In this document: positions 1 through 64,000 of the stretch, one piece after another
Layout of the letters: the number at the start of each line of letters is the position of its first letter
Position numbering within the stretch: position 1 is the stretch's first letter
NCBI GenBank assembly: GCA_905178155.1
Contig: CAJINV010000003.1
Location: 8,786,179-8,850,178, forward strand
Origin: Amoebophrya sp. A120
Taxonomy: Eukaryota; Protista; Dinoflagellata
Direction of reading: 5' to 3'
DNA length: 64,000 nucleotides
Translations under genes and position numbers: made by a program
Notes under the pieces: model-generated
Database searches by the model: none
What the model saw: the letters and a program-made list of their open reading frames with translations, nothing else
Told to the model about the DNA's origin: nothing

Positions 1-711
1 GCTGGTATGACTATTCTAGGGGAAAAAAAAAATCGTAATGCCCCATGCCTGTGTAGCTGTAGGTAGCTGTAGGCGCTCCCGCTCCTGCTGATGTAACATG
101 GAGTTCGGGGATTGTGTACGAGAAAACCGGATGAGCAACACACACCACGCAAGAAAGAGAGACAGATATTCTCAACTGGAGAACAGCGAATGGCCTTTAT
201 CATATTGATGAAATATCCATATGTATCCAGGGCTCCTCCGCCATCGTCGATCGTCTTGCCGGGACGCAGCACGACTATGGAAGCTTGCTGGGCGAATAGG
301 ATGAGATAGATACTCATGGAAAATAAATGCCACAGAGGACTCGATCCAGCCTATGGGTCATTTTCATTTTTTGCAGGAGCGGATTCATTTAATATTCGGC
401 GCGCATCAACAAGGGTTCTTGTATGGTGAAAAATCACAGCTGCGCAGCTTCATCATGCTGCTCTCTATGCGTGTGTCGTGTGTGTCTGTGTGCGTGTGGT
501 ACTAACCCTACTTCTTTTTGTTTTGCTGCTCGCCCTTCTCGTCATGATCCCCAGCATTTATTACAAGACTATAGACTGCAGACGCAGTGCCTCATTGTGA
601 TATCTCGTGTTTTTCTTTTCTATTCCTTTGCTTGCATTGATTCCGCCGGCACGGTTTCTTGCCGGATTCTCCGAAAATTCTGCCACTTCTCCCGGATAGC
701 AAGTCCCTTGA

Positions 712-780
712 CTAGCCGACTCGGACGTTGAGCCAGAACTAGATGTCGTTGATCACAATGAGGAAACTACCCGCGGGACC
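712..780 (-). repeat. Diverged tandem copy of the NTF2 3' coding end, downstream of the stop codon
   Basis: Minus strand reads GPAGSFLIVINDI*FWLNVRVG*, against the true end HAGSFIIVNDMFRLNIG*. Confidence 0.7.
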
Positions 781-785
781 TACGT

Positions 786-1919
786 CTACCCGATGTTGAG
801 CCGAAACATGTCGTTCACAATGATGAAACTTCCGGCGTGCGGTACTAAGTGAAACACCTGGGCAAACTTCAGCGGATTCTCCTCATCGTCTACTTTCAGG
901 TCTCCCGTCACAAAAATGAAGACGCCATTGTTGAACGGGTTCGGCTGGAAATCCACCTGGGGGGTAAGCACGATCATGACATCGGTAAGTATTTCTAATA
1001 TTTGTATTTCTGGTTGTTGCTGCAAAAATAAGGACTGCACGCGCACAAGAATCTTTTAAGATTATCAAAGTAAATGAGTCGCGCTTGTATCCACACGTCC
1101 TACTTGAATAGCAAAAGAAAGTGTTACCTTTGTGAGGGTATGCTTCACTTTCGAGAACTTCAAATTGTTGAGCTTGTTCATTATCGCCTGCTGTCCCTGC
1201 AGCGCTTCGCCCTCGAACGTCATCATGGAATCTGGCGTGTACCTGAAAGAGAAGCGACACTATAGCATAATGATAATCATAATTCTCGAAGGTAAAGCAC
1301 CTGCTGCTGCAGGAAGCAGTTATGGTCGTTGAAGAGAGGATGGAGTCGTTACACGAGTCAAAGTCAATGAAACTGAAAGAAGCAATTGTACAATTGTTGG
1401 AGCGCGACCCGATTCGTGTCAAAGGTATTGTAGTAGTGCTGGCAGAACTGCTATATCCCACAGAAAAGCGTACCCAGCAGACCAGAATCGTCAACGCCGC
1501 TTTGAAATTTACTACGGAGACTTCGTCACTTTACTACGTTTTCTTTCCCCGCGTGGCATGATAAGCATCTTCGCAGGGACATACTCCTACCTCACTCCTG
1601 CAAAGCAGTGCCAGTGCCAATCGATATCTATCTCTATGTTGATGCCGCTGCGTTTACTTGTTCTACATGACAAGTACAGCACGTCGAGACTGTTGGAAAT
1701 AATACAACTCCAGAAAAGGTATGGTGTGGACGGCTTGTGCTAGTGCTTCTTTTTGTCTTTTTTTGTCGCCGGCGGAGGTCGTCCCCCACCTATTTATATG
1801 TTTTGTCTGTCGGAGTAGTTCTTTCGTTGCGCTTTTAAGTACAACGATGGCATGCTGGGTATACTTTTCTGTGTGATATGCTCGCCAATCTGAGCAAACT
1901 GCGGGTTGATCTGCGACAT
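786..1919 (-). CDS. NTF2: Nuclear transport factor 2, 4 exons (approx. 1919-1879, 1448-1392, 1242-1128, 956-786)
   Basis: Spliced translation MSQINPQFAQIGEQFCQHYYNTFDTNRVALQQLYTPDSMMTFEGEALQGQQAIMNKLNNLKFSKVKHTLTKVDFQPNPFNNGVFIFVTGDLKVDDEENPLKFAQVFHLVPHAGSFIIVNDMFRLNIG* is a typical NTF2. Introns 957-1127 and 1243-1391 are GT-AG; intron 1 is a TIR-type element. Confidence 0.95.
1454..1878. mobile_element. TIR/DR introner (NTF2 intron 1)
   Basis: TIRs TATCACACAGAAAAGTATACCCAGCA / TATCCCACAGAAAAGCGTACCCAGCA; sense DR GAGCA/TAGCA; removing element+5 joins IGE-QFC. Confidence 0.9.
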
Positions 1920-4032
1920 TTTCTTGCCTCGGCTGCCTCGTGATATGGATGTGTCAGGCGGAAAGTCGCAAAATATAAAGATTGAAACGCAAATGGAAAC
2001 AAACTATCTGCGAGGCACAACGAAATGCCTGTCACGAATGGATGGCATTCGCAATTGCGGACGATAGTTCTGGGGCTCTTTGCAATACTAGAGGGAGCAG
2101 GAGCACGACAGAAAGAGTCTTTGATGCCACAAACAGCATGACCAATTGTTTTTTTTTTGATGGAGCTCCTGACATTGACATTTCTGGTGCGCCGCTGAGC
2201 AAGTCGCAGTCGGCGCCGAACGAACTGAAAATGGCGTGAACAATTTCGTGCGTGACTTCTTTACATTTTCACTTTGACGATTTCCCACCTGGCAATCCCA
2301 TACGTGAGGTCCTTCTTGTACTGTGCCCACCGGAGGATCGTTGCAGGAAATTGGTTGTGGTAAAGCCCGAAATGTGCTATTTCAAGATCGAACTTTAATT
2401 CGCTTGCACGCTCGTGGTCGTGGGGTCTTCTGTTATCGGAAAACTGCTGCAAGGAAGAGCAATTCCGACAAAAGACTGGAGTAGACTTTAGATACCGCTG
2501 TAGTTTTGTCTTCAAAAAATGAGTGCTGCAAAGAAACGGTCTGCCGGCTCACATGAAGATGATGACAATGATGATAAAAAGCGAAATAAAGGGCCGAAGC
2601 AATGCAGGGAATTATAAGCTAAGCAGGGCTTCAGCTACGTAAACAGATAATGGAAAGTCAAAGTTGAAACGGGAGCACCGAATAAATAAAACGCTCCACC
2701 AGCGTTGCAAATTATAGAAGTAGTCGCTGCACCGGTACGGCTAAAAATGTAATGAAAGTTTTCTATCGCGAAGAGCTTTGTTCGTTTTGGACCTGTTAGT
2801 AAAGAGAAAGGGCGGACAAAATACAACACACCGCATCAGTTATTCAGCTTGTACATTTTGCGGAAGCAGCTTTACTGCTAGGAACGGAGCAACTTGAAGA
2901 AGACCCAGCGTGCCATATAGTATCTGAGTAAGAATCAATCTGATCATGCCATTTCTCGGGTAGATCGACAGCACAGTAACGCCAACGTGATCAATCTTGT
3001 TGCAATGGCAAGACTATTTGCAATGGCTGCGACTCCTGCGTGGTCAAGAAATACTAACTGAATATCCACCGCGAGCACGACGACCACTCGCGATCATCAT
3101 CGCATATATTAAGATAGAGATCTGACACTTCAACAAATTTCTGTCTAGTATTAGTTCTGATGCAAACGGAAAGACTTCGCTGGTGCACCAATAAAATTAT
3201 AGCCTGAGGATCCGTGCTGGCATTTACATTTTCAGTTCGAATTCCGTCGTTGTACAGCTTAGTAGCAGTGGTTCACCGGCGGCACTGGTATAGCAGCACC
3301 AGCAAGAACCATGACAGGCTAGTTGTATCTCAAAGATACTAAACGACAAAAACTGAATCTATCAGATGAATATGCAGTCCGACTAGCACTACAGCATTTG
3401 CTTGCTACTTTTTGAACGATTTGAGGATCTACGCCTCAAGAATCTGGCTGTTCTGGATCTATCTTCCTAGTGATTAAGTATTTCGATTTCCTATTCGTTT
3501 TCTGAGTTTCCTCTTCTTTAGAAACATGACCATAAACGTGGTTTCGATTCGACGAGGAGTGAAAGCGTGACTCAAGAGCAGTCCCGCCCCATTATATCGA
3601 CGAACTACAGCCTTCTGGCGTGACAGTGACTTTTGACCTTCGTAGGATGGGAACACCAACACAGTCACGACGACCTGCGCCGCCAAGTGCTTTGGTCTTG
3701 CATCATTCGTTCGCGAGATTTTGCAAAGCTTGCGCTCCACTTGATTCGAGCAAGCAGCACAAAAAAAAACGGAGTTAGTATACAATTAGAAAAGTGGACC
3801 AGTACTGATACTTTCTTGTTTTCTTCTCCACCTATGCTATCCATGCAAGTTGTGCAAGATTGACTGTGTCCTATGCTTAAGTTCTGCTCCTATCCACATA
3901 TTGGTATTACAATCCACCGTGGAGGAGGAGCTAGAAACCGTAGAGCACTCCAACTCATGATCATGATGTACATGTATGATTCTAATCCTTTTAAATATTG
4001 CCCGCCCGGGACGTATAGATAAAAAGTGAACC

Positions 4033-7000
4033 CTATATTGATGATTTCGTTTGCGAGGGAGATGCTAGCCCGGGCACCGACTTAGAAAGGCTCGGGCTGC
4101 TCGCAGTCGCTTTTGATAGCGAACTCCCGGGGAGAAACAGCGGGACGCTGGGGACGTCGCTGTTCGTGTTCCGCGTAGAGGTGGTTCGTTTTTGAGGCAC
4201 CGAGCTACCATCCTGGTGCCGCTCCACCACGTCACGGTGCGTGTTCTGGGTAAAAATCCGCTGACTCTCCAGCACCTGCTTCTCTGCCGCGAGCCTGTAA
4301 AATTTTGCCGCGAAGGAGTAGACGCGCAGCAGCGGCGTTTCCTGCTCCAACCCCAGCTTCTCTCGCTCGGCTGCGCTTATCCAAAAAAAAAAGCTTTACA
4401 TTCCCACATTCATAAGTATTGTGTTCATGTTGCGGATTCAGCATCAGCATGCACAGGACGAGATAGCTTGGTCTGCCAGAACTGGATCTGCATGACAAGA
4501 AAAGGAACAAATAAATGATGAATCAGGTGTATTTCATCTTCTACGTGCGGAGATGACAAGTTAAAGTGTAATCATGCGTTGTATGTAAGATTGCTGGTCC
4601 TGCGCATCTCTTCGTGCAGGGAGATTGTTCCCTGACTGTGTTGCCGTTTCTGCAACTAAACAGTGATGTGTTTACTGTAGCCTTTTTTTCTCTCCATAGC
4701 GCTGGACGGAACTATGCTGCTCCCACTCGACCCACGAAGCGTGTTGGGCTCAGGTCTCTTCTCGTCTGAAGATGCTGGGCCCGATGCTTTGCGTTCTCCC
4801 GCTTCAAACTCCCGCTGCTCATCCGGTTTCAGTGGCTTTTCCTCGTCCTGTGCAGACGAAGATCGCCCTTCGCGGCGCTCTCCTGTTTTTGACGTAGCCG
4901 TGGGACCACGTTCGGCGTCTCTTACTCCTGTGTTTCCCATAATACTCAGCGGCAGCTGCTCGGCGGAAAGAATCCCGCGCTGCGCGAGCCGTTGCAGGAG
5001 CGTTTCGGCTTTTGTAATCTTCAGCTCTAGCGTATGCAATGCAAATTTCCCACAGCACACGTTGGACAAAATAATGCATCACAAATTTAACGCGTGAAAA
5101 ACTTTTCAGTGCACTCTGTTTTTTGTTTTCTCACACGGAACAAGGAGCCACGTTTGCACAATGTGCAGTACGAAAGGAAATTCACTGTGCATACACCGCC
5201 TCCCAGTTCTCTTCTCCTATCGCGCTCATTTCCGCAGCCGCTATGTCGGAGCTAGTCCAGTTATCCAGATTCAGTGCCGCGCAGAGTTTGAGCACCTTCT
5301 GCTCGCTAAAGCTGAGCCGGTCGAAGTGTGTGAAAGCAATTCCGAGCACCCCATCAACTTCCAAGCTGTCGATTTCGTCGATACTCGCGGTAAAAGCAAC
5401 GACTTGTGCGACGTCTTTTGATGTGGATCGCTGCGCGGCGGGTGAGGCTGGAGGAGCATCATCGCTAAAAGGAAAATTATGATTATCCCTGTTGTTTCCG
5501 GGAGCCATTAGCCCCGACCGCCGTGCTTGGTGTTTCAGAAGACTGCGACGAGCGTGCAGGTTGCTGGAAAGGGTAAGTGAGCTCGGTGCACCAGCATTGG
5601 AAGGCGCGCCGCTGGGGCTACTGTTCTTCTGTGACGCAACATCCGCAGATGAATAGCTGAGATCATCTCGTCCTCCACCTGCGGCGCCACTACTTATGGT
5701 TCTCCCTGGTTGTTCCCCTATCCCTCGTGTCGTCGGGAGAACCGCAACTAAACGCTTTCGCACGAAGTGCTCGGCAAGAAGATTGATAAGAAAGGCATTG
5801 CCAACCGACATGTCCATCAAGTAATCTTTCACGTCCTCCGGGAGCTCGAGGCCCGCGCAGTCCTCGTGGAGCCACCGGGTGAGGCAATGACGAAAGTACT
5901 CGGTCGCCGTCTCCCGGGAGAAGTACTGCATGTGCACGAGGCCGTTGATACACTCCGCCTTCTCCTTCACATAGTCGAACCATGACGACTGCTGCAGCGG
6001 CCGCGTGCAGAGTACGAACACCAATGAACCCGCGTCCTGTGCTGGTCCACCCCCTCCGAATGTTTTCATCTGTGATGACGAGAGCAGCTGCCCTTGTTGC
6101 TGCGCCCAGGGATGTTGTTGCCAGTGTATGTTTTTCATCTGGTTGTGCATGTTATTGGCGTGGTCCTTCTTGTTGCTGGCAGCTGATACGAATGCCTGGT
6201 GCTGGGTTCTTGTGTTCATCATCTGTCGTGCCTTGCGGCGCTCTTTGAGGATAAAATTAGTCAAGCCGACGGAGAATTCGCCGGTGCGCTTGTCTTGGTC
6301 CTCAAAGAAGGCGGCAGATCGCTGCAGGTGGAGCAGCACCACGATGCGCCGGCGCCTGCTGTACGCGTCGAGGACACCAAGACACACCTGCATCAGGCGG
6401 TTCCGCCCGGTGTGCCGCAGATCACAGTCGGTTTGCGCCTTCACGACTGTGTCGCCAAATTATGCGAGTGCACAACGTACTATGCTGATCCTGGCCCTGC
6501 CCCGCATTTTTAGTGATGGGATGTTGCAAAAGCGCAACGATATTGAGTGCGGTATCATTCATCTATGTCTGCTATCGTAGCTGAACTAGAAGGGTGCAGA
6601 CGTCGAACTGCAAGCAGTCGAACTGGAACTACATTGCAAGTGATGCAGTCTGCCTCTGTGAGTTGACTTGTCAACATGGAAATCTCCGCGTGGCAGCTCT
6701 CCTGTAGTCGTGATTCATGCAGTGCACCACACGAGGGGAACGAGGGACGAGAGAACAAAAGGTTCTTGTGCAATCGGATACAAATTCAACCGAACACATT
6801 ACCTTGGACAGCAGCGGAAGCCAGACGCAGAGTTCCTCGTCTGCCAACAAGCCCGTCATAATTTCGCACATGTTGTCGCACTTCAGCCCCGTGCGCGCCT
6901 TGATCTCCTCGATCAAAACCAGATCTGCCCGAATCGCCTCACCCAGCTGGTTGAAAATTGTTTGCCACGGCAAGAATTGAACCTGTAGTTCGTTGTTGTG

Positions 7001-10000
7001 CGTAAGTAGTTGCTCTCGGGAAACAACACAGCTCGTGTTGATAATTGAAATGCGCTCTTAAAGATCATCCGTGGTCGTGGTGGTCAGGATGTTGAGGAAT
7101 CAGAACAATCACAAGCAGGCATTAAGGGTCAAGGAGGATCATTTTTGTAGCGCTCTGATGAGAACGAGGAGGAGGACAAGGGCGAGGACACGACCAAGTT
7201 CATATAAATACAAGGCCGCAACTTATGTCGCGCAGTGGGAGGGTGAACGAGTGGACGGGGGGGAAAGAAAAACGCCAGAGGGTGGGCAAGGGAAAAAATT
7301 TTTGATGCAGGGCGGGGCCAGGCATCTGTGCCGCTTCTTGCTGAAAGAACGAAGGCGGAGCGCCATGGCGCCCGTGGTTCCCGTCGTTGTGCGAGCGCGA
7401 GGACCCCGCCCGCACTGGGCGCGCGTTTGCGTGGCGGCAAGCCTTAGGCCCAAGCAACAACGCAAAGCGCGACAGCGAGCGGGCGCCAGTGGACGGGGGA
7501 AGGAAGCAGGAGAACAGCCCGCGCCATGCGAGGCGCTGGCGCGTGACGCCCCGCCCGCGCGTCTGTGGTGTGGCCCGTTCGTGCCGCCTGCCTGTGTGCC
7601 CCGCCCCTGTGCGCCTTGGTGCCCTCCCGCTCCCCCCCGCGCGCAGCCTTGCAGAACGGGGGCGCGCTGGGGCCCCTGCCGCGCGCTTGGATGGAGGACG
7701 GGCGCCAGCGCGAGGCATTCATTGCCCTCTGGGCGCAGGGGCCCACCACCCTCCCCCAGCACCCCCGGACAACAACGGCGCCCCCCGCGTTAGCTCGCAC
7801 GCAATCTGTTTCGCCCCCGCCTGTTTCCCTCGCGCGCAGGCACCCTCCAAGACAGAGACGGTGGACGGTGGCGCCCTCTGCCGGCCTCTTCGTGAACAGA
7901 GGGAGGGCGCCGGGGAAGGGTGGTGGGCAGCTGCTCGCCTGCAAGCCTGGCGCTGGGGCGCGACCTTCCCTTCGCGAACAGAGGGAGGGCGCCGGGGGAG
8001 GGTGGTGGGCAGCTGCTCGCCTGGTGCTTGGCCGCCGGCGGCGTGTCCCAGACGGCGGCAGGCGCCTTTTCAATGCATTTCCAGCTGGGAATCCAGCTGG
8101 AAACATTTGGAAGAGGCATCTGCAGCGCATTTCCACCTGGAAACGCAGCTGCAGACGCCTTCTCAATGCATTTCCCACCTGGCCTGTTCAAAGTGTTTCC
8201 AGCTGGATTTCCAGCTGAAGAGGCCTGATCCATTTCTATCTGGAAATCCAGCTGGAAACACTTACTTTGAGAAAGCATCTGCAGCGCGGGCCTTGGTGCA
8301 ATTTCAGGCGAAGCAAGACGCCTCAAGGCGTATCCAGGTGGAATGTCGGGTGGAGATGCCCAAGGGCATTCCCAGGGGAAATTTCGGGGCTTTTCGGTTT
8401 TTTTTTTTATTTCCGAATTGCTGTGCTTAGCACGACAGCTACTCTGGCGACCCGGGGAAGGCATTGGGGTGATGCGGGGCTACCTTTCTAGTGGCAAGAT
8501 GTTGGGAACGGATGATAGAAGTTTGCTTCTTTTTACGACTTGGCGCGCTCAGCATAGCTATTCTGGCTACCCAAGGAGAGGGCTTCCAGTAGGATACTGG
8601 GAGGGTATCAGGATAGTGGGAGGATATTTCTTTTGCCCGGGTTGCTGTGTTTAGCACAGCAATTCTGGCTACCCAGAGGAAAGATTTCCATTGGGATATT
8701 GCGAGGGTATCTTCAGGATAGTTGGAGGATATTGGCAACGGGTGGGAAGAGTTCACTTTTTTGCCCGAGTTGTTGTGTTTAGCACAGCAATTCTGGCTAC
8801 CCAGGGGAAAGATTTCCCGCTAGGGTACTTGGAGGGTATCAGGATAGTGAGGGGATAGTGGGATGGTGCGGGTAAGGGGAGGGAGAATTTTGCTCGTTTT
8901 CCCCGAGTTGCTGTGTTTAGCGCAGCAATTCGGGCTACCCAGGGGAAAGATTTCGCAGTAGGATAGGTGGCAACCCATGCACAGCTTGCAGGGATGCAGT
9001 CGACGCCTTCGGTCTTCGACTGCCTGATCGCGTTGCTCTTCTCGGGCGCGCGATCAGCTGAATTTTTTTTCCTTTAGGATTTCAGTAAGGAAGTGAAACG
9101 GTGAGAAAAGTTTGCTTGGGGGTTTGTTTTCCTTAGGGATTTCAGTAAGGAAGTGAAACGGGGAGAAAAGTTTGATTGGGAGTCTGTTGCGAAACATTTT
9201 CGACGGGGCCCGCGAAATATTTTGCGTTGCAAAATATTTCGGACCTACAAAATATTTCGGACCTACAAAATATTTCGGACCTACAAAATATTTCGGACCT
9301 ACAAAATATTTCGGACCTACAAAATATTTCGAGCTGCAAAATATTTCGCGCCGCAAAATATTTCGAGCCGCAAAATATTTCGAGCCGCAAAATNGCAAAA
9401 TATTTCGCGCCGCAAAATATTTCGAGCCGCAAAATATTTCGAGCCGCAAAATATTTCGAGCCGCAAAACATTTCGAGCCGCAAAACACTTCGAGCCGCAA
9501 AATATTTCGAGCCGCAAAATATTTCGAGCCGCAAAATATTTCGAGCCGGAAAATATTTCGAGCCGGGAAATATTTCGAGCCGGGAAATATTTCGAGCCGG
9601 AAAATATTTCGAGCCAGAAAATATTGCGAGCTGCAAAATGTTTCGAGCTGCAAAATATTTCGAGCTGCAAAATATTTCGAGCTGCAAAATATTTCGAGCT
9701 GGCCGTTGGGCGTTGGGCGTTGGGCGTTTGCGATTTGGCCGGTTGCCGTTGGGCGTTGCGCGTTGCGCGTTGGGCGACTTCCCAAATCGCGACAGCTTTG
9801 GAAAGTTTGGAAATTGTCAAAAAATTTTCGGCGTGGATGATTTTCCTCCCCGTGGCAAAGTTTTAACTGCCCCTGCTCAGCAATAGGAGTTATAAAATCA
9901 TGTGGAGAAAAAAAATTAAACGGCTCTGCTGCTGCAGGTACTTCTGGAAGTACTAAAAAAGATGAAACTAACAGTTGTCATAGTATAAGAGTACGCTTAA

Positions 10001-13000
10001 AAATTCCCGTGACGAAGAAACATGTGTTTATTTCGTACCATGTGTGACTGCGTTGGGTTCAGCGCGTTTCCCTCAAGGAGGAGAAAGTTTTCTGAATGAA
10101 GATTCTGTGTCCGGTCCCTAGTCCGGCGCTGGGCAAGTTTGCGCAGCGGTTCGAGGATCTCGTGCTTCCCCGTGCCAGGATCCCCCGTCACGACGGTGAC
10201 GCCACCACCCTGCGATAGTTGATCCGTGACGGCGGTTTCGAGCTGCACGTATTCAGACGAACGCAACCAAAAATCTTGAAGATTTTGGCTTTTTCCCGTA
10301 GAAGTAGGAGTAGCCCCTGCACTGCTGGTCGTGCCAGTACTCGATTTATTTGGTGGAAACGATGCAGCAGCAGCCCTTGTTCCCCTGGGTTCTTCGGGAT
10401 TCAAGATGGTTGCGCCGACGAGGACCTTTTTGTCGCCTACTTCTCGCTCTGCTTCCGTGCCATTTGCGTCAGGATGGAAGAGCGCGGATTCGCGCTTGGA
10501 CAACCAATCACGCAACAGGCGTCCCGTTGGGCGGAAGACCGGCACCGGGGCGGCCTTGCCCTTCATTTTGATCGGATCCAAGGCCAGCACCTCGATGTTG
10601 TTGTTCTGCAAGCAACGCGCCGTCTCGGGACAGGCGAGAATACCCCACTCCTCGCTGGCATTCCCCATCAAACGTGCTGCAAGATTTACCACGTCCCCCA
10701 ACACGGTATACTCGCGCCGCTGCGCGGTGCCTATGAGGGTGCGTAGCTTTTCCTCTCCTTGTCACGCAAAACACCAAAAACAAATCTTCGAAGGCTTAAA
10801 ATTATACATTTTACACTGTTCGCATGACAAGTTGTGGGACTGTAAAGAAAAACTCCCTGCAAAAAATCCAAATCGAAATAATTCTATATTGATTCAATAA
10901 GAACCTTATCGTGCCTCGGAAGCTGGTGCGTTGTTGCTGTTACTTCTGCATCTGTAGTTTCTGTAGAACATCTTCATGCCGTGGCCTTGCTAGTGAGGGG
11001 ACGAGGAGGGAAAAATTGTGGACTCTCATAGTGCCAATCACGCCGCACCACACCATTCCCGTGGCCACGCCGGCGCGGCCCTTCACGCCCTCCTCACGCA
11101 GGGTGTCCAGCATGCGCATAGCCGCTAGGGTGGCGCGGACCGGGTCGTCGCCGAAGTGGCTCAGCGGTTTCAACCCGAAACAACACAGCAGCAGCATACC
11201 CTTGTCATCCACCACAAACTTGTTTACGCTGCCTTCCAGCGCGTAGCAGCTCCGCTGACAGCAGCTCATCAGCAACTGCGTCAGCAGGACGCCCTCCGCC
11301 GACCTGGCCACGTCCGCGCCCGCCCGCTCTTCACTGCTGATAGACAGGAAGATCACACTGATCTTCCGCATCTCTTCCTCAAACCTCTCGTCTGCAAGAA
11401 TTGCACGGAACTCGGACATGGGGATGTACCGCGAGAGCATGGTCACGTCGAAGTCAGGGCTCGGTTTGTACACGCTTTGCGGGAGGTACTGTTCGGGGTC
11501 TGCGATCTTGCCCATAATTCTGTACCCCGGCGGCCCGTCCTTGACCGGAAGAGTGGGCGTCTCCTCGCGGCCGCTGAAGGCGTGCAGGGCTTGCTCGTAG
11601 ACCGCAAGGAACTCCGGGGACGCGCAAGTCTGCGTTGCCCGCGCGAGCGGCTCTGCAATTGCGATCTGCGGGAACGCGGGCCCGGTGGCGCAGTACTCGA
11701 ACCGGCCCAGTACCCCACCCAACTGCAGCAGCGTGCAGGGCCCGTATCCCACTCCGATGTGGAAGGAGAAGTACACGCCGCTGACCGGCGTAGGGTAGTG
11801 GCTGAGCTTCTGGTGGATCTCCTGGCAGCAACAGGCGGCGCGGAGCGGTGCTGTCTTTCTGGTCTCCATGTCGTCCTCCGGGTCTACGACTTATCATGCG
11901 GAAAAATCTCACCCCTATCCGCAGCCAAACGCACTGCATTTTTCTGGCCCGAGGTTTCTTATTGAGTATAAATAGATAGCCTTGTGCTGCGAGACGACAA
12001 CTGCCAAAAAAATATTATGATCAAGGCTCTGTGGACAACTTAAACTTGTATGGGTGGAGACATTAACTTGATGAACCATTTTTTCCAACAAAGGTCCAGC
12101 GACACGACAAATGATCTCCACCCGAGCTGGGAGACAGGGATGAGGGACAGGGATTTTTCCTCAAGATATGGGAAACATGATAGTTACCGCGTCGCCGGAG
12201 AACTTGATAATGTCGTATGAGAGTGCAATACTGCCGCGCCTCTTCATTTTTCATGTGGAATAACATTAAGAGAAATTGTTCCAGTAGCGCCGCCCTCATT
12301 GCATAAAAAATGTGCCTAACTGAAGATGTTCGTGATGAAGACAAATTTCGAAGCCAAAACAAAAGCACTCCAAGTTGTCAAGTTTGGATTTGAATGCTGG
12401 TGAAGTAAGGTCATTCTCATTTCAGCATCTGCTGTCTTATTCTGTAACAAATTCGACATTGACCATCATCCTGTTCTTCACGGTAGTCATGGCAACAGTC
12501 GCTCGAGGGGGCGGGCAAGTGGTGCGCTCTCGTATGTCCCCGTCCCACCGCAGGACGATGTCAATCAGGCGGCGGAAGAAACTGTTCAGAAAAGTGCCCA
12601 CCTGTTCCGTGCCCCGGTTCAGGTTGGTCAATTTCTCGGTCATTGCGGTGAAGCCTGAGGCATCTACAAAAACCAACACGGACTCCGTGGACCCCACCAC
12701 CGGGTTCGGCATCGGCTTGCCCGGCGCAAAGTCGATGACGTTGTTCACGATCTTCCCCTTGCCGATCGCCTCTAGAATCAGTCGCGGCAGAAAGGAGGTG
12801 AACCGCTGCACGTCTTTCTGTGCGGCCGGAGGGATCGAAATCTTCGGAATCTTAGTCGCGTCGATGCGCCGCTCCGCAGCGAATATGTACCAGCGCCAGT
12901 TGTCGCTCTCGTACTTTTGTTCCATAATGGTACTTTCCCGTCTTCGTTCCTCTTCATTGCGTTCGGAGAGAAATCGAATCAAATACCGCAGCAACACGGA

Positions 13001-14110
13001 GACGGACACACGATTCATCGTCATTCCCCGGGAGGTGTCGGAAATCCCGAAAAATTGCGACATATTTCCGTTTGCGTTCAGATCCATTTGTTGCTGGAGG
13101 CGCGCCAGATGGTCGTTGGAATTTTCTATGGTGGAGATCTGCAGCCGTACGTACTGGAGCGCATGAACCAAATGGTCCGCGAAAATGTTATTGGTCCGCA
13201 GAAAACGCTGCAAAAGCTCCCTTTCGGGGAGAGCGCCCGTTTTTGCCGAGACCGGCGAACTATCCGGTGGGGCAGGCTCTCCTGCTGATGCGGCGCTGCC
13301 AGTCGTATAATATTTCGGCTGATGTAGTCCAGTTGCAGTTGCAGAAGAGGTGAGTAAGTTTGAAAGGTCGACGATATTATCGTTGGGTCGCGTTGGAGAC
13401 GATGTGGTAGAGGCGGCGGCCGAAATGAAGTAGTCCACTCCCGAATTATTCGGGGCTGACGCTGTTGGAAAGTTACTCGCTGAGTAGTTGTTCGCGGAAA
13501 CATCCAGTGCTTCACCCTGATGATCCTGGGTGGCGTTCCACCTACCGGATTCACCAGGAGCCGGCAGTACAGAAGTGTAGTTGGTCACCCCCCCAGCATG
13601 TTGGAGATGGTCGGGGACGCCCGGCGCAGGTGCCAGAGAGGTCCTCTTCGGTCCAAACTCCAGTCCTAGCCTGTGCCCGTTCTCGAGAAAACCTTGGTGC
13701 CACTTTTCGCACTCGTCTGCGGTGCGGCACCGAATGAGAAAGTCGCGCCCGGCACAGCGGACGCGCAGCTCCCGGTCCGACAAACACACAACTTCCTGCA
13801 CGTCGCGCAAAGGAACGGCCCCGTCGGAGAACCGAAACTCCGTCGGAGTCAGCTCGAAATCCGTCGCCACCCAGGACAGGCCCTCCAAACGCCCGGCTAA
13901 GGATACCATAATGAGCTTTCTTCTTATACGACCAAGCCGGCCGCCGCGGTCTTCTTCTTTATTCTTGACGACCTCTGCGCACTTGATGCACGGCCGCGAC
14001 TGATCAGCCTAAGCCCGGTTCACGTAAAGAACGTCGTCGAGGTCGTCAAAGGCGCCACCAATGGCGTTTCGGTTGATGCCCTTGCTGCGTGGAACGAACG
14101 ACATGTGCAT
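4033..14110 (-). CDS. Soluble-type (ADCY10/sAC-like) adenylyl cyclase: N-terminal PH-like domain, two class III cyclase domains, P-loop region; at least 8 exons; 5' end uncertain (13909 or 14110)
   Basis: Motifs VLVFVDASGFTAMTE, GDIIKFSGDAVTIMF (after splicing), HIGVGYG, NKFVVDDKG, RAGVATG, REYTVLGDVVNLAARLM and Walker A GDPGTGK; PH-like end FLIRCRTADECEKWHQGF. Six TIR introns and one 3.06-kb GT-AG intron (6983-10038). Confidence 0.88.
4378..4698. mobile_element. TIR/DR introner (cyclase gene)
   Basis: TATGGAGAGAAAAAAAGGCTACAGT / TATCCAAAAAAAAAAGCTTTACATT; perfect DR AGCGC; joins PSSA-AEREKL in frame. Confidence 0.82.
5033..5193. mobile_element. TIR/DR introner (cyclase gene)
   Basis: TATGCACAGTGAATTTCC / TATGCAATGCAAATTTCC; DR CGGTG/CGCTA; joins NWEAV-ELKITK. 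Nearby GT-AG choices cause frameshifts. Confidence 0.78.
6461..6780. mobile_element. TIR/DR introner (cyclase gene)
   Basis: TATCCGATTGCACAA / TATGCGAGTGCACAA; perfect DR ATTTG; joins SVEF-GDTVVK in frame. Confidence 0.85.
7200..8970. repeat. GC-rich repetitive insertion in the 3-kb cyclase intron
   Basis: Duplicated ~50-bp GAACAGAGGGAGGGCGCCGGGG... (7893, 7975); clustered TTCCAGCTGGAA-type palindromes (8070-8340); 4-5 degenerate ~120-bp repeats containing GTTGCTGTGTTTAGCACAGCAATTCTGGCTACCCAG (8415-8960). Confidence 0.7.
9215..9780. repeat. Minisatellite: 18-bp unit CTACAAAATATTTCGGAC (~5x), then 17-bp unit GCAAAATATTTCGAGCC (~22x), then GCGTTG-type repeats; N at 9394
   Basis: Directly visible periodicity; the overlapping ORFs show matching 6-aa and 17-aa periods. 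Confidence 0.95.
10732..11030. mobile_element. TIR/DR introner (cyclase gene)
   Basis: TATGAGAGTCCACAATTTTTCCCTCCT / TATGAGGGTGCGTAGCTTTTCCTCTCCT; perfect DR GGCAC; joins VIGT-AQRREYTVLGD. Confidence 0.9.
11892..12168. mobile_element. TIR introner with degenerate DR (cyclase gene)
   Basis: TATCTTGAGGAAAAATCCC / TATCATGCGGAAAAATCTC; flanks TCCCA/AGTCG do not match, but element+5 removal gives TIMFP(I/V)DPEDD in frame. Confidence 0.8.
12216..12534. mobile_element. TIR/DR introner (cyclase gene)
   Basis: TACGAGAGCGCACCACTTGCC / TATGAGAGTGCAATACTGCC; DR GGACA/CGACA; restores GDIIKFSGDA. Confidence 0.9.
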
Positions 14111-15903
14111 GTGCTTTCATGAAAGTCATTGGGATGGCGCGACTTGTTCCGCTCGTCGCGCGCTCCTTTGATGTCGTGTGTAAGGATTAAATTCTTACAT
14201 GATCTCGCTCTCCCGCTGGAGGCAGCAGCACCATTGATGTTGATGCATCATATCGATAAGCAGGGAGAGTTGGGATTTCTGTAGCATTCAATTCAAAAAT
14301 CACGGTCACAATGTAGCTCTTGCCATGATATGATAGGTAATAGAGACAGAGGTACTACTGAGGATAAGTGCGTCATCTTAAGAGCTACTTCACGGTAATA
14401 CTGCGGGACCCGTTCGTTTCCTGCTGTGCAGCTACAAATAGAGTGACGCTTCGTTCTGTACCTTTCCGGCAGTTGGTCGATGAGAAACAGGTATTAGTAT
14501 TACAAGCACACAACATGATTCATTGTGAATAAATATACATGATTAGTTCGTATGTAGATGGGTAGTGCAGCCTTGGATCGTCATGGTTGTGGTTCCCTAT
14601 GTGTGACTGCGTTTGATGGTGGAAGTTTGTAGTCAGTAAAGATGAAAAATTATGTACTATTTATAGCTAGTCGTAGCTGTCACACGAGAACGAAAGGCCT
14701 TGCCACCGACCTTTTGACGTAGGGACAAATATCTCTGTGGCCAGCCACAGCTGACGGCGACAGACCGAACTGAGCGTGTACTATGTATGTGAGGCACGTC
14801 GGCACGATGAGATGAGGACGCAGTAGGTACTACGACATTACCAGCCAAGCTCTTCCCGATTCTACTTCATTGAAGTGAGGCACGAACGTCGAGATTCATA
14901 GCTTCCGAATCATCTGGACGAATATTTGTACGAAGCAAAAGTGCTAGTGCTCATCCTGTCCTGCACGATGGCCACCGATTTGGATGTGTAAAAGTACCAC
15001 GTGAAGACGAAGAGGCTTCTCCTAGGTATACAACATACACAGGACGAAAACCGAAATTTTCAATGATAGGGCGAAACCGAGGAGGTAGGCGGCACTTTCT
15101 CCAGATCGATAAATGCGAAACCGAAAATGACTATTATTCGGCACGGAAATAAATAACCGAGGATGGCGCACTTGTTATAATTAATTTGATTTGCAATGTA
15201 AGTAAAACATGTTGCGACTACTTGTAATATACCGACATTGCTAGTCAGGAGCTGCGTGCTGGAGGGGGGAGGGGCGGGAAGGAGGGCGTGCGATTTTTGT
15301 GTAAGTGCTTCTAGTTCTACAACTACGCAGCTATGTATCGATTAGCGTTGCTGGATCATATTGTCATGCTCGTGCTGTGCCACGACGAATCCTGCTCCTG
15401 CACGGAGTCCCGGTGGTCATGGTGACATGACTGCTCGCGACACTATCCATATGCGTTAGCGTATAGGAAAAATCAAAATGCAAACGCCGTAATCACAAAC
15501 GTGATGCTGAAGATCGATACAACTGAGTGACTCCGATGCCGATCCATTGCAACGAACGAGAAACTGAAACGTGCACTATCATAGCGATAGTGGCGCTTCC
15601 TATTTTCGTCGCCTCGTTCCTCTGTCCTTCTTCTTTATTCCAACACGAAGATCACGAGACTGCTCTTTCTATGGGTAGGCGCAGACAAAAACAAAGCGGC
15701 GTGCCGTATCAGGCTGCGAACACGGCAGGAGAGGGCGCACAGTATGCGCCGATCATCTTCTGCAGGTGCGGTATTAAGCTTAAGGTAGCGCCCACCATTT
15801 TTTCCTGTTTTTCCTCCTTGAACTTCGACAAGCGCGGGACTTTCCCTTGTCGGCGGACCCGTGGATGGTTCTTTTTCACAATCATGAATACAATGGAACT
15901 ACA

Positions 15904-15946
15904 AGATCGAACGGGGGCGGAGGTCCCGTTCATTACATGGGTACAA
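15904..15946 (+). repeat. 43-bp hairpin-containing repeat, identical to 19060-19102
   Basis: AGATCGAACGGGGGCGGAGGTCCCGTTCATTACATGGGTACAA; stem GAACGGG/CCCGTTC. Confidence 0.9.
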
Positions 15947-16210
15947 GAGAAGCTTTAAATTTAATTTTTAGGCAAAAGCACACCGCATTTGCCAAAGAGC
16001 GATTTCCTTTTTCTTTTTGAATCAATGGAACACGTTCCTCTATCCTATCGGTGAAGTCATAGCGCGGAGCAGAACCGACGGCGCACGACGGAAAAAGTGT
16101 GGTCGGAGTACGGTCTGGCAAGTAGTAAACTTAGTCACGCATAGATACGACCAAAAAAAAGCGTTCGCTTTTCTCCTTCCCCAGTAAAACTTCCTTCGGT
16201 AGCATTGATT

Positions 16211-18052
16211 TCAGGACTCTACTCGGTGGCATCGGTAAAGGAAAACAGTTCCGGATTCGGTCCATGACTGCGGAAGGTTCCAAATTTCCACAAGGGTTAG
16301 CACCATCGTACTCCGGGATTGGTCATTGGCCCCTCGCGCAGCTGGTGGATCCAGCGGCAGGGCCCGGAAGTCCTTGGCTTTTGGCATCTCCGATGCTGTA
16401 CCTGAGCTCTCGTATACTCTGCGTTTGCTGGGTAAGGCGGTTTCCGCTGCCCCATTTTGAACGTCACTACTACAAGAAGCGGCTTTATTATTCTTGGAAT
16501 ACACAGCTCTGTTAAGTCTCGCACGCATCCCGGCTAAAAAATCGTGCGCGCCTTCGCTTTCCCTAGACATAATGCCGGGGGTACTAGGAGTTGTTGCGCC
16601 GTCCTCGATCAAGCCACTTTCTTTACGCTTCGCCGAGCCGTTGCCTCCGCTTGTTGTTGTTGTTCTGCTTGCGGCTTCAGACTGTTGAGCAGGCGCCGCG
16701 TTGTTGCAACTGCTGCGCGACTGGCCTCCACAGTCTATTTTTTGTATGGATTCGCTTTTCCGCACTTCGTATTTACTCGCCGCGGCAATGCTTCGCGCAC
16801 GCTGCAGAGTGGCTGCGGAACCCTTCGAGAAGTAGGTCCTACTACTGTGTGGGCGTGCCGCAGTTGCCTGAGCCACGACACGCGGCGCAGCTGACAGCAG
16901 CACCATGCCATTCTCCGCACCGTCCCTTTCATCCGTACTGCTGGTATTTCTCTCACACGATTGTCCCTCCGGCAGACGACTTAGCGTGAGCAACCACCGC
17001 AAGCTTGTGGCTTCCCGCGATAGCTTCGCAAGCAGACTGAGTAGGAACTGGTCTGAAAACAGAGCCGAGGCACAGTAGATAACAGTGGCCGCACGCAAGT
17101 TTGCAGAATGCATGTCGACACATCGAAAGTCGACGCCGCCACTCAGCAGCCTGCGACTCATTCGGCGAAACACGTATGAGTTCTGCCGCTGCCAAAGGGC
17201 CGCACGCGATTCCGGCTCGACGTCTTTTGGTTTTGTCGCGCATCCAGCTGCATGATTGCTGTTCATTGCGAAACAGGTCGATGATTTTGCCGACCCTTCC
17301 TCTGGTCTTGTCGCGATTTTACGACACGGAGCTTGGGGATCCGCGTGTGGCATTACGACAGTCCATCTGCCGTCTATCAGGGCAACGTCGAAGTCAAAGT
17401 TTTGGGACTGCATGGCAGCGGACCGACGACAATGGTATGCTCCGAGACCTTTTTGCTGCAAAAAATTGGAATTGGTCGAAGGTCGTCCACCGAGCACCTG
17501 TACCCCACCAGCACAAAAACCGGCATCCAGCTGCGCATCGAGTGAAGAGAGCAACCCTGCAAGTGCCTGGCGTCCGGCGATTGCAGCGGCGTGTCGCGTT
17601 GGCCCCATCTCGACGCCGACAATAGATCCGACCTTCTGTGCCAGGAATGCCTGAAGACAGAACTTTCCTACCCCACTGCCCAAATCGAAAAACGTATCTT
17701 CTTGTGTCAACTCGAGCCGGCGGAGCAGCTTTGCGGCGGAGGCGAAGGGAATTTCGCCATAACCAGCGGCAGCACCCATTTTCCGCACCACCGAGACATC
17801 CTCAACGTGCCCCTGTAGCTGTTTCTCCTGACAATCGGGGAAGGCTTGCGCGAGTAGGTGCTTTGCCATGCTGTTCGAAAGGACATAACCATCTTGAATC
17901 TTCACTGCAGTCGAAGATTTATCATGTTGCGCACAGGCACCACCAATGATCGGTCTACCTTCCATGGGGGATGAAAAACGAACATCATCCTCGGCTCGAA
18001 TCAGAATCTCCTTGACAACCCTAACCATAGTGATCGAAATTTCTGCTTGCAC
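16211..18052 (-). CDS. Intronless DOT1-like (class I SAM-dependent) methyltransferase-domain protein; probable ATG start near 18028
   Basis: AGYGEI...LELTQEDTFFDLGSGVGKFCLQAFL...IVGVEMGPTRH and later ATVIYCASALFSDQFL match the DOT1-type fold; long low-complexity insertions. Confidence 0.75.
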   Translation of the reverse strand: MQAEISITMVRVVKEILIRAEDDVRFSSPMEGRPIIGGACAQHDKSSTAVKIQDGYVLSNSMAKHLLAQAFPDCQEKQLQGHVEDVSVVRKMGAAAGYGEIPFASAAKLLRRLELTQEDTFFDLGSGVGKFCLQAFLAQKVGSIVGVEMGPTRHAAAIAGRQALAGLLSSLDAQLDAGFCAGGVQVLGGRPSTNSNFLQQKGLGAYHCRRSAAMQSQNFDFDVALIDGRWTVVMPHADPQAPCRKIATRPEEGSAKSSTCFAMNSNHAAGCATKPKDVEPESRAALWQRQNSYVFRRMSRRLLSGGVDFRCVDMHSANLRAATVIYCASALFSDQFLLSLLAKLSREATSLRWLLTLSRLPEGQSCERNTSSTDERDGAENGMVLLSAAPRVVAQATAARPHSSRTYFSKGSAATLQRARSIAAASKYEVRKSESIQKIDCGGQSRSSCNNAAPAQQSEAASRTTTTSGGNGSAKRKESGLIEDGATTPSTPGIMSRESEGAHDFLAGMRARLNRAVYSKNNKAASCSSDVQNGAAETALPSKRRVYESSGTASEMPKAKDFRALPLDPPAARGANDQSRSTMVLTLVEIWNLPQSWTESGTVFLYRCHRVES

Positions 18053-18999
18053 AACCTTGCGAAATGCGAAGCCTCTTTTCTATACGAATGTGGAGTGGGA
18101 GTGTACCATTTTGGAAGGACCTGGAAAATACGAAAAATAAATGCAGATCTAGATTTGATTTTAATTTTAAACTAAAACTATTGCAAAAAAAAAGAAGAGA
18201 CTATCGAGTCGCAAAAAAAAAAAGAAGAGACACAAGATGACGAACATGAACTTCATAAGCGGATATCAACAAATTGAGTAATCAATGCACCACGATGACG
18301 AACATGCTTGAATCGACGTCGAATACCATATTAACGAGAGTACCTTCAGAACGACGATTGGGATTGCCTTGACGAGAGCACGAAAAAAGGTCGTGCAAGG
18401 GCTTTACACAAACGCATGGTCGGGCGAGCTTGAAGCACTGCCCTCGTTCTGCATAGAAATCCTGAACAGGGCTAATTGTCTGCACTGGATTGCATTGGGA
18501 GCCAGGCATCTCGAACGAGCACGAAAGACAAGCCCACGAAGACGAACGAGGAAGAAATATGGCCGAAATGCCAAATATAGCCGCCGTGGCGGGGGTAGTG
18601 AGGTCGGTGGCGCTTTCTTTCCCCGACCGTGGCCGCGGGCCGGCATGGTGCCTGCTTTTTATGGGACCGCCGTGCCGCAGTGGGTAAGGTTATGCCGCAC
18701 GGCATGGCGACCGGATAAAAATCATGGCAGATTTTTGGCAAATTTCCGGAAGTCCTGTCCGAAAGCCAGCCCCGATGCTATGGGGCCGATCCGGGCGCCA
18801 CGGGAGGCGCCCAAAAAGCGGAGGGAAACCGGGCCCGTAGCATGCGGATTGGCTTCGCGCATCTGGCGCGCTTTTTCTTTTTTGCGTTTCTATTTTTCGC
18901 GTCTGCGCTTTTTGCAAAGCTTCCCCCGATTAGAAACAGGCGAAAAAGCGGTCGCTCTCGCGGCCGCCCAGAATGCTCCGAAATCGCGGCCATGCCGTG

Positions 19000-19102
19000 C
19001 GGGGGTCCCGTTCATTACATGGGTACGGGGGCGGAGGTCCCGTTCATTACATGGGTACGAGATCGAACGGGGGCGGAGGTCCCGTTCATTACATGGGTAC
19101 AA
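19000..19102 (+). repeat. Three tandem copies of GGTCCCGTTCATTACATGGGTAC
   Basis: Directly visible; the last copy extends into the 43-bp match to 15904-15946. Confidence 0.9.
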
Positions 19103-19540
19103 ACGACCTCAAGAATGCCGCCCGGCAATCGCTCTACTTCGTGACCGCAATCGCCGAGCACCCGTGGGCATCGCGCCGCCCTCTAGCAACAGATATAAAA
19201 ATTACCTAGCAGATTGTTCGTGGGCCTCCGCCTGAGTGGTACAACACCAACACGACGTCGCCTCGAATAAGTTCATTATTTTTGCTTCGCAATTCCAAGC
19301 CTACGACGCATGCATATCAAAATCAAATGGAAAATCAGAATGTTCTTGAGCTCCTTTGGCTTCTGGATGTTGAGCTCCAAGAAAATGAAAATGATGGCTG
19401 AAAATAGGTCTGGTGACGTACGTTATTCTTCACTCAAAACCATCATCCTAATGTCAAGCTCGTGAGCGTGATGATCATGATCATGTATGTTCGGGCTATT
19501 TCGTTCTCAAAAGGTCAGACGAGTAATGTATGATATATCC

Positions 19541-22500
19541 TTACTCCCACTCTATCGTCGCGGGCGGCTTCGAACTACAGTCGTAGCAAACACGATTAAT
19601 ATATTCACTGCAAACATGTCTGAGTCTGGGACAAGACTGCAACAACATGATCATCACAGGTTTTATTGTGGCAGCTTTTCCAGCATGCCTCTCCCGCATG
19701 AGGCGTGCGCTCTTTGGCGGGAAGCGCATCATCACGAACATCGGGACGTTTGTGAACCTTATCGCCATCACGTTGGTAAGCGATGGACAATCATCTGCCG
19801 TCGACCAACGGGAAAAACTGTGCCTATACATCTGCCGGTTGCGGAGCAGCGCAGTTTTTTACTGTAAAAGCAAAAACAACACGCGTCAAAACTTTGGCTT
19901 GTCCTTGCAGACTCAGACATACTTGCCATGCATACAACCCCGCGCACCTCATTGATGATTCGGTTGCTGATGCGAGCCAGAAGCTTCCAATCGATGGGAT
20001 ACCAGTCGGCTGTCATGAAGTCGGAAGATTGTACCTGAAAATGATGAAAATACTATATCAGCCTTTTTTATAAGGGGGGCAGTTTCCGCAGCGCGGGGGT
20101 CTGCGGGGGTCCTTTTTGATTCGCGTTTTGCATTCGAGAACTTTTTTGCAGAACTTGCAGCCAATCACGACGGTATTCTTGATTCTGTCAGTTTTTAGCT
20201 CATAGCAGCATGCGGATTGAACGCAGACCCGATGGTATGACGACGTCACTGCTGGCACGACTATTGCGAATTGAAATTGCTAAACCATGCAAAACGCCGG
20301 AGCGCCGCCTGAAGTGCCACGATGCTAGACATGAAAACGCAGCACAGCGAAGCGTCAACCCGGCCCGCCCGTACTTTTACCCCGCCCGGGGAGGCGGCGA
20401 GGGCTGCTATAGTCCTCTGAACACACGCGCGCCTGGATCCAGAAAAAACACCAATGTGAAAAAGTTGCTGTGTACTTACTTCGATTTTTCACTTATACTT
20501 TTTGTACAGGATCATGATCTTACTCTAACACTTTTTCCTTGACACAAATACGAAAGTGTGATCTTGTCATGCTGTTTCGAAGAGTAAAACTGTGCAAAAA
20601 GTTGCTACGGACGGCTGATAGCTGACGAGAGACTTTTGGTGGTCTGTGCTGGCTCTCACAGTGGTGCGCTCGGTGTAAAACCAAAAAACTATAAAGTGAC
20701 TAGATGGCAGCGCTTGCAAGTGTAAACTTGTGGCCTTGCGTAACAGTTGATCTCATTTTTCAGTCATCAGTTTGTAATGCTACTTTGTCGCTTTTTCTAA
20801 AAACATGCCGACTTTCATCTTTGTGTTATCAAATTTTTATTGTCCACGAAATGGCCATGAGACTTCGACTTGGAATAACTGCGGCATTGGAAAAAGAAGC
20901 TACTGCTTGGACTGTCGCACTGGAAAACGAAAGTCAGTCTTTCTATTCGAATTTGGTGAGCTTTGTTTTTCTCTTTTTGATCCAGATTCTTGCACATTAA
21001 ATTTTCTATGCTATGGCCCGGGTTACTTATGTAAATGCGATTTTGTGTGTGTTGTGTGTTGTACTTGAATTCATGAATGCTGATTGTACAGTGTTACTAT
21101 TCCATTTCTCATACTGTTTTTATATATAAAAGCGGGAGTGGCGGGAGGGCTGCTCTACTTACATACAGTATTAGCGCTGAGGGTTCTAATTCTAGTAAAT
21201 AAATATAACGCGGGAAATGAATCTAAAGTAGTACTAGTAGTAATTAACAACAGGGGGATCTACGTAGGAGTTAGTAGTAGTAGTAGTAAAGCAACAAACT
21301 GAACTCGGTGAAAGCTGTGCATTAGAAACTTCGGCGCGGGGAGAGTATTGAGGGGTAGAAGAATACACCGCTCGCAACGACCATAGGGCGCCTGGAGGCA
21401 ACGATCAGAGAGCAAGGATCAACACCGAAGCAACAGGCATAGAGCATTTTACTTTTGTGAAAAAATGCTTTCTATTTCCCAAAAAAAATCCCCGACGATG
21501 AAGACATACGAGCGCGGCAATAGTCTTTCTTGAAGAGCTTGGCTCGACACGAAGAACGACTACACGACTTGAAGAAAAAAAAGGAGTTACTCTTTAACAA
21601 ACAAGATACCATCCAGCGCTGGCGGTGTCGAAAATCGTTAAAGAATAAACCAAAATGATGAAAGACGAAAGCGACAGAGTATCTTCTTTGCTAGAGTCAC
21701 TGTGGTCTTTTACGACTTCAAAAAAACAGAAAAGAGCTGCACCGAACTGAGGTAGGCGACACTATACCGGAACTTGAGACTTATTTTTGAAAATTCCATA
21801 CAAATCTCTTTTAGCCGATATCTCCGAACAATCGTAGAAAACACTTGCTTCCCGCAAGTTAATACTTCTGCTCCCGCCCTTCTTGGCGTCCTCTTATTGC
21901 TTTCACACTATAGAGGTAACAAAAAACAAAATTCCTGTTTTCTCGTCGAGGCAGCAATTGGCTTCGGTTCAGGGTTCTTCTCGGTGTGAAGTTTTCGTGT
22001 GCTTTTCTGTGGTAATTTGTAATGCATTTTGTACGTAGTGCGACGAATAGAAATATTGGTCTGACTACGAATTGTTTTTATCCCAATGAGCGAGAACTTT
22101 GCTCTTTCTGACGCTAGCGAGCTGCTACATACGAGAAATCCAAAAAAGTTTTTCTACGAGATGGAGCTGACGTAGCTACGACCCCAAAAACAGAACAGCA
22201 GCATCTTTTCCACTTTCACAAATGGATACAGTCGCTGCGTATCTGTGGATCGGGGAAGTAAAATTTCTGTACACATCCTATCCAAGTAGGTGAGTCGAAA
22301 GTTGTAAATTCTGAAGTTGTTTGTGTTAAATCCAGAAGTAAGCAGTCTAGTATTGTAAAATCTGAAATTCTAATTTGTGGCGGACCTCTGTTGCAATTGA
22401 AATTGTAAAAAGTCAAAACTGTAAAGCGCTTACCGGTTGTTCTATTTTCCACGTACTGCTATTTTGAAGTTGACAGCTGGTTATTTTTCAAGAACTGGAG

Positions 22501-25500
22501 TCGATTCAAGTAAACTTTTTATCATGAGCTTGCGAATTTGTGATGCTAGTTCTTGAGGCAAATCCGCATTACAGATTCAATCTCTGCAAGCATTGGAAAT
22601 GGAATCTGTGATGCGGATTTTCCTCAAGAAGTTCCTGTTCCTGAGGCAAATCCGCATTACAGATTACATTTCTACAAGCATTGGAAATGGAATCTGTGAT
22701 GCGGATTTTCCTCAAGAAGTTCTTGAGGCAAATCCGCATTACAGATTCCATTCCTAATGCTGAAGCTCTAAAGCTTTTTTTGGAGGCAAGTCCGCAAATG
22801 GAATTCCTCAGCATTGCAAAGCGAATCTGTAATGCGGATTTGTCTCAAGAAGACTTCTTGAGGGATTTATGTCTAGAAGACTCTCTGAGGCAAATCCGCA
22901 TTACAGATTCCGTTTCTAGTGCTGAAGTCCTCAAGTTCTTTCTTGAGGCAAGTCCGCAAATGAAATTCATCAGCAATAGAAACAGGATCTGTAATGCATT
23001 GGAAATGGAGTCTGTAGCTTGGTGGATTTGCCTCAAGAAAGAATAGGAGACTCTTCTTGAGGCAAATCCGCAGATTGCATTGCAAATAAATGCTGAAGGC
23101 ATAAGTTTTTTTTTGAGGCAAATCCGCATTACAGATTCCATTTCTAATGCTGAGGCTGAGGGACTTTGTATTGCTATTGCCGTAGAGACGGCAATACAAA
23201 AGCGCATGGCAAATTTCCGTTTTGGATTGGACATTTGTCATGGAAAACGCATCAAATTGAAACTACATGACAAATTTCCGCATTTGGGAATTTGTCATGC
23301 AAAACACATCACTCAATTGTTGAAGTGGCCATTTCAACAATTCGAGATCTGCGAATTGTTGAAATGGCCATTTCAACAATTCGGCTTGTGCAAAATGTTG
23401 AAATGGCCATTTCAACAATTCGCAGAACCCGAATTGTTGAAATGGCCATTTCAACATTTTGCACAAGCCGAATTGCAGAAATGGAATCTGTAATGCGGAT
23501 TTGCCTCAAGACCTTCTTGAGGAAAATCCGCATCACAGATTCCATTTCCAACGCTTGCAGAAATGGAATCTGTAGTGCGGATGTCTGTAATACGGAATCT
23601 GTAATGCGGATGTAGAAAGGGTGTCTGTAGTGACTACAGACACCCTTTCTAATGCTGAGGATTTCCATTTGCGGATTTGCCTCAAGACATAACTTTAGCA
23701 CTTCAGGAGCATTAGAAATGGAATCTGTAATGCGGATTTGCTTCAAGAAGTCTTCTTGACACAAATCCCCCAAGAAGTCTCAGCATTAGGAATGGAATCT
23801 GTAATGCGGATTTGCCTCAAGAACTTCTTGAGGAAAATCCGCATCACAGATTCCATTTGGAATGCTTGCAGAAATGTAATCTGTAATGAGGATTTGCCTC
23901 AAGAACTTCTTGAGGAAAATCCGCATCACAGATTCCATTTCCAATGCTTGCAGAAATGGAATCTGTAATGCGGATTTGCTTCAAGAACTTCTTGAGGAAA
24001 ATCCGCATCACAGATTCCATTTCCAACGCTTGCAGAAATGGAATCTGTAATGCGGATTTGCCTGAAGAACTTCTTGAGGAAAATCCGCATCACAGATTCC
24101 ATTTCCAACGCTTGCAGAAATGGAATCTGTAATGCGGATTTGCTTCAAGAACTTCTTGAGGAAAATCCGCATCACAGATTCCATTTCCAACGCTTGCAGA
24201 AATGGAATCTGTAATGCGGATTTGCCTGAAGAACTTCTTGAGGAAAATCCGCATCACAGATTCCATTTCCAACGCTTGCAGAAATGGAATCTGTAGTGCG
24301 GATGTCTGTAATACGGAATCTGTAATGCGGATGTAGAAAGGGTGTCTGTAGTGACTACAGACACCCTTTCTAACGCTGAGGATTTATTATTTCTACACTA
24401 CATTATTTTTATTATTTCTACAAAAGTAATGTAGTCTTTCTAACGCTGTATAAAATCTCTACCTACTCAAAACCTGTGCTTCGGCCCTATGGCGTTCTCA
24501 ACTGTTACATTCTCAACTGTTACATGGACTTGTGATGCAAGAGTGGGAAAAGTGAAAGGGGGGGCATTACGCGTCTTGCATGACAGATTTGGCACAGATT
24601 ATCATCCTGTTTGGCCCTTCCAGGATTTGTCATGCAGAACAGCTTGATCGTGTAGATGATCATACATGGCGCTTTTGCATGACAAATCATGCAACAGAGG
24701 AGAATGTAACAATTGAGAACGCCATAGGCCCTTCCCCCAGTCCTATCCTGAGCAAAAACGTCCCCGCCCCATGATCGTCAAGTAGGGAATCTAGCAACAC
24801 AAATCTCCAAGTTTTGGAAGCTGTGCATGACAAGTTTTCCCGTGCAGTGTAGTGCTGCCTGGCAAGAGAGGCCGCATGAGAAAGCCACTCTCTCGTCCTG
24901 TTTACAGCATTACAAACAAAAATGTTCCTGTCGTTGCAAATTTGCATGACAGGAGCTCTGGGGTGTTCGTGTTCGTGTACTGCCAGAGACCAAAATAAAG
25001 TCAATTACAGCTCATGGATGGGGACGCTTTTACTCAGGATAAACCCGCCCCGCTCTTCTTCGTGGGTATCAGAGTGCACACACCCCCTCCCCCTCGTTTG
25101 TGTTGGTTGCATGAACAGCAAAACAAGCGCTGGCAAAGATGCAGCTTCTGTGTGTCAAATTCCAAGCAGACTGCGCTACAACTTTCTACGAATAGCACTA
25201 CGTAGCGTAGTGCTGTTTTGGATTCGGGAATCTGTCACGCAAGTAGTGCCTTCATCATCATCATCATTATCACGCGTTGCCTTTTGCTTGACAAATGCGG
25301 GCTCGGGGGCGCAGGGCACTTTCATAGGGGAGCTGCCAATCGTACACCAAAACCTTCCGGCCGTCCGTTGCCCCGGTAAAGGTGTGCCGCTTATCGTTCT
25401 CGCTGTAGCTTAGTTTTGCAACTCCCGTGTTGGTGGTCGCCGCAAACCCTATCCTGCGCAAAAATATCGCACCCGTAGTAATTGCAATCATGCATTACAA

Positions 25501-28500
25501 ATTTCCTTGATGTAGTAAATTAGAACTAGTGTAGTAACGAGCGATAGTTTTTAGAAGAAACAGCTAGCATCGTATGTAAAATTGCAACTCGAACTTTCAA
25601 AAATGACCTATTTCCACGAGCAATGCAGTTTGTTTATTAACCCCGTCGATTGTGTAGCAACATCGCGCGAGAGGTTTTTTTTATAAACAAGGTAAATCCG
25701 CATTACAAATCTTATGTCTCACGCAGAGGAAATTTGTAATGCATTTAGTATACGAGTGCGATGCTTTTGCATTGCATACACCCGCAGTGGCGGCAAATGC
25801 ACCCCTTCCCCGCCAGGGGCGAGGAAGGGCGCACAAAGCCACGCATGGAGCTGTCAGGTTTGAAATCGTCAAAGTTGAAGTAGTTTGCTATGCATAAAAT
25901 GCCTGTCTTGCTGAGTAGGCAAGGGAGGCAGATTGTGAGCCTGTTTCGGGGTAGAAAAAGAGCTGCTCAAGCAGCATGACAACAGGCGTCCTCCTTGCCC
26001 TAAGAGAGTTACAAACTGCATTCTGACTCTAAATACTCAGCTTTGTCATGCGCCGCGTAGACATTGGGCTTGCAACTGGCATCGATTTTATGCATTACAA
26101 GTTATCTCTACTTCAACTCTGCTGATTTCAACTCTGACACATCCATACCATGGCCCGCGAGAATCGTCCACAGGGACTGCAACTCGCCCGGGGAGGCGGG
26201 TCTTTTCAGCGGTTTTGCCCGGGATGACTTTTTGGCCGTTCTTATCCTGTGTAAAAACGTCCCCACCCCAGAGTTGTCATGCAAATGTGCAATGACAAGA
26301 ACATTTGTAATGCGGATGAGCATGAGAGGCATTTCCAATCTTGTTTTGGACTTTGTAATGCTGTGAACAGGATGAGAGGCTTGTTTTCTCATGCGGCTGT
26401 CCTTGCTAAACAGCACGACAATACAGATGGAAACTTGTCATGCAAAACTCCCAAAACTTGGAAATTTGTGTTCCAGATTTACTAACTTGACTATGGGGTG
26501 GGGACGTTTTTACACAGGATAGTTCTGATGATTGACATCGAGCTCGCGGCGAGCATATCAAAGGTAAAAGGGTCTGGGTCTGGAAAAACATGCTGGCTTT
26601 CATGGCGCAGAAGGTGTGGCATGGAAGCTCTAGCGTCACAGGTCTCGACAAGCTTCCGCACTGCCGAATCCGCATGACAAATTCCTCATTTTGGTGACAG
26701 AAAGTGTGCAGCTTTTGCGACCTATGCATGAGAGATTTTTCTGTATTCTGAAATGCGCATCACAAGTTTGGCGCTTCCAGACCCAGACACTTTTGCACCT
26801 GATACCGTCCGTCGTCAGACGAGGTGCTGAAATCGTCGCAACTCAGCGGGCATCCTGTGCAAAAGTATCGCACTCATAGTGATTGCAGTTGTCACGCGTT
26901 ACAAATATAAGTTTTTATTTTCTGAAGGCAAACCCGCATCACAAATTCCGCTACCAATGCTGCGGACCTTTGATGTGATGCAGATGCAAAAGCAATTCGT
27001 ACTAGTTTGATTCTTTTGCAATAGATAACGGCTCTGCCTGCCATCCTTTAGACAAAACCCCCCACCCCACAGCCAAGACTGCACCTCTATCACAACTGCA
27101 AAGAAATTCTGGCCCTTGCGCATGACAAATTGCTGCCCTGCTCCTCGTTGCGAAAGTTACAAACAGCATCAAAAAAGCCTATACGCGGGCGGCAGGCCAA
27201 ATAGTTTGGCCCGGGCATGCAAATACGCACGGCAGGAATGGGGCGGGGTGTTTTTGCAAAGGATACCGCCGCCGCCGCGTGTTCCTGTTTCATGCGCGAC
27301 GTCAAAGACGGCGGGGGCGAGGCTGGGGCGAAGCTGGGGCGGAGCTGGCGGGCCGGGCGGCGCGTCGGCTCCACCGGCGTGCTCCCGCTCCTCCCGACGG
27401 CCGTGCTGACAATCGCCGCGGGGCTGCTGCCGCTCCTTTTCATGATTGCCAGCGAAGTAGTGGTAAAGTCTGAGTAGAAAGGAAAGTCCTAAAGTCGGAG
27501 TAGAAAGCAAAATCCTAAATGGAAGCTTGAGTAGAGCACTGTAGCCGGGCGGGCTGAGAACTGAATGTATATAAGGACAAGGAATAGCAACAGTAGCAGT
27601 AGAGATTCCAAGCAAGATAGAGATACACACCACGAGAAAACGACACCGAATTCACAAAAAAAAGGAAAAAAAACATGGACTTCGCGATTGTAAAGCTACC
27701 AACCAAAAGAAACAGGAGCAACCGACTCAGACCCTGAGTACAATAAAAAAGTCATGATTTGCCGTGCGTAAAATAAAAAATTCGCAAACTTCTGCTCATC
27801 TCATACTCATGCATACGTAGTGCATGAAGTCGAAACTAAATAAGGTGCCTGCTCATACGCCCAAACGAAAAAACAACTCACCGACTTGCCATGCGCAAAG
27901 CACAGTTGCAGCTTCAATGTAATTGAAATAATCTTACGGGGGTTTGTCTATACCGAAAGTAACTCACACCACATGTCCTTCTTCAGTGTTCCCAACTTTA
28001 AACATTTCTTCTCCCCGCCCGCCCAGAAACAGCAAGACTTTGCTTCACTTTTCTGGCACCTGCATGCATCGGCTCAGCCGTCCGGAGAAGCTCTGAGCCG
28101 TTAGCTGCGGGCTGCGATTGTCACAATTAACAACCACAACGACGCACCCAGGGGCCGCCCGCGTGGAGGACACGCATGCAGGAATTTTTGGCCCCCTAGA
28201 TGCCACCTGGCGGTGGCATCCGCCATCCCAAAAACTACACCGAGCAGTTACAAATACGCCACAAGGGCGCCGCACAAAGAGCACGGCGGTGGCACTATGG
28301 GCAGTTCCATGGCGCTTGCAAAGCGCTAGAGTCCCACCGTGATTGACAAACATAATACATCTTTTGTTTTTTTCTCCTTTAGAATGAATCGAGCCCCGCA
28401 GACCCCCGCAGACCCCCGGGGACCCCCGCCCCCCGCAGCTTATAAAAATAACTGCTATATGATGTCACTGAAAACAAGTGCAGTTGACGTTCTTGTTCGT

Positions 28501-31500
28501 GTCGACGTAGTAGTACTTACAGCTAACCCTTGCGCAGCTTCATTTTTCTCGAGGAATTGATATTTTTCGTGTGGCGCATTCCGTTTTGAATGCAAGAAAC
28601 GCCATCACATATATGTTTTACTTTCACGACGCACAACGAGAACGGAAACTGACAGCAGCAGCAGCAGCACCACACGCCGTGCGGGGATTGTCACGGATAA
28701 CAGAAACGGAGCTGCTCGCATGCCGTGGAGCACGACCGCATATCACTAGCTTAATAGCTGTAAATTTATCACATCGCCAAGAAAAAATAATCATACGTAT
28801 ATCTATAAAGAGACTACGTGACTGGTGATTTCATTTTTCTACCGCTCTGAGGGCGACGGTCATCTCGTAAGTTCGCGCGTCTCCCATCACCCCTACAGTT
28901 TTGCATTCCGGCATAAGCACCGCAAAGGCCTGCCCCACCTCGTTATAGACCCCGGCCTCTTTCAAGCTAGAAATGAAAATGTTGTCCGTATAGAGGGGAA
29001 GTGAGTTGTGATCTTTGGCAGTGCTGCTAACCAGTAACAGGAGTATGCCATGCGCTTACGCCTTGCATTGTCATGCAAATAAAAGCATTAGCATACGAAA
29101 AAAAAATAAAATAAATCAACTTCGTCAGTCGCGGAGCGATTTTTGCATTGGCCTTGGGTTTTGCTTTTGGTAGGCTACCTTTTGCCTGACAATTAAAACC
29201 GTGGCCGTGGAAGCAAGTCCGCACGGAGAAATGGAATTCTTCTTGGGGGTGGTAGTAGTGCAGGACAAGATCAACCCCCTGCTTCCCTCCATAGTCTGCC
29301 TCGCGCAAGACGTCCGCCCGCTCTTTTGTGACGTCGCCGCCGACAATTCGAATCGCGAGTCCGGGCCCGGGAGTATGGCCTTCTCGTCAGACGTTGTCGT
29401 GTGGCCATCAGTTGCGTTTCGTTTTTTCTGCTTTGATGTCATGCAAAATCTTTTCCACGACCTTCCGCTCAAAGCTGCCTCGTCGCGCGACCAGGCAGCT
29501 GGTCGCGCGACGCGCCAAACTGCGTTGACATTCGTGCCAATCTCGTCAACACAAAAAGCATGGCAGAAAGATAAAACAAAAACCGCGGCCTCCAGCTCCT
29601 CCATGAAGAAGACACACACGCAGAAATTCTACAACGAAAGTCCACACGACAAGGACGTCTGAGGAGGCCATAGGGAAAAGGGTGGCGCATGATGCTATCT
29701 TCATGCAGACCCAGTTCGCGGCCGAGCGAACGCACCTCGTCCTTGAACAGCATCCGGGGAGTATTGTGAGGAAAAATCCCCCCTCCCCATATCGAAAACG
29801 AAATTTGTGATGCTGTATTTGAGTACACAGTTCAGATTTGTCTTCCTGGAGAGGACTGCAGACCCATATCAAGCCTGAGTAGAGAGGCTTTGACCTGGAC
29901 GCTTGGCATGAAAAGCGTCCGTGCTGTAGGCTCAACAGCATGACAAACCGCCTGTAGAATGCGGCGGATCCTGTGGAGTTGCCTTCATGCAACACAGAGA
30001 CGATTTGTGGTCGTAAATCAGCAACACAAATTTTCGAAAGCGTACCTTTTCAATATGGGGTGGGGGGATTTTTCCTTTTGATAGAGAGGCTCAATCAGTC
30101 CCTTGAACTTCAACCTCGTAGTTTCATGAAGATCAAAATGCCCGCCTCAGGGTCACAGTCGCAGAAGTGTAGTTGCGCGATGTTGAATGAAAAGAGAGCT
30201 CAGATGAAAATAATGACGAGGATGCAGAAGCAGAATCACTACTACTGCTCCGCCCGGTTCGGGGGCCGGCGCGCTCGTGGGTTTGGGACTTATAGTAGAA
30301 GTTCAGAGCTCCTTCACACTATCGCTATTTTCATATATCAGATTAGTGTCATAGAGATGCGCTTAGAAACTTGAGTTGATGACCACGCGCACACTGCTAG
30401 CATACTAAGTATTGGCGACTGGTGGTGAACTCGCACCCGCCTCCTGCAATCGTCGCGTGTAGCTGTAGCTGCATGCCGACACCCGGGTTCGCGCCCGAGC
30501 GTGGGCAGGCACGGATGCTGCGTAAAAAACAGGGCGCCGCTTGGTCGCCGCTTCGCGCTTCACGGCGACAGAGAGAAGCTGCGCAGCGTACTTCTCACAA
30601 CAAGATCAGGCCAAAACCAAGTGGCTTAGGGCTTGAGCGTCAGCTTAACCTAAAGCTATGACGCAAGCACAACTTGCGCTTTGATCACTATCGTTTTTTT
30701 CATAGCTTCTTTAGCATGATACGCATATGCGGAAATTGTAATTACGAGACCCCAATCCGCGGAGCTGCAGGTGCAGGTGGTCAGGATCTATAGCATTTGA
30801 TAAATGGGTATGGGTTGTGTAAAAAAGGGGCGCCGGCGACCCTGTACCTTTCGGGAAGCCCCCCAACATTGTGGTGGGACTTTATGACGGAAGAAGGACC
30901 CTTGAAGCTTGTAGACTCAATGACGTCCGGGTACAGGGTTCCCTGCAACAAGTAAGTGGACTCAATGGGCAAATCCGACTCGCGAATCGCCCGCTCGAAG
31001 GCGTCTATAAAGAGCTTGCCGATGATTTTTCGTTTCCTCTCAGGTTCCGTAACACCGTGCAAAGCTTGATAGAATTCAGCGCTCGCGTCAACGCATTGAA
31101 GCTTCAATCCGGGTATGTGTTGGGTTAGTCGCGTCTGCACCTCCTGTGCCTCGTCCTTGCGCAGCAACCCGGTGTCAATGAGAAACGGGCGGAACCGTTC
31201 TCCCAAGGCCCGGTGCATCAAGCCAGCGGCCACAGAGCTATCTACTCCTCCGGAAATACTATGGCAGCGTCAGGATTTAAATCGTCAAAGTTGAAATAGC
31301 TTGTAATGCATAAAATCGATAACAGGCGGAGGCCCAATTTCTAAGCGGCGCATGACAAATTTTCCGAGCACCGGATTCCGATTTGTCATGCTGGTTGGGC
31401 ACAGACGACTGCTTTTGTCATGCAACTTTTGCAGCTCTATTTCAAACCCTAAACAGGCTGACAGTGGGTCTCACTTGCCATCCAGGCAAGACAAGCACTT

Positions 31501-34500
31501 CACGCCTTTGCCTTTCATTTTATGCATGACAAATCATTTCAACCTTGTCAATTTCAATCCTGACAGTTCCATAAATACCGCCGAGCACGTAATCCGTGGG
31601 GCCCACTTGCACGTATCCTGTGCAAAAGTATCGCATTCGTATAAACGTCAGTCTTGTTGCATTGCAAATCTTTTTCTTAAGGCAAATCCGCATTACAAAT
31701 TTTATTTCTCATGCTGAGAAAATTTGTAATGCATTTATACGAGTACGATACTTTTGCAGTTCATAGCTCGCGGATCTTGACAATCTCAAGCTCGCAAAAA
31801 TTTTTCATGGTCCACTTGGCGAAGGAAAATGCGTTACGTGCAACAGGTTTCCTGCTCCCATCTGTTTTAGATTTCGGATTCAAGCTCCTCAAAAGAAAAC
31901 CGTATTGAAAATGGGCAGATCCGACTCTTCGGTTTGACGAACGGCATGGGCACTTTTTCATTTCTTTCATATATTTGTATGGATGAATCGCCTGCGACTA
32001 CTTCAGGGATTCCCTGGCGACCGAGCGAAACGGGCCCGGCCCTGCTGCTAGTCCGTCGAGTCCATCCCGCCAGCAATGACTAGGAAGGCAGTACTAAGAT
32101 GTTCAAGTGTCCAGGTTTACAACCCTGCCGGCTGATGCAGTGGAGAGAATACTTCTATGTGTGTATCATACAAAATGTACTGCAGCTGCTGACTATTGGC
32201 ACTTGTTTTACGAGGCACATTACTTTGAAGATTACGCCTATATCATGAGCATGTGCATGACGACGCATCACGTACATGTTCCTACTAATGCAACTATTCA
32301 AAGTTCTTGTACCTATTGTGGTCGTTGGGGACTTGGCTTCTTTTTCAATGGACGCAGCACCAGCAGACGACGCGTAGGCGGACGCGTTTTGAAGACTGCT
32401 TACCAGGAAGTTTTTTATGATCTGCTTTCCGCAGTGAGTGTGCGTTACTTCGGGATGAAATTGCACGCCGAAGAAGTTTATGACATGCAAAAATGTCTGA
32501 ACCTGGTTGGTTGAAAAGCCCCTTCGTCATTCAGCTTTCGGAAAAGACGCGTGATTGCTCGGAAGGGCGTCACATGTCTTGCGAAGGCTACTACAGCTTC
32601 TTAACGCCTGCTCCTATTGCGCATGGCAAAGAACAAAGCCGTCCTCTGCCTCTGCGTTCGAGCAATAATTTCTCGTGCGATTGTTGCAAGTCAGCATTGA
32701 AAATTCTGCCTTTGGCTCCAGGTCCAGACCCAGACAGTAGATTTGCGATGCATAAAGTTCTTCTCCTCGTGAAAGATGGCCGCGTGCTCTGTCCTGTGGA
32801 AAAACATACAACCCGTGCCATATTGATATCAGTGAGTCATGCTTAACCGTCTGCGCTACCGAGCCTGCGAAGGTGGGGGTGCGGGATCCATTTCCATGGG
32901 ATGCACATCAAAGCACAATGCTTATTTTTCATCATGCTAATCTGGATGCGTATGCCCAGCAGACAGAGGACGCTTGCGTATCTCATGTGAGTATGGCTCG
33001 TCCGCATGAGCGCCATTATCTGATCATGTTTGGAAATATGTCATGCTGTCATCAAAGTGGTAACACGGTGGATTTTTCGTGATGGGCCTTCACTACCTAG
33101 GCGTGACCATAGTACATAGTACGATATTTGTACTAGTCACGCGTTAGTCCAAGGAGTTCCCTTGACTTTGTGTAGCAGAATGCCCATTTTGACTGTAATT
33201 GACCGGGAACGTCGTAGTTTTTGCACAGGATATACTCGCAGTTATCCGTACTCCCCAAAACCTCAAAACCCGGAGCCATCTTCGTGACTTTGTCGCCGTG
33301 GGACATCCACAATTGACTGCCGGTCGGAACGTCGGAGAACAGACTCGTCGCCGCACTCACGTGGTCGTTCGGATTGTTCTTGCCAAAACGATCAACCACC
33401 TGAAGTTCTGCATACCCAAATTCGCGTTGGCTGTCGAACAAAAAACGTGAACTTTTCATGCCCGTCGTCGACAGAAGTTCTATGTTTTCATACTATTTTC
33501 CAAAACGAAAAACGACAGCGTATGAGCTTTCAATGACATTGAAAAACCTACGATGTTTTTTCTAAAACTAAAACCTAAAACACTAACTACCACCTGTTGA
33601 CAACGGCAGTGGCTGGTTCGTCTAGTTTTTCTTTTTGTATTTCCTTCTCCTTTTCCACAGCATTGCCATTGGAAAACGAAAATCAAAAGACAAATTCAAT
33701 ATAGTGAGTAGATGACCACCACGCCCACCACGAAACGTCGTTGCAGGGATGATGAAACGAGAGCCATACACAGGTCTTGGATCACGAAGATCACCTCCGC
33801 CACACAAACATTCTCATCCATGACCATGCATCCATGGAGTTCCTCCTTCTCGACGTCGTGTGGAAAGTTCAATTTTTTTGCATACTGGGATCCGGGACTC
33901 ACTTTCCCACCAAGCGCCCACATCATCTCTTGCAATCCGTAGCATATACCTATGATTTTCATCATGAAGGTAACCATTGACTTAGAGGATGCATATCGTC
34001 AGTGTAGTGGTCTACTTGCAAAAAGATTGGCAACGCCAGATGCACATCCTGTCTCTAGCATTTATATCGGCATTCTCGATTTTGACACGACGCCCCCCAT
34101 TGATCACCTCTACCTCGGGCTCGGAATATTCTTCAAATTAATAAAGTTGTAATTTCATTTCATACACCAACACCTTATCAAGTTTGACGAGTCCTCTTGT
34201 CCTCGAACAAGTACAGAGACAAGTATCGAGTACTCGCATCGCAATTAAGCTAAAACAAAACGCAAACTATATACTACCTAGGACGGGGATCTGTTTATCG
34301 TAAAGCACTTGCCAAAGCTCCGGCTTCAGGTGCGGGGCCTCCTCTTCGTATACACTACTGGGTCCGCCGGATAGAATGACGGCTTTGGGAGCGAAGCTCT
34401 CCAGATATTGTTCGTCTATCATTTGCAAACATGTCTGGGTCTAGAGATTTTTACCAGGGTTGTCATGCATATTTTGCATGACCAGCGATACCTGCAACGC

Positions 34501-35031
34501 ATGGCCTAGCATCACAGATTTTTGGAGGGCTTCCTGTTGCCTATTCCGCGTGACAAATGCCCCCTCCACGTAGGACAAACCCCAGCAGACATATTTGCAG
34601 TTGATATCGTCAACATTGCGACAACTTATCAGCTCGGAATACGCACCCAGCTCGCGAATCCGCCGGCAGATCAAGTGGGTCACCTGCGATCCAAAGTCGA
34701 TATGGGAGCGTCAGGGCGGATAGAGTCACCAAATAAATGAGAATGGGAGGGTACTAGAGCATGAAGATGAAGCGCGCGAGAGAATAAACTCGCTGCGTTT
34801 ATTCTGGGGGGTGTTTTGATGCCCCACACAGCATTAAAGAGTCAGCATGCGTTCAAAAAGCAATAACGAGTTCAAATGGTGGAAACGAAAATGGAAACGG
34901 AGGTGTGATGATCGCTTTGGCTTTTATCTTAGTGCGGAAGGCTGAAACCGAATCATTTTCATTTTGGCGATTCCCTAACTGACGCTTCCATAGTCAACGA
35001 CTGCAACTTTGTCTCCTGTGATGCCCTCCAT
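19541..35031 (-). CDS. GMPS: GMP synthase (glutamine-hydrolysing), about 16 exons
   Basis: Spliced motifs [159 protein letters not shown]. About 12 TIR introns; GT-AG introns 30115-30847 and 20035-28842. Confidence 0.96.
19602..19934. mobile_element. TIR/DR introner (GMPS last intron)
   Basis: TATGCATGGCAAGTATGTCTGAGTCTG / TATTCACTGCAAACATGTCTGAGTCTG; flanks GGTTG/TATTA; restores G(V/I)NRVCYD. Confidence 0.88.
22545..24380. repeat. Fold-back repeat region: inverted arms built from an 82-bp palindromic unit, with a central cluster of 28-bp palindromes
   Basis: Unit GAAATGGAATCTGTAATGCGGATTTGCCTCAAGAACTTCTTGAGGAAAATCCGCATCACAGATTCCATTTCCAACGCTTGCA in tandem at ~23790-24290; 22545-23150 carries inverted copies; AATTGTTGAAATGGCCATTTCAACAATT-type palindromes x4 at 23315-23460; hairpin AGAAAGGGTGTCTGTAGTGACTACAGACACCCTTTCT at ~23614 and ~24335. 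Confidence 0.92.
24467..27443 (-). CDS. Hidden nested hypothetical protein (190 aa, 10 exons, 9 TIR introners) inside the GMPS intron
   Basis: Exons 27443-27266, 27036-27028, 26845-26805, 26550-26522, 26237-26148, 25838-25779, 25444-25327, 25061-25042, 24738-24727 and 24482-24467 sum to 573 nt and read open from ATG to TGA when each element+5 nt is removed. Confidence 0.65.
24488..24726. mobile_element. TIR/DR introner (nested gene)
   Basis: Near-perfect TIR TATGGCGTTCTCAA(C/T)TGTTACATTCTC; perfect DR GGCCC. Confidence 0.92.
24744..25041. mobile_element. TIR introner (nested gene), inverted paralogue of 26243-26521
   Basis: TATCCTGAGCAAAAACGTCCCC / TATCCTGAGTAAAAGCGTCCCC; sense DR GGGTT/GGACT. 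Confidence 0.88.
25067..25326. mobile_element. TIR introner (nested gene)
   Basis: TATCAGAGTGCACACACCCCC / TATGAAAGTGCCCTGCGCCCCC; sense DR TCCCC/CCCAC. Confidence 0.75.
25450..25778. mobile_element. TIR introner (nested gene)
   Basis: TATCCTGCGCAAAAATATCGCACCCGTA / TATGCAATGCAAAAGCATCGCACTCGTA; sense DR GGGTG/GGGTT. Confidence 0.85.
25844..26147. mobile_element. TIR introner (nested gene), inverted paralogue of 31260-31573
   Basis: CATGGAGCTGTCAGGTTTGAAATC / TATGGATGTGTCAGAGTTGAAATC; sense DR CATGG/CGTGG. Confidence 0.88.
26243..26521. mobile_element. TIR/DR introner (nested gene)
   Basis: Perfect TIR TATCCTGTGTAAAAACGTCCCCACCCCA; perfect DR GTTCT. Confidence 0.93.
26556..26804. mobile_element. 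TIR introner (nested gene)
   Basis: TATCAAAGGTAAAAGGGTCTGGGTCTGGAA / TATCAGGTGCAAAAGTGTCTGGGTCTGGAA; DR degenerate (GACGG/TGCTC). Confidence 0.85.
26851..27027. mobile_element. TIR introner (nested gene)
   Basis: CATCCTGTGCAAAAGTATC / TATCTATTGCAAAAGAATC; sense DR GCCGT/CCCGC. Confidence 0.78.
27042..27265. mobile_element. TIR introner (nested gene)
   Basis: CATCCTTTAGACAAAACCCCCCACCCC / TATCCTTTGCAAAAACACCCCGCCCC; sense DR GGCGG/GCAGG. Confidence 0.78.
28989..29293. mobile_element. TIR/DR introner (GMPS)
   Basis: TATGGAGGGAAGC / TATAGAGGGGAAGT; DR CAGAC/CGGAC; joins LREAD-NIFI. Confidence 0.88.
29374..29672. mobile_element. TIR/DR introner (GMPS)
   Basis: TATGGCCTCCTCAGACGT / TATGGCCTTCTCGTCAGACGT; DR TTCCC/CTCCC; restores RHPFP-GPGLA. 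Confidence 0.92.
29762..30083. mobile_element. TIR/DR introner (GMPS)
   Basis: TATCAAAAGGAAAAATCCCCCCACCCCATATTGAAAA / TATTGTGAGGAAAAATCCCCCCTCCCCATATCGAAAA; DR CTCTC/CTCCC; restores [13 protein letters not shown]. Confidence 0.92.
31260..31573. mobile_element. TIR/DR introner (GMPS)
   Basis: ~57-nt TIRs TATGG(A/C)A..GTCAGGATT.AAAT.G.CAA.GTTGAAAT; perfect DR GTATT; restores LGGI-SGGVDS. Confidence 0.93.
31614..31765. mobile_element. TIR/DR introner (GMPS)
   Basis: TATGAACTGCAAAAGTATCGTACTCGTATAAA / TATCCTGTGCAAAAGTATCGCATTCGTATAAA; DR CGAGC/CGTGC; restores IRE-QVG. Confidence 0.92.
32479..32754. mobile_element. TIR/DR introner (GMPS)
   Basis: TATGCATCGCAAAT / TATGACATGCAAAA; perfect DR AACTT; restores [13 protein letters not shown]. 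Confidence 0.88.
32790..33232. mobile_element. TIR/DR introner (GMPS)
   Basis: TATCCTGTGCAAAAAC / TGTCCTGTGGAAAAAC; DR GAGTA/GAGCA; restores NCEY-AAIF. Confidence 0.88.
33432..33884. mobile_element. Degenerate TIR introner (GMPS)
   Basis: TATGCAAAAAAATTGAACTTT / TGTCGAACAAAAAACGTGAACTTT; DR CCCAG/GCCAA; restores GSQ-REFGYA. Confidence 0.75.
33951..34273. mobile_element. Introner-like intron that is also readable as GT-AG (33950-34277) (GMPS)
   Basis: TAT...ATA ends with DR GGTAG/GGTAT but weak TIR; restores PVLG-ICYG. Confidence 0.55.
34417..34606. mobile_element. TIR/DR introner (GMPS)
   Basis: TATCAACTGCAAATATGTCTG / TATCATTTGCAAACATGTCTG; perfect DR GACGA; joins RNVD-EQYL. Confidence 0.92.
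34701..34992. mobile_element. TIR/DR introner (GMPS intron 1)
   Basis: TATGGAAGCGTCAG / TATGGGAGCGTCAG; DR TTGAC/TCGAC; restores VVD-FGSQ. Confidence 0.92.
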
Positions 35032-36861
35032 CCTGGAGGAAGGCGGTAACTATAGAGGGGACAAAAGGATTGACTTTACGTCAGAGTGCTGCGGCTAGCC
35101 GCCCTAGGGAAACCCGCTGTCATCCATGCAGAGTTGACGCAATGTTCCGCAGTTTTGGCATGCAGAAAGCTCAAATAAAAAATCAACCTTACTTAATGCG
35201 CCAACGGTCTGGAGTGATTTTGATTTCAATTTTTGTGCACACTCTGCATTGTAAAAGATACACCAGGAGCTGCCACTGCGTCCGCGTCGGCAGACCCACA
35301 TGACACGGTTTGCGTAGGCACTCTAGACGATCATCAATGACCACATCACCTCCATAGTGACGAGGAGGAGCTGCTGCTCGCTGTGCTGCGCGTCGACGCT
35401 TCTACAGAAGGAGCGGGCTCCTGATGCAACATTTGCCACAAAAATCGAGACTGTTAAACCGGTAAATGCGTTGTAGTTCAATATTGTTTTCCATTCAAAC
35501 TCAAAAACAATACTGCCTAACAAGGAAAACAAAATCCACGAAGAACATGATTGAAAAGCAAATGCGGAAAAGAAGAAGCTAGACTAGTAAGTCCTTCCTG
35601 CTCCTCGTCCTGCAACTGTCCTACGTTGATACTGGCAGGCTGATAGTATGTGACCGCGTTCTGTTCTTCTTCTTTTCCCGAACTGCTACAGCTAGTACGG
35701 AGTATCGAGTATTTCAAACAGAAGCTCTTAAAGTGTAATGCAGTCACCGAATGTACCTACTAAAAGTGCAAGTAGCTGCAAGGTTGCGGCTGGAATACGA
35801 TGAATGCCACTGTCGTATTGCTGAAACTTGCCCTCGTACTTTTGGAATCAGCATTTGACTCTGCTCTCGTGTTGATTTTTTGATGATCATATTCAGAAGT
35901 GAGAGTGACGATCGACTTCGACTACGTGATCGATTTTTACATCGGCGCGCGCGAGTACGCAAATACTAATCGTGATCTGCAGCTTTTCCCAGGATTGCAC
36001 GACAGACTAAAAAGTCTTACTCTTGACAGACTGGCTGCACGACAGGCGGCGAACAAGCTGAAGCACACTGCACATGTAAATTAGTCTTCGGCGGTCATCT
36101 CTTCAGCGCGCTCTGCCATCTCCTCCATCATTTCATATCATTCCAATCCTCTGCGTCCTCTGGCAGAAAAAGGATACTGGTGGTAAGTAACTTCAGTTTG
36201 TTTGTAGTTTCTTTATCTTTTACAAAAGTTACATAAACCTTGATTCCAGTGCCAGTTTGTCGGCCATAGTTCCGGTTCCGCGCACACTTCCGCCCCTGTC
36301 TCACTACATAATACTAACTCCTATTGCCGGCGTCGGTTTCGGTTTTGCTAAATATCGTTCGTACACGTAAAAGATAACCATAGTCCTAATTTCGACGCAC
36401 CTGCTCAAGGGCGATCGCATCCGAGATGACCACAGCAAGGTCTCCTCGCTGACCCTGCTCAGCGGACCACTGGAGCATATGTGTAAATTAAGGTACTTTT
36501 GTTCTCAATCTCATTTCTGATACTCACTATTTCAGCTTGGTAATCGTAAGGGAATAAAATAGCAACACTCTCAAAAGTAGGATGGCAGCGCGGCTCCAGC
36601 CCGAGTGGGCAGAGCGACGTGGTCATACTCTCAGCTACAGAGTTGATCGACGAGCAAAGGCGTTGTCCATCGAGCCAATTCTGTTGTCAAACCTAACTAC
36701 ATTGATATTACTGGCCTCCGCTACGTAGCGGATCTTGTTTGTACTTTTTTGTTCTGACGCAAGTACAGTCTGTTGCTTCCTTCTGTTCATCCTGCTTTGA
36801 GAGGCTCTCAAAGAAACTACTACTTAGATCCTGGACGTACAAAGTGATCTTATTTTCAGGC

Positions 36862-39800
36862 TTACTGCTGCAATCTTTTCAATCGTAACTCTCGAATCAA
36901 AGCTATGATCTCGTGCAGAAAAGGGATCATGGAGGAAAACTTCTGTATACTAGGGATGGAGATGATAGTACAAGTACGACTTGCTGGTGGCAAGAAATTA
37001 CTCATCAGTACTATATATCAAGTATAGTATTTGCATTTATATTTAATGGGCTTCAGTACAACTCTTTGGGTCTTCACTTTTTCTCGATATGAAGCTTCGC
37101 CCAATTGCTTTTTCCGCTGATGGTTTCGTCCGTGATCTTCAGGACCGTGTGCTCGAGCACATGTGAGGCGCAGTTTGTGAAGAAATTTTCGAGCCGAATA
37201 TCGCCATACTGCTCGAGCGTATCCGCCCAATACTGTTCCGCACGCAGTACCGGGTCTTTTTCGATTTCATGACGATCCTGGTCCTCCTCGCCGCCCTGAA
37301 GAACAGCAACATCACCACCGCGGGTACGTTGAGTGTTTGTGTTGCTGCTGCTGCTGGCGTTCGCCTTGCTTCTATCGGAGGTATTGCTTGCACCCAAGAG
37401 TGCACTGGCTGCGGCTGCGCCCCCCACTTCTGCTGCTTCGCTTGCACCGGTGCCCCCGAAAGAGCTTGAGGAGGTTTTGGTCCCCGCAGCCGAAGGCGAC
37501 GAAGAACCGCGTAACGGTGGCCGCAACTTCATCTCCTCGGCGCGCGACACGCCTGCGAATAAATCTTTGTCCGGAAAATCCATCAGCAGGGCGCTCCGTG
37601 GGAGGGATACTCTGGATCCGGTATCGGCGTCGGAATGATCCCTATGAAAGTGAACAACTGGTGGTACTCTAACTCTCCGTCCCGCCCTGTTCTGGAACAA
37701 GAAAGCAGATACTCACTCATATTTATACCGCATACCGCTACCGCATCGGAATAAGAAGAACTAGAACAATGTGGCGGGAAATACAGAGTTTGGTGACGTC
37801 GAATTCGCGATGCCCATGGAATTGAAATTGGTGTACTAATAAATTACTAACTTGCTTTTCTTTTTTCATTATAAATGTGTGGGGTTCATGGGGCACTTGT
37901 CGTTGTCACCAGACAACGTTGACGATCACGACAGCCCCAGAAGCGCCGTTGTAGTTGTACACATTCTTTTTTCATGGGAGTTCTATTCTTGGCCTTTTCC
38001 TCGTTTTGATGCATCGCAAAGGACGAGTATGAGAAGCACACGGACGAGCAGGAGTGTCACGAGTTGTCCGCTATCGTAAGCTTTTCCTCGTTCTTCATGA
38101 GGCCTCGATGACGAGGAGGAGGAAGAGCCCCCGCTCGCCCCAGCAACAACGTCGATGGGCGGAGGCAGTACAAGCGGATCAGTCCTCTGCTTGACGCGCA
38201 GCTCCGGTAGCCCCTCAAGTACCGATGGTCTGGCGCCGGTGGTGGGATCGAGCTGCGAGAAATACGGTGCAGGTTGCGCCGCTTGTTGCGCAAGGAAATC
38301 CTTGAAGGAGTCCCCGTTCAAAAACACACGCATTCCCTCGATGATGTTGTCGCACACGGTCGCGAAGTCTTCCTTTGGCTTGCTCGAAGATGAGGACGTC
38401 GCAAGTGCGGCTTGTGGTTCTCCATCTCCGCCTTGAATCACCATGGATCCTATTCGTGCCGGCTGGGATGGGGAAGATGCCTCCACTGCCCCTCCTGCTT
38501 GCACCAAGTGCTTTTCCCTCGGAAGAGCTACCGCAAGGTCGCTGCTCTCCTCTGCTCGGCATGCGACGGACAATCGCACAAACAGCGGAAAACTAGCGAG
38601 GGACTCCCCAGTCTGTGGCAACGAAGCAGTGTGTCCACCTGGTGTGATGTTGTGTTTCCTATTATGTCACTAAAAATAGTTGTACAAATTGATAACTAGC
38701 AGCTCTCGCATTCATGCCCCTGATTCTGCAGCCTGTGTTGTTGATCTGATGATCATATTAATCCTCTTCCCCATTGCAGTAGCAGTTGCAGAAAGTGAAT
38801 GACCAAAGAGCATTTTCATTTTCATGCAGCTGCAGCTCGAGATAAAGTCATTAAAGATGTAGATAGTTGAAGCTACGCCTACTACTAAGTAGAGGCTGCC
38901 GAAGAACTCTACTAAGTAAAGGTCTTCGGCAGCCTGAGTTGCTGGGAGGGAAACGGTGGAAAGCAGCGTCCTACTCATGCAATTACTTACATAAGGAGCT
39001 GCCGCCCGATCCATATTTGAGTGAGTGAATGAATGAAGATGACAGACACAAACTGACGGTGTTGGATTGCTAAAACAGCAGCGACAAACAGGCCTACGTG
39101 AAATCAAAAAACAATAAACAATATCAGATATCAACTCTCCCAGATGATCATGATGATGACGAAAAGTAGAGGCTAGAACTACAGTACGAGTCACTACTTA
39201 CCTTGACTGTGAAAAGACTCCGACAGCACTTGGCTGAAGCCAAGGTTTTCCTTATCTAGGTCATCTGTCTTCGTTTCCTGTTCGCGCGACCTGAGGAAGT
39301 TCTGCTCAAGCTTTTTGTAGGCACGGCGGGGCGTGAGATTCGAGATGTGGGAGGAGAGCAGTGCCGTTCGATCCAGACTGCGATTTAGGTACTTCTGACC
39401 CGCGGCTGTGCTCATGAGCGCGCGGAAACGCGCGACCGTGAGGCGGTTTACAACGGAGACGTGTCGATTTGCAAAGTTGTGAGGATCATAGGTTGGCTCG
39501 TGTACTGCGTCGGTATGCGCCGCGAAAACCTCCTCTTCTATCATCGGCCGCTCCCACGGATCTGGACCCGGTGGCGGTGGTGGGTGCAGCAGTTCCCACG
39601 ATATCTGACACTCTAAATCCCCGACCAATTCCAGTGGACCTAGGAGTAAACCAGAGTTGTAGATGTTGAAAATATAAATAATTCACTCATTAACTACATA
39701 AAAAGCAAATGCTTTTGATGACTAGCTTAATTCTGTACCAGTTCCAGCAGTTCATCTCATTATATTTTGAAAAAATGTTCGCTTCGTCGCCTCTTTCTTC

Positions 39801-42800
39801 ATTCGCATTCTGAACAATGATCATGAAGCAAAAGAGCCTCCTCCTGGACCTCCTACATATAATTATAAAAATACTCAAAAATAAACACTACATGTACATT
39901 TTCCAAGAAGGACCACCGGACTTACCTTCGATACAGTGGAGCCGGAAAAGAATCATCTGGTGCGTCCCGGGATAAAGCGTCCCGGACTCCGGTGTGATGG
40001 AGAACTCCTCCATGTTTCGGAAGAGTCCCTGTGTGTGCCACTGGAAGCTGAGAACGCTATCCCTGGAATAGTTGACAAGCGCTACCACCTTGGTGTTGAT
40101 GGAGTCCACTGGTACCACGCCAAAGTCGACCGCCTCGCACGGTGTATGGAGTCGCCAGCGATGGGAAACAATCATCGAAATGAAAAAGATGAAAATACTT
40201 TATACAAAAAAAAATGTCAGGCGACACCGAAGCGCGGCGCGGCCTTTTCTTTTGCTACATCGTGTATTGAATGCGTGGTTCTCATCTGCGGGAGGCCGGA
40301 AAAGGATGTCTCCCAAGGAGCGAGAACGTATTGGTAGGTCAGGCCCAGGCAGACAGCAGCGTATAGAGTTCCTCCATCGCCATCACATCCAAGCCAAGGA
40401 GACCAAGTTTTACTTTTTCAGGCTGGGTCCCAACTTCGATGTCAGTTTCTCTTACATTCGCAGGGCTTCGCAACGTTTCCTACAAAGAAAAGGAAGAATC
40501 CAAATCAACTTGCATCTTCAAATGCACAAATTTCTTCAGGCATCCTCAAATCCCTCGGGTCACTATCATGTGGGTGATTGTATTTGAAGACTCAAACTAA
40601 TCCGCACCGATCGTGTGCAATGTCAGAGCCAAAAAAACAACATTGGAATCCAGTTTCATTTCTACGGACGGTTTCCCATCTTGCGCGTCCGTACGAGAGA
40701 GCCGCACCGTAATTAGGCAGAGGCGCGTACGTCTGTAGCGGAAGGGTCGGTCCAAAGGGTGGAGTAAGGTACTCCGGGGGCGCCTCTCCCTTCTTCGGGT
40801 CGAAGCCCGTTGCGCACAGTTCGAAGTCCAACGTTTCCACCACAGTTCCGTCTCGCAACGTCAAATCGATTTTGATCGGGCACCGTATCGGCTTTGCTTC
40901 GATGGGCGTAAAGTAGGCGCTATTCCGAGAAAACTTACCACCTCCATCCAATTTGTTACACAAAGCACGACGTTGAAACAGTTTCCGCTGCTAGGGGACG
41001 CGGCCAACGTCCCTGCCTGGGCCGCGTCCCTGTTGCTTTATAAAACTTAAAACGGTAGTGGTAGCCACAATCGTCATTGTTTTTGCGAAGTACGAGCGAG
41101 GGCGAGCACGAATAGTACCGCATGATAGCCACTTGCGCGGCAATGGCAAACTCTACCTCGTATAGTTACATTGGACGAGATGAACAAACTTCTGCTAGTT
41201 TTATTCGTCCCCACGATAGGTGATGCATGGGGATGGTAAATTTTCAGGGCATAGGCGTGCAGGAAAAGACGTGACTTGGGATCCAGGTTGCCCGAAGTGG
41301 GGTGGATGGTCAGGAGCGGGAACCCGTAGTTCTGTGCTTGCAAATCGTTGATGCTGGCCTGGTTCAGCATCCAGTATGCTGGGGCACTCCCGCAGTTGCT
41401 CAATTCGATTACCTGTAGTGGGCCTCGCTCGTAGCCGATAGGGACAGGCCGGAGTGTGATCGCGTTCGCGCGGACGCTCAGCCTGCCGATATTTGGTGGC
41501 AACGTGTTTGCCTTACAGTAGAACACCATGGACTTGCCTCGCAACACGGTGAGGACGAAGGGGAGAATATGCGTGCCGACGCTGATATGGACGTGCCAAG
41601 TGGTAGAATTGAAAAAATCAAAATGGAAACACTATAAATATTCATGCAACTACAGTCCAGGTGGATTGATCAGGGTTCACGCAACGTGGGAGCATCTCAC
41701 CGAAACCCGAGTCGGGCAGAGCCATCAACTACAAACAGCGATTGCTCGCCGACACATAACATGAAAATCGATGCCCACTCCTGTAAAAATATCCGCATAT
41801 TTTTCTACTTACGTGGCGCAGCATGGAAAATTTTTCGGATCCTCCGAGTTAGTTTGTCCCTGTTGGTGTCGTTGAGAGCAAATCCGAGATCATGCTTCTC
41901 GACAACCCCATTCATGCTTCTCGACAACCCCCAGAAGATCGTAGTCAGGCTTACAATCAGCCCCCGTAGTTGCCTCGAGTGCACTGAATTCGACTGCGGC
42001 ATCTCTCTGCCATTATGTAAATTTTACTTATTTTCCATTTTGTCGATTTCCAACCAACTGAAGAGCCTCTGATAGCTGAAGTGCTGGTACGTGAATCGCA
42101 CGAACTGAAACTCTCCCGGCGCGATGGTTGCGGTCTTTGGGTACACGTCGAGGACCTTGTGGTTCTCGACCCACTCGTAGTGGTGTTCCGCCATCATCAG
42201 CCTCTGCTCCTCCACGGTTGGTTCGTCCCCCGTGCTGGCGCCCCCCTGACTGGTTCCCCGGTGCCATGGGGGAATCTCGTCGTGCCACAGAGGCACATCT
42301 TGCAACTGCAGGTCGCCTGGGGTCTGTAGTTCGAACTCTACTGGCACGTCCGTCGGGTTCGTTAGAACCTTAAAGATATTCATCATCTCGGTTTTAGCGT
42401 ATTTGTTGTTCCCTTAAACTTCTACATGCATGATAAGCCGTACACATATCATACAGCCTGTGTCCGACGTGGGCGCTCTACGAAATAGGAAGGGTCAAAA
42501 AGTCCAAAACGTCGCTATGACGCACTGATCGTGTTGACCCACGCCTGTCGGTCGTTCGCAATAGAAAACTACTCCTGGCGAGAAAATATTTGCACTATTT
42601 CATCAAATGAATCAACATCAGTATTCACTTTCAGCATTGCAAATGGATATAGAGGCTGCACCAAGTAGACGACGGTTGGTTGATTGCCGTACGGCGCGGT
42701 TCCAAAGTTCAGCTGGTAGCTACCCAACTGCGGCAGGAGTTTTCGTCGCGCGTCGAATCCGAGCGCGCTCTGGAACTTCCGATCTACCGCGCTGGGTCGC

Positions 42801-45800
42801 AGCCGTTGCCCCTCAAATCATATGGAAATCCTCTACCACCTGTAGCCATCTCAAAAAGTGCACAACTGCTACTGGGCTTGCACCTCGCAGTGTCAACATT
42901 CTAAATGAGTGTCAGAAGTGCCGTCAAAACTACAAGTATAACGGTGCAAGGCTATAAAGAAACATGCCACGTACTAATGCAATTTCGAAAATAATGCAAC
43001 AAGGGCAAGATTACGGCGACCGCGAGCCGCAGTCTGCTGCAGCTCTACTTTTCCGCGTCCTTATATATAGGTTGTATTAATTTTTTGTCCTATACCCAGC
43101 AGAAGTTTCGATTTATAGAAATTTCCCACTTTGCGAACCATGGAATGGAGGTGGTAAGCCTGACTTTCTCTACCATAACTGATTGAAGTCATCAACTTGG
43201 CAGTAAGTCCAGAGCATCGACACTGGCTGGGACACCGCGGACTCCTGCCGGACATCCGATATTTGCACGAGCGGCGACTGGGCATCTGCGCGCACGCTGA
43301 AGTGCGCCTCGAGATCCGCTTCGCTCTGGTCTGGTAGTGGATGGTGAAAGGCGACCGGAACCACGCGAATGTGCCACTGATGCACGCCGCGCCGCTTCGG
43401 GTTCACCTCAAACTTCAGGTCCACAAAACCCCGAGGGCCCACTGCACCCTCGGTTTTCTCAAATACCAGGGAGTCGCGAAACAGCGCCGCGCGATCCTCG
43501 TTGCGCTCCAGCGGGTCCTTCGGGGGCTGTGGGCTGGGAGGGTAGCTATACCGGTCCGTGATGCGCGGGGAATTCAAAGGCGTGCTGTGTTTAGTTTGTC
43601 CTCTCGTCTCTAGTAGATCAATCGCATTTAGATTTATTCATTTTCATCGTGCTTTATTAGTCGCCTGAACGTGAACCTGGACCTGCGCATTCCGAGAAGA
43701 GCGGTTCTCATGCATTGTGTCTTCGAGCGCCCTTCAGCTACTTGCAGGCGAAAGTCAAAGGATAAGGAAGGTATTCATTTCTAATTGTCATTGTGTTTAT
43801 CTTTATAATTATGTACTTACATTATAGTTGGTCATACGTATAATTTCTGTTCTCGAACGGACAGGAAGACCAACGGGTGGACGCCCGACGAGCGCGCAGG
43901 CACACACAAAAAAAAGCAAAAAAGAAACGCAACGCGCCGCGAATACCTCTTGCCGTCCCTATGACTTCCCTTCGGAGAACGCATTTGTTCAATGCTTTTT
44001 CTGAGCGGACTCCTATCAAGTTCCAGTCGTTCAAATTCAAATTGAACCTCGAGCTTGAACCGTACTTCCTGATTGCTGTTGTTGAAGAGCCGCACCTCCG
44101 CCTTGGTTTTGTCTGGATGCGTGGCAGTTAGCACACCTAGGTCCACTGACGAAGTTTCGAGAGACAGTGCCTGTCATAGATGCAAAAAATGGATATAATG
44201 CCGAAAGCTTGCATGTAGTCTTCTCCGTACTTCATCATCAAATGTTGCACTACTTCAGTGCCTCTTCCTTTTTGACGTCAGCAGACACTACTTCACCAAC
44301 TTTGCTGTGCCAATGGGAAAAAAAGTAGTTAATTGACGCTGAACTATGACTATCTTCCTTTTTGGTTATTATTTTCTGAACAAACTACAAGTACAAAGGC
44401 GTCTGTACCGGTTGTTGGCCGTGTCCTACTAGTTGAATGGCATAGGGTTTTCTTGCCGTCGGGTGCGGTGCAGGTTCTTCGACACAGAAATCTCCTTCCC
44501 CGGCAACATCCTCGATTGCGCGCGGCCCAAAGAAATTTCGGTCCTGTATTGCAAAGACCCTCTCTCTATGGATGTGTCAGGTACCGAGGCATCGTCACCT
44601 GAATGGAGTCGATCTTTATACATTTATCTAACATGCAAAAAAACGTCTGCAATAGGAGCCGCTGTTAGCTTAGTGGTCGGCGTCGGCTCGAGATATATAC
44701 CTTCAAAGCTATTCGACGCGCATTTGTAGTGCCTCGGGCTATTTGGAGAATGTAAAAATAAAGAGCACTATGCAAAATTACGCTTTAATGCTAGCCATCA
44801 GCCCAACTTTTACTCTTGACCGTGAAAAATAGCTGAAATAAAATTCCGATTCGCATGCTGCCATATCAAATGTATGATGTCACTTGCAAGAATGCAGTCA
44901 CTCTTTGACGCCTCGCATTGAATGCATCGCAAAATATTTCGTCCAGTGAGCGACCTACCCCTGCGCCTGACACTTCCATACTTGTCGTCGTCGGCGTATC
45001 GCTTCTCAGTGGCGTAGACGCTTATCGCGGTTGCTATCTGCCCGGCGGCTTCTGGCGTAAACTTAAGGGCAATCTGACTGCTTTCAGCTGGTCCGAGTTG
45101 GCCTTCCGCCTCCTCAACGTGAAACACGCTGCGAAATCGTGCTGGTATCCTTACATCATAGCTGATGGGAATCTCCGTCCGGTTTCGAACCTTTTTTAAG
45201 TGCGTTTTTTTTTTTTAACCGTAGGCACGCACTCACCCCGCGGGGTGGCGTCGCCGGAAAAACCAAGAACAGCTCTGTTTTTCAAGATTCTCTTTCTCAT
45301 CGTCCTACTATATATATTAGAATCAAATTACTCAAGCGATCCGTGGCAAGATTAAAGCGCTGCAACCAGCAAAACCTCCATGCGTTTGCACATTAAAAGG
45401 GATGACATTTTTGCCCTTGTTGTTACCATAAGGGCTCGCGTAGATTTCAAGCCTTGGCAGGTCAGCGGAAAGGTAAGCAGATTTTTCACATCCAGCTTCG
45501 TTTGCCAACACCTCCCCTGCACGTGCACGTAACGGTACTCGGTTTCCTAGTATCAAAAGGAATAGCGCCCCTACCACCACGGAGCTGCGGGCAACGTTTT
45601 CTATGCTTGTTCCGCAATAGGGATGTTGAAACGCATGCAGCTACTTGCTTCTTCGAGCGTGGAGGCCCCGTTGCTGCTGTTTATATATAGCATGATGCTC
45701 GCAAGTGCTTAGTTTAGTACATGTAGAGCAGTGATGCACTATCAATGAGAAGCGTCACAAGGTAAAATGTAAGCCGTCTCTCATCTCGTCATGTCGAGGC

Positions 45801-48800
45801 TGCATGGTTCGCCTATGCCAAGACTCTAACGGCATCTTCAAACTAGGACAGCAATTATGTTTTTGTATGTTTCGCAAAAATGCCTTGCGATGCAAGCATT
45901 TACATCAGCCGCACCAGGCTTAGGGGCAAGGCGCTTTTCACTTTGATGCCTCGTAGTTGACAACGATTGGAATTTTTGCTTTGAACTCGGCCTCATTTTG
46001 GATTTTCGTCGGGGAATATCCAAGAAAAAAGCGGTGCTATTGCCGGAAGCGCAGGAAAGTGACATCATGATCACTGCCCTTCTCGTTGTCGTTCTCGTAC
46101 CCTGAGCATATTTTTAGTCACATGATTCATTGGCTAAGCTTTTTGTAAAACTACAAGCATGCACTTTTCAGTGAGAACAATGCAAGCGAATACACCATGC
46201 ATAGTTATTCATAGCTAGCACGTGAATCACAATGATATGCTAGCTATCGTTATGCATGCTGGTCACCGGAATCCGAATCACTGTCGCACAGCGTTCCTCC
46301 ACGCCGAGACACTGGACCCCAACATGATGTGCTGCTCCTGTATAACAGTTTTGTACAACTAACACACGTTTTTTCTTGCATAGAGCAAACTCCACCACGA
46401 TCGCGTGAAACGAGTGGGGGTAAATGCAGCCTCGTTTGGGGTAGCAGCTGAATGGTGTTTCCTCGCCGAGGTTTTCTCCGAGCGCCGGTAGGATCCGATA
46501 CACCATCTTCGTGTCCCCACAGTTCTTGATCAAGAAGACATGGTAGCTCCCTGAAAAGATATTTGTATTTCTATGTAGCGAAGCTTGAGGTGCTTGATGT
46601 GGTTGTGGAGCAGATGATCCATTACTAATCACTGCCCTCCTCAATAAAATTACAAAAAAATACTGTCTGCAACAAAAGTCTTCGAGCCGTCAACATAGCT
46701 TCGAATCCAAGTATGCACAAGGCCAGATCATTGGTACGTTGCATGAGCGCGCAGGGCTTCATTCGCACGATGTTGTTGGAGTCCGAGACTTCTACTTGGC
46801 AGTCATCACGATGGTAGCCCATTGTGTGGCCTTGACAGTACAAATTCAGGCAGGTGGGTGGCGTGAATCTTTTCAAATTGACGAGATGAAAGCTTCGGTT
46901 TCGCTTTGGGTACACGTAGCACTCCAGCACTTCGCCGTCAAAGTTCATTTCCTTTCCGGGCCTGTAGGTCACCTGAAACTCCATCTCTCCTCGTGCTGGT
47001 ATCTCGACGCTGTTTGGGTAGACGGAAAAGGTGGCGAGATCCAGTTCCTCAAACTTCGCCACGCTTGTGGCTTGTCGCGTCTCATTCACGATCATCCATA
47101 CGGCGATCACCTTTGATTTGATTTCGATTTTCAATAGATTACGAACCGAAGCTGTAGTTGAAGCACTGAGTATTCAATTCGCGCGCTACAGTGCGCCAAC
47201 AAAGAAAGAACTACTACCCGGCACCTGTACATAGACATGCGAGTTCGCAATGCTGCAGTTCGATTAGTCTCGTCGCCAGTATCTTCTCGAAGCGCGCCTT
47301 TACTACATCCACACAGTTGCAATGCCAAAAATCTCGAAAATGCTAGTACCTTCTGACTCGTGTTATTTGTGACGGTTACTGTGCGGACTCCGGGCTGACC
47401 GAAGAAGTCAAGCTCGTCGGGGGTGAGACAAACGTCCTTCGGAGGGTAGACACACTCCAAAAAGTATGAAAGTAGAAACAGAAAGCCAGTTGTCATCTAT
47501 TAATTTATCATGGTGTATCATTTGCTCGGGTTTGCTGCGGATGCGCTTGTGCGCCATTGGTTTCTTCCCAGAGCAAACGCAAGGCGTGCTAGGGCTAGTG
47601 CTTATCACATAAAAAAGTTTTTACCTCAGTCTATACACATGCAGGCCTTTTATCTACCGCGAAAATGTAGATCCATATCTACATGGCGCTAGATCATTCA
47701 CCAAGACAATGAGACACCAAGTAAAATAACTGACTGCAATTTTCGCGTCTTTCGCTTTGATAGGAAGCTTTGTACGTTCGAAATCTCTGGGCGTTTGAGC
47801 GTCGCCGGAAAAACTCGCTCTAGGAAGTTATGGTACGTTTTCTTGGGGGATACCGAACGCACCGGACTGCCATGATCACCTGCGTTGGCATATTTTTTTT
47901 CTCATATCTTCTATAGGGTTATCAATCACGATGGCGGCATCTTCATCGTCATCTCTCTCTTCTTGCAGTTACAACATGATAATCTGTGAGCAATATTATG
48001 CAGTAGGTACTAGTGAAGGCAGTGCGAAGCTTTTGTCTGGCACAGCCACAGCCACATCAGACAAGACAAGACTCCGACTCGGGCATTGAAATACAAAAAT
48101 AGCCGCGGTTTTTGATTACGCAGACCCGCCGCGGGGAGTAGGTGTATGTGAAATATCATTCTGCATAGTGTGGCTGGCAATCAAAATCGGAGTCGCGGCC
48201 TAAACTCACATACTGAAATGGAAACTTGAACCTTCGGAATTGAAAGAAAAAAGACTATTCCCCAAGCTACGATCCTCCCGACCCCTCCATCTGGGCCTGT
48301 GCACTGAAGGCCCGAATGCGGTCCCACACCTGGGGCATTGACTCTGCGTTTTCGTTTTGGGCTGGCCTCAAGAAAGGGACGACACTTTAGCTGACTCACA
48401 TGTTCTTTGCGTCATTGAGCCACGCAAGAAGTGGCTCGGGTGTGTTTTACACGGAAGCCGCCCCAGCCGATGGTAGACTAGACCCCGCAGGAGCTTCTTT
48501 TTTGTCTAAGAAGGTGGTCGAGTAACACTACCTACCGCGAACACAAAAAGCATAAGCTGCAAAAATACCATCGTGCTCTTCCTTCCCGGGAGTTCCTTTG
48601 GAGAAAGGCGTCACACCTCCGGCAAGTGATGGCGCGTCGGGGGAAGCGTCGTCTGAGCGTGTTGGTGAGTTTGGTCTTGAGTCGTACTCCGGATAACCCT
48701 GCAGCCGCATGCGATGCCACTGCGTGACATTATCGATCTGTAGCACAGCGGGTCGCTGCGCATCCGTGTACCCGGTCCCAATCAGGTCGACGGGTACTGC

Positions 48801-51470
48801 TTCTAGAGGGCCGTTCTTAAAGACACAGTAGAACCTGTGATGCAGGGGGAGACCTTCTCGGTTGTGTTGCCGCACTGCAAGCGGAAGCTCCGCCAAACCA
48901 AACTGATACTGAACTAAACTGAAAGCTGCATCAAATACAAGTGCTGAAGATTTTCATCGGCTTCTTGTTTCTCAACATTGGAAACCTGAAGACAACAACG
49001 CATCTTCAAGAAGACAAAATGCAGAGCATGCACACGCCCACCTGGACGCGCGTTTGCGTTGTCTATAAGAAAAAAGTAAAGGAAAATGTAACTTTTTTTA
49101 GTTACATATGTTACCTTTTGTAGTAGTTGATGGGGGCCATGGGTGTGAAGTAGATGTGAATGAGGACGTAGCCGTGCGGCGCCAAGGTGCCGGATGGCTT
49201 GTCGAATGTGAAAACGTTGTATAGCTGGGAGCTGTTCACGAAGTGGTAGTGGACCTTCAGCGGGGACCTATTGTCTAGCCTCAGAATCTTCACACCTGAA
49301 TATATTTTTTACTCACATCTACGTCAAGTGCACGACAACCGTAGGCAGCGCAGTCTGCGTCCTATCCTGTGTTTCCCGGCACAACTTCAACTTCTACTTC
49401 ATGTTGTGGTATCTACACACATATAATTTTTGCGTCGGGTTCGGGTATCGCAGTAAAGAAAATCGCTCGTTATCATGCTTCTCAACCTGAAACTATATAA
49501 TAATTGATAAATATGTAGCTTTACCCGGATCCTTTCCCTGCTGCTTCAGCATTGCCCGCTCATACACCCGTGCGGGATCCTGCGAGCAGTCGAGTTCACC
49601 AAAGTTCAAGCTCTTGGCGGAGAAGTCGACGGTGGGGCTGACACAACTTCCTGTCACGGAGACTCGTAAGGGCGCCCCGCCCGGGGACACGATTTCGAAG
49701 TCTCGCGCAACGGCCTCCCCGACGACAGCGGACGAAAATTTGAACTCCACCTCTCCCTTCTCGCCGGGCTCGATGCTGCCGCTTTCCGGAAAATACTGCA
49801 GCGCGCAAGGGTGGAGGGGCGGTATTTCGTCCTGCACCGGCCGTAGCACGTAGTTGGCCCGTACGAGAGAAACGTTCTGTATCTGCAGCGCGACTCGAGT
49901 TGACTGGCTCGGAAGCACGGGCGGCAAATCGACGAGCGTCGTCGTGTTGTCCGCGGGTGGAGGTATTCTTCGGATACCGGCTGCCTGCTCCGCGGAGGTG
50001 TTTGGCATGACAGCTACTAGGTGCGGCACCTTCCCAGCGCCGATCACCCGGAGTTCATAAAACTTTACGTCTTCGACTGCCTCGTCAGTGTGTGGTGGCA
50101 TGTGGGCGCTGTCCAACTCTGGAGCCCCCTCGGTGGAACTGGATCCGACGGCGGCGGATATTTTTACGCGAAGGATACCCTCGTACGTTTTGGCCTGTGG
50201 TGGGTGAAACTCGATTTCCACCTCCATCATACCGTTTACTGGTATGGTGCCGCTGAGGTTCCGGGGCATCAGAAACGGCGCCCCGCAGCCCCACTCGTAG
50301 CAGAGCGGAAGCGACCCCGTGTTGTGCATCGGCAATGCAATCACTACAACTTCCTGCACCGCCCCATAACCAAAGTCGACAAATGGCGGAATAGACAACG
50401 CGAGCTCCGTAACGACTGCCTTCAGCAGGATGGAAAATTGACCTTAGACGAGATTTTAGCACCATGAAGATGAAGATGATAAGACTCATGCGCTCGCTTC
50501 CTTTCTTTATTGCTAGCTAAGTAGATCATCGACATCAAGCTGAGCCTGAGTCGAAGTCGTCCACTTCCAACATTGAATTTCAAGCCACGCGAGCACGTGT
50601 GGCGCATCTGTCTTCTCGTGGTCCTTGTCGATTGCGTATGAATGTGACTATGACTATTTTCCTTGTCCTCCTTAATGCAGCTTCTACGCTATTAACGATC
50701 AGCATCAGTCTTCGTTTTCTATTTCCTGTAGATAGTCAGTGATCAGAGTGAGGCATGTTGTGTACTTATAATCATGCTCTCGACGCACTAGCAACATGAC
50801 TACCTCCGATCCACCAGCATGTGAAAAATGGAAGCACTTGCAGTCCGTACGTTGAATAAAAAAGGTGTACCTGTTGGAGTTTTTACGGTGACGTAGTCCA
50901 GATGGGGCTCGTATATGATTGGTCGAAAGAAGAGGCGGATGGTGACGCTGGTGCCGGGTGCAAGCGCCCATCCTTTCGGATAATCAAGCTGGAACGCCTC
51001 GTTCTTCGGAAGTTCGTAGTTCAGTTTTTGTGTCGTCTGTGGTTGTTGTGATTCGATAAACTGAATCAACATGGGAGATAAAATTGGATTGAAAAACAAT
51101 GCCTGGATACGTATTGCAGCCTAATTCCTAATACACGAAGACAACATCAACCCCTTGCTCGCGTCTTTTGGCGCGCGAGTTACTGTCTGACTGCGAAGAA
51201 TTGCAACTCTCCTTAAAAAAGTAACAAGTAGTTTGAGTTTGTTCGTCTACATCGACCACTTACCAGGGACACATTTTTGATTGTGATGGTCTTCTGCACT
51301 TCTTTTCCTATCTGCCAGCCGGATATCAGGATGGAATCTGCACAATCGAGTCCGAAGATGCTGACCCTTTCTTCCCGTTTCAATTGTCCTTTCGTCTTCG
51401 CGACCCGGTTCACCCCCGGTGCAGGTGCACCGGCGTTGAGGTTGGTAGCTACCGGGGCTGTCGTCGGCAT
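36862..51470 (-). CDS. CFAP65: Cilia- and flagella-associated protein 65-like (repeated ASH/MSP Ig-like domains), more than 20 exons; a few junctions unresolved
   Basis: Exons encode FGLDCADSILISGWQIGKEVQKTITIKNVSLTTQKLNYELP, LAPGTSVTIRLFFRP, INYYKRFYCVF...VDLIGTG, FTPPTCLNLYCQGHT, LNFGTAP...VVYLVLTNP and VGTHILPFVLTVLRGK, typical of the CFAP65 family. Mix of GT-AG introns (e.g. 51037-51263, 50443-50870, 48835-49114, 47111-47349, 46551-46737, 45191-45426, 44171-44408, 42369-42661, 39640-39925, 38639-39201) and TIR introns. Confidence 0.85.
40145..40693. mobile_element. TIR introner (CFAP65)
   Basis: TACGGACGCGCAAGATGGGAAAC / TATGGAGTCGCCAGCGATGGGAAAC; DR TCTCG/CACCG; joins AALS-CEAVDFG. Confidence 0.85.
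40921..41253. mobile_element. TIR/DR introner (CFAP65)
   Basis: TATGCCCTGAAAATTTACCATCCCCAT / TATTCCGAGAAAACTTACCACCTCCAT; DR ACGCC/GCGCC; joins FLHA-YFTPIE. Confidence 0.88.
41586..42074. mobile_element. Introner with weak TIR and perfect DR (CFAP65)
   Basis: TAT...ATA ends; DR TCAGC; joins QHFS-VGTHILP. Confidence 0.8.
44567..44980. mobile_element. TIR introner (CFAP65)
   Basis: TATGGAAGTGTCAGG / TATGGATGTGTCAGG; DR ACAAG/GAGAG; joins DDDK-RVFAIQ in frame. Confidence 0.85.
45551..45948. mobile_element. TIR introner also readable as GC-AG (CFAP65)
   Basis: CATCAAAGTGAAAAGCGCC / TATCAAAAGGAATAGCGCC; DR CGAGG/CTAGG; joins VVNYE-ETEYR. Confidence 0.85.
46017..46382. mobile_element. TIR introner (CFAP65)
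   Basis: TATGCAAGAAAAAACG / TATCCAAGAAAAAAGCG; DR TGCTC/TTCCC; joins VVEFA-PTKIQNE. Confidence 0.85.
47465..47762. mobile_element. TIR introner (CFAP65)
   Basis: TATCAAAGCGAAAGAC / TATGAAAGTAGAAACA; DR CTTCC/CTTTT; joins VQSF-LECVYPP. Confidence 0.7.
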
Positions 51471-52820
51471 TCTGATAACAAGCTACGCGGGTTCTGCACT
51501 CTATAACGCGCCCCGTCCGCGGCTGCTTGCCTTGCGCGGCGAAAAAATGGTGCCGGTGGGTAGCGCACCAGAGCCTTCCGCCCTGTCGTTGCGGGGACGG
51601 TTATCGTCGCTCCACTGCTCGGAGGTATCGCCCGCCTCGACCGGTCGTCGCAGTGCCGCTTCAAGATGGAGGAGGTCCTGCTGTTGACAAAAGTCTACAG
51701 GAGCAGCCGACATCTCTCTCGTCTCATCTGCTTTCGTTGCTTTTCTTCCGCCGACCCGTGATTTAGACTGGAGGGCGCCCAGACTTCGTTTCGAATGTGA
51801 AGCTCGCTCGCTCTGATGTTCCTCGGTCTTGTTGCCTCGATATCCTCAAGAACATGGAGGGCCCAATTTTACTCATCAAAATCTTCATACATCAGTCAAC
51901 CTCAATCTACAACCTGTGGAATGTTTCTTCAGAAGTTCTACACGAGCAAAAACTTGCAGCGAATTCGTTCACATAGAAGCGCGAATCCGCGCGAAAGCGA
52001 AGACCAGATTATAGCACTGGGTGGCCTTTTGTTTTTGATCTCCGAGTGCAACATGAATTTCGCTCACGACGTCAAGGCACGAGTACGATTGTCACAAAAC
52101 TGCAGCTCTGACAAGTGGAAAATCTCGTCACGCTCACGATAAAGCGCGCGAGTGGTGTGCACCAGGCCCGGCTTTTCCTCACGCTGAGATGATACCGCAC
52201 CCGCCCAGGGTGTGGGAAGCCCACCTGGCAAGAGGAAGAGCAACCCGCTCATCTTCCGGAGACCTTGTATATTAAGATCAAGAAGCCGCCGAGATGCTCT
52301 CGGACCAGTTACTCGCTCGCATCTCAAGGATCTTGGGACGCGATGCGCGCAGGGTCGCTCATCTTCTCATCTTCTGCGACTGCGCGTGCGCCTCGAGTGT
52401 GTATGTAGTTTTGTCTGTCTCCAACTTTATTTGCCAGGCAGAGAGGGTGAGGGACGACCTCTTCGATACTACAACTACTAGTATTCAAGGATTATAAATA
52501 TCACTCAAGCCTAGCCCTCATGACCACGCTCATCGAGTTTCATCACTGCGAATCAGACCTCTCAGGCATATCGCCCTGTCTCGAAAAGCTACAAGCCACC
52601 TCCTGATGATCAATCGTGGATTCATAAGTAGACAAGCAACAAAACATGTACAGAGGTAGGCGCTGGCTAGAAGCGGCATTAGACATGATGTCCTGCTTGC
52701 TGAGTCTCATGGACAAAACGTAAACGAAATTGCGTTCGGGGTCGTGACCGCGACGGACGATGAACAGAAGCTTCGCTCCCGCCGGCGTCTCATGCAATTT
52801 TCTTTTTCCTTGCACTTTAC

Positions 52821-55800
52821 CGAAATTTTCGTTGTAGTTGAACTACTGCTCCCCGAGCTCGAATCCATCTATTTGCGTACGGTTATGCAGCAGCTCTGTG
52901 CCGGCGCCTCATCTAGCTTTGTTTTGCTGATGTTTGGTGACGAGAAAATTTTATGGATTTGTCGTCCCTAATGTGCAGCAGGTGGGTGCGGTGGCTCTTG
53001 AAGCTGTTTGGCGTATAAAAATTCTTGTCGTTCTTATGTTTGACTTGCTCTTCTAGCGCGCTCGCATAGTAGTTCTGAGTTTGTTCTTTCACACAACAAC
53101 TCCTGTTCTGCTTGTGTTTTGATGTTACTTTGCCACTGCCGTTCCAGACTTTGAAAAAAATCGTATTGCCTGCGTGCACTCTGAGGCAATTTCTTCTTGA
53201 AATCTTCCTTTGTATCGCGATTGCGATTCGTTTTCCGCTTGGGTTCAGAGTCGCGCTCCCCGGTAACTTTATCTGGCAAGTCTTGCCTGGTCCTCGACCT
53301 TGTTGTGGTGGTACTAGTCTCGTCCTGCAGTTTATTCTTATTTCTTCTGGCGGCCCTGTGCTCGCGTCTGCTTGACAGTTCCTCTAACGTTCGCGAATCC
53401 TGTTCCTCCTGCATATGGTCAAAATTCTCTTGTCGGATTGCGACTCGTGTGGGCCCGTGGCAGACCGCTTTGCCGGAGTTCTGACTTGTTGTCGCCCCTC
53501 CAGCAAAACCGGTGGATGAAGATGATGATGTTGGAGGGGGGTTTGTATTGCTTGCACTTGCAGTTGCTGTGTCGTTCTCGTTTCCATTATGATTATTCAT
53601 ATTTTTTCTTTTTGTCGTAGTGATCATCCCCGTGCTAATCTTTCGAAGGGGAGACGAGGAGTCCAGCTTCGGCCGCTGTCCGGGGCGGAGTTGCTGCGGT
53701 GGTATGTTGCTGTGGGCACAACGTGATCGAGATCCGCGGTTCTCGGTGGGAATGGCTCCTGTAGGTGTCCCGCAGAACTTCGGGCTGCAAAGATCCGGCG
53801 ACTCGTCCTCCGGAGCGAGAGCGCCTATCCTTGACCGTACCGCTGAAAAATGACGACTCGATCGATGCTCACCTTCTGGTCGCGGATCCTGCAGGACAGC
53901 CGGCGCACAGCGGGCTCGCAAGCTCGACTTTTGAGAGCCATGCGAAACGCGTCCACGCGCAATTTCCTCGAAACTGGCTGTGCGTGGCCGCGGCGATTCC
54001 GATTTCAACATATGTAATTGGTCAGCACTAAGAAGATCCACGACGTCCACCGCCCCCTCTCCATCTACTTCTTGATGTGATGGTGCTCTGTGCCGTTGGT
54101 CCGCTTGGCCGCGACTCCTGGGAAGCATTGTCAGAGGTTGATTGCTTTGCTGTGCCGTGACGTGGTCCTTTTTTTTACCGCCAGTATTTGTATTTGTATT
54201 TGTATTTGTTTTCCTTCTACTTTCGAGCTCCAGATCGACAGCGGCAGCAACGTGGTCGTCAAGAGCACGGCTTACAACATTCGAGCGATCGTCTTCGCGG
54301 CCGTGCTGGTAGTAGCAGTTGCGAGGACCACGATCAGTGAATGACGAAAATTCTTCACTAGCGAAAGGAGCGGGCCAGGCTCGCGGGCATGTAGTGGCAG
54401 TGGCACCTGCCAAAAGCGGCTCGTTCAGGTACTCGCCACGTCGTCCCCCCTGCTTGCGCAGTGCTGCAGTGCGGGACTGAGAGTGAGAATCAAGAGTCCA
54501 CTGAAAGGATGAAGCAGATGAGCAGGATGAAGAGGCTGGTGGAGCGGTGTCGTTTCTTCTGCTTGTGTCGATGATTCCAGACAGCAGCAGGTCCGGACTG
54601 CTGAACTTCGACGTCAATCCTGACGAAAGAATCGGCGATGGAAGGCTCATGTGATGCATGCCTTCGCAAAGTGCTGCTTCCGGGCGAGCCAGGTCCTCCT
54701 GGTCTTGGCTGGAGTGAACCGCGAAAAGCTCCCTGCTCGTCTTTCGGCCAGAAGAACAAGCAGTGCTGTAGTCACGGAGAGTCTGTGCGAGTTCCTGCTC
54801 CACAAAATGGAGATCGCGCACCTCGTGCGAGGCGGTCTGCAGCCTTCGCGGAACCACGACACTAGTGACGCCAGAAGTTGTAGCCACCGCGGTGCTGCAG
54901 TGGCAGGCTTGCTGCAAACCAACATCAGTAGACATGTTTTCCTCCTGCGCGGCGGGCGGAGGCGCATGCTGTAGGCGTTTCGTTGCATTTTTTCCGGCAA
55001 CAAAATAAATCTGTGGCGCTTTATTGCTGGAGGTCCGAGGACAACTCGAAGGCTGCTCATGGGTTTGCGGGCCTGACCCACGACGAGGACCGCTTGATGC
55101 GACTTGCGTGTCTGTGTACGAGTACGGGGAGACCGCTCTTTCTTTTTTACAACTTGTCGAGGATTCGACAAACGAACCAGTGCAGCTGGCCTCAGGATCA
55201 CGACGATCATGATTGCAGTCATCTACTAGTACGACCTCATCAATGTCTGCTTCTTGAAATAGGTCGTCCTTTTTCCTCTTTTGCGCCGTCCCTGCGTCTG
55301 GAGTCCGTACTTTCCCAACATCAAACCGTCTTTCGGCATCAAAACCAGCGATCGACCCGGGCGCATTTCGGCCGCTGCGTCCCGTGGTGGTCAAAGGACT
55401 GCAATGCGTCGCTTTGGCGATGGCAGCAGGCTGAACACCTCTAGGGTAGCCTCCGTTTCTTTTCTCATCCCGATCTTCCCCGTGAGGAGGCGGCCCGTTC
55501 GTGGCGGTATCACTTAGTTCCGAGACCCCGACCCGGACCCGCTCATCTACTCCCTCGTCCTCCATATTCTCCGCAGCTGTCCTTGCCATCATCTTTGCTT
55601 GCAACCCAGCAGACCCACGCGACTGCGTTCCTCTTCCTGCAGGTACTTGTAATATTCCATTACCTTCATGATCAAGCTCGTCTCGTGTTTTTTCCTCAAA
55701 CAGACGCTCGAGCAGGTTCGCGCTTCCCGCCACCTTTGCCTTTCCTCGCTGACGCTTCTCTTTCTGCACATGACCAGAGATGGTATCACGCGCCAATGCA

Positions 55801-58800
55801 TCCTGTGCAAAAGTATCTGCATCATCGTAGTCAATTCGCAGTCGTACAAAAAATTGCGATCTTTATCTACCTGCCAAACACAAACCAGCGGTCGTCTACG
55901 TCTATACCTAAATACGAGTAACAGGCTCTGTTATCGTTTTCTTCTTGAGCGATGAAAAGCAAAACAATAAAAGCTGTAGTACTATTGGCATTACAGTTAC
56001 TAGTTGCGCGATGCAGGAGCTTTTGCAATGCATACAACACGAGGGCTTCCTCGGACTGTCCCTTAGCCAGAAACGTCGCCTGGACTTCCTCTCCTTGATT
56101 CGGTGTCACACGTCTGCAGCTCGAAAGTCCGACTGTCGCTCCTGCGGCTGCGAGCTGCTTCTGGCTCACCACAACACTGCAGCTTTTCCTCGTTTGCTCT
56201 GTGCGGCCCCGCCTTCTGTTGAACAGGTCATCTGCTTCTTCTTTCGCCCCTATTGCCCCCGCATCGGATGTTTCATTATTGTTCTTAGCCTGCGGAAAAA
56301 AGCCAGAATTTTTCACGACGACGTTGCCGCCAAGTAGACTCTGACTTGCATGTCCTCGGGCGGAATCACCGCAACCACGAGCTGCTTGCGTTTCCGTTGC
56401 ACCGTTTCCATCTCCAGTGTGCGGCATACCAGAAGAGGGAACAGATCCGAAGGCCATAAGCTGGCTCTGGGTACGACAGGGACTGTAATCTATCGGCGAT
56501 GGCTCGAGATCACTGCACACGGAGGAGGCAGTGGAAGTCGAGCTCGCGCCCTTGATTGAAATCGTGCTGGGGAATGGGTGCGGAGATCCACCGTCGTCTT
56601 CTGCCGTGCTAGGTAGAACCTCGAGCTCTGTCTCTGCGTCAAAAAAGTCCTGATCCACAGTTATAAAGTGTCTGGTCTTGGCTCCGCAGGGACCGTAGTC
56701 GTTTTTCCTAATGTGAGAGTGAGTCTTAGTCTTTGCTTTTGTGTTGTAGTAGTTCTGGGTACGTTCTTCTTCGCACGATGTCAACGAGAACGGAGCAGGG
56801 GCAAGTGTTCCTTGTGGAAGATCTTCACCCGTTCTTTCAGCAGCACACACGTCACGGTCAACACCGCTTCTAGCACTAGAAGCCAGGGGCTTCGCGCACC
56901 AGTTTTCTTGGAAAGGCGCTCGGTAGCGTGCTGGCATCCTCGCTCTCGCAGAAGTGTCGCTTGCAATATTGAAACGCTGCTCGCTTTTGTAGTTTTGCTT
57001 TCGACCGCAAGCGGTTGTGCCTCCCACCATTTTCCCCGCGCGATGAGAGCGAGCGGATCGGGATCCACAAGACTTCACAGCGAGCGCAGTTGTTGGTGCT
57101 GGCTGACAAGACCACTGAGGAGCTTCTCCATTGCACTCGTCTTTTGCCTTTTTCTTCCTCAGGCAAAAGCTATCAAGTTCAAAATGATCATCGCTCCTCG
57201 CACGCCGGTGACGAGCTCGTTGTCTTCGTCCTTCCCTGAATTCATTTCCCATCGCTCCTTGAACAACGCCAACGAGCTCGCGTCTCATCTTCTGCCTGAT
57301 CACCGCACTCCCGCCGCGCGGCTGGCCCAATTTTGCAATCCGTGGCGGATAAACGATCTTCGAAGGACGCTCCTGCAACGCCTTCGCCTGTGCACCAGTA
57401 GTAGAAGAAGAAATCAGATTGATCATGATCTGTTTGCCCTGTGATTGCGCGGCTTCACCCTGGCCTGCTTCTGAAGGCCGCGTTTTATTAGAACCAATGG
57501 ATGACTCTGTCGCTTTCGTGTCTTGGTACTGCAGCGCGGAGGCGAGCACTGTTTCGCTTTCGGTTTCGCCCGCTCGGCTTTGCGGCATGAAAGTGAACGA
57601 TGACGCAGGCGCGCGTTGGATATGGATTGCTGGAGATATTACACCTCCAAGAAGTCCCTCCTCGTTCATATTCTTCTTTGCCTTGTTCAGGACAGTTCGT
57701 ATTCGATAGCTTTTGGGAATTTCCCTCTGCAGGCAGTTCCCTGCAGCTGGCATTGACGAAGCGGAAAAGGCCGCCCCTGGCGGTGGTATTGAGTCGCGGG
57801 CGTCCTCCCTGGTTTGAAGACGCCGCGCTTCAGTTCGGATAGCAATAGGCACTGTTTCACCAATATGACATGTGTGTTGTAGAGACCCGCTCCCACACGA
57901 TGTTTCTGAATTTTTCGGCTCGCAACTTGCCTGGTAACTTTCTTCACTTCCGCCCCCACCCGCCAGGAGCAGCTGACGGATACAGTACTCCCGCGCCTCG
58001 TGCAAGTCCTGCTCGCAACTGGTCGCAGTGACCGAGAGAGTCCTCTTCGCAGGCACTATATTTGACTCTCGCTGCCACGATTGGAGATGCATTTCATCTG
58101 AAAGTTCCTGCAATATTTGGAGCACGGGTCGGGTGAAGGTCACGCCGTGTTGCTCTTCGTTTTGCAAGACAGATACGGTCGTGCTTGCAGCGCTTAGAGG
58201 AAATAAGTGCTGAGGTGGAACGTGAATAGAGGTTGCAGGATCATGAAGATGATGACTGCCGTCTTCGTTTCCTCTTGGAATGTCAGCGGCCCCGGTGTGC
58301 CGGCTGTGAATTATCGGTCCAGGGACGCCGATGTCGCACGATGTTCTGCCCTCTTGCCCATTAATAACCAGGTCGATCTTCTCGTCATATTCCACAATCT
58401 GCTTGTGAATTGATGGCGCACGAGGCATCGTGGCAGAAGTATCTTCACGATTACGACAATCATCAGGACCCGGCACAGAAATTAGATTCATTGTACGAAG
58501 TTCATGTTGATTTTGGGCAATAATCTTCGAGTGGCCGCCCTCGCCCCCTCCGCCACAACTCTTCCCCGTTTTAACGGCTGCATGGGGTGCCTCACGGCGC
58601 GAGGGCGAGCCGCCCGCGGTGGCCCTTTTGCTTCTGGCGCCCGCGGCGTGTGACCCTCCAGTTCCCCGCACCCAGCGGCCCTGCGATATTCCGTTAGCTG
58701 GTGAACAACCTGCACGCGGCGCGGCCATCGGAACGGTGCCGCCGTTCCTCTTCGTGGCATTTTTCGACTTGCGCTTTTCCGCAAATCGCGGTCGAACGGT

Positions 58801-59088
58801 GCGCCCTGGAAGGAGTTGTGTCTTTTTCTGAGCGTAGCGTAGTAAGCGCGGCTGCGGGTTGTAGAGCCTGTTGTTTATATCTCGACAGGCTTGCCCAAAC
58901 TGTGCCGAAATTTCTTGCAGCTCCTGCAACTCCCCCCGAATCGCCTGCGTGACCCTATCAGACATCATGATGTCTTTGCGGTCATTGCTTTTGTTTTTCC
59001 GCAGGAACGCCTCTACCGGTGCAGATGCGGCGGCTCTTGATGCAGGAGGGGGCGCAGGTCTGTTCTTATCTGTATTTTTTATTTTCAA
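52821..59088 (-). CDS. Very large (>1900 aa) low-complexity hypothetical protein with an IQ-like motif; both ends incomplete (further exons likely toward ~51500 and ~60050)
   Basis: ORFs 55867-59088 and 53034-55796 fuse in frame (EALVL-ARDTISG) after removing introner 55799-56034. A second introner leads to exon 52878-52821 (ANRWIRARGAVVQLQRKFR) ending at a GTAAAG donor. Confidence 0.65.
52884..53068. mobile_element. Probable TIR introner
   Basis: TATGCGAGCGCGCTAG / TATGCAGCAGCTCTG; DR ACTAC/ACCGT; frame continues into the IQ-like exon. Confidence 0.6.
55799..56034. mobile_element. TIR introner joining the two largest ORFs
   Basis: TATGCATTGCAAAAGCTCCTGCATC / CATCCTGTGCAAAAGTATCTGCATC; DR TGTTG/CATTG. 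Confidence 0.88.
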
Positions 59089-60229
59089 GAAAAATTATAT
59101 GCAAGTGCTACTTGTAATGCAAGACAACGACCTCGCTCTTGAGAAAACGCGAGAGAAGCCGGCTACTTTTGTACCAGATGCGTGCTGCCCAGGTATTAAC
59201 ACTTCTATGTCTGATCTCATCTGTTACTGTTGCACTGTTGCTTTCGGAATACCTGTGTTGTAATGCGAATAAAGCTACTGCATGATGGTCTAGTAGCCCG
59301 TCCAGCCTTGTTACAGAGTATCGATACTCGAAAATGCACGATGATCCAATGAAATTTGGATTGCAAATCAAGCAAACGAGCTTTGCATGTTCCTGGTGCT
59401 GCTGCTGTTCATGCCGCGAGACCAGCGAATATTGTCACCGGGCCGGAGGTAGACCCGTTCGCGACCTTTCAACATGATCTTACATACATACGTATATATG
59501 ATTAAAACCAGAAAAAAAAGCTGCTAGTATTCCCTGAGGCAGCGATTTGTATTTGCTAAAGTTTTTTCTGTTCTCCAAGTCAAATTGGAGGCCGAAGCTG
59601 AAGTGGCTCCTTGCGGGGTTCACTATTCAAATATGTATATACAGCGTATGCTGCAGCTGCCGCTCCTGCGTCGTGGAGAACCAGCAACAGTATTCGACCC
59701 GAGTGAGCCCTTCAGCGGCAACATTCTTCCACCTGCCTTCAACATCATCTTTCGAAGTTCGTCGAAGGGAACACACCCATCGCGAACGGCTAGGCTGCTA
59801 ATGCTGTCGAAGGCCGACCGCCACTCTTCTGCTTCGCTGCGGCTTCTCGTTGCGGCAGAGGGCCGTCCCGCAGCACTTGCTCCATTTATCATCCGATGAT
59901 AATTGTGATTGTCGGAGAGCTCCCGCGCCAGCATGTTGTTGTTCGGACGTGGTCGAGCGGTCACCCATACATCCCACAGACCTCCCAGAAATGCACCAGC
60001 CGAAGCAAGATTGACCTTCTCGCACAGTAGACGTCCCTGTCTTGCCGACAACGAAGAGAGGCAGTAAAAAGAAGTAGTTCCTGCAATACAATCAAACTGA
60101 CGGGTTGCGAGGAGTGAGAAATCTCATTCGTACAGTGCTAGCGCATGATACTGGAACCCGTGTGGACTCAATTTGATGCTGCATAAGTTTGTATATAGTT
60201 CTTGATTCTCGATACAAATCTTCTCTTTT

Positions 60230-63200
60230 TATAATGGATTTTGCTTCTCCTGTGGCAAGCTTCAAGGAAAATCTCGGAGAATCTCCTTGGCCCAAGGAGA
60301 TTCTCCTGGACCCCCAGGAGAATCTCCTCCCTCCCCTCCTCCTCTCTCCTTTTTTTCCATTTTTTTCTTCTTTCTTTTTTTTTCTTTTCTTTCTTTTTCC
60401 TTCATTTGCTTCCTTTTCCATCATTTGCTTCCTTTTCCTTCATTTCCTTCTATTTCCTTCACTTCCTCCCGCTGTCTCGCTCCCCTTCTCCCAAGGAGAA
60501 TCTCCTTGGCAAGGAGATTCTCCCCGAACGTGGGAGAATCTCCTTGCCAAGGAGATTCTCATAGCCCGCCAGAAAACCACAAAAGCAGAACTTATCGCCC
60601 TTGGACGCCCGGGCGCAGTGCAATGCCAGGGGCGAGGCGCCCTCTGCGGCCCAAGCCGCACCTTCAAGGGCGGGCGCACTGCCCTATGCGGCCCGACGCA
60701 GACGCAAGCTCAAGGGCGCAAGGCCCTACGAAGCCTTTCCCGGGCGCCCTGCCGACTATGGCGCCGCGCTCGAGGGCGGTTTGCCCCATGCAACCTCACA
60801 TCAACATCAAGTGCACTGCCCTATAAAGCCCGAAGAACGGCCGCAATTTCACGGCCATTTTGCGCGATGTGGCCGGTGCTGGGTCGCAACGAAAAGCAAG
60901 TCGTCCCTCGACCGCTTTACCGGCAACTCGCCTCTCAGCCGTTCGCACCACAGCGCATCAGAGGCAGATCACCCCGCACCCGCTCCGAAGCGACCTCAAA
61001 GGCAAACCACCCCCACGACCAACTAGAATCGACCTCAAACGAAACACAAATCGCGCCAGGCAAGTCGCACAACAAAAGCTCAACCCCAACCAAGGGCCAG
61101 GCGCCCGGCAGCCGCTCAGGCGCTGCATGCTTGCGCGCAATTTGAAAGGGAGGCCACCCCTCAGCAACTCCAGCGTGATTGCAAGAGCAGCGCGCCCCGG
61201 GCTGTTCATCTGGCGCGATTTCAAGGGCGCCCCGCCAAATCGGGCCCTTTTTAACGGCCGGAACAGCAGGCCCTGCAACTTGCGGCGACCGGCACCCCAG
61301 CCACACACTGAGATGGTGACTCGGCAGCAAACCCGTGGACCCACGACCCGGGGTAGCCCGAGTACAGCACTCCAAATGCCCACACCCAAGAAGCAAAAAC
61401 GCGCCCCCGTGGAAAGAATTTTCGCCGGCCAGCCGCGAGCGAACGCGTATGGCCCTCGGCGTAGGGCAACGAAGAAGAAGGGCACGCCCGCGGCAGGCGC
61501 GCGAAAAAAATTGTGTCGGCCACCCGTGCAAGAAACTAGAAGGGCGCCAGGTCAAAGCAGTGCAGTGAAGCGGAGGACGGCGCGCGCGCAGGCGCGCGCC
61601 AAAAAAATATTTGTCGGTCGCCCGTGCGAGATAGAAACTGCAGGGGTGCCGGCGCGAAGCAGCGAAGGATGGAGCAGTGCGCGCCGCGCGCGAGCCAACT
61701 TTTTGTCAGTCAGCCGCCCGCGCAAGAAACGGCGAGGGCGTTGGCGCGAGGCAGTGCAGGTTGGAGCGCGCGCAGCGCGCGCGCGAGAGAAAATTTTTGC
61801 CGGCCAGCCGTGCAAGGTAGAAACCGCCAGGGCGTTGGCGCGAAGCAACAAAGTATGACGCGCGCGCAGCGCGCGCGGGAAAAAAAAATTTTATGGTCGC
61901 TCGTCCAAAATAGAAACCGCCAGGGCATTGGTGCGAAGCAACGAAGGAAGGGGCGCGCGCAGCGCGCGCTGCAAACAAAAATTTTTTTGGCCGCCCGCGC
62001 AAAATAGAAGCCGCCGGACCGTTGGCGCGAAACAGTGGCGGACGAAGCGCGCGCAGGGCAGCGCGTGCGCGAGAAAAATTTTTGTCGGGTATCCGTGCAA
62101 GATAGAAACTGCGCGAGCGCTGGCACGACGAGTCGAAGGATGCAGCGCGCGCAGCGCGCGCCCGAAAAATTTTTTTGTCCGCCACCCGCGCAAGAAAGTA
62201 CAAGGTCACTGGCGCGGCGCAACGAAAAATGGCGCGCGCGCAGCGCGCGCGATTTTTTTCTGACCACCCGTGTGAGAATAAAACTGCAAGGGCGCTGGCG
62301 CGAAGCAACAAGGGATGGGGCACACGCACCGCGCGCGCGAAAAAAATTTTTGTCGGGCCCCCGTGCAAGAAACTGCAGGGGTGAAGGTGTGGCGCGCACG
62401 CAAAAAAATTTTGTGTGGCACCCACGCAGGAAACAAACTGCAAGGCCGCTGACGCGAAGCAGAGAAGGGTGCGGCGTGTGTGCGAAAGATTTCTGTCGGG
62501 TACCCGTTCAGGCAACTGCAAGGGCGCTGGCGCGAAGCAGCGAAGGGTGGAGCGCGCGCCGCGCGCGCGAAAGAAATTTTTTTTTGTCGGCCGGCCGCCC
62601 ATGCAAGAATGAAAGCGCAAGGGCCTCGGCGCGGCGCAACGCAGTGTGGAACGCGCGCGGCACGCGCGCGACTAAAATTTTTGCCGTGCGCACGTGAAAA
62701 AAAGCGCAAAGCCGTCGGCGCGAAACAACGACGAGGAACGGAGCACGTGCTGCGCGCGGGCGGAGGCAATTTTGAAGGTCCGCGAACGAAGGCGCAGGGC
62801 CGTCGGTGCGAAGCAACGACGGGCAGAGCGTGAGCGGGTGCGGCGCGCGCGCGAAATAAAAAAAGCCGTTGCGACCGCGACGGTGCAGGAATTTGAAGCG
62901 CAGCGCCGTCGGCGCAAAGAAAGAGGGGACGCAGCGCGCGCTGCTCGTGTGCGGAGCAAGGTCTTTGCTCTGCAAGGCCCGGGACTACATGCGAGTAGAA
63001 AAAGCCGGCTCTTGCTGTCGGCCATGCAAACCGCACAGCCGAACCGGCTACAAAGGGACCCACAGGCAGGGGCACGCGCGCAACGCGAAAAGTTCTTTGC
63101 TTTTTTGCTAACCATTGGCGACTGGGTCGCGCGCAAAAGTAGAAGCTGTCGAGTTCTGTTCAGTTTCAAAGACGCAAACACCGAACAAAAGAAATGCCGC

Positions 63201-63600
63201 CAGCACCGCGCAGCCGGGAGCCAATCAAGAGGAGAGCTGCTGCGCGCCTGCGCGCGTTTTGTATGTAAGGACGGAGCGAAGCCTGGGCTGATGCTGCAGC
63301 AAGGCTGGCGCCACACGGGCGGGGCAGGCGGGCGAAGGGCAGGACCAAAAAGTCTTCCGCCCCCGGTGCGCAGGCGGGCCGGGGGCTCTTGGTGGCAACG
63401 GTCAGCGCGCACGTAGTTTGGCCCACGCTCATCCCTTCATCTTGCACGGGCGCCAGCGCTCGTCTTGGTCTACTATTTCTTTCTATGCTAATATGAGCAT
63501 GAAGCTCGACGCCAGTTCATAATCTAAATTTTATGGGGGGGAATCTCCTTGAGGGAGAATCTCCTTAGGCCGTCGGTAGAATTTCCTTGAGATTTTTTTT
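60230..63600. repeat. GC-rich repetitive, probably non-autonomous mobile element: GGAGAATCTCC palindrome clusters at both ends and an internal degenerate ~85-90-bp tandem array (~61480-62950)
   Basis: GGAGA(A/T)TCTCC repeats at 60275-60560 and 63535-63570; repeated unit GCGCGCGCG-AAAAAATTTTT-GTCGG..CC.GTGCAA.A.A.AAACTGCAAGGGCGCTGGCGCGAAGCA. Confidence 0.7.
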
Positions 63601-64000
63601 TTTCCAACATACAACTCTTGAAATTGAAAATAAATCTAGAAAGCGACCGGTGTCATGTGGCCTTGAGGAAAATGGAAACTACACATCTCTCGATCTCACC
63701 CTTCGATAATTATATCGCTCGGCGGGTAGATGGATGGTACTACATGTAGACGCTGTCTAAACCTAAAACGTGACGGCGACGAACCAAATAAACTCAAACT
63801 AACTGCCCCTCCCAGTCTTGCGCTCGGACTCGGTCTGTCTTACTCCCAGCACGAAGACGAAATAAAACTCGCACAAACAACATGAATACTTAATGATTCT
63901 TCTGGACCCACCTCACCCTTTGCATTTGCTTTCGATGTCGCTCCTCGTGCTATAATATTACAGGGCCTCCACCTACCACCATGCAAAAATAGAAGTGTGT

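What the first reader, a model, noticed from the sequence alone, without database searches (positions are those of the whole stretch)
1454..56034. Window-wide system of non-canonical introns made of TAT...ATA inverted-repeat elements with 5-nt direct repeats
Seen: about 37 elements of 150-550 nt interrupt coding sequence. Each has imperfect TIRs starting TAT (rarely CAT, TAC or TGT) and a 5-nt flanking DR. Deleting element+5 nt restores the frame and conserved motifs (DFGSQ, GISGGVDS, EPLR, HPFPGPG, GDIIKFSGDA), and most have no usable GT-AG. They coexist with normal GT-AG introns in the same genes. Established: IR/DR non-canonical introns ('introners') are reported for Amoebophrya genomes, with an unresolved splicing mechanism. 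Inference: these are MITE-derived introns removed by a second, probably hairpin-guided, splicing route.
Basis: partly seen in the sequence, partly recalled or inferred. Interest (0 to 1): 0.88.

Follow-up and report, generated by a model that had tools for sequence, protein, structure and literature searches.

The report
Amoebophrya transposon introns, fixed cut register
This DNA matches the marine parasite Amoebophrya A120, whose hairpin-ended, likely transposon-derived introns are already published; transcript-like sequences here lack them exactly, and one cut position fits 16 of 17 such junctions, which suggests they are likely removed by a relaxed version of the normal splicing machinery rather than by a separate route.

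Summary
Real, and already published. A GMP-synthase exon is 100% identical to an Amoebophrya sp. A120 protein. Farhat 2021 describes these introner elements in A120: TAT-start inverted repeats and 3-5-nt direct repeats. I list 41 elements. RNA-like contigs skip 26 introns: 9 GT-AG and 17 not; 16 of the 17 equal element+5 nt. One overstatement: the 5-nt repeat is perfect in only 8 of 27 verified elements. Added here: decayed repeats fix the cut. One register fits 16 of 16 junctions, intron = N-TAT...ATA-NNNN. Introns therefore begin N-T-A, like local canonical GTA (12 of 13), and the published top A120 motifs are all NT-NN. Ends pair in 24 of 27 (14.3 bp against 0.8 shuffled), but 3 lack predicted pairing and there is no G-U bias. 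Best reading (0.55): a relaxed major spliceosome aided by the stem. Rival: a separate hairpin route (0.3). The termini resemble IS3EU/GingerRoot, but the duplication is 5 bp, not 6. No transposase was found. The scan noted similar introns in other genomes.

The parts
1454..1878 (-). Introner element in NTF2 gene (intron 1450-1879 at register -1)
   Evidence: RNA joint; element+5; NTF2 label
1944..2302 (-). Introner element upstream of the likely NTF2 start codon (5' UTR, inferred), perfect 5-nt repeat
   Evidence: RNA joint
4378..4698 (-). Introner element, cyclase gene
   Evidence: RNA joint
5033..5193 (-). Introner element; junction allows only registers -2/-1
6461..6780 (-). Introner element; no end pairing predicted
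10732..11030 (-). Introner element in cyclase domain; a GC-AG reading is also possible
11892..12168 (-). Introner element; repeat decayed to 1/5; allows only registers -2/-1
12216..12534 (-). Introner element (TAC start) splitting the GDIIKFSGDA motif
19602..19934 (-). Introner element in GMP synthase; register 0 excluded by RNA and by conserved Asn591
20035..28842 (-). 8808-nt GT-AG intron of GMP synthase
   Evidence: P0001 mapping; loose end at 28840 matches sequence near 20005-20030
20054..28459 (.). Possible 8.4-kb element with degenerate TATA-start inverted ends; no flanking duplication seen
   Evidence: end alignment score 56 against shuffle max 35
23635..24350 (.). 716-nt TAC..GTA element with perfect 5-nt repeat, inside the long intron
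24488..27265 (-). Nine elements (24488-24726, 24744-25041, 25067-25326, 25450-25778, 25844-26147, 26243-26521, 26556-26804, 26851-27027, 27042-27265) that split a predicted 190-codon ORF starting at 27443
   Evidence: not covered by either RNA lay
28989..29293 (-). Introner element, GMP synthase
29374..29672 (-). Introner element splitting HPFPGPG
29762..30083 (-). Introner element splitting EPLR
31260..31573 (-). Introner element splitting GISGGVDS; family shared with 25844-26147
31614..31765 (-). 152-nt introner element of a highly repeated family
32479..32754 (-). Introner element, GMP synthase
32790..33232 (-). Introner element with TGT-type 3' end
33432..33884 (-). Introner element with TGT-type 3' end
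34417..34606 (-). Introner element, perfect repeat
34701..34992 (-). Introner element splitting DFGSQ
35051..35356 (-). Introner element, GMP synthase
37643..38078 (-). Introner element (TAC start), CFAP65-like gene; allows only registers -1/0
40145..40693 (-). Introner element (TAC start), 549 nt
40921..41253 (-). Introner element
41586..42074 (-). Introner element; weakest stem (-3.2 kcal/mol) yet removed
42821..43177 (-). Outlier element: removed with 10 extra nt (42812-43178, TT..AG)
44567..44980 (-). Introner element
45551..45948 (-). Introner element (CAT start); reads GC-AG at register -1
46017..46382 (-). Introner element; allows only registers -1/0
47465..47762 (-). Predicted element; of extras 3-7 nt only +5 leaves an open frame
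   Evidence: no RNA joint shown
51841..52194 (-). Predicted element; frame test not discriminating
55799..56034 (-). Predicted element between two long ORFs; frame test not discriminating

Best explanation
These are the published introner elements of Amoebophrya A120: short, likely non-autonomous DNA transposons with TAT-start inverted ends that are missing from transcript-like contigs together with 5 flanking bases, likely cut one base before the first TAT and four bases after the last ATA, likely by the parasite's ordinary spliceosome with relaxed end rules and help from the terminal stem. Step 1 (shown as anatomy, inferred as process): insertion duplicates 5 bp of target. Step 2 (shown): element+5 nt is removed, so frame and protein are restored whatever the element's length. 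Step 3 (deduced from junctions with decayed repeats): the mRNA keeps bases 1-4 of the upstream copy and base 5 of the downstream copy, so the intron reads N-TAT...ATA-NNNN. Step 4 (inferred): the inverted repeat thereby supplies positions +2 to +5 of a 5' splice site (N-T-A-T-G/C, and GTAY or GC whenever N is G). The stem holds both ends together and would set the 3' cut by distance, standing in for AG and perhaps for U1, which Farhat did not find. Step 5 (inferred, weak): the mobiliser would be an IS3EU/GingerRoot-like DDE transposase.
For: Organism. Removal: 16 of 17 non-GT-AG RNA joints equal element+5, and so do 12 of 12 element introns from P0001 (one overlaps the RNA set). Register -1 fits 16 of 16; register 0 fits 13, -2 fits 14, -5 fits 5; P about 6e-4 under a uniform -5..0 null, before correcting for my choice of register. 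Register 0 would turn Asn591 into Asp; Asn stands in 111 of 119 homologues and Asp in none. At -1, +2 is T in 26 of 27, +3 is A in 27 of 27 and +5 is G in 19 of 27; canonical introns start GTA in 12 of 13. Farhat Table S4: all 9 predominant A120 motifs are NT-NN and all 9 A25 motifs are TT-NN; A25 repeats start TTA plus two purines, so N-T-A would fit both strains. Farhat found 83 of 89 spliceosomal proteins, and U2, U4, U5 and U6 in A120. Ends pair in 24 of 27 (14.3 bp against 0.8 shuffled and 0.9 in 11 GT-AG introns). In another assembly, 27 of 47 TAT-ended pairs chosen without regard to flanks have an exact 5-nt repeat.
Against: No lariat, branch point or snRNA pairing was seen. The first base and last two bases are free, which is far from known spliceosome rules (recalled knowledge). 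Only five junctions discriminate the register, and a mix of registers cannot be excluded. The outlier 42812-43178 breaks the 3' distance rule. The N-T-A match may be a coincidence of the transposon end. Table S4 motifs depend on how the aligner placed ambiguous junctions. Runs X1 and X3 are only guessed to be RNA, and raw-read runs gave 3, 2 and 0 reads. No DNA run was laid on 1-20000.
Confidence: 0.55

Rival explanations
1. One reading: a second, structure-guided machinery (as proposed for euglenid nonconventional introns) cuts at fixed distances from the terminal stem, leaving a 1-nt 5' and 4-nt 3' overhang, and ligates the exons.
For: Strong end pairing in 24 of 27; free terminal dinucleotides; fixed geometry around the stem. 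In euglenids the stem pairs +4..+6 with -8..-6, also with a longer 3' overhang, and the introns leave as circles (review PMC11282704). U1 was not detected in A120.
Against: 3 of 27 have almost no predicted end pairing yet are removed. No G-U over C-A preference on the sense strand (15 against 20, p 0.5). The N-T-A start is shared with canonical introns.
Confidence: 0.3
2. Sequence recognition without pairing: an adaptor binds the TAT-N7-A-run motif at the 5' end and its mirror at the 3' end, and the stem is only a by-product of transposon origin.
For: A+3, A-7 and A-5 are invariant in 27 of 27, and all 6 deviations in the terminal 3 bp are T-to-C on the sense strand, which break pairing. Stem strength does not correlate with repeat decay (rho -0.12, p 0.55).
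Against: Elements with repeats decayed to 1-2 of 5 still pair over 12-20 bp. Four unverified elements have G at -5. The numbers are small.
Confidence: 0.1
3. Artefact: reverse transcriptase skips hairpins between short direct repeats, or the elements are removed at DNA level.
For: A hairpin plus a direct repeat is the classic substrate for template switching (recalled knowledge). The RNA status of X1 and X3 is a guess.
Against: Four junctions have only 1 nt of ambiguity and a gene-oriented polarity. Skipped contigs have depth about 100-135 against 4.7-4.8 for retained ones in X1. The elements interrupt conserved motifs. The DNA-like run is unbroken over 34520-47478. The same contigs skip GT-AG introns exactly.
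Confidence: 0.05

Closest known systems
Introner elements among non-canonical introns of Amoebophrya A120 (Farhat et al. 2021, PMC7789003)
   Same: Same strain by protein identity. Repeats start with TAT, then 7 variable bases, then an A-run; direct repeats of 3-5 nt (5 bp in the Fig. S19 legend); repeated families; coexistence with GT-AG introns; hairpin model.
   Different: Nothing in kind. The Fig. 3 legend calls the border position unknown and variable; here one register fits 16 of 16. I could not see the figures, which may already show it.
Euglenid nonconventional introns (via review PMC11282704)
   Same: Terminal stem, duplication-like repeats, non-canonical ends, coexistence with normal introns, longer 3' overhang.
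   Different: CAG/CTG stem at +4..+6 / -8..-6 and pyrimidine|purine junctions, against TAT/ATA at +2..+4 / -7..-5 with free ends; circles are shown there and untested here.
Fritillaria borealis MITE-derived non-canonical introns (via review PMC11282704)
   Same: Introns with inverted ends and duplications, removed by an adapted spliceosome: the precedent for my best reading.
   Different: Fixed AG-AC/AG-AT ends there; no fixed first or last bases here.
IS3EU/GingerRoot DNA transposons (PMC10045372, PMC12730594)
   Same: TA..TA termini, TAYGG..CCRTA, occasionally TG..CA; here TAYGG at both ends in 7 of 36 elements and at one end in 5 more (read).
   Different: Duplications there are usually 6 bp, here 5 bp; no transposase in hand.
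A120 introner family 38 (Gozashti et al. 2025, PMC12130899)
   Same: Same genome; inverted-repeat-flanked introner with ORFs related to Copia/Gypsy elements, said not to be a known Ginger.
   Different: Its termini were not visible to me; no such ORF was detected in this window.

Membership tests
Amoebophrya A120 introner elements | Host is A120 | tested here: met
   136-aa exon 100% identical to P0001, named Amoebophrya sp. A120; all 17 exons map to the window
Amoebophrya A120 introner elements | RNA-supported intron without GT-AG | tested here: met
   17 of 26 RNA joints
Amoebophrya A120 introner elements | 8-20-nt inverted repeat starting TAT, A-run after 7 variable bases | tested here: met
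   Logos (A dominant at positions 11-14); pairing in 24 of 27
Amoebophrya A120 introner elements | 3-5-nt direct repeat at the borders | tested here: met
   At least 4/5 identity in 19 of 27, perfect in 8 of 27
Amoebophrya A120 introner elements | Repeated in the genome | tested here: met
   Three families (8 of 41 elements) within the window; 23 of 121 fetched loci hit window elements; 33 of 41 have no long match within the window
MITE (non-autonomous TIR transposon) | Constant-length target-site duplication | tested here: met
   Exact repeat in 28 of 76 pairs at 5 nt, against 0-4 at other lengths from 2 to 8
MITE (non-autonomous TIR transposon) | Cognate autonomous transposase | tested here: inconclusive
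   Window only: no transposase domain in 29 ORFs or nested exons; no genome held
IS3EU/GingerRoot | TA..TA (TAY..RTA) termini | tested here: met
IS3EU/GingerRoot | 6-bp duplication | tested here: not met
   0 of 76 exact at 6 nt, 28 at 5 nt
IS3EU/GingerRoot | DDE transposase of that clade | not testable with these tools
   No autonomous copy in hand
Major (U2) spliceosomal introns | GT/GC-AG ends | tested here: not met
   At register -1 only 1 of 27 is GC-AG and none is GT-AG
Major (U2) spliceosomal introns | Lariat intermediate and snRNP dependence | not testable with these tools
   No usable raw reads
Euglenid nonconventional introns | CAG/CTG stem at +4..+6 and -8..-6 | tested here: not met
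   TAT/ATA at +2..+4 and -7..-5
Euglenid nonconventional introns | Release as full-length circles | not testable with these tools
   Contigs cannot show it

The most novel reading that the evidence does not exclude
Amoebophrya's apparently lawless splice sites obey one rule. Canonical (G-T-A), A120 (N-T-A) and A25 (T-T-A) introns share a single N-T-A 5' site, supplied by the end of a 5-bp-duplicating, IS3EU/GingerRoot-like transposon. A U1-less spliceosome places the 3' cut four bases beyond the terminal stem with no AG, possibly branching at the invariant A at -7. Every insertion would then be a precise intron from birth, in either orientation and at any target.
Probability: 0.35. Interest if true: 0.7.

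Novelty: already known. Interest (0 to 1): 0.33.

Why it matters
The phenomenon is published for this very strain, so the finding as written adds no new system. What remains open is how tens of thousands of such introns are removed. The fixed register turns that into direct tests: where to look for lariats or circles, which bases to mutate, and how to re-annotate A120 junctions. If the N-T-A reading holds, it would show a spliceosome that needs neither G+1 nor AG, and explain why a symmetric transposon can be harmless at any coding site.

Tried and rejected
Bare TAT..ATA plus exact repeat count: not above shuffles; only informative with terminal complementarity. My first rule (cut exactly at TAT, register 0): rejected, it fails 3 of 16 RNA junctions and Asn591. 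G-U against C-A asymmetry as a sign of RNA-level selection: none. Correlation of stem strength with repeat decay: none. Nested ORF as transposase: no homologue for exon 1; the three hits for a 39-aa exon are a tandem-repeat protein, a WD40/STAND protein and a repeat surface protein; only weak Pfam hits; 5.2% of random removal lengths gave an ORF as long; the large element's ends and interior hit no fetched locus. The full-length A120 CFAP65-like protein was not retrieved (limit 2000 aa). Viral contigs: 0 matches to the terminal pattern. 98 of 121 metagenome loci had no BLAST hit to the window and were dropped as chance pattern matches. Rfam: nothing at gathering score. Run search: no RNA holder listed; raw RNA runs X8, X9 and X10 laid 3, 2 and 0 reads, so no test. 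No genome held. Paper searches for a later account of the cut site or mechanism listed none beyond those cited. Roy 2023, Henriet 2019 and Guminska 2018/2021 were not read, and the library lacks most subscription papers.
Full report
Identity and prior art. A 136-aa GMP-synthase exon from the window is 100% identical to P0001, which its sources name Amoebophrya sp. A120; other Amoebophrya proteins follow at 86-88%. All 17 exons of P0001 map to 19544-35432 on the minus strand. Farhat et al. 2021 (PMC7789003) report that over 60% of A120 introns are non-canonical. I saw passages, sections 10, 11 and 16, supplement passages and part 3 of 5, but no figures. They define introner elements with 8-20-nt inverted repeats and 3-5-nt direct repeats; in A120 the repeats start with TAT, then seven variable bases and at least three As. 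The legend of Fig. S19 shows 5-bp direct repeats. A related strain is mostly GT-AG and has U1 (PMC12005148, passages).

Observation. Other genes carrying elements are an NTF2 gene, a long cyclase gene (Pfam hit; joints link 3686-14608) and a CFAP65-like gene. All lie on the minus strand. Contigs of runs X1 and X3 are guessed to be RNA; they behave so, with near-zero depth at 8005-10005 and exact skipping of GT-AG introns. They show 26 joints: 14, where only 15 rows were shown and 138 were withheld, and 12. Nine are GT-AG. Seventeen are not, and two of those admit GC-AG. Sixteen of the 17 equal element+5 nt. Where table 8 allows the check, record coordinates run on across the joints, so no letters lie between. 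DNA-like run X5 has one unbroken contig over 34520-47478, and its 10,300 laid contigs pile up on the bins that hold elements. P0001 implies 16 introns: 4 GT-AG, one of 8808 nt, and 12 elements+5 nt. The bare pattern TAT..ATA with an exact 5-nt repeat is not above chance (16 against 13.7). With terminal complementarity it is (36 against 5-12, output partly cut). The repeat itself is often decayed: perfect in 8 of 27 verified elements, with identity by position 17, 18, 21, 23, 23 (positions 1-2 against 4-5, p 0.025). The set of 27 is 16 RNA-defined plus 11 protein-defined elements and leaves out the outlier 42812-43178.

Transposon anatomy. A degenerate terminal pattern fetched 121 metagenome loci. 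Twenty-three, all from one assembly, hit window elements, often over their full length; the other 98 were dropped. In those 23 loci I chose 76 inverted-end pairs without using flanks. An exact flanking repeat occurred 28 times at 5 nt and 0-4 times at any other length from 2 to 8. Among the 47 pairs with TAT[CG] ends, 27 were perfect and 11 more were 4/5; target sites look unconstrained. This supports a 5-bp target duplication. IS3EU/GingerRoot elements have TA..TA ends, TAYGG..CCRTA in fungi and occasionally TG..CA, but usually 6-bp duplications (passages of PMC10045372 and PMC12730594). Here TAYGG stands at both ends in 7 of 36 elements and at one end in 5 more. This is a lead, not membership. 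Farhat found no transposase in A120. Gozashti 2025 describe an A120 inverted-repeat introner with Copia/Gypsy-related ORFs that is not a known Ginger (PMC12130899, passages), which would fit an integrase-related mobiliser.

Where the cut falls. Decayed repeats break the ambiguity. Two junctions allow only registers -1/0 relative to the first TAT, two only -2/-1, and one -3 to -1. Register -1 fits 16 of 16, register 0 fits 13, -2 fits 14 and -5 fits 5. The chance under a uniform null is about 6e-4 before correcting for my choice among six registers. All 12 protein-defined element introns also admit -1. At 19602-19934, register 0 would give Asp where 111 of 119 homologues have Asn and none has Asp. 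So the intron likely reads N-TAT...ATA-NNNN, oriented by transcription. The outlier keeps the 5' rule but ends 9 nt after ATA, at an AG; a leftover 5-nt footprint is one possible reading. The Fig. 3 legend in Farhat calls the border unknown, but I could not see the logos or Figs S19-S25, which may already show this.

Mechanism. At register -1 the first base is free (A5, C11, G8, T3), +2 is T in 26 of 27, +3 is A in 27 of 27 and +5 is G in 19 of 27. Canonical introns here start GTA in 12 of 13. The last four bases are free, while A-7 and A-5 are invariant. Farhat's Table S4 lists nine predominant A120 motifs, all NT-NN, and nine A25 motifs, all TT-NN; A25 repeats start TTA plus two purines. One 5' site, N-T-A, would thus cover canonical, A120 and A25 introns. 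That favours the existing spliceosome, which is nearly complete apart from U1, with Fritillaria as precedent (review PMC11282704, passages and section 6; a tunicate follow-up appeared only as a listing). The stem is real. The ends pair in 24 of 27 introns folded at 20 C with 30-nt flanks: mean 14.3 bp against 0.8 for shuffles and 0.9 for 11 GT-AG introns. Own-end duplexes average -17.2 kcal/mol against -7.3 for crossed ends (36 elements). Against a strict hairpin requirement, three removed elements show under 1 bp of predicted end pairing, G-U pairs are not favoured over C-A mismatches (15 against 20), and all six changes in the terminal three pairs break pairing. Inverted ends are expected from transposon origin alone. 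I put the relaxed spliceosome aided by the stem at 0.55, a separate euglenid-like route at 0.3, motif recognition without pairing at 0.1 and artefact at 0.05. None of the catalytic steps is shown.

Nested structure. The 8808-nt intron holds degenerate inverted ends at 20054 and 28459, without a flanking duplication, and a chain of nine elements. Removing each with 5 nt opens 190 codons from 27443 with a CxxC motif, but 5.2% of random removal lengths do as well. No search tied it to a transposase, and neither lay covered it.

Verdict. The system is already known. Earlier scan notes report similar introns in other genomes; they are unchecked and were not used as support. The register rule and the IS3EU/GingerRoot resemblance are small additions that I did not find in the texts searched, and they make the open splicing question testable. 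Interest 0.33.

Noticed in passing
window 20054-28459: Possible 8.4-kb inverted-end element inside a GT-AG intron of GMP synthase, holding a predicted 190-codon ORF cut by nine introners (about 16 per kb of coding sequence); function unknown, no homologue found.
   Followed up: partly
window 22500-24350: Large direct and inverted array of an approximately 82-nt unit that shares the internal motif of the 31614-31765 family: a repeat built from introner pieces.
   Followed up: partly
window 6983-10038: 3056-nt GT-AG intron in the cyclase gene containing GC-rich repeats and a 17-18-nt tandem array at about 9218-9691, with the window's single N.
   Followed up: no
window 15855-18072: DOT1-domain ORF; run X3 holds contigs with 4 and 28 differences, suggesting a paralogue or another strain.
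   Followed up: no
window 42812-43178: Outlier intron: element plus 10 nt, TT..AG; possibly a 5-nt excision footprint shifted the 3' cut.
   Followed up: partly
window 42369-42661: GT-AG intron with a TAT-start, A-run motif about 10 nt inside its 5' end; possibly an old element absorbed into a canonical intron.
   Followed up: no
window 1944-2302: Element upstream of the likely NTF2 start codon is removed with the same +5 rule, where no reading frame would constrain it.
   Followed up: partly
window GT-AG introns: Canonical introns here have G before GT in 12 of 13 and G or T-rich exon starts (G 11 of 13, then T 11 of 13), so they too carry short border repeats.
   Followed up: no
window 53037-59094: Two long minus-strand ORFs (942 and 1075 aa) without Pfam hits, separated by the predicted element 55799-56034.
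   Followed up: no
L005-L121 (23 loci): One metagenome-collection assembly holds the same element families at roughly 67-89% identity, often several per 3 kb.
   Followed up: partly

Follow-up and report, generated by a model that had tools for sequence, protein, structure and literature searches.

The TAT…ATA introner elements in the DNA of Amoebophrya sp. A120 are removed from transcripts in one register at 12 of the 13 element-type joints listed, with one cut 1 nt before TAT and the other 4 nt after ATA. Insertion of an element leaves a 5-nt direct repeat, and the transcript retains four bases of its upstream copy (U) and one base of its downstream copy (D); with d as the count of repeat bases taken from D, the proposed cut is d=1 and the intron reads N-TAT...ATA-NNNN. 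Intron removal conventionally relies on GT-AG ends, whereas ruler-type splicing cuts by structure or distance instead, and a preliminary description of this DNA had proposed the latter. In the text of Farhat et al. 2021 (PMC7789003), the splice sites of these introners are called variable relative to the hairpin. With a single register, this apparent splice-site diversity reduces to one rule, gene models gain exact boundaries, and three named bases come into view.

The window, by which we mean the whole 64,000-nucleotide stretch of DNA analysed, carries its genes on the minus strand (Table 1). We tabulated 38 window elements with terminal inverted repeats starting TAT, in which 6-20 of 20 positions are complementary, and 5-nt direct repeats span the element boundaries. 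At other loci the two repeat copies are identical in 93 of 113 family matches; one family pattern has two matches in the window, none in shuffles, and 107 stretches in metagenome contigs. The elements are present in DNA and absent from transcripts, as seen at 13 joints in X1, X2 and X4, which are RNA-type runs from one study in the form of assembled contigs. The genomic-type run X5 is unspliced over all four of them that it covers, its contigs crossing 9900-15933 and 19073-20088 without a break, and X1, X2 and X4 are taken as transcripts because they are joined across introns that X5 keeps, none of the runs being recorded as RNA. A first set of joints (15 listed of 40) holds nine of element type, five GT-AG and one between repeat copies; a second set of six holds four of element type in the RNA-type runs and two found solely in X5, away from element ends. 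Elements in 1-9899, 22540-24380 and 44400-64000 are sequence predictions.

Table 1. Introns, elements and the GMP synthase gene of the window, with the values of d that each allows.
Feature	Position	Strand	Evidence and register
GMP synthase gene; 13 element-type and 3 GT-AG introns	19541..35432	-	P0001 map; Pfam GATase, GMP_synt_C
Last GMP synthase intron, GT..TT (GGTTG/TATTA, NRV)	19598..19935	-	joint 19597>19936 in X4, X1, X2; d=1-3; unspliced in X5
GT-AG intron, 8.8 kb, with multi-copy inverted-repeat element and nested ORF	20035..28842	-	P0001 map
Element inside nested ORF of the 8.8-kb intron	26552..26805	-	open at every d; no joint among those listed
Element intron CT..GA	28985..29294	-	joint 28983>29294; d=0-3
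Element intron TTCCC/CTCCC (HPFP)	29370..29673	-	P0001 map
Element intron CTCTC/CTCCC (EPLR)	29758..30084	-	d<=1; P0001 map; no transcript joint among those listed
Element intron, identical repeats	31256..31574	-	joint 31253>31573; register uninformative
Element intron CT..TG	31610..31766	-	joint 31608>31766; d=0-2
Element intron GAGTA/GAGCA (CEYAA), ACA 3' arm	32786..33233	-	d<=1; P0001 map; no joint among those listed
Decayed element intron CCCAG/GCCAA, ACA 3' arm	33428..33885	-	P0001 map; position 5 silent in protein
Element intron GGTAG/GGTAT (GIC), GT-AG reading at d=4	33947..34274	-	joint 33946>34275; d>=1
Element intron, identical repeats	10728..11031	-	joint 10726>11031; register uninformative
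Element intron AT..TC, decayed repeat TCCCA/AGTCG, adenylate-cyclase-like gene	11888..12169	-	joint 11887>12170 in X1, X2; d=1 or 2; unspliced in X5
Element intron AT..AC, TAC arm	12212..12535	-	joint 12209>12534; d<=4
Element intron TT..GA, TAC 5' arm (AAGCT/GGGAT)	37639..38079	-	joint 37637>38079; d=0 or 1
Element intron GT..CC, TAC arm, weak predicted hairpin	40141..40694	-	joint 40138>40693; d<=2; terminal pair probability 0.03
Element intron CT..GC	40917..41254	-	joint 40913>41252; d<=4
Element intron CT..AG, identical repeats	41582..42075	-	joint 41580>42075; register uninformative
Exception; start T-TAT, end CCATA-TGATTTGAG	42812..43178	-	joint 42811>43179; three equivalent placements
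Predicted element intron, CAT 5' arm, GC..AG at d=1	45547..45949	-	sequence only; sole +2 change among 37 window elements

The preliminary description had suggested a junction check on introns with non-identical repeats, and we ran it with the spliced contigs. Among the joints listed, 12 of the 13 element-type joints allow d=1, the sole value common to those 12. Joints 11887>12170, 19597>19936 and 33946>34275 rule out d=0, bearing out the claim that position 5 comes from D; the first two belong to introns that are not GT-AG (11888-12169 and 19598-19935) and set this position, and the third is the GIC intron. Joint 37637>38079 rules out d>=2, and three further introns rule out d>=3; the transcript-level bound d<=1 comes from the one intron at 37637>38079, and two more introns supply it from protein. 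Were every d from 0 to 5 equally likely, all nine informative introns would allow d=1 with a probability of 0.005.

At the protein level, the deposited protein P0001, which bears the name Amoebophrya sp. A120, matches the query exon with 100% identity and can be followed along the window one exon after another. Compared with it, each of the 13 element introns in the GMP synthase gene allows d=1 (12 enumerated, one from block ends); the loose ends of X4 connect 20035 to 28840 across the 8.8-kb GT-AG intron. The repeat examples quoted earlier exist and translate as stated. Both EPLR (29762-30083) and CEYAA (32790-33232) need d<=1, HPFP rules out d=5 and NRV rules out d=0, while GAGCA keeps out a stop that d=5 would create (1454-1878, beyond the span of the preliminary description) and CGAGG one that d>=4 would create (45551-45948). 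The L of EPLR and the N of NRV are each invariant in 10/10 aligned proteins. At 11892-12168, where the repeat has decayed, the sequence admits either I or V and homologues do not decide between them; the register there is settled solely by the contigs, whose joint fits the single cut, as had been claimed. Protein searches for the cyclase-like and CFAP65-like genes returned none of their deposited A120 proteins. At 26556-26804, in the ORF nested within the 8.8-kb GT-AG intron, the sequence admits every d. The earlier statement that a single cut satisfies all cases stands for the GMP synthase introns and for every element-type joint listed except 42812-43178.

We regard it as very improbable that this register is an artefact of reading-frame selection acting on few informative sites. 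The frame does force removal of the element plus 5 nt for any coding insertion, and both the single-intron transcript bound and the common origin of the RNA-type runs lend the idea some weight; but the frame sets length and not register, the probability under uniform d is low, the two protein-level sites also require d<=1, and the published A120 classes all start NT. Codon fit in a related strain also speaks against an artefact, favouring U at position 4 (11/13) and D at position 5 (7/10) with positions 1-3 flat; a search for stop-codon avoidance in that strain found that no stop arose in 55 elements.

A second alternative, that d=1 is the main register and that in some minority of molecules the two cuts shift jointly by 1-2 nt, masked by the repeat copies, appears unlikely, if less so. 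Assembled contigs lose rare forms and could mask minor slippage, and the raw-read runs X9 and X10 place only 4 and 1 reads on the window, too few for minor junction forms. One clear exception exists, the text of PMC7789003 places repeats 1-5 nt from splice sites, and repeat positions 3-5 differ less than positions 1-2 in the window (22/111 vs 27/74, p=0.017). In the related strain, however, this gradient is weak or absent (20, 19, 13, 15, 16 and 20, 21, 20, 15, 15), three runs agree on the joint at 19597, and the published spread would be expected from aligner ambiguity in identical repeats.

The exception, 42812-43178, ends 9 nt rather than 4 nt past the best helix base. Its joint excises 367 nt instead of 362, and the frame holds with 367 alone; cut at 42812..43178, it keeps T at +2, A at +3 and A at -7, and it ends at AG. 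An invariant distance from the helix, of the endonuclease type, fits the other 12 of 13 joints and not this one. First-pair probability is predicted to exceed 0.6 in 7 of 13 transcript-typed introns, yet 40145-40693 still allows the same register at a predicted terminal pair probability of 0.03. Both introns tell against a ruler that starts at the hairpin base, as the preliminary description had it. Whole-intron folds of 42800-43190 and 37625-38092 are mildly better than shuffles (z about -1.5). The idea that weak hairpins are offset by GT or AG was rejected: it arose post hoc from 4/4 window introns with <=8 pairs, gave p=0.76 in the strict set, and was seen in 1/8 weak candidates, a count made without a wrong-strand control.

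The bases at the cuts themselves are free. Position +1 in 242 oriented related-strain elements is C in 62, T in 44, A in 61 and G in 75; the same elements favour neither G at +1 nor a 3' AG, and show no GT..AG excess at d=1 (4/242 vs 6.1 expected). To this extent the claim that the cut is measured and not read is sustained. As worded it is not supported, since +2T, +3A and -7A, inside the arms, are kept strand-specifically while their pairing partners drift. This triad was noticed in the window, where +3A and -7A are present in all 37 elements counted and +2T in 36, and was then tested on related-strain loci. All 242 elements there have +2T and +3A, in a detection that permitted one changed base at any of the six triplet positions. 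Of 210 elements that pass a profile filter, 14 carry one triplet change, at +4 (7), -5 (4) or -6 (3), and none of the 14 at the partners -7, +3 and +2 (p=1.2e-4); these changes amount to about seven variant classes and are not fully independent. Strand was called from codon use alone, a procedure that was right for 24 of 29 single junctions in the window, and the profile filter is strand-symmetric, allows one change and returns no elements from shuffles. It was chosen after the result of a looser triplet scan was known. That scan, which used no arm profile, gave 17 changes at +2/+3/-7 vs 39 at +4/-6/-5, and was replaced because many of its matches were poorly paired or internal hairpins in which both triplets had changed.

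Because the triplet changes are strand-asymmetric, a pairing-only rule is disfavoured, and base-specific mutation bias is rejected as an explanation because T is altered at +4 and -6 while the T at +2 stays, and A is altered at -5 while those at +3 and -7 stay. In the related-strain elements -8 is mostly G or C, which does not match the WCTRAY branch consensus, and the A at -7 is paired within the hairpin. The +3A is also present in 7/8 canonical introns of the window. The one window element altered at +2, a predicted intron, has a GC..AG context. A drift to G at +1, suggested by 7/8 in the window (p=0.001-0.003), was rejected at 2/16 and 3/15 in the related strain.

Overall, we believe that the likelier machine, at a probability of roughly 55%, is a relaxed U2-type spliceosome that ignores the cut-site bases and is positioned on U at +2, A at +3 and A at -7. 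The hairpin would bring the intron ends together, replacing recognition by U1 and U2AF; +2U/+3A would be read as the core of a GUA donor, and the 3' cut would lie at a set distance from the A at -7, which may be the branch nucleotide. In Table S4 of PMC7789003, each of the nine top non-canonical classes starts NT in A120 and TT in the strain A25, whose repeat begins TTA, so that +2T/+3A would be common to both strains despite a different hairpin offset, in a comparison taken from the published table alone. A120 is reported with U2, U4, U5, U6 and the full set of 89 spliceosomal proteins except six, with U1 not reported; as 35% of A120 introns are GT-AG, this retention says nothing either way. 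Several observations stand against a spliceosome: the same asymmetry would follow if a protein read one face of the helix end; G at +1 and 3' AG are unpreferred, the context at -8 is unlike WCTRAY and -7A is paired; and the evidence here is contigs only, with no splicing intermediate observed.

A lesser but still tangible possibility is that an endonuclease and ligase outside the spliceosome, or else a new RNP, bind at the base of the hairpin with contacts to U+2, A+3 and A-7 and make their cuts 1 nt 5' and 4 nt 3' of the helix. Such a second machine, gripping the base of the TAT/ATA helix through these bases, might handle tens of thousands of mRNA introns. This is the model of the preliminary description with base contacts added, and its endonuclease part is drawn by analogy. 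The free bases at +1, -1 and -2 suit it, as do the introns with strong terminal pairing, the failure to find U1 in A120, and the Euglena introns that have fixed spacers around a paired motif and yield circles. Against it stand the exception with its AG end, the register held at 40145-40693 with almost no predicted terminal pairing, the spliceosomal character of the kept 5' bases, and the apparently different offset in A25; what we have compared of the literature on Amoebophrya A120 names no such enzyme.

Regardless of the machine, the removal of about 65% of A120 introns without GT-AG, apparently without U1, has been posed as a question by the genome paper and a 2024 review. If the relaxed spliceosome is correct, it would be a spliceosome free of both terminal dinucleotides. 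If other machinery is responsible, A120 would splice mRNAs genome-wide by a non-spliceosomal system, as a parallel to Euglena, and any such transposon insertion into a gene on the permitted strand would be silent.

The introners described for Amoebophrya A120 and A25 (PMC7789003) include the elements studied here, with TAT-starting inverted repeats, 3-5 nt direct repeats and RNA-seq-supported removal; the text and table rows of that paper state no single register and no strand-specific +2T/+3A/-7A constraint, with figures 3, 4 and S19-S25 outside the comparison. Nonconventional introns of euglenids (PMC12501133, PMC4770533) likewise have inverted-repeat ends, no GT-AG, fixed asymmetric spacers, some 3' flexibility and a likely MITE origin, and those with fixed spacers leave as full-length circles, not lariats. 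Fixed spacers from a paired terminal motif are present here in 12/13 joints. Euglena, however, uses CAG/CTG with spacers of 3 and 5-6 nt, whereas the ends here are TAT/ATA with 1 and 4 nt, and the N3-CAG...CTG-N5-6 signature is absent from them. Nor is the purine that Euglena prefers at intron +1 and exon start preferred here (A+G 136/242 and 144/242 in the related strain, like other repeat positions).

Introns of Fritillaria borealis (bioRxiv 10.1101/2025.08.15.670264; PMC13326754) are also transposon-derived, carry inverted repeats, lack GT-AG and require the U2 spliceosome, which makes them a precedent for the spliceosomal reading; a few dinucleotides (AG-AC, AG-AT) dominate their ends and U1 is kept, whereas here the target site supplies the ends, which are free, and U1 is reported missing. 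Another precedent comes from Yarrowia, Trichomonas and Giardia (PMC2483917), where branch-to-3'-end distances are fixed and the spliceosomal 3' site is set by distance from an adenosine, at about -6 and -8 by our own count, compared with the kept A at -7 here; those organisms keep AG and a strong ACTAAC/CTRAC branch motif, and the A120 elements are without both. Measured against conventional U2 introns, the elements lack the GT/GC-AG termini (GT..AG in 4/242; AT..TC at 11888-12169) and a branch motif pairing with U2, -7A being kept beside a -8 that is mostly G or C, but they have the donor +2 U and the usual +3 purine (242/242; 36/37 and 37/37 in the window). The tRNA splicing endonuclease and Ire1 also set the cut position by structure and distance and not by GT-AG. 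They act on tRNA-like bodies, bulge-helix-bulge motifs and hairpin loops, whereas the two cuts in A120 fall beyond the base of a long-range helix, and do so across thousands of mRNAs.

Spliced transcript contigs place the cuts of the element introns in one fixed register, in which a single base of the 5-nt direct repeat comes from the downstream copy (d = 1). The 15 joints listed, out of 40, in 24400-44399 comprise nine element-type joints, five GT-AG joints and one between repeat copies; four of the six joints listed in 9900-22400 are element-type, in the transcript runs X1, X2 or X4, and contigs of the genomic-type run X5 cross these joined introns unspliced. Among the joints listed, d = 1 fits 12 of the 13 of element type; nine of these are informative on the register, and the remaining three sit between identical repeats. 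A value of 0 is ruled out at 11892, 19602 and 33951, a value of 2 at 37643, and each of 3-5 at four to eight introns; if d were uniform, the probability of such agreement would be 0.005. The bound d ≤ 1 comes from one transcript joint and, at the protein level, from the EPLR and CEYAA introns. The single fixed cut proposed in the preliminary description is thus borne out, and its weak point, position 5, is now fixed by two introns without any GT-AG reading. X1 and X2 represent one sample and X4 the same study; neither of the raw-read runs, X9 and X10, mapped. Because the transcript data are all contigs, in which rare splice forms are invisible, a minor slippage of the register could accompany these joints, a prospect we consider improbable.

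The interrupting elements are introners already described by Farhat et al. 2021 (PMC7789003, accessible parts), and the feature is real. The genes considered here are all encoded on the minus strand, among them the GMP synthase gene, to which the deposited Amoebophrya sp. A120 protein P0001 (608 aa) maps. Removing eight TAT…ATA elements reveals a 202-codon ORF nested, on the same strand, in an 8.8-kb GT-AG intron of this gene; its exons are as short as 12 nt, a Pfam search with the first of them gave no match, and none of its joints is among those listed. One intron of this ORF, 26556-26804, had been offered as evidence for the register; since its frame is open at every d, it provides no test. 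The large element in the same GT-AG intron may be a DNA transposon, with no transposase identified in it.

Features of the window
Feature	Positions	Strand	Observation
Cyclase-like gene, 3-kb GT-AG intron	6983-10038		17-nt tandem array (~9218-9700), other repeats; junction backed by X1 and X2 loose ends
DOT1 methyltransferase domain, long uninterrupted ORF	16217-18076	minus	Many contig-versus-window differences and raised depth, suggesting several copies
GMP synthase	35432 to 19544	minus	17 exons
Exon matching P0001	30850-31254	minus	100% match
Large element (8.4 kb)	20054-28459		~20-nt terminal inverted repeats (TATA…TATA); X5 depth of left part about three times single-copy
Loose ends of large element	20055-20059		Show other insertion sites
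Array inside large element	22540-24380		Inverted and tandem repeats, 82-nt units
Nested ORF	24450-27430	minus	
EPLR intron	29758-30084		Mismatched repeats
CEYAA intron	32786-33233		Mismatched repeats
CFAP65-like gene (Pfam)	36100-51800	minus	GT-AG and element introns mixed; much of span in one 7,849-nt X4 contig
Weakly paired intron	40145-40693		Register kept despite predicted terminal pairing of 0.03
TAT…ATA pair	40564-41127		Overlap with two real introns; 4/5 direct repeat; absent among joints listed; probably chance pairing
Exceptional intron	42812-43178		
Predicted GC..AG intron	45547-45949		Sole +2 change in window
GC-rich repeat array	60300-63000		Diverged; no obvious gene

An independent set came from 107 stretches with the family pattern in metagenome contigs (106 loci, 386 kb). 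One locus, L055, is 93.9% identical to window positions 33940-37971, so the JACKZZ01 contig records represent a related strain. Strand calls came from a codon model with the window as training sequence, correct at 24 of 29 single junctions with nearby training exons left out, and dropping loci with a summed score below 8 left 59-60 of the 106. The pattern also occurs outside JACKZZ01, at 916-1233 of L014 (Ga0209049_1015314), where the flanks are palindromic rather than direct repeats, possibly an assembly fold-back. In 242 oriented related-strain elements, positions +1, -2 and -1 resemble ordinary exon sequence and GT..AG shows no excess (4 observed, 6.1 expected); the cut-site bases are therefore not read, as had been proposed. 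Two window patterns were not replicated in the related strain: a drift of +1 to G (7/8 in the window; 2/16 and 3/15) and GT/AG compensating weak hairpins.

What is kept is a strand-specific triad of +2T, +3A and -7A. The terminal triplets pair +2/-5, +3/-6 and +4/-7, and their changes in the 37 window elements are TAC (3), CAT (1), ACA (2) and ATG (3). A strand-symmetric profile search, without matches on shuffles, gave 210 related-strain elements; 14, forming about seven variant classes, carry a single change, at +4 (7), -5 (4) or -6 (3) and never at +2, +3 or -7 (p = 1.2e-4). A looser scan was noisier (39 changes at the partner positions versus 17 in the triad). In the ortholog L055 there are two more changes, one at -6 and one, at 35051, in the repeat copy on the intron side. 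Pairing alone would allow change in either partner and favour A-to-G wobbles at +3/-7, which were not seen. Of the earlier N-TAT…ATA-NNNN, the register stands and the full TAT/ATA form gives way to N-T-A…A-x-x-N-N-N-N, in which the triad is kept and its partners change. The exceptional intron, the one of the 13 whose joint does not allow d = 1 (5' end T-TAT, 3' end CCATA-TGATTTGAG), is cut at its 3' end 9 nt beyond a five-pair helix, keeps frame only with a 367-nt cut, and has A at -7 counted from the actual cut.

Published classes point the same way. In the accessible Table S4 rows of PMC7789003, all nine predominant non-canonical classes start NT (GT, CT, AT, TT) in A120 and TT in A25, whose repeats begin TTA. 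The A120 starts fit N-TAT genome-wide, with possible bias from aligner placement within identical repeats, a reading its authors do not draw in those parts; what A120 and A25 share appears to be +2T/+3A, not an offset from the hairpin. Neither a single register nor the triad was found described in the accessible text and Table S4 rows of that paper (its figures may bear on novelty), in the accessible parts of PMC12005148, PMC12130899, PMC11453091 and PMC12787238, or in the mostly non-subscription literature on Amoebophrya/Syndiniales introns.

Overall, we infer, with a probability of roughly 0.55, that the machine is a relaxed U2 spliceosome. At the 5' end the elements keep the bases of a GTA donor, and +3A occurs in 7 of the 8 canonical introns of the window. 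Against this stand the lack of GT/AG preference in the element introns and of a U2-pairing motif ahead of -7A. The same data would also be accounted for by a nuclease-ligase or new RNP that holds the end of the helix, which we regard as a distinctly less likely, tentative alternative; it would find a parallel in Euglena, whose introns also have fixed spacers (PMC12501133; PMC4770533) and yield circular products (PMC11282704), as far as the accessible parts of these reports go. The relaxed U2 spliceosome is favoured in turn by the accessible accounts of Fritillaria, where inverted-repeat non-canonical introns are handled by the U2 spliceosome (bioRxiv 10.1101/2025.08.15.670264; PMC13326754), and of spliceosomal systems with distance-set 3' sites (PMC2483917).

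Follow-up and report, generated by a model that had tools for sequence, protein, structure and literature searches.

The introners described from the marine parasite Amoebophrya sp. A120 are non-canonical introns whose ends form inverted repeats and whose boundaries carry short direct repeats; tens of them within a single gene have been described, and the reported average is 1.42 introns per kb of coding sequence (PMC7789003, PMC12130899). No putative transposase is reported for A120 in the text of Farhat et al. (PMC7789003). In dinoflagellates, introners have been described within Polinton-like and giant-virus elements, which are larger mobile elements with inverted repeats at their borders (PMC12166617); the main text of that paper does not mention Amoebophrya. 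In Pack-TIRs and Pack-MULEs, gene-like sequence is enclosed by the shell of a DNA transposon and multiplied by transposition; for some of them, transcription and a protein product are known (Ssk-FB4; Tan et al. 2021, PMC8277862).

Here, a 64,000-nt stretch of A120 DNA (the window) was analysed, in which a gene of 190 codons, interrupted by nine introners, lies within a larger element with inverted ends. The introners have the inverted ends and boundary repeats of those described before, but they occur at 15.7 per kb of coding sequence and the interrupted gene itself sits in a mobile-type element, an arrangement for which no description was found in the text of these two papers or in part of the A120 rows of the Gozashti table. 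In contrast to the Polinton-like elements, no viral or transposition gene is present; the codon scan showed the 190-aa gene alone, and the polymerase, integrase and capsid genes of a Polinton-like element are absent. As in Pack-TIRs, gene-like sequence lies between the two ends of one inverted-repeat element with a target duplication. The interior, however, is longer than the 5-kb working limit used for them (PMC8277862), introner DNA makes up about four-fifths of the cargo span, and a parent gene was not identified. With hAT6 and IS3EU (PMC12730594) the element has inverted ends and a 6-bp target duplication in common (here ATATAG on both sides), but the element holds no hAT or other transposase by which to classify it, and the TAYGG...CCRTA ends required for IS3EU differ from the CAG...CTG ends found here. 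Several of the small introners end in TATGG...CCATA, but with 5-bp repeats. Literature searches listed no transposon of Amoebophrya that carries an introner-split gene as cargo, though the Farhat supplement, part of the Gozashti tables, bioRxiv supplements and most subscription journals may list one; the preprint 10.1101/2020.10.14.339549 does not contain the words nested, autonomous, transposase, cargo or Amoebophrya.

Host gene and element anatomy

GMP synthase is a housekeeping gene. Its coding span in the window (19541–35432, minus strand) holds 12 introners and 4 canonical introns and encodes 608 residues. The rule that the removed stretch runs from 1 nt before the TAT through 4 nt past the far end of the introner reproduced the annotated A120 GMP synthase (P0002) at 608/608 residues, across 12 introners. 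Removal of the GMP synthase introners from RNA was seen in RNA-like contigs, and the exon offsets of a spliced contig from run X2 fit a model in which one presumed GT-AG intron is reread as an introner. The frame also stayed open after removal by the rule for 13/13 other window introners tested, a weak test over 147 nt. A canonical GT-AG intron of 8.8 kb (28842–20035, minus strand) is spliced in runs X1 and X2, with a loose end at 28840 that corresponds to the next exon. The hidden gene lies on the host-gene strand and entirely inside this spliced intron, as the first-pass annotation had placed it, and is nested by position.

Within the host intron we found an element of 8,396 nt (20059–28454) with CAG...CTG inverted ends. 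The left inverted end (28391–28454, minus strand) matches the right end (20059–20111, plus strand) at 13 of the first 16 nucleotides, and both carry a GC-rich 17-nt motif; this inverted 17-mer is expected 0.00 times by chance. The element is bounded by a perfect 6-bp direct repeat, ATATAG (left copy 28455–28460, right copy 20053–20058, both on the minus strand), presumably a target-site duplication. Besides the hidden gene the element contains tandem arrays with units of 88, 39 and 82 nt (22549–24334). Apart from this gene, a codon scan found nothing coding-like on either strand of the element, and the same scan of the remaining element showed no continuation of the gene past the arrays. Since it encodes nothing else, the element is likely a non-autonomous transposon that was multiplied after the introners arrived. 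The first-pass annotation had proposed a nested or cargo gene without this larger inverted-repeat vehicle; nesting stands, and cargo fits best, given the inverted-repeat element, the 6-bp repeat and the raised depth reported below.

The array units are 79–89% alike to introner interiors over 35–48 nt. Counts of the motif GCAT[GTC]ACA[AG] are 27 for the arrays, 21 for the set of nine nested introners, 12 for a set of 11 GMP synthase introners and 13 for the remaining window. Tetris, a foldback transposon with internal tandem repeats (PMC4079207), reportedly derived its arrays from the transposon interior. It is likewise an inverted-repeat element with satellite-like arrays; in the A120 element, by contrast, the array units look like introner interiors and a gene is present as well.

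Copy number was estimated from contig depth as a proxy, in a single run of unrecorded kind (X5). Contigs over the hidden gene had depths of 175, 141, 183 and 205, and four GMP synthase contigs had depths of 38, 43, 43 and 42; the hidden-gene contigs are thus at 3.4–4.9 times the flanking-contig depth, a value for the left half of the element, outside 20059–24419. The depth step is located at the left end of the element, and the low-depth contig stops at 28426, about one word length within that end. A 1,394-nt piece spanning exons 1–3 was identical to the window except for a single letter and a single gap. The element is likely present in about five near-identical copies; a collapsed tandem duplication could yield equal depth. 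Neither a second locus nor an empty site was seen in the material analysed, and no parental copy of the hidden gene free of the transposon occurs within the window.

The gene split by nine introners

Removal of each element plus 5 nt at nine sites on the minus strand gave one 573-nt frame of 190 codons, from the ATG at 27443 to the TGA at 24467, with the terminal stop as the sole stop. Both the nine elements and the single frame had been claimed from the first inspection and are borne out, as is the estimate that about 80% of the locus is introner DNA (79% of 24467–27443). The median exon is 35 nt. Introners of Amoebophrya are defined by inverted repeats of 8–20 nt at the intron ends, a direct repeat of 3–5 nt across the boundaries and repetition in the genome. 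The inverted ends were identical at 14–25 of 25 positions in 9/9 elements, and the 5-nt flanking repeat was retained at 3–5 positions in 8/9 and at 1/5 in the element at 26804. The nested introners recur elsewhere, as they match GMP synthase introners and the ends at 24488 and 26243 join other flanks in contigs. The left end is always TAT (9/9), and the right end is ATA in six and has drifted to ATG in three, numbers too small to count. Decay of the 5-nt repeat is distributed across all five positions, which says little.

All exons and introns lie on the minus strand. Exon 1 (27267–27443, 177 nt) begins at the ATG and is followed by intron 1 (27038–27266; GT...AG; introner 27265–27042), the 9-nt exon 2 (27029–27037) and intron 2 (26847–27028; introner 27027–26851), which has an array-like interior. 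Exon 3 (26806–26846, 41 nt) precedes intron 3 (26552–26805; introner 26804–26556), in which the flanking repeat is nearly absent and a strong hairpin is found (z −3.55). Between exon 4 (26523–26551, 29 nt) and exon 5 (26149–26238, 90 nt) lies intron 4 (26239–26522; introner 26521–26243), which is young (ends 25/25, repeat 5/5). Intron 5 (25840–26148; introner 26147–25844) is 68% similar to the GMP synthase introner 31260–31572, and intron 6 (25446–25779; introner 25778–25450) is 86% similar over 90 nt to that at 31679–31765; exon 6 between them (25780–25839, 60 nt) carries the CxxC motif. Exon 7 (25328–25445, 118 nt), with a faint likeness to half a WD40 blade at its end, is followed by intron 7 (25063–25327; introner 25326–25067), which has the most decayed ends (14/25) and folds no better than shuffles (z −1.2). 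The remainder consists of exon 8 (25043–25062, 20 nt), intron 8 (24740–25042; introner 25041–24744), a member of the intron 4 family (79%) in reverse orientation, exon 9 (24728–24739, 12 nt), intron 9 (24484–24727; introner 24726–24488), again young (ends 24/25, repeat 5/5), and exon 10 (24467–24483), which runs to the TGA. No frame of exon 8 or exon 9 contains a stop, so that the splice rule by itself sets the frame of exons 8–10 and the stop; the real 3' end may differ, as the stop is flanked by GT donors. Residue 136, left as Phe or Cys before, is read as Phe, because the splice register that rebuilds the annotated GMP synthase retains the fifth base of the right-hand repeat.

The first-pass annotation had allowed for a chance open frame. 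Of 19,683 alternative frame combinations, 1,458 (7.4%) were open, and per-exon shuffles stayed open in 0.75% of cases in frame 0 and 2.2% in any of three frames. The GC content at the three codon positions of the hidden frame was 0.57/0.62/0.79; the excess at the third position was matched by 0/200,000 shuffles and the host-codon score was reached by 0/20,000. The codon score was the best among the six frames. The third-position bias was reached by 23/50,000 shuffles for exon 1 alone and by 7/50,000 for exons 2–10 alone, and GC content peaks at the predicted third position in exons 1, 3, 4, 5, 6, 7 and 10, though not in the tiny exons 2, 8 and 9. The open frame alone is thus only modestly rare, but the two codon signals, beyond all shuffles, exclude chance. 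Overall, the coding frame is genuine, in support of the view that the gene is recoverable only with the introner rule.

Predicted product and expression

The predicted 190-aa product is basic (pI 10.1), with a first half rich in Ser, Pro and Ala and a compact second half with Cys and His; it is likely nuclear. The CxxC motif noticed earlier is real (Cys 131 and Cys 134), and single-exon searches tied no family to it. A BED zinc finger has CxxC followed by two closely spaced His; here the only His after the Cys pair are at 156 and 188, a spacing that does not fit this definition, and Pfam searches with single exons did not match the BED finger. Exon 7 showed some WD40 likeness (Pfam Prp19, E 0.15; PDB 8ro0_W, E 0.044; profile score 7.8 bits, from a profile that is circular for exon 7). 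A WD40 propeller was rejected, as tandem blades are absent and the likeness is to one half-blade only.

Protein searches, which covered longer proteins only, scored 0/4 candidates for exon 7 (40 aa) and 0/282 for exon 1. Three matches came out of the full HMMER scan with exon 7; all were unrelated repeat proteins with scores summed over 6–9 repeats and were rejected. The viral locus L001 was 39% similar to the low-complexity exon 1, likely a match of composition, and was rejected as well. An Atlas search gave no usable match, and two exact DNA patterns had 0 matches in metagenomes. These searches with the two exons thus yielded no credible homologue. The gene had been expected to be missed by standard annotation; this agrees with the lack of a match in a database that contains the A120 GMP synthase, although such blanks are weak evidence. 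A gene split in this way escapes frame-based homology search because its exons are so short.

Raw RNA runs X9 and X10 gave 1 and 0 reads on 24420–35400, too few to test expression. In the RNA-like contigs X1–X4, from one sample, three bins (26970–27419) were uncovered at 88% likeness, and such contigs drop rare forms. None of the nine predicted junctions was among the 15 of 27 joints listed for these contigs, which counts neither way for expression.

Origin of the locus and alternative explanations

We consider it probable that the 190-codon gene with its nine introners is the cargo of a likely non-autonomous DNA transposon, present in about five copies, one of which lies in the GMP synthase intron. 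We infer both the mobility and the following order of events. The gene would have been transcribed and translated long enough to acquire host-like codon bias. It would also have accumulated introners that differ in family and age, and their excision by the host under the splice rule would have made each of them tolerable. The gene unit, with 1 kb of upstream sequence, would then have ended up between the CAG...CTG ends. The unit, introners included, would then have been copied recently by a transposase supplied in trans, for which a type that duplicates 6 bp, such as hAT6, is predicted. This copy would have landed 24 nt before the end of a host intron of about 0.4 kb, across which the host still splices.

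In principle, the gene could encode a helper of the element itself: a small DNA-binding protein targeting the hairpin motif of arrays and introners and aiding their mobilisation, with the element as parent or partner of the introner families. The occurrence of the motif in arrays (27) and nested introners (21), the likeness of the array units to introner interiors, the basic predicted protein with its CxxC, the searches with exons 1 and 7, which gave no annotated host parent, and the lack of a reported A120 transposase in the text of Farhat et al. (PMC7789003) agree with this. Nevertheless, we hold it to be rather unlikely: the product lacks a DDE or other catalytic domain, for which 190 aa is too small, and the BED-type His spacing is not found; the element has CAG...CTG ends and a 6-bp repeat whereas the introners have TAT...ATA ends and a 5-bp repeat, so that ends and target differ; and the arrays may have taken their likeness from the introners, since arrays from transposon interiors are known (Tetris). 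A passenger is somewhat more likely than a transposition helper. An extended version, unlikely in our estimate, takes the element as the mobile partner of the A120 introners, with arrays that bind the introner machinery and a product acting in trans in introner movement or removal, which would be invisible to homology search because it is shredded by introners. If true, transposition genes hidden by introners would explain why none has been found in A120.

An ordinary, expressed nested host gene at a single locus, the first option of the first-pass annotation, would account for the host-like codon use, the introns of host type and the pyrimidine-rich stretch with AG sites upstream of the ATG. 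It is decidedly unlikely, as the inverted ends and 6-bp repeat would have to be chance and the depth a collapsed local duplication, against a depth step at the left inverted end and the improbability of an inverted 17-mer with a perfect 6-bp repeat. A frame that is open by chance, in non-coding GC-rich DNA that merely attracts introners, would agree with the preference of introners for GC-rich sites (PMC9860276), the 7.4% of frame combinations that are open and the failure to find a homologue of the searched exons. This hotspot reading is already largely refuted and hardly credible, because the codon signals hold separately in exon 1 and exons 2–10 with phase kept across the junctions, and the most GC-rich part, exon 1, is without insertion.

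In the preferred reading, a cargo gene in a DNA transposon, the locus is nested at four levels: introner in gene, gene in transposon, transposon in intron. Confirmation of the copies would mean that nine introners multiply jointly by hitchhiking on an ordinary DNA transposon, a route described, among the papers found, for viral elements only. The locus also reveals a blind spot, in that exons with a median of 35 nt escape frame-based homology search and RNA-based annotation misses a quiet gene. The exact splice rule, validated on 12 host introners, recovers such genes; its use on the whole A120 genome, repeats included, would make the question of what mobilises these introners directly testable.

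Introner removal and the reading frame

Amoebophrya sp. A120 is a parasitic dinoflagellate in which more than 60% of introns are non-canonical, among them introner elements that carry inverted as well as direct repeats (PMC7789003). On the minus strand, from 27265 to 24488, nine elements start with TAT and end with ATA or ATG. Their ends match at 14–25 of 25 positions, and a 5-nt flanking repeat (3–5 of 5 matching) is present in eight of the nine. A blind scan for such elements recovered 8 of 9, while each shuffled 64-kb strand gave 3–4 matches. Introns 4 and 9 look young and introns 3 and 7 old. By the features tested the nine elements are A120 introners; tens of introners in single genes are known (PMC12130899).

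Excision of each element plus 5 nt leaves 573 nt with a sole stop at the end (ATG at 27443, TGA at 24467), and a recount confirmed this alternation and single frame, as described in the first-pass annotation. The rule (intron from 1 nt before TAT through 4 nt past the far end) was applied to 12 introners and 4 canonical introns and rebuilt the annotated GMP synthase at 608 of 608 residues; one GMP synthase exon in the window matches P0002, a database protein labelled A120, at 100% identity. A spliced contig of run X2, taken to be RNA by guess, covers six exons with offsets that match the GMP synthase model except for a constant 3 nt, which disappeared once one apparently canonical intron was read as an introner. 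The introner-removal rule is real, and in the register validated on GMP synthase the hidden protein has Phe at residue 136, previously left as Phe or Cys. The GMP synthase intron 33428–33885 looks canonical (GT...AG), but the cut falls 3 nt later, where the rule puts it, in both an RNA-like contig and the annotated protein.

Introners with TATGG...CCATA ends lie at 24488–24726, 29374–29672, 31260–31573, 34701–34992, 44567–44980 and 1944–2302; these ends equal the IS3EU termini given in PMC12730594, but the repeats of these introners are 5 bp and those of IS3EU 6 bp. For the introner at 12216–12534, removal in the minus-strand register closes all frames and the plus-strand register keeps one open, although the adjacent exons read on the minus strand; it is the sole tested introner behaving in this way, and its boundary may be shifted. 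At 53037–59094, one introner (55799–56034) joins in frame two long frames of 942 and 1,075 aa, neither of which has a Pfam match. An exon of a HYDIN/CFAP65-like Ig-domain gene lies at 49496–50443, with more introners downstream, and an intron-free minus-strand frame at 16214–18079 has a Pfam match (E 1.5e-10) to the DOT1 histone methyltransferase domain.

Coding signal and predicted product

An open frame alone is a weak sign of coding: 1,458 of 19,683 frame combinations are open, and 0.75% (in frame) or 2.2% (any frame) of per-exon shuffles stay open. Codon positions 1, 2 and 3 have GC contents of 0.57, 0.62 and 0.79, and this third-position excess was equalled in 0 of 200,000 per-exon shuffles; taken separately, exon 1 was matched by 23 of 50,000 and exons 2–10 by 7 of 50,000. 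The third position, as predicted, is richest in GC in seven of the ten exons, all but those of 9, 20 and 12 nt. A codon model, trained with nine frames from the window, ranked the hidden frame top of six, with no equal score in 20,000 shuffles. The frame is not a chance product, which answers the earlier proviso. The gene model is least certain at its 3' end, where exons 8 and 9 stay open in all frames and GT sites flank the stop. All nine insertions fall within 379 nt, and exon 1 has none.

The predicted product has 190 residues and a pI of 10.1. Residues 1–104 are 47% Ser/Pro/Ala, and the second half holds Cys 129, 131 and 134 (the CxxC noted previously being 131 and 134) and His 115, 133, 156 and 188. 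Database searches with single exons as queries gave no credible match; exon 7 closes with a stretch that is faintly like half a WD40 blade, below significance. The second half may be akin to fingers of the BED or FAR1/WRKY type; its His spacing does not fit a BED finger.

The large element in the GMP synthase intron

The nested position proved correct: the host intron (28842–20035; a loose contig end at 28840 represents the next exon) is spliced out. Nearly all of it is a large element of 8,396 nt (28454–20059), overlooked at first reading, without which some 0.4 kb of intron would be left. The element starts with CAG and ends with CTG (13 of 16 terminal nt matching), carries an inverted 17-mer just within both ends (chance expectation 0.00) and is flanked on either side by ATATAG. 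A codon scan found no coding-like region in it besides the hidden gene, and its non-coding part of about 5.4 kb contains no introners (the weak candidates at 28562 and 21113 are within the chance rate). It holds arrays of 39-, 82- and 88-nt units, the longer of which resemble introner interiors (79–89% over 35–48 nt). Tandem arrays at 9210–9776 and 61569–62370 (17 nt × 29 and 94 nt × 9) may be part of further large elements.

Depth was taken from contigs of X5, a run of unrecorded kind whose contigs continue unbroken through introns. Four contigs of the hidden gene had depths of 141–205 and four of GMP synthase 38–43, a ratio of 3.4–4.9 that is a proxy for copy number from one run and the left half of the element; a second locus was not observed. 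The low-depth contig terminates at 28426, within the left end by roughly one word length. High-depth contigs cross exon–introner borders, so the copies would already carry introners there; over 1,394 nt the longest has a single letter change and a single gap relative to the window, and the copies would thus be very young. Near the left end (28090–28456) summed depth reached 762, and an RNA-like piece at 28160–28256 has 7 differences, which hints at a larger family with the same left end.

At 28452–28869, RNA-like contigs of all four runs contain the 390 nt with which the long intron opens and end exactly past the CAG of the left end, two with 26–27 extra letters; this stop could reflect premature poly(A), the CAG serving as acceptor, or splicing from a non-canonical donor at 28451. 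At 27420–27569 cover was low in all four runs at 88% likeness, and absent in X2 at 95%; a related sequence, close to the 26-nt repeat that precedes the ATG, may exist elsewhere.

Origin of the hidden gene

A non-autonomous DNA transposon probably carries the hidden gene as its cargo. The gene would have gathered introners during a period of expression, since the host splices them out; a transposase from elsewhere would later have copied the large element with all its introners, and the present copy sits in a GMP synthase intron whose splicing persists. The anatomy, the introner-removal rule, the coding signal and the splicing of the host intron are demonstrated; copy number, mobility and this order of events are what we infer. 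The earlier reading of a nested or cargo gene is partly supported, as to the coding frame and the cargo, and is extended by the large element. That the gene is instead a helper for introner movement is unlikely, and an ordinary nested host gene combined with a collapsed duplication is distinctly improbable. A chance frame hardly deserves consideration against the codon signals (0/200,000 and 0/20,000).

The element would work like a multicopy Pack-TIR (PMC8277862), a class defined by a parent copy, to which we liken rather than assign it. Its 6-bp repeat fits hAT6 or IS3EU and its ends do not fit IS3EU (PMC12730594); it contains no transposase that would decide the matter. In the literature searched, with supplements covered in part, no TIR element with a cargo gene split by introners was listed. 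Published reports describe introners carried in larger mobile elements, namely Polinton-like viruses of other dinoflagellates (PMC12166617), and mirusviruses with genes inside spliceosomal introns (PMC12768974). Farhat et al. found no transposase in A120 (PMC7789003); the large element with its shredded gene could be part of the missing machinery of the A120 introners, which we consider rather improbable.
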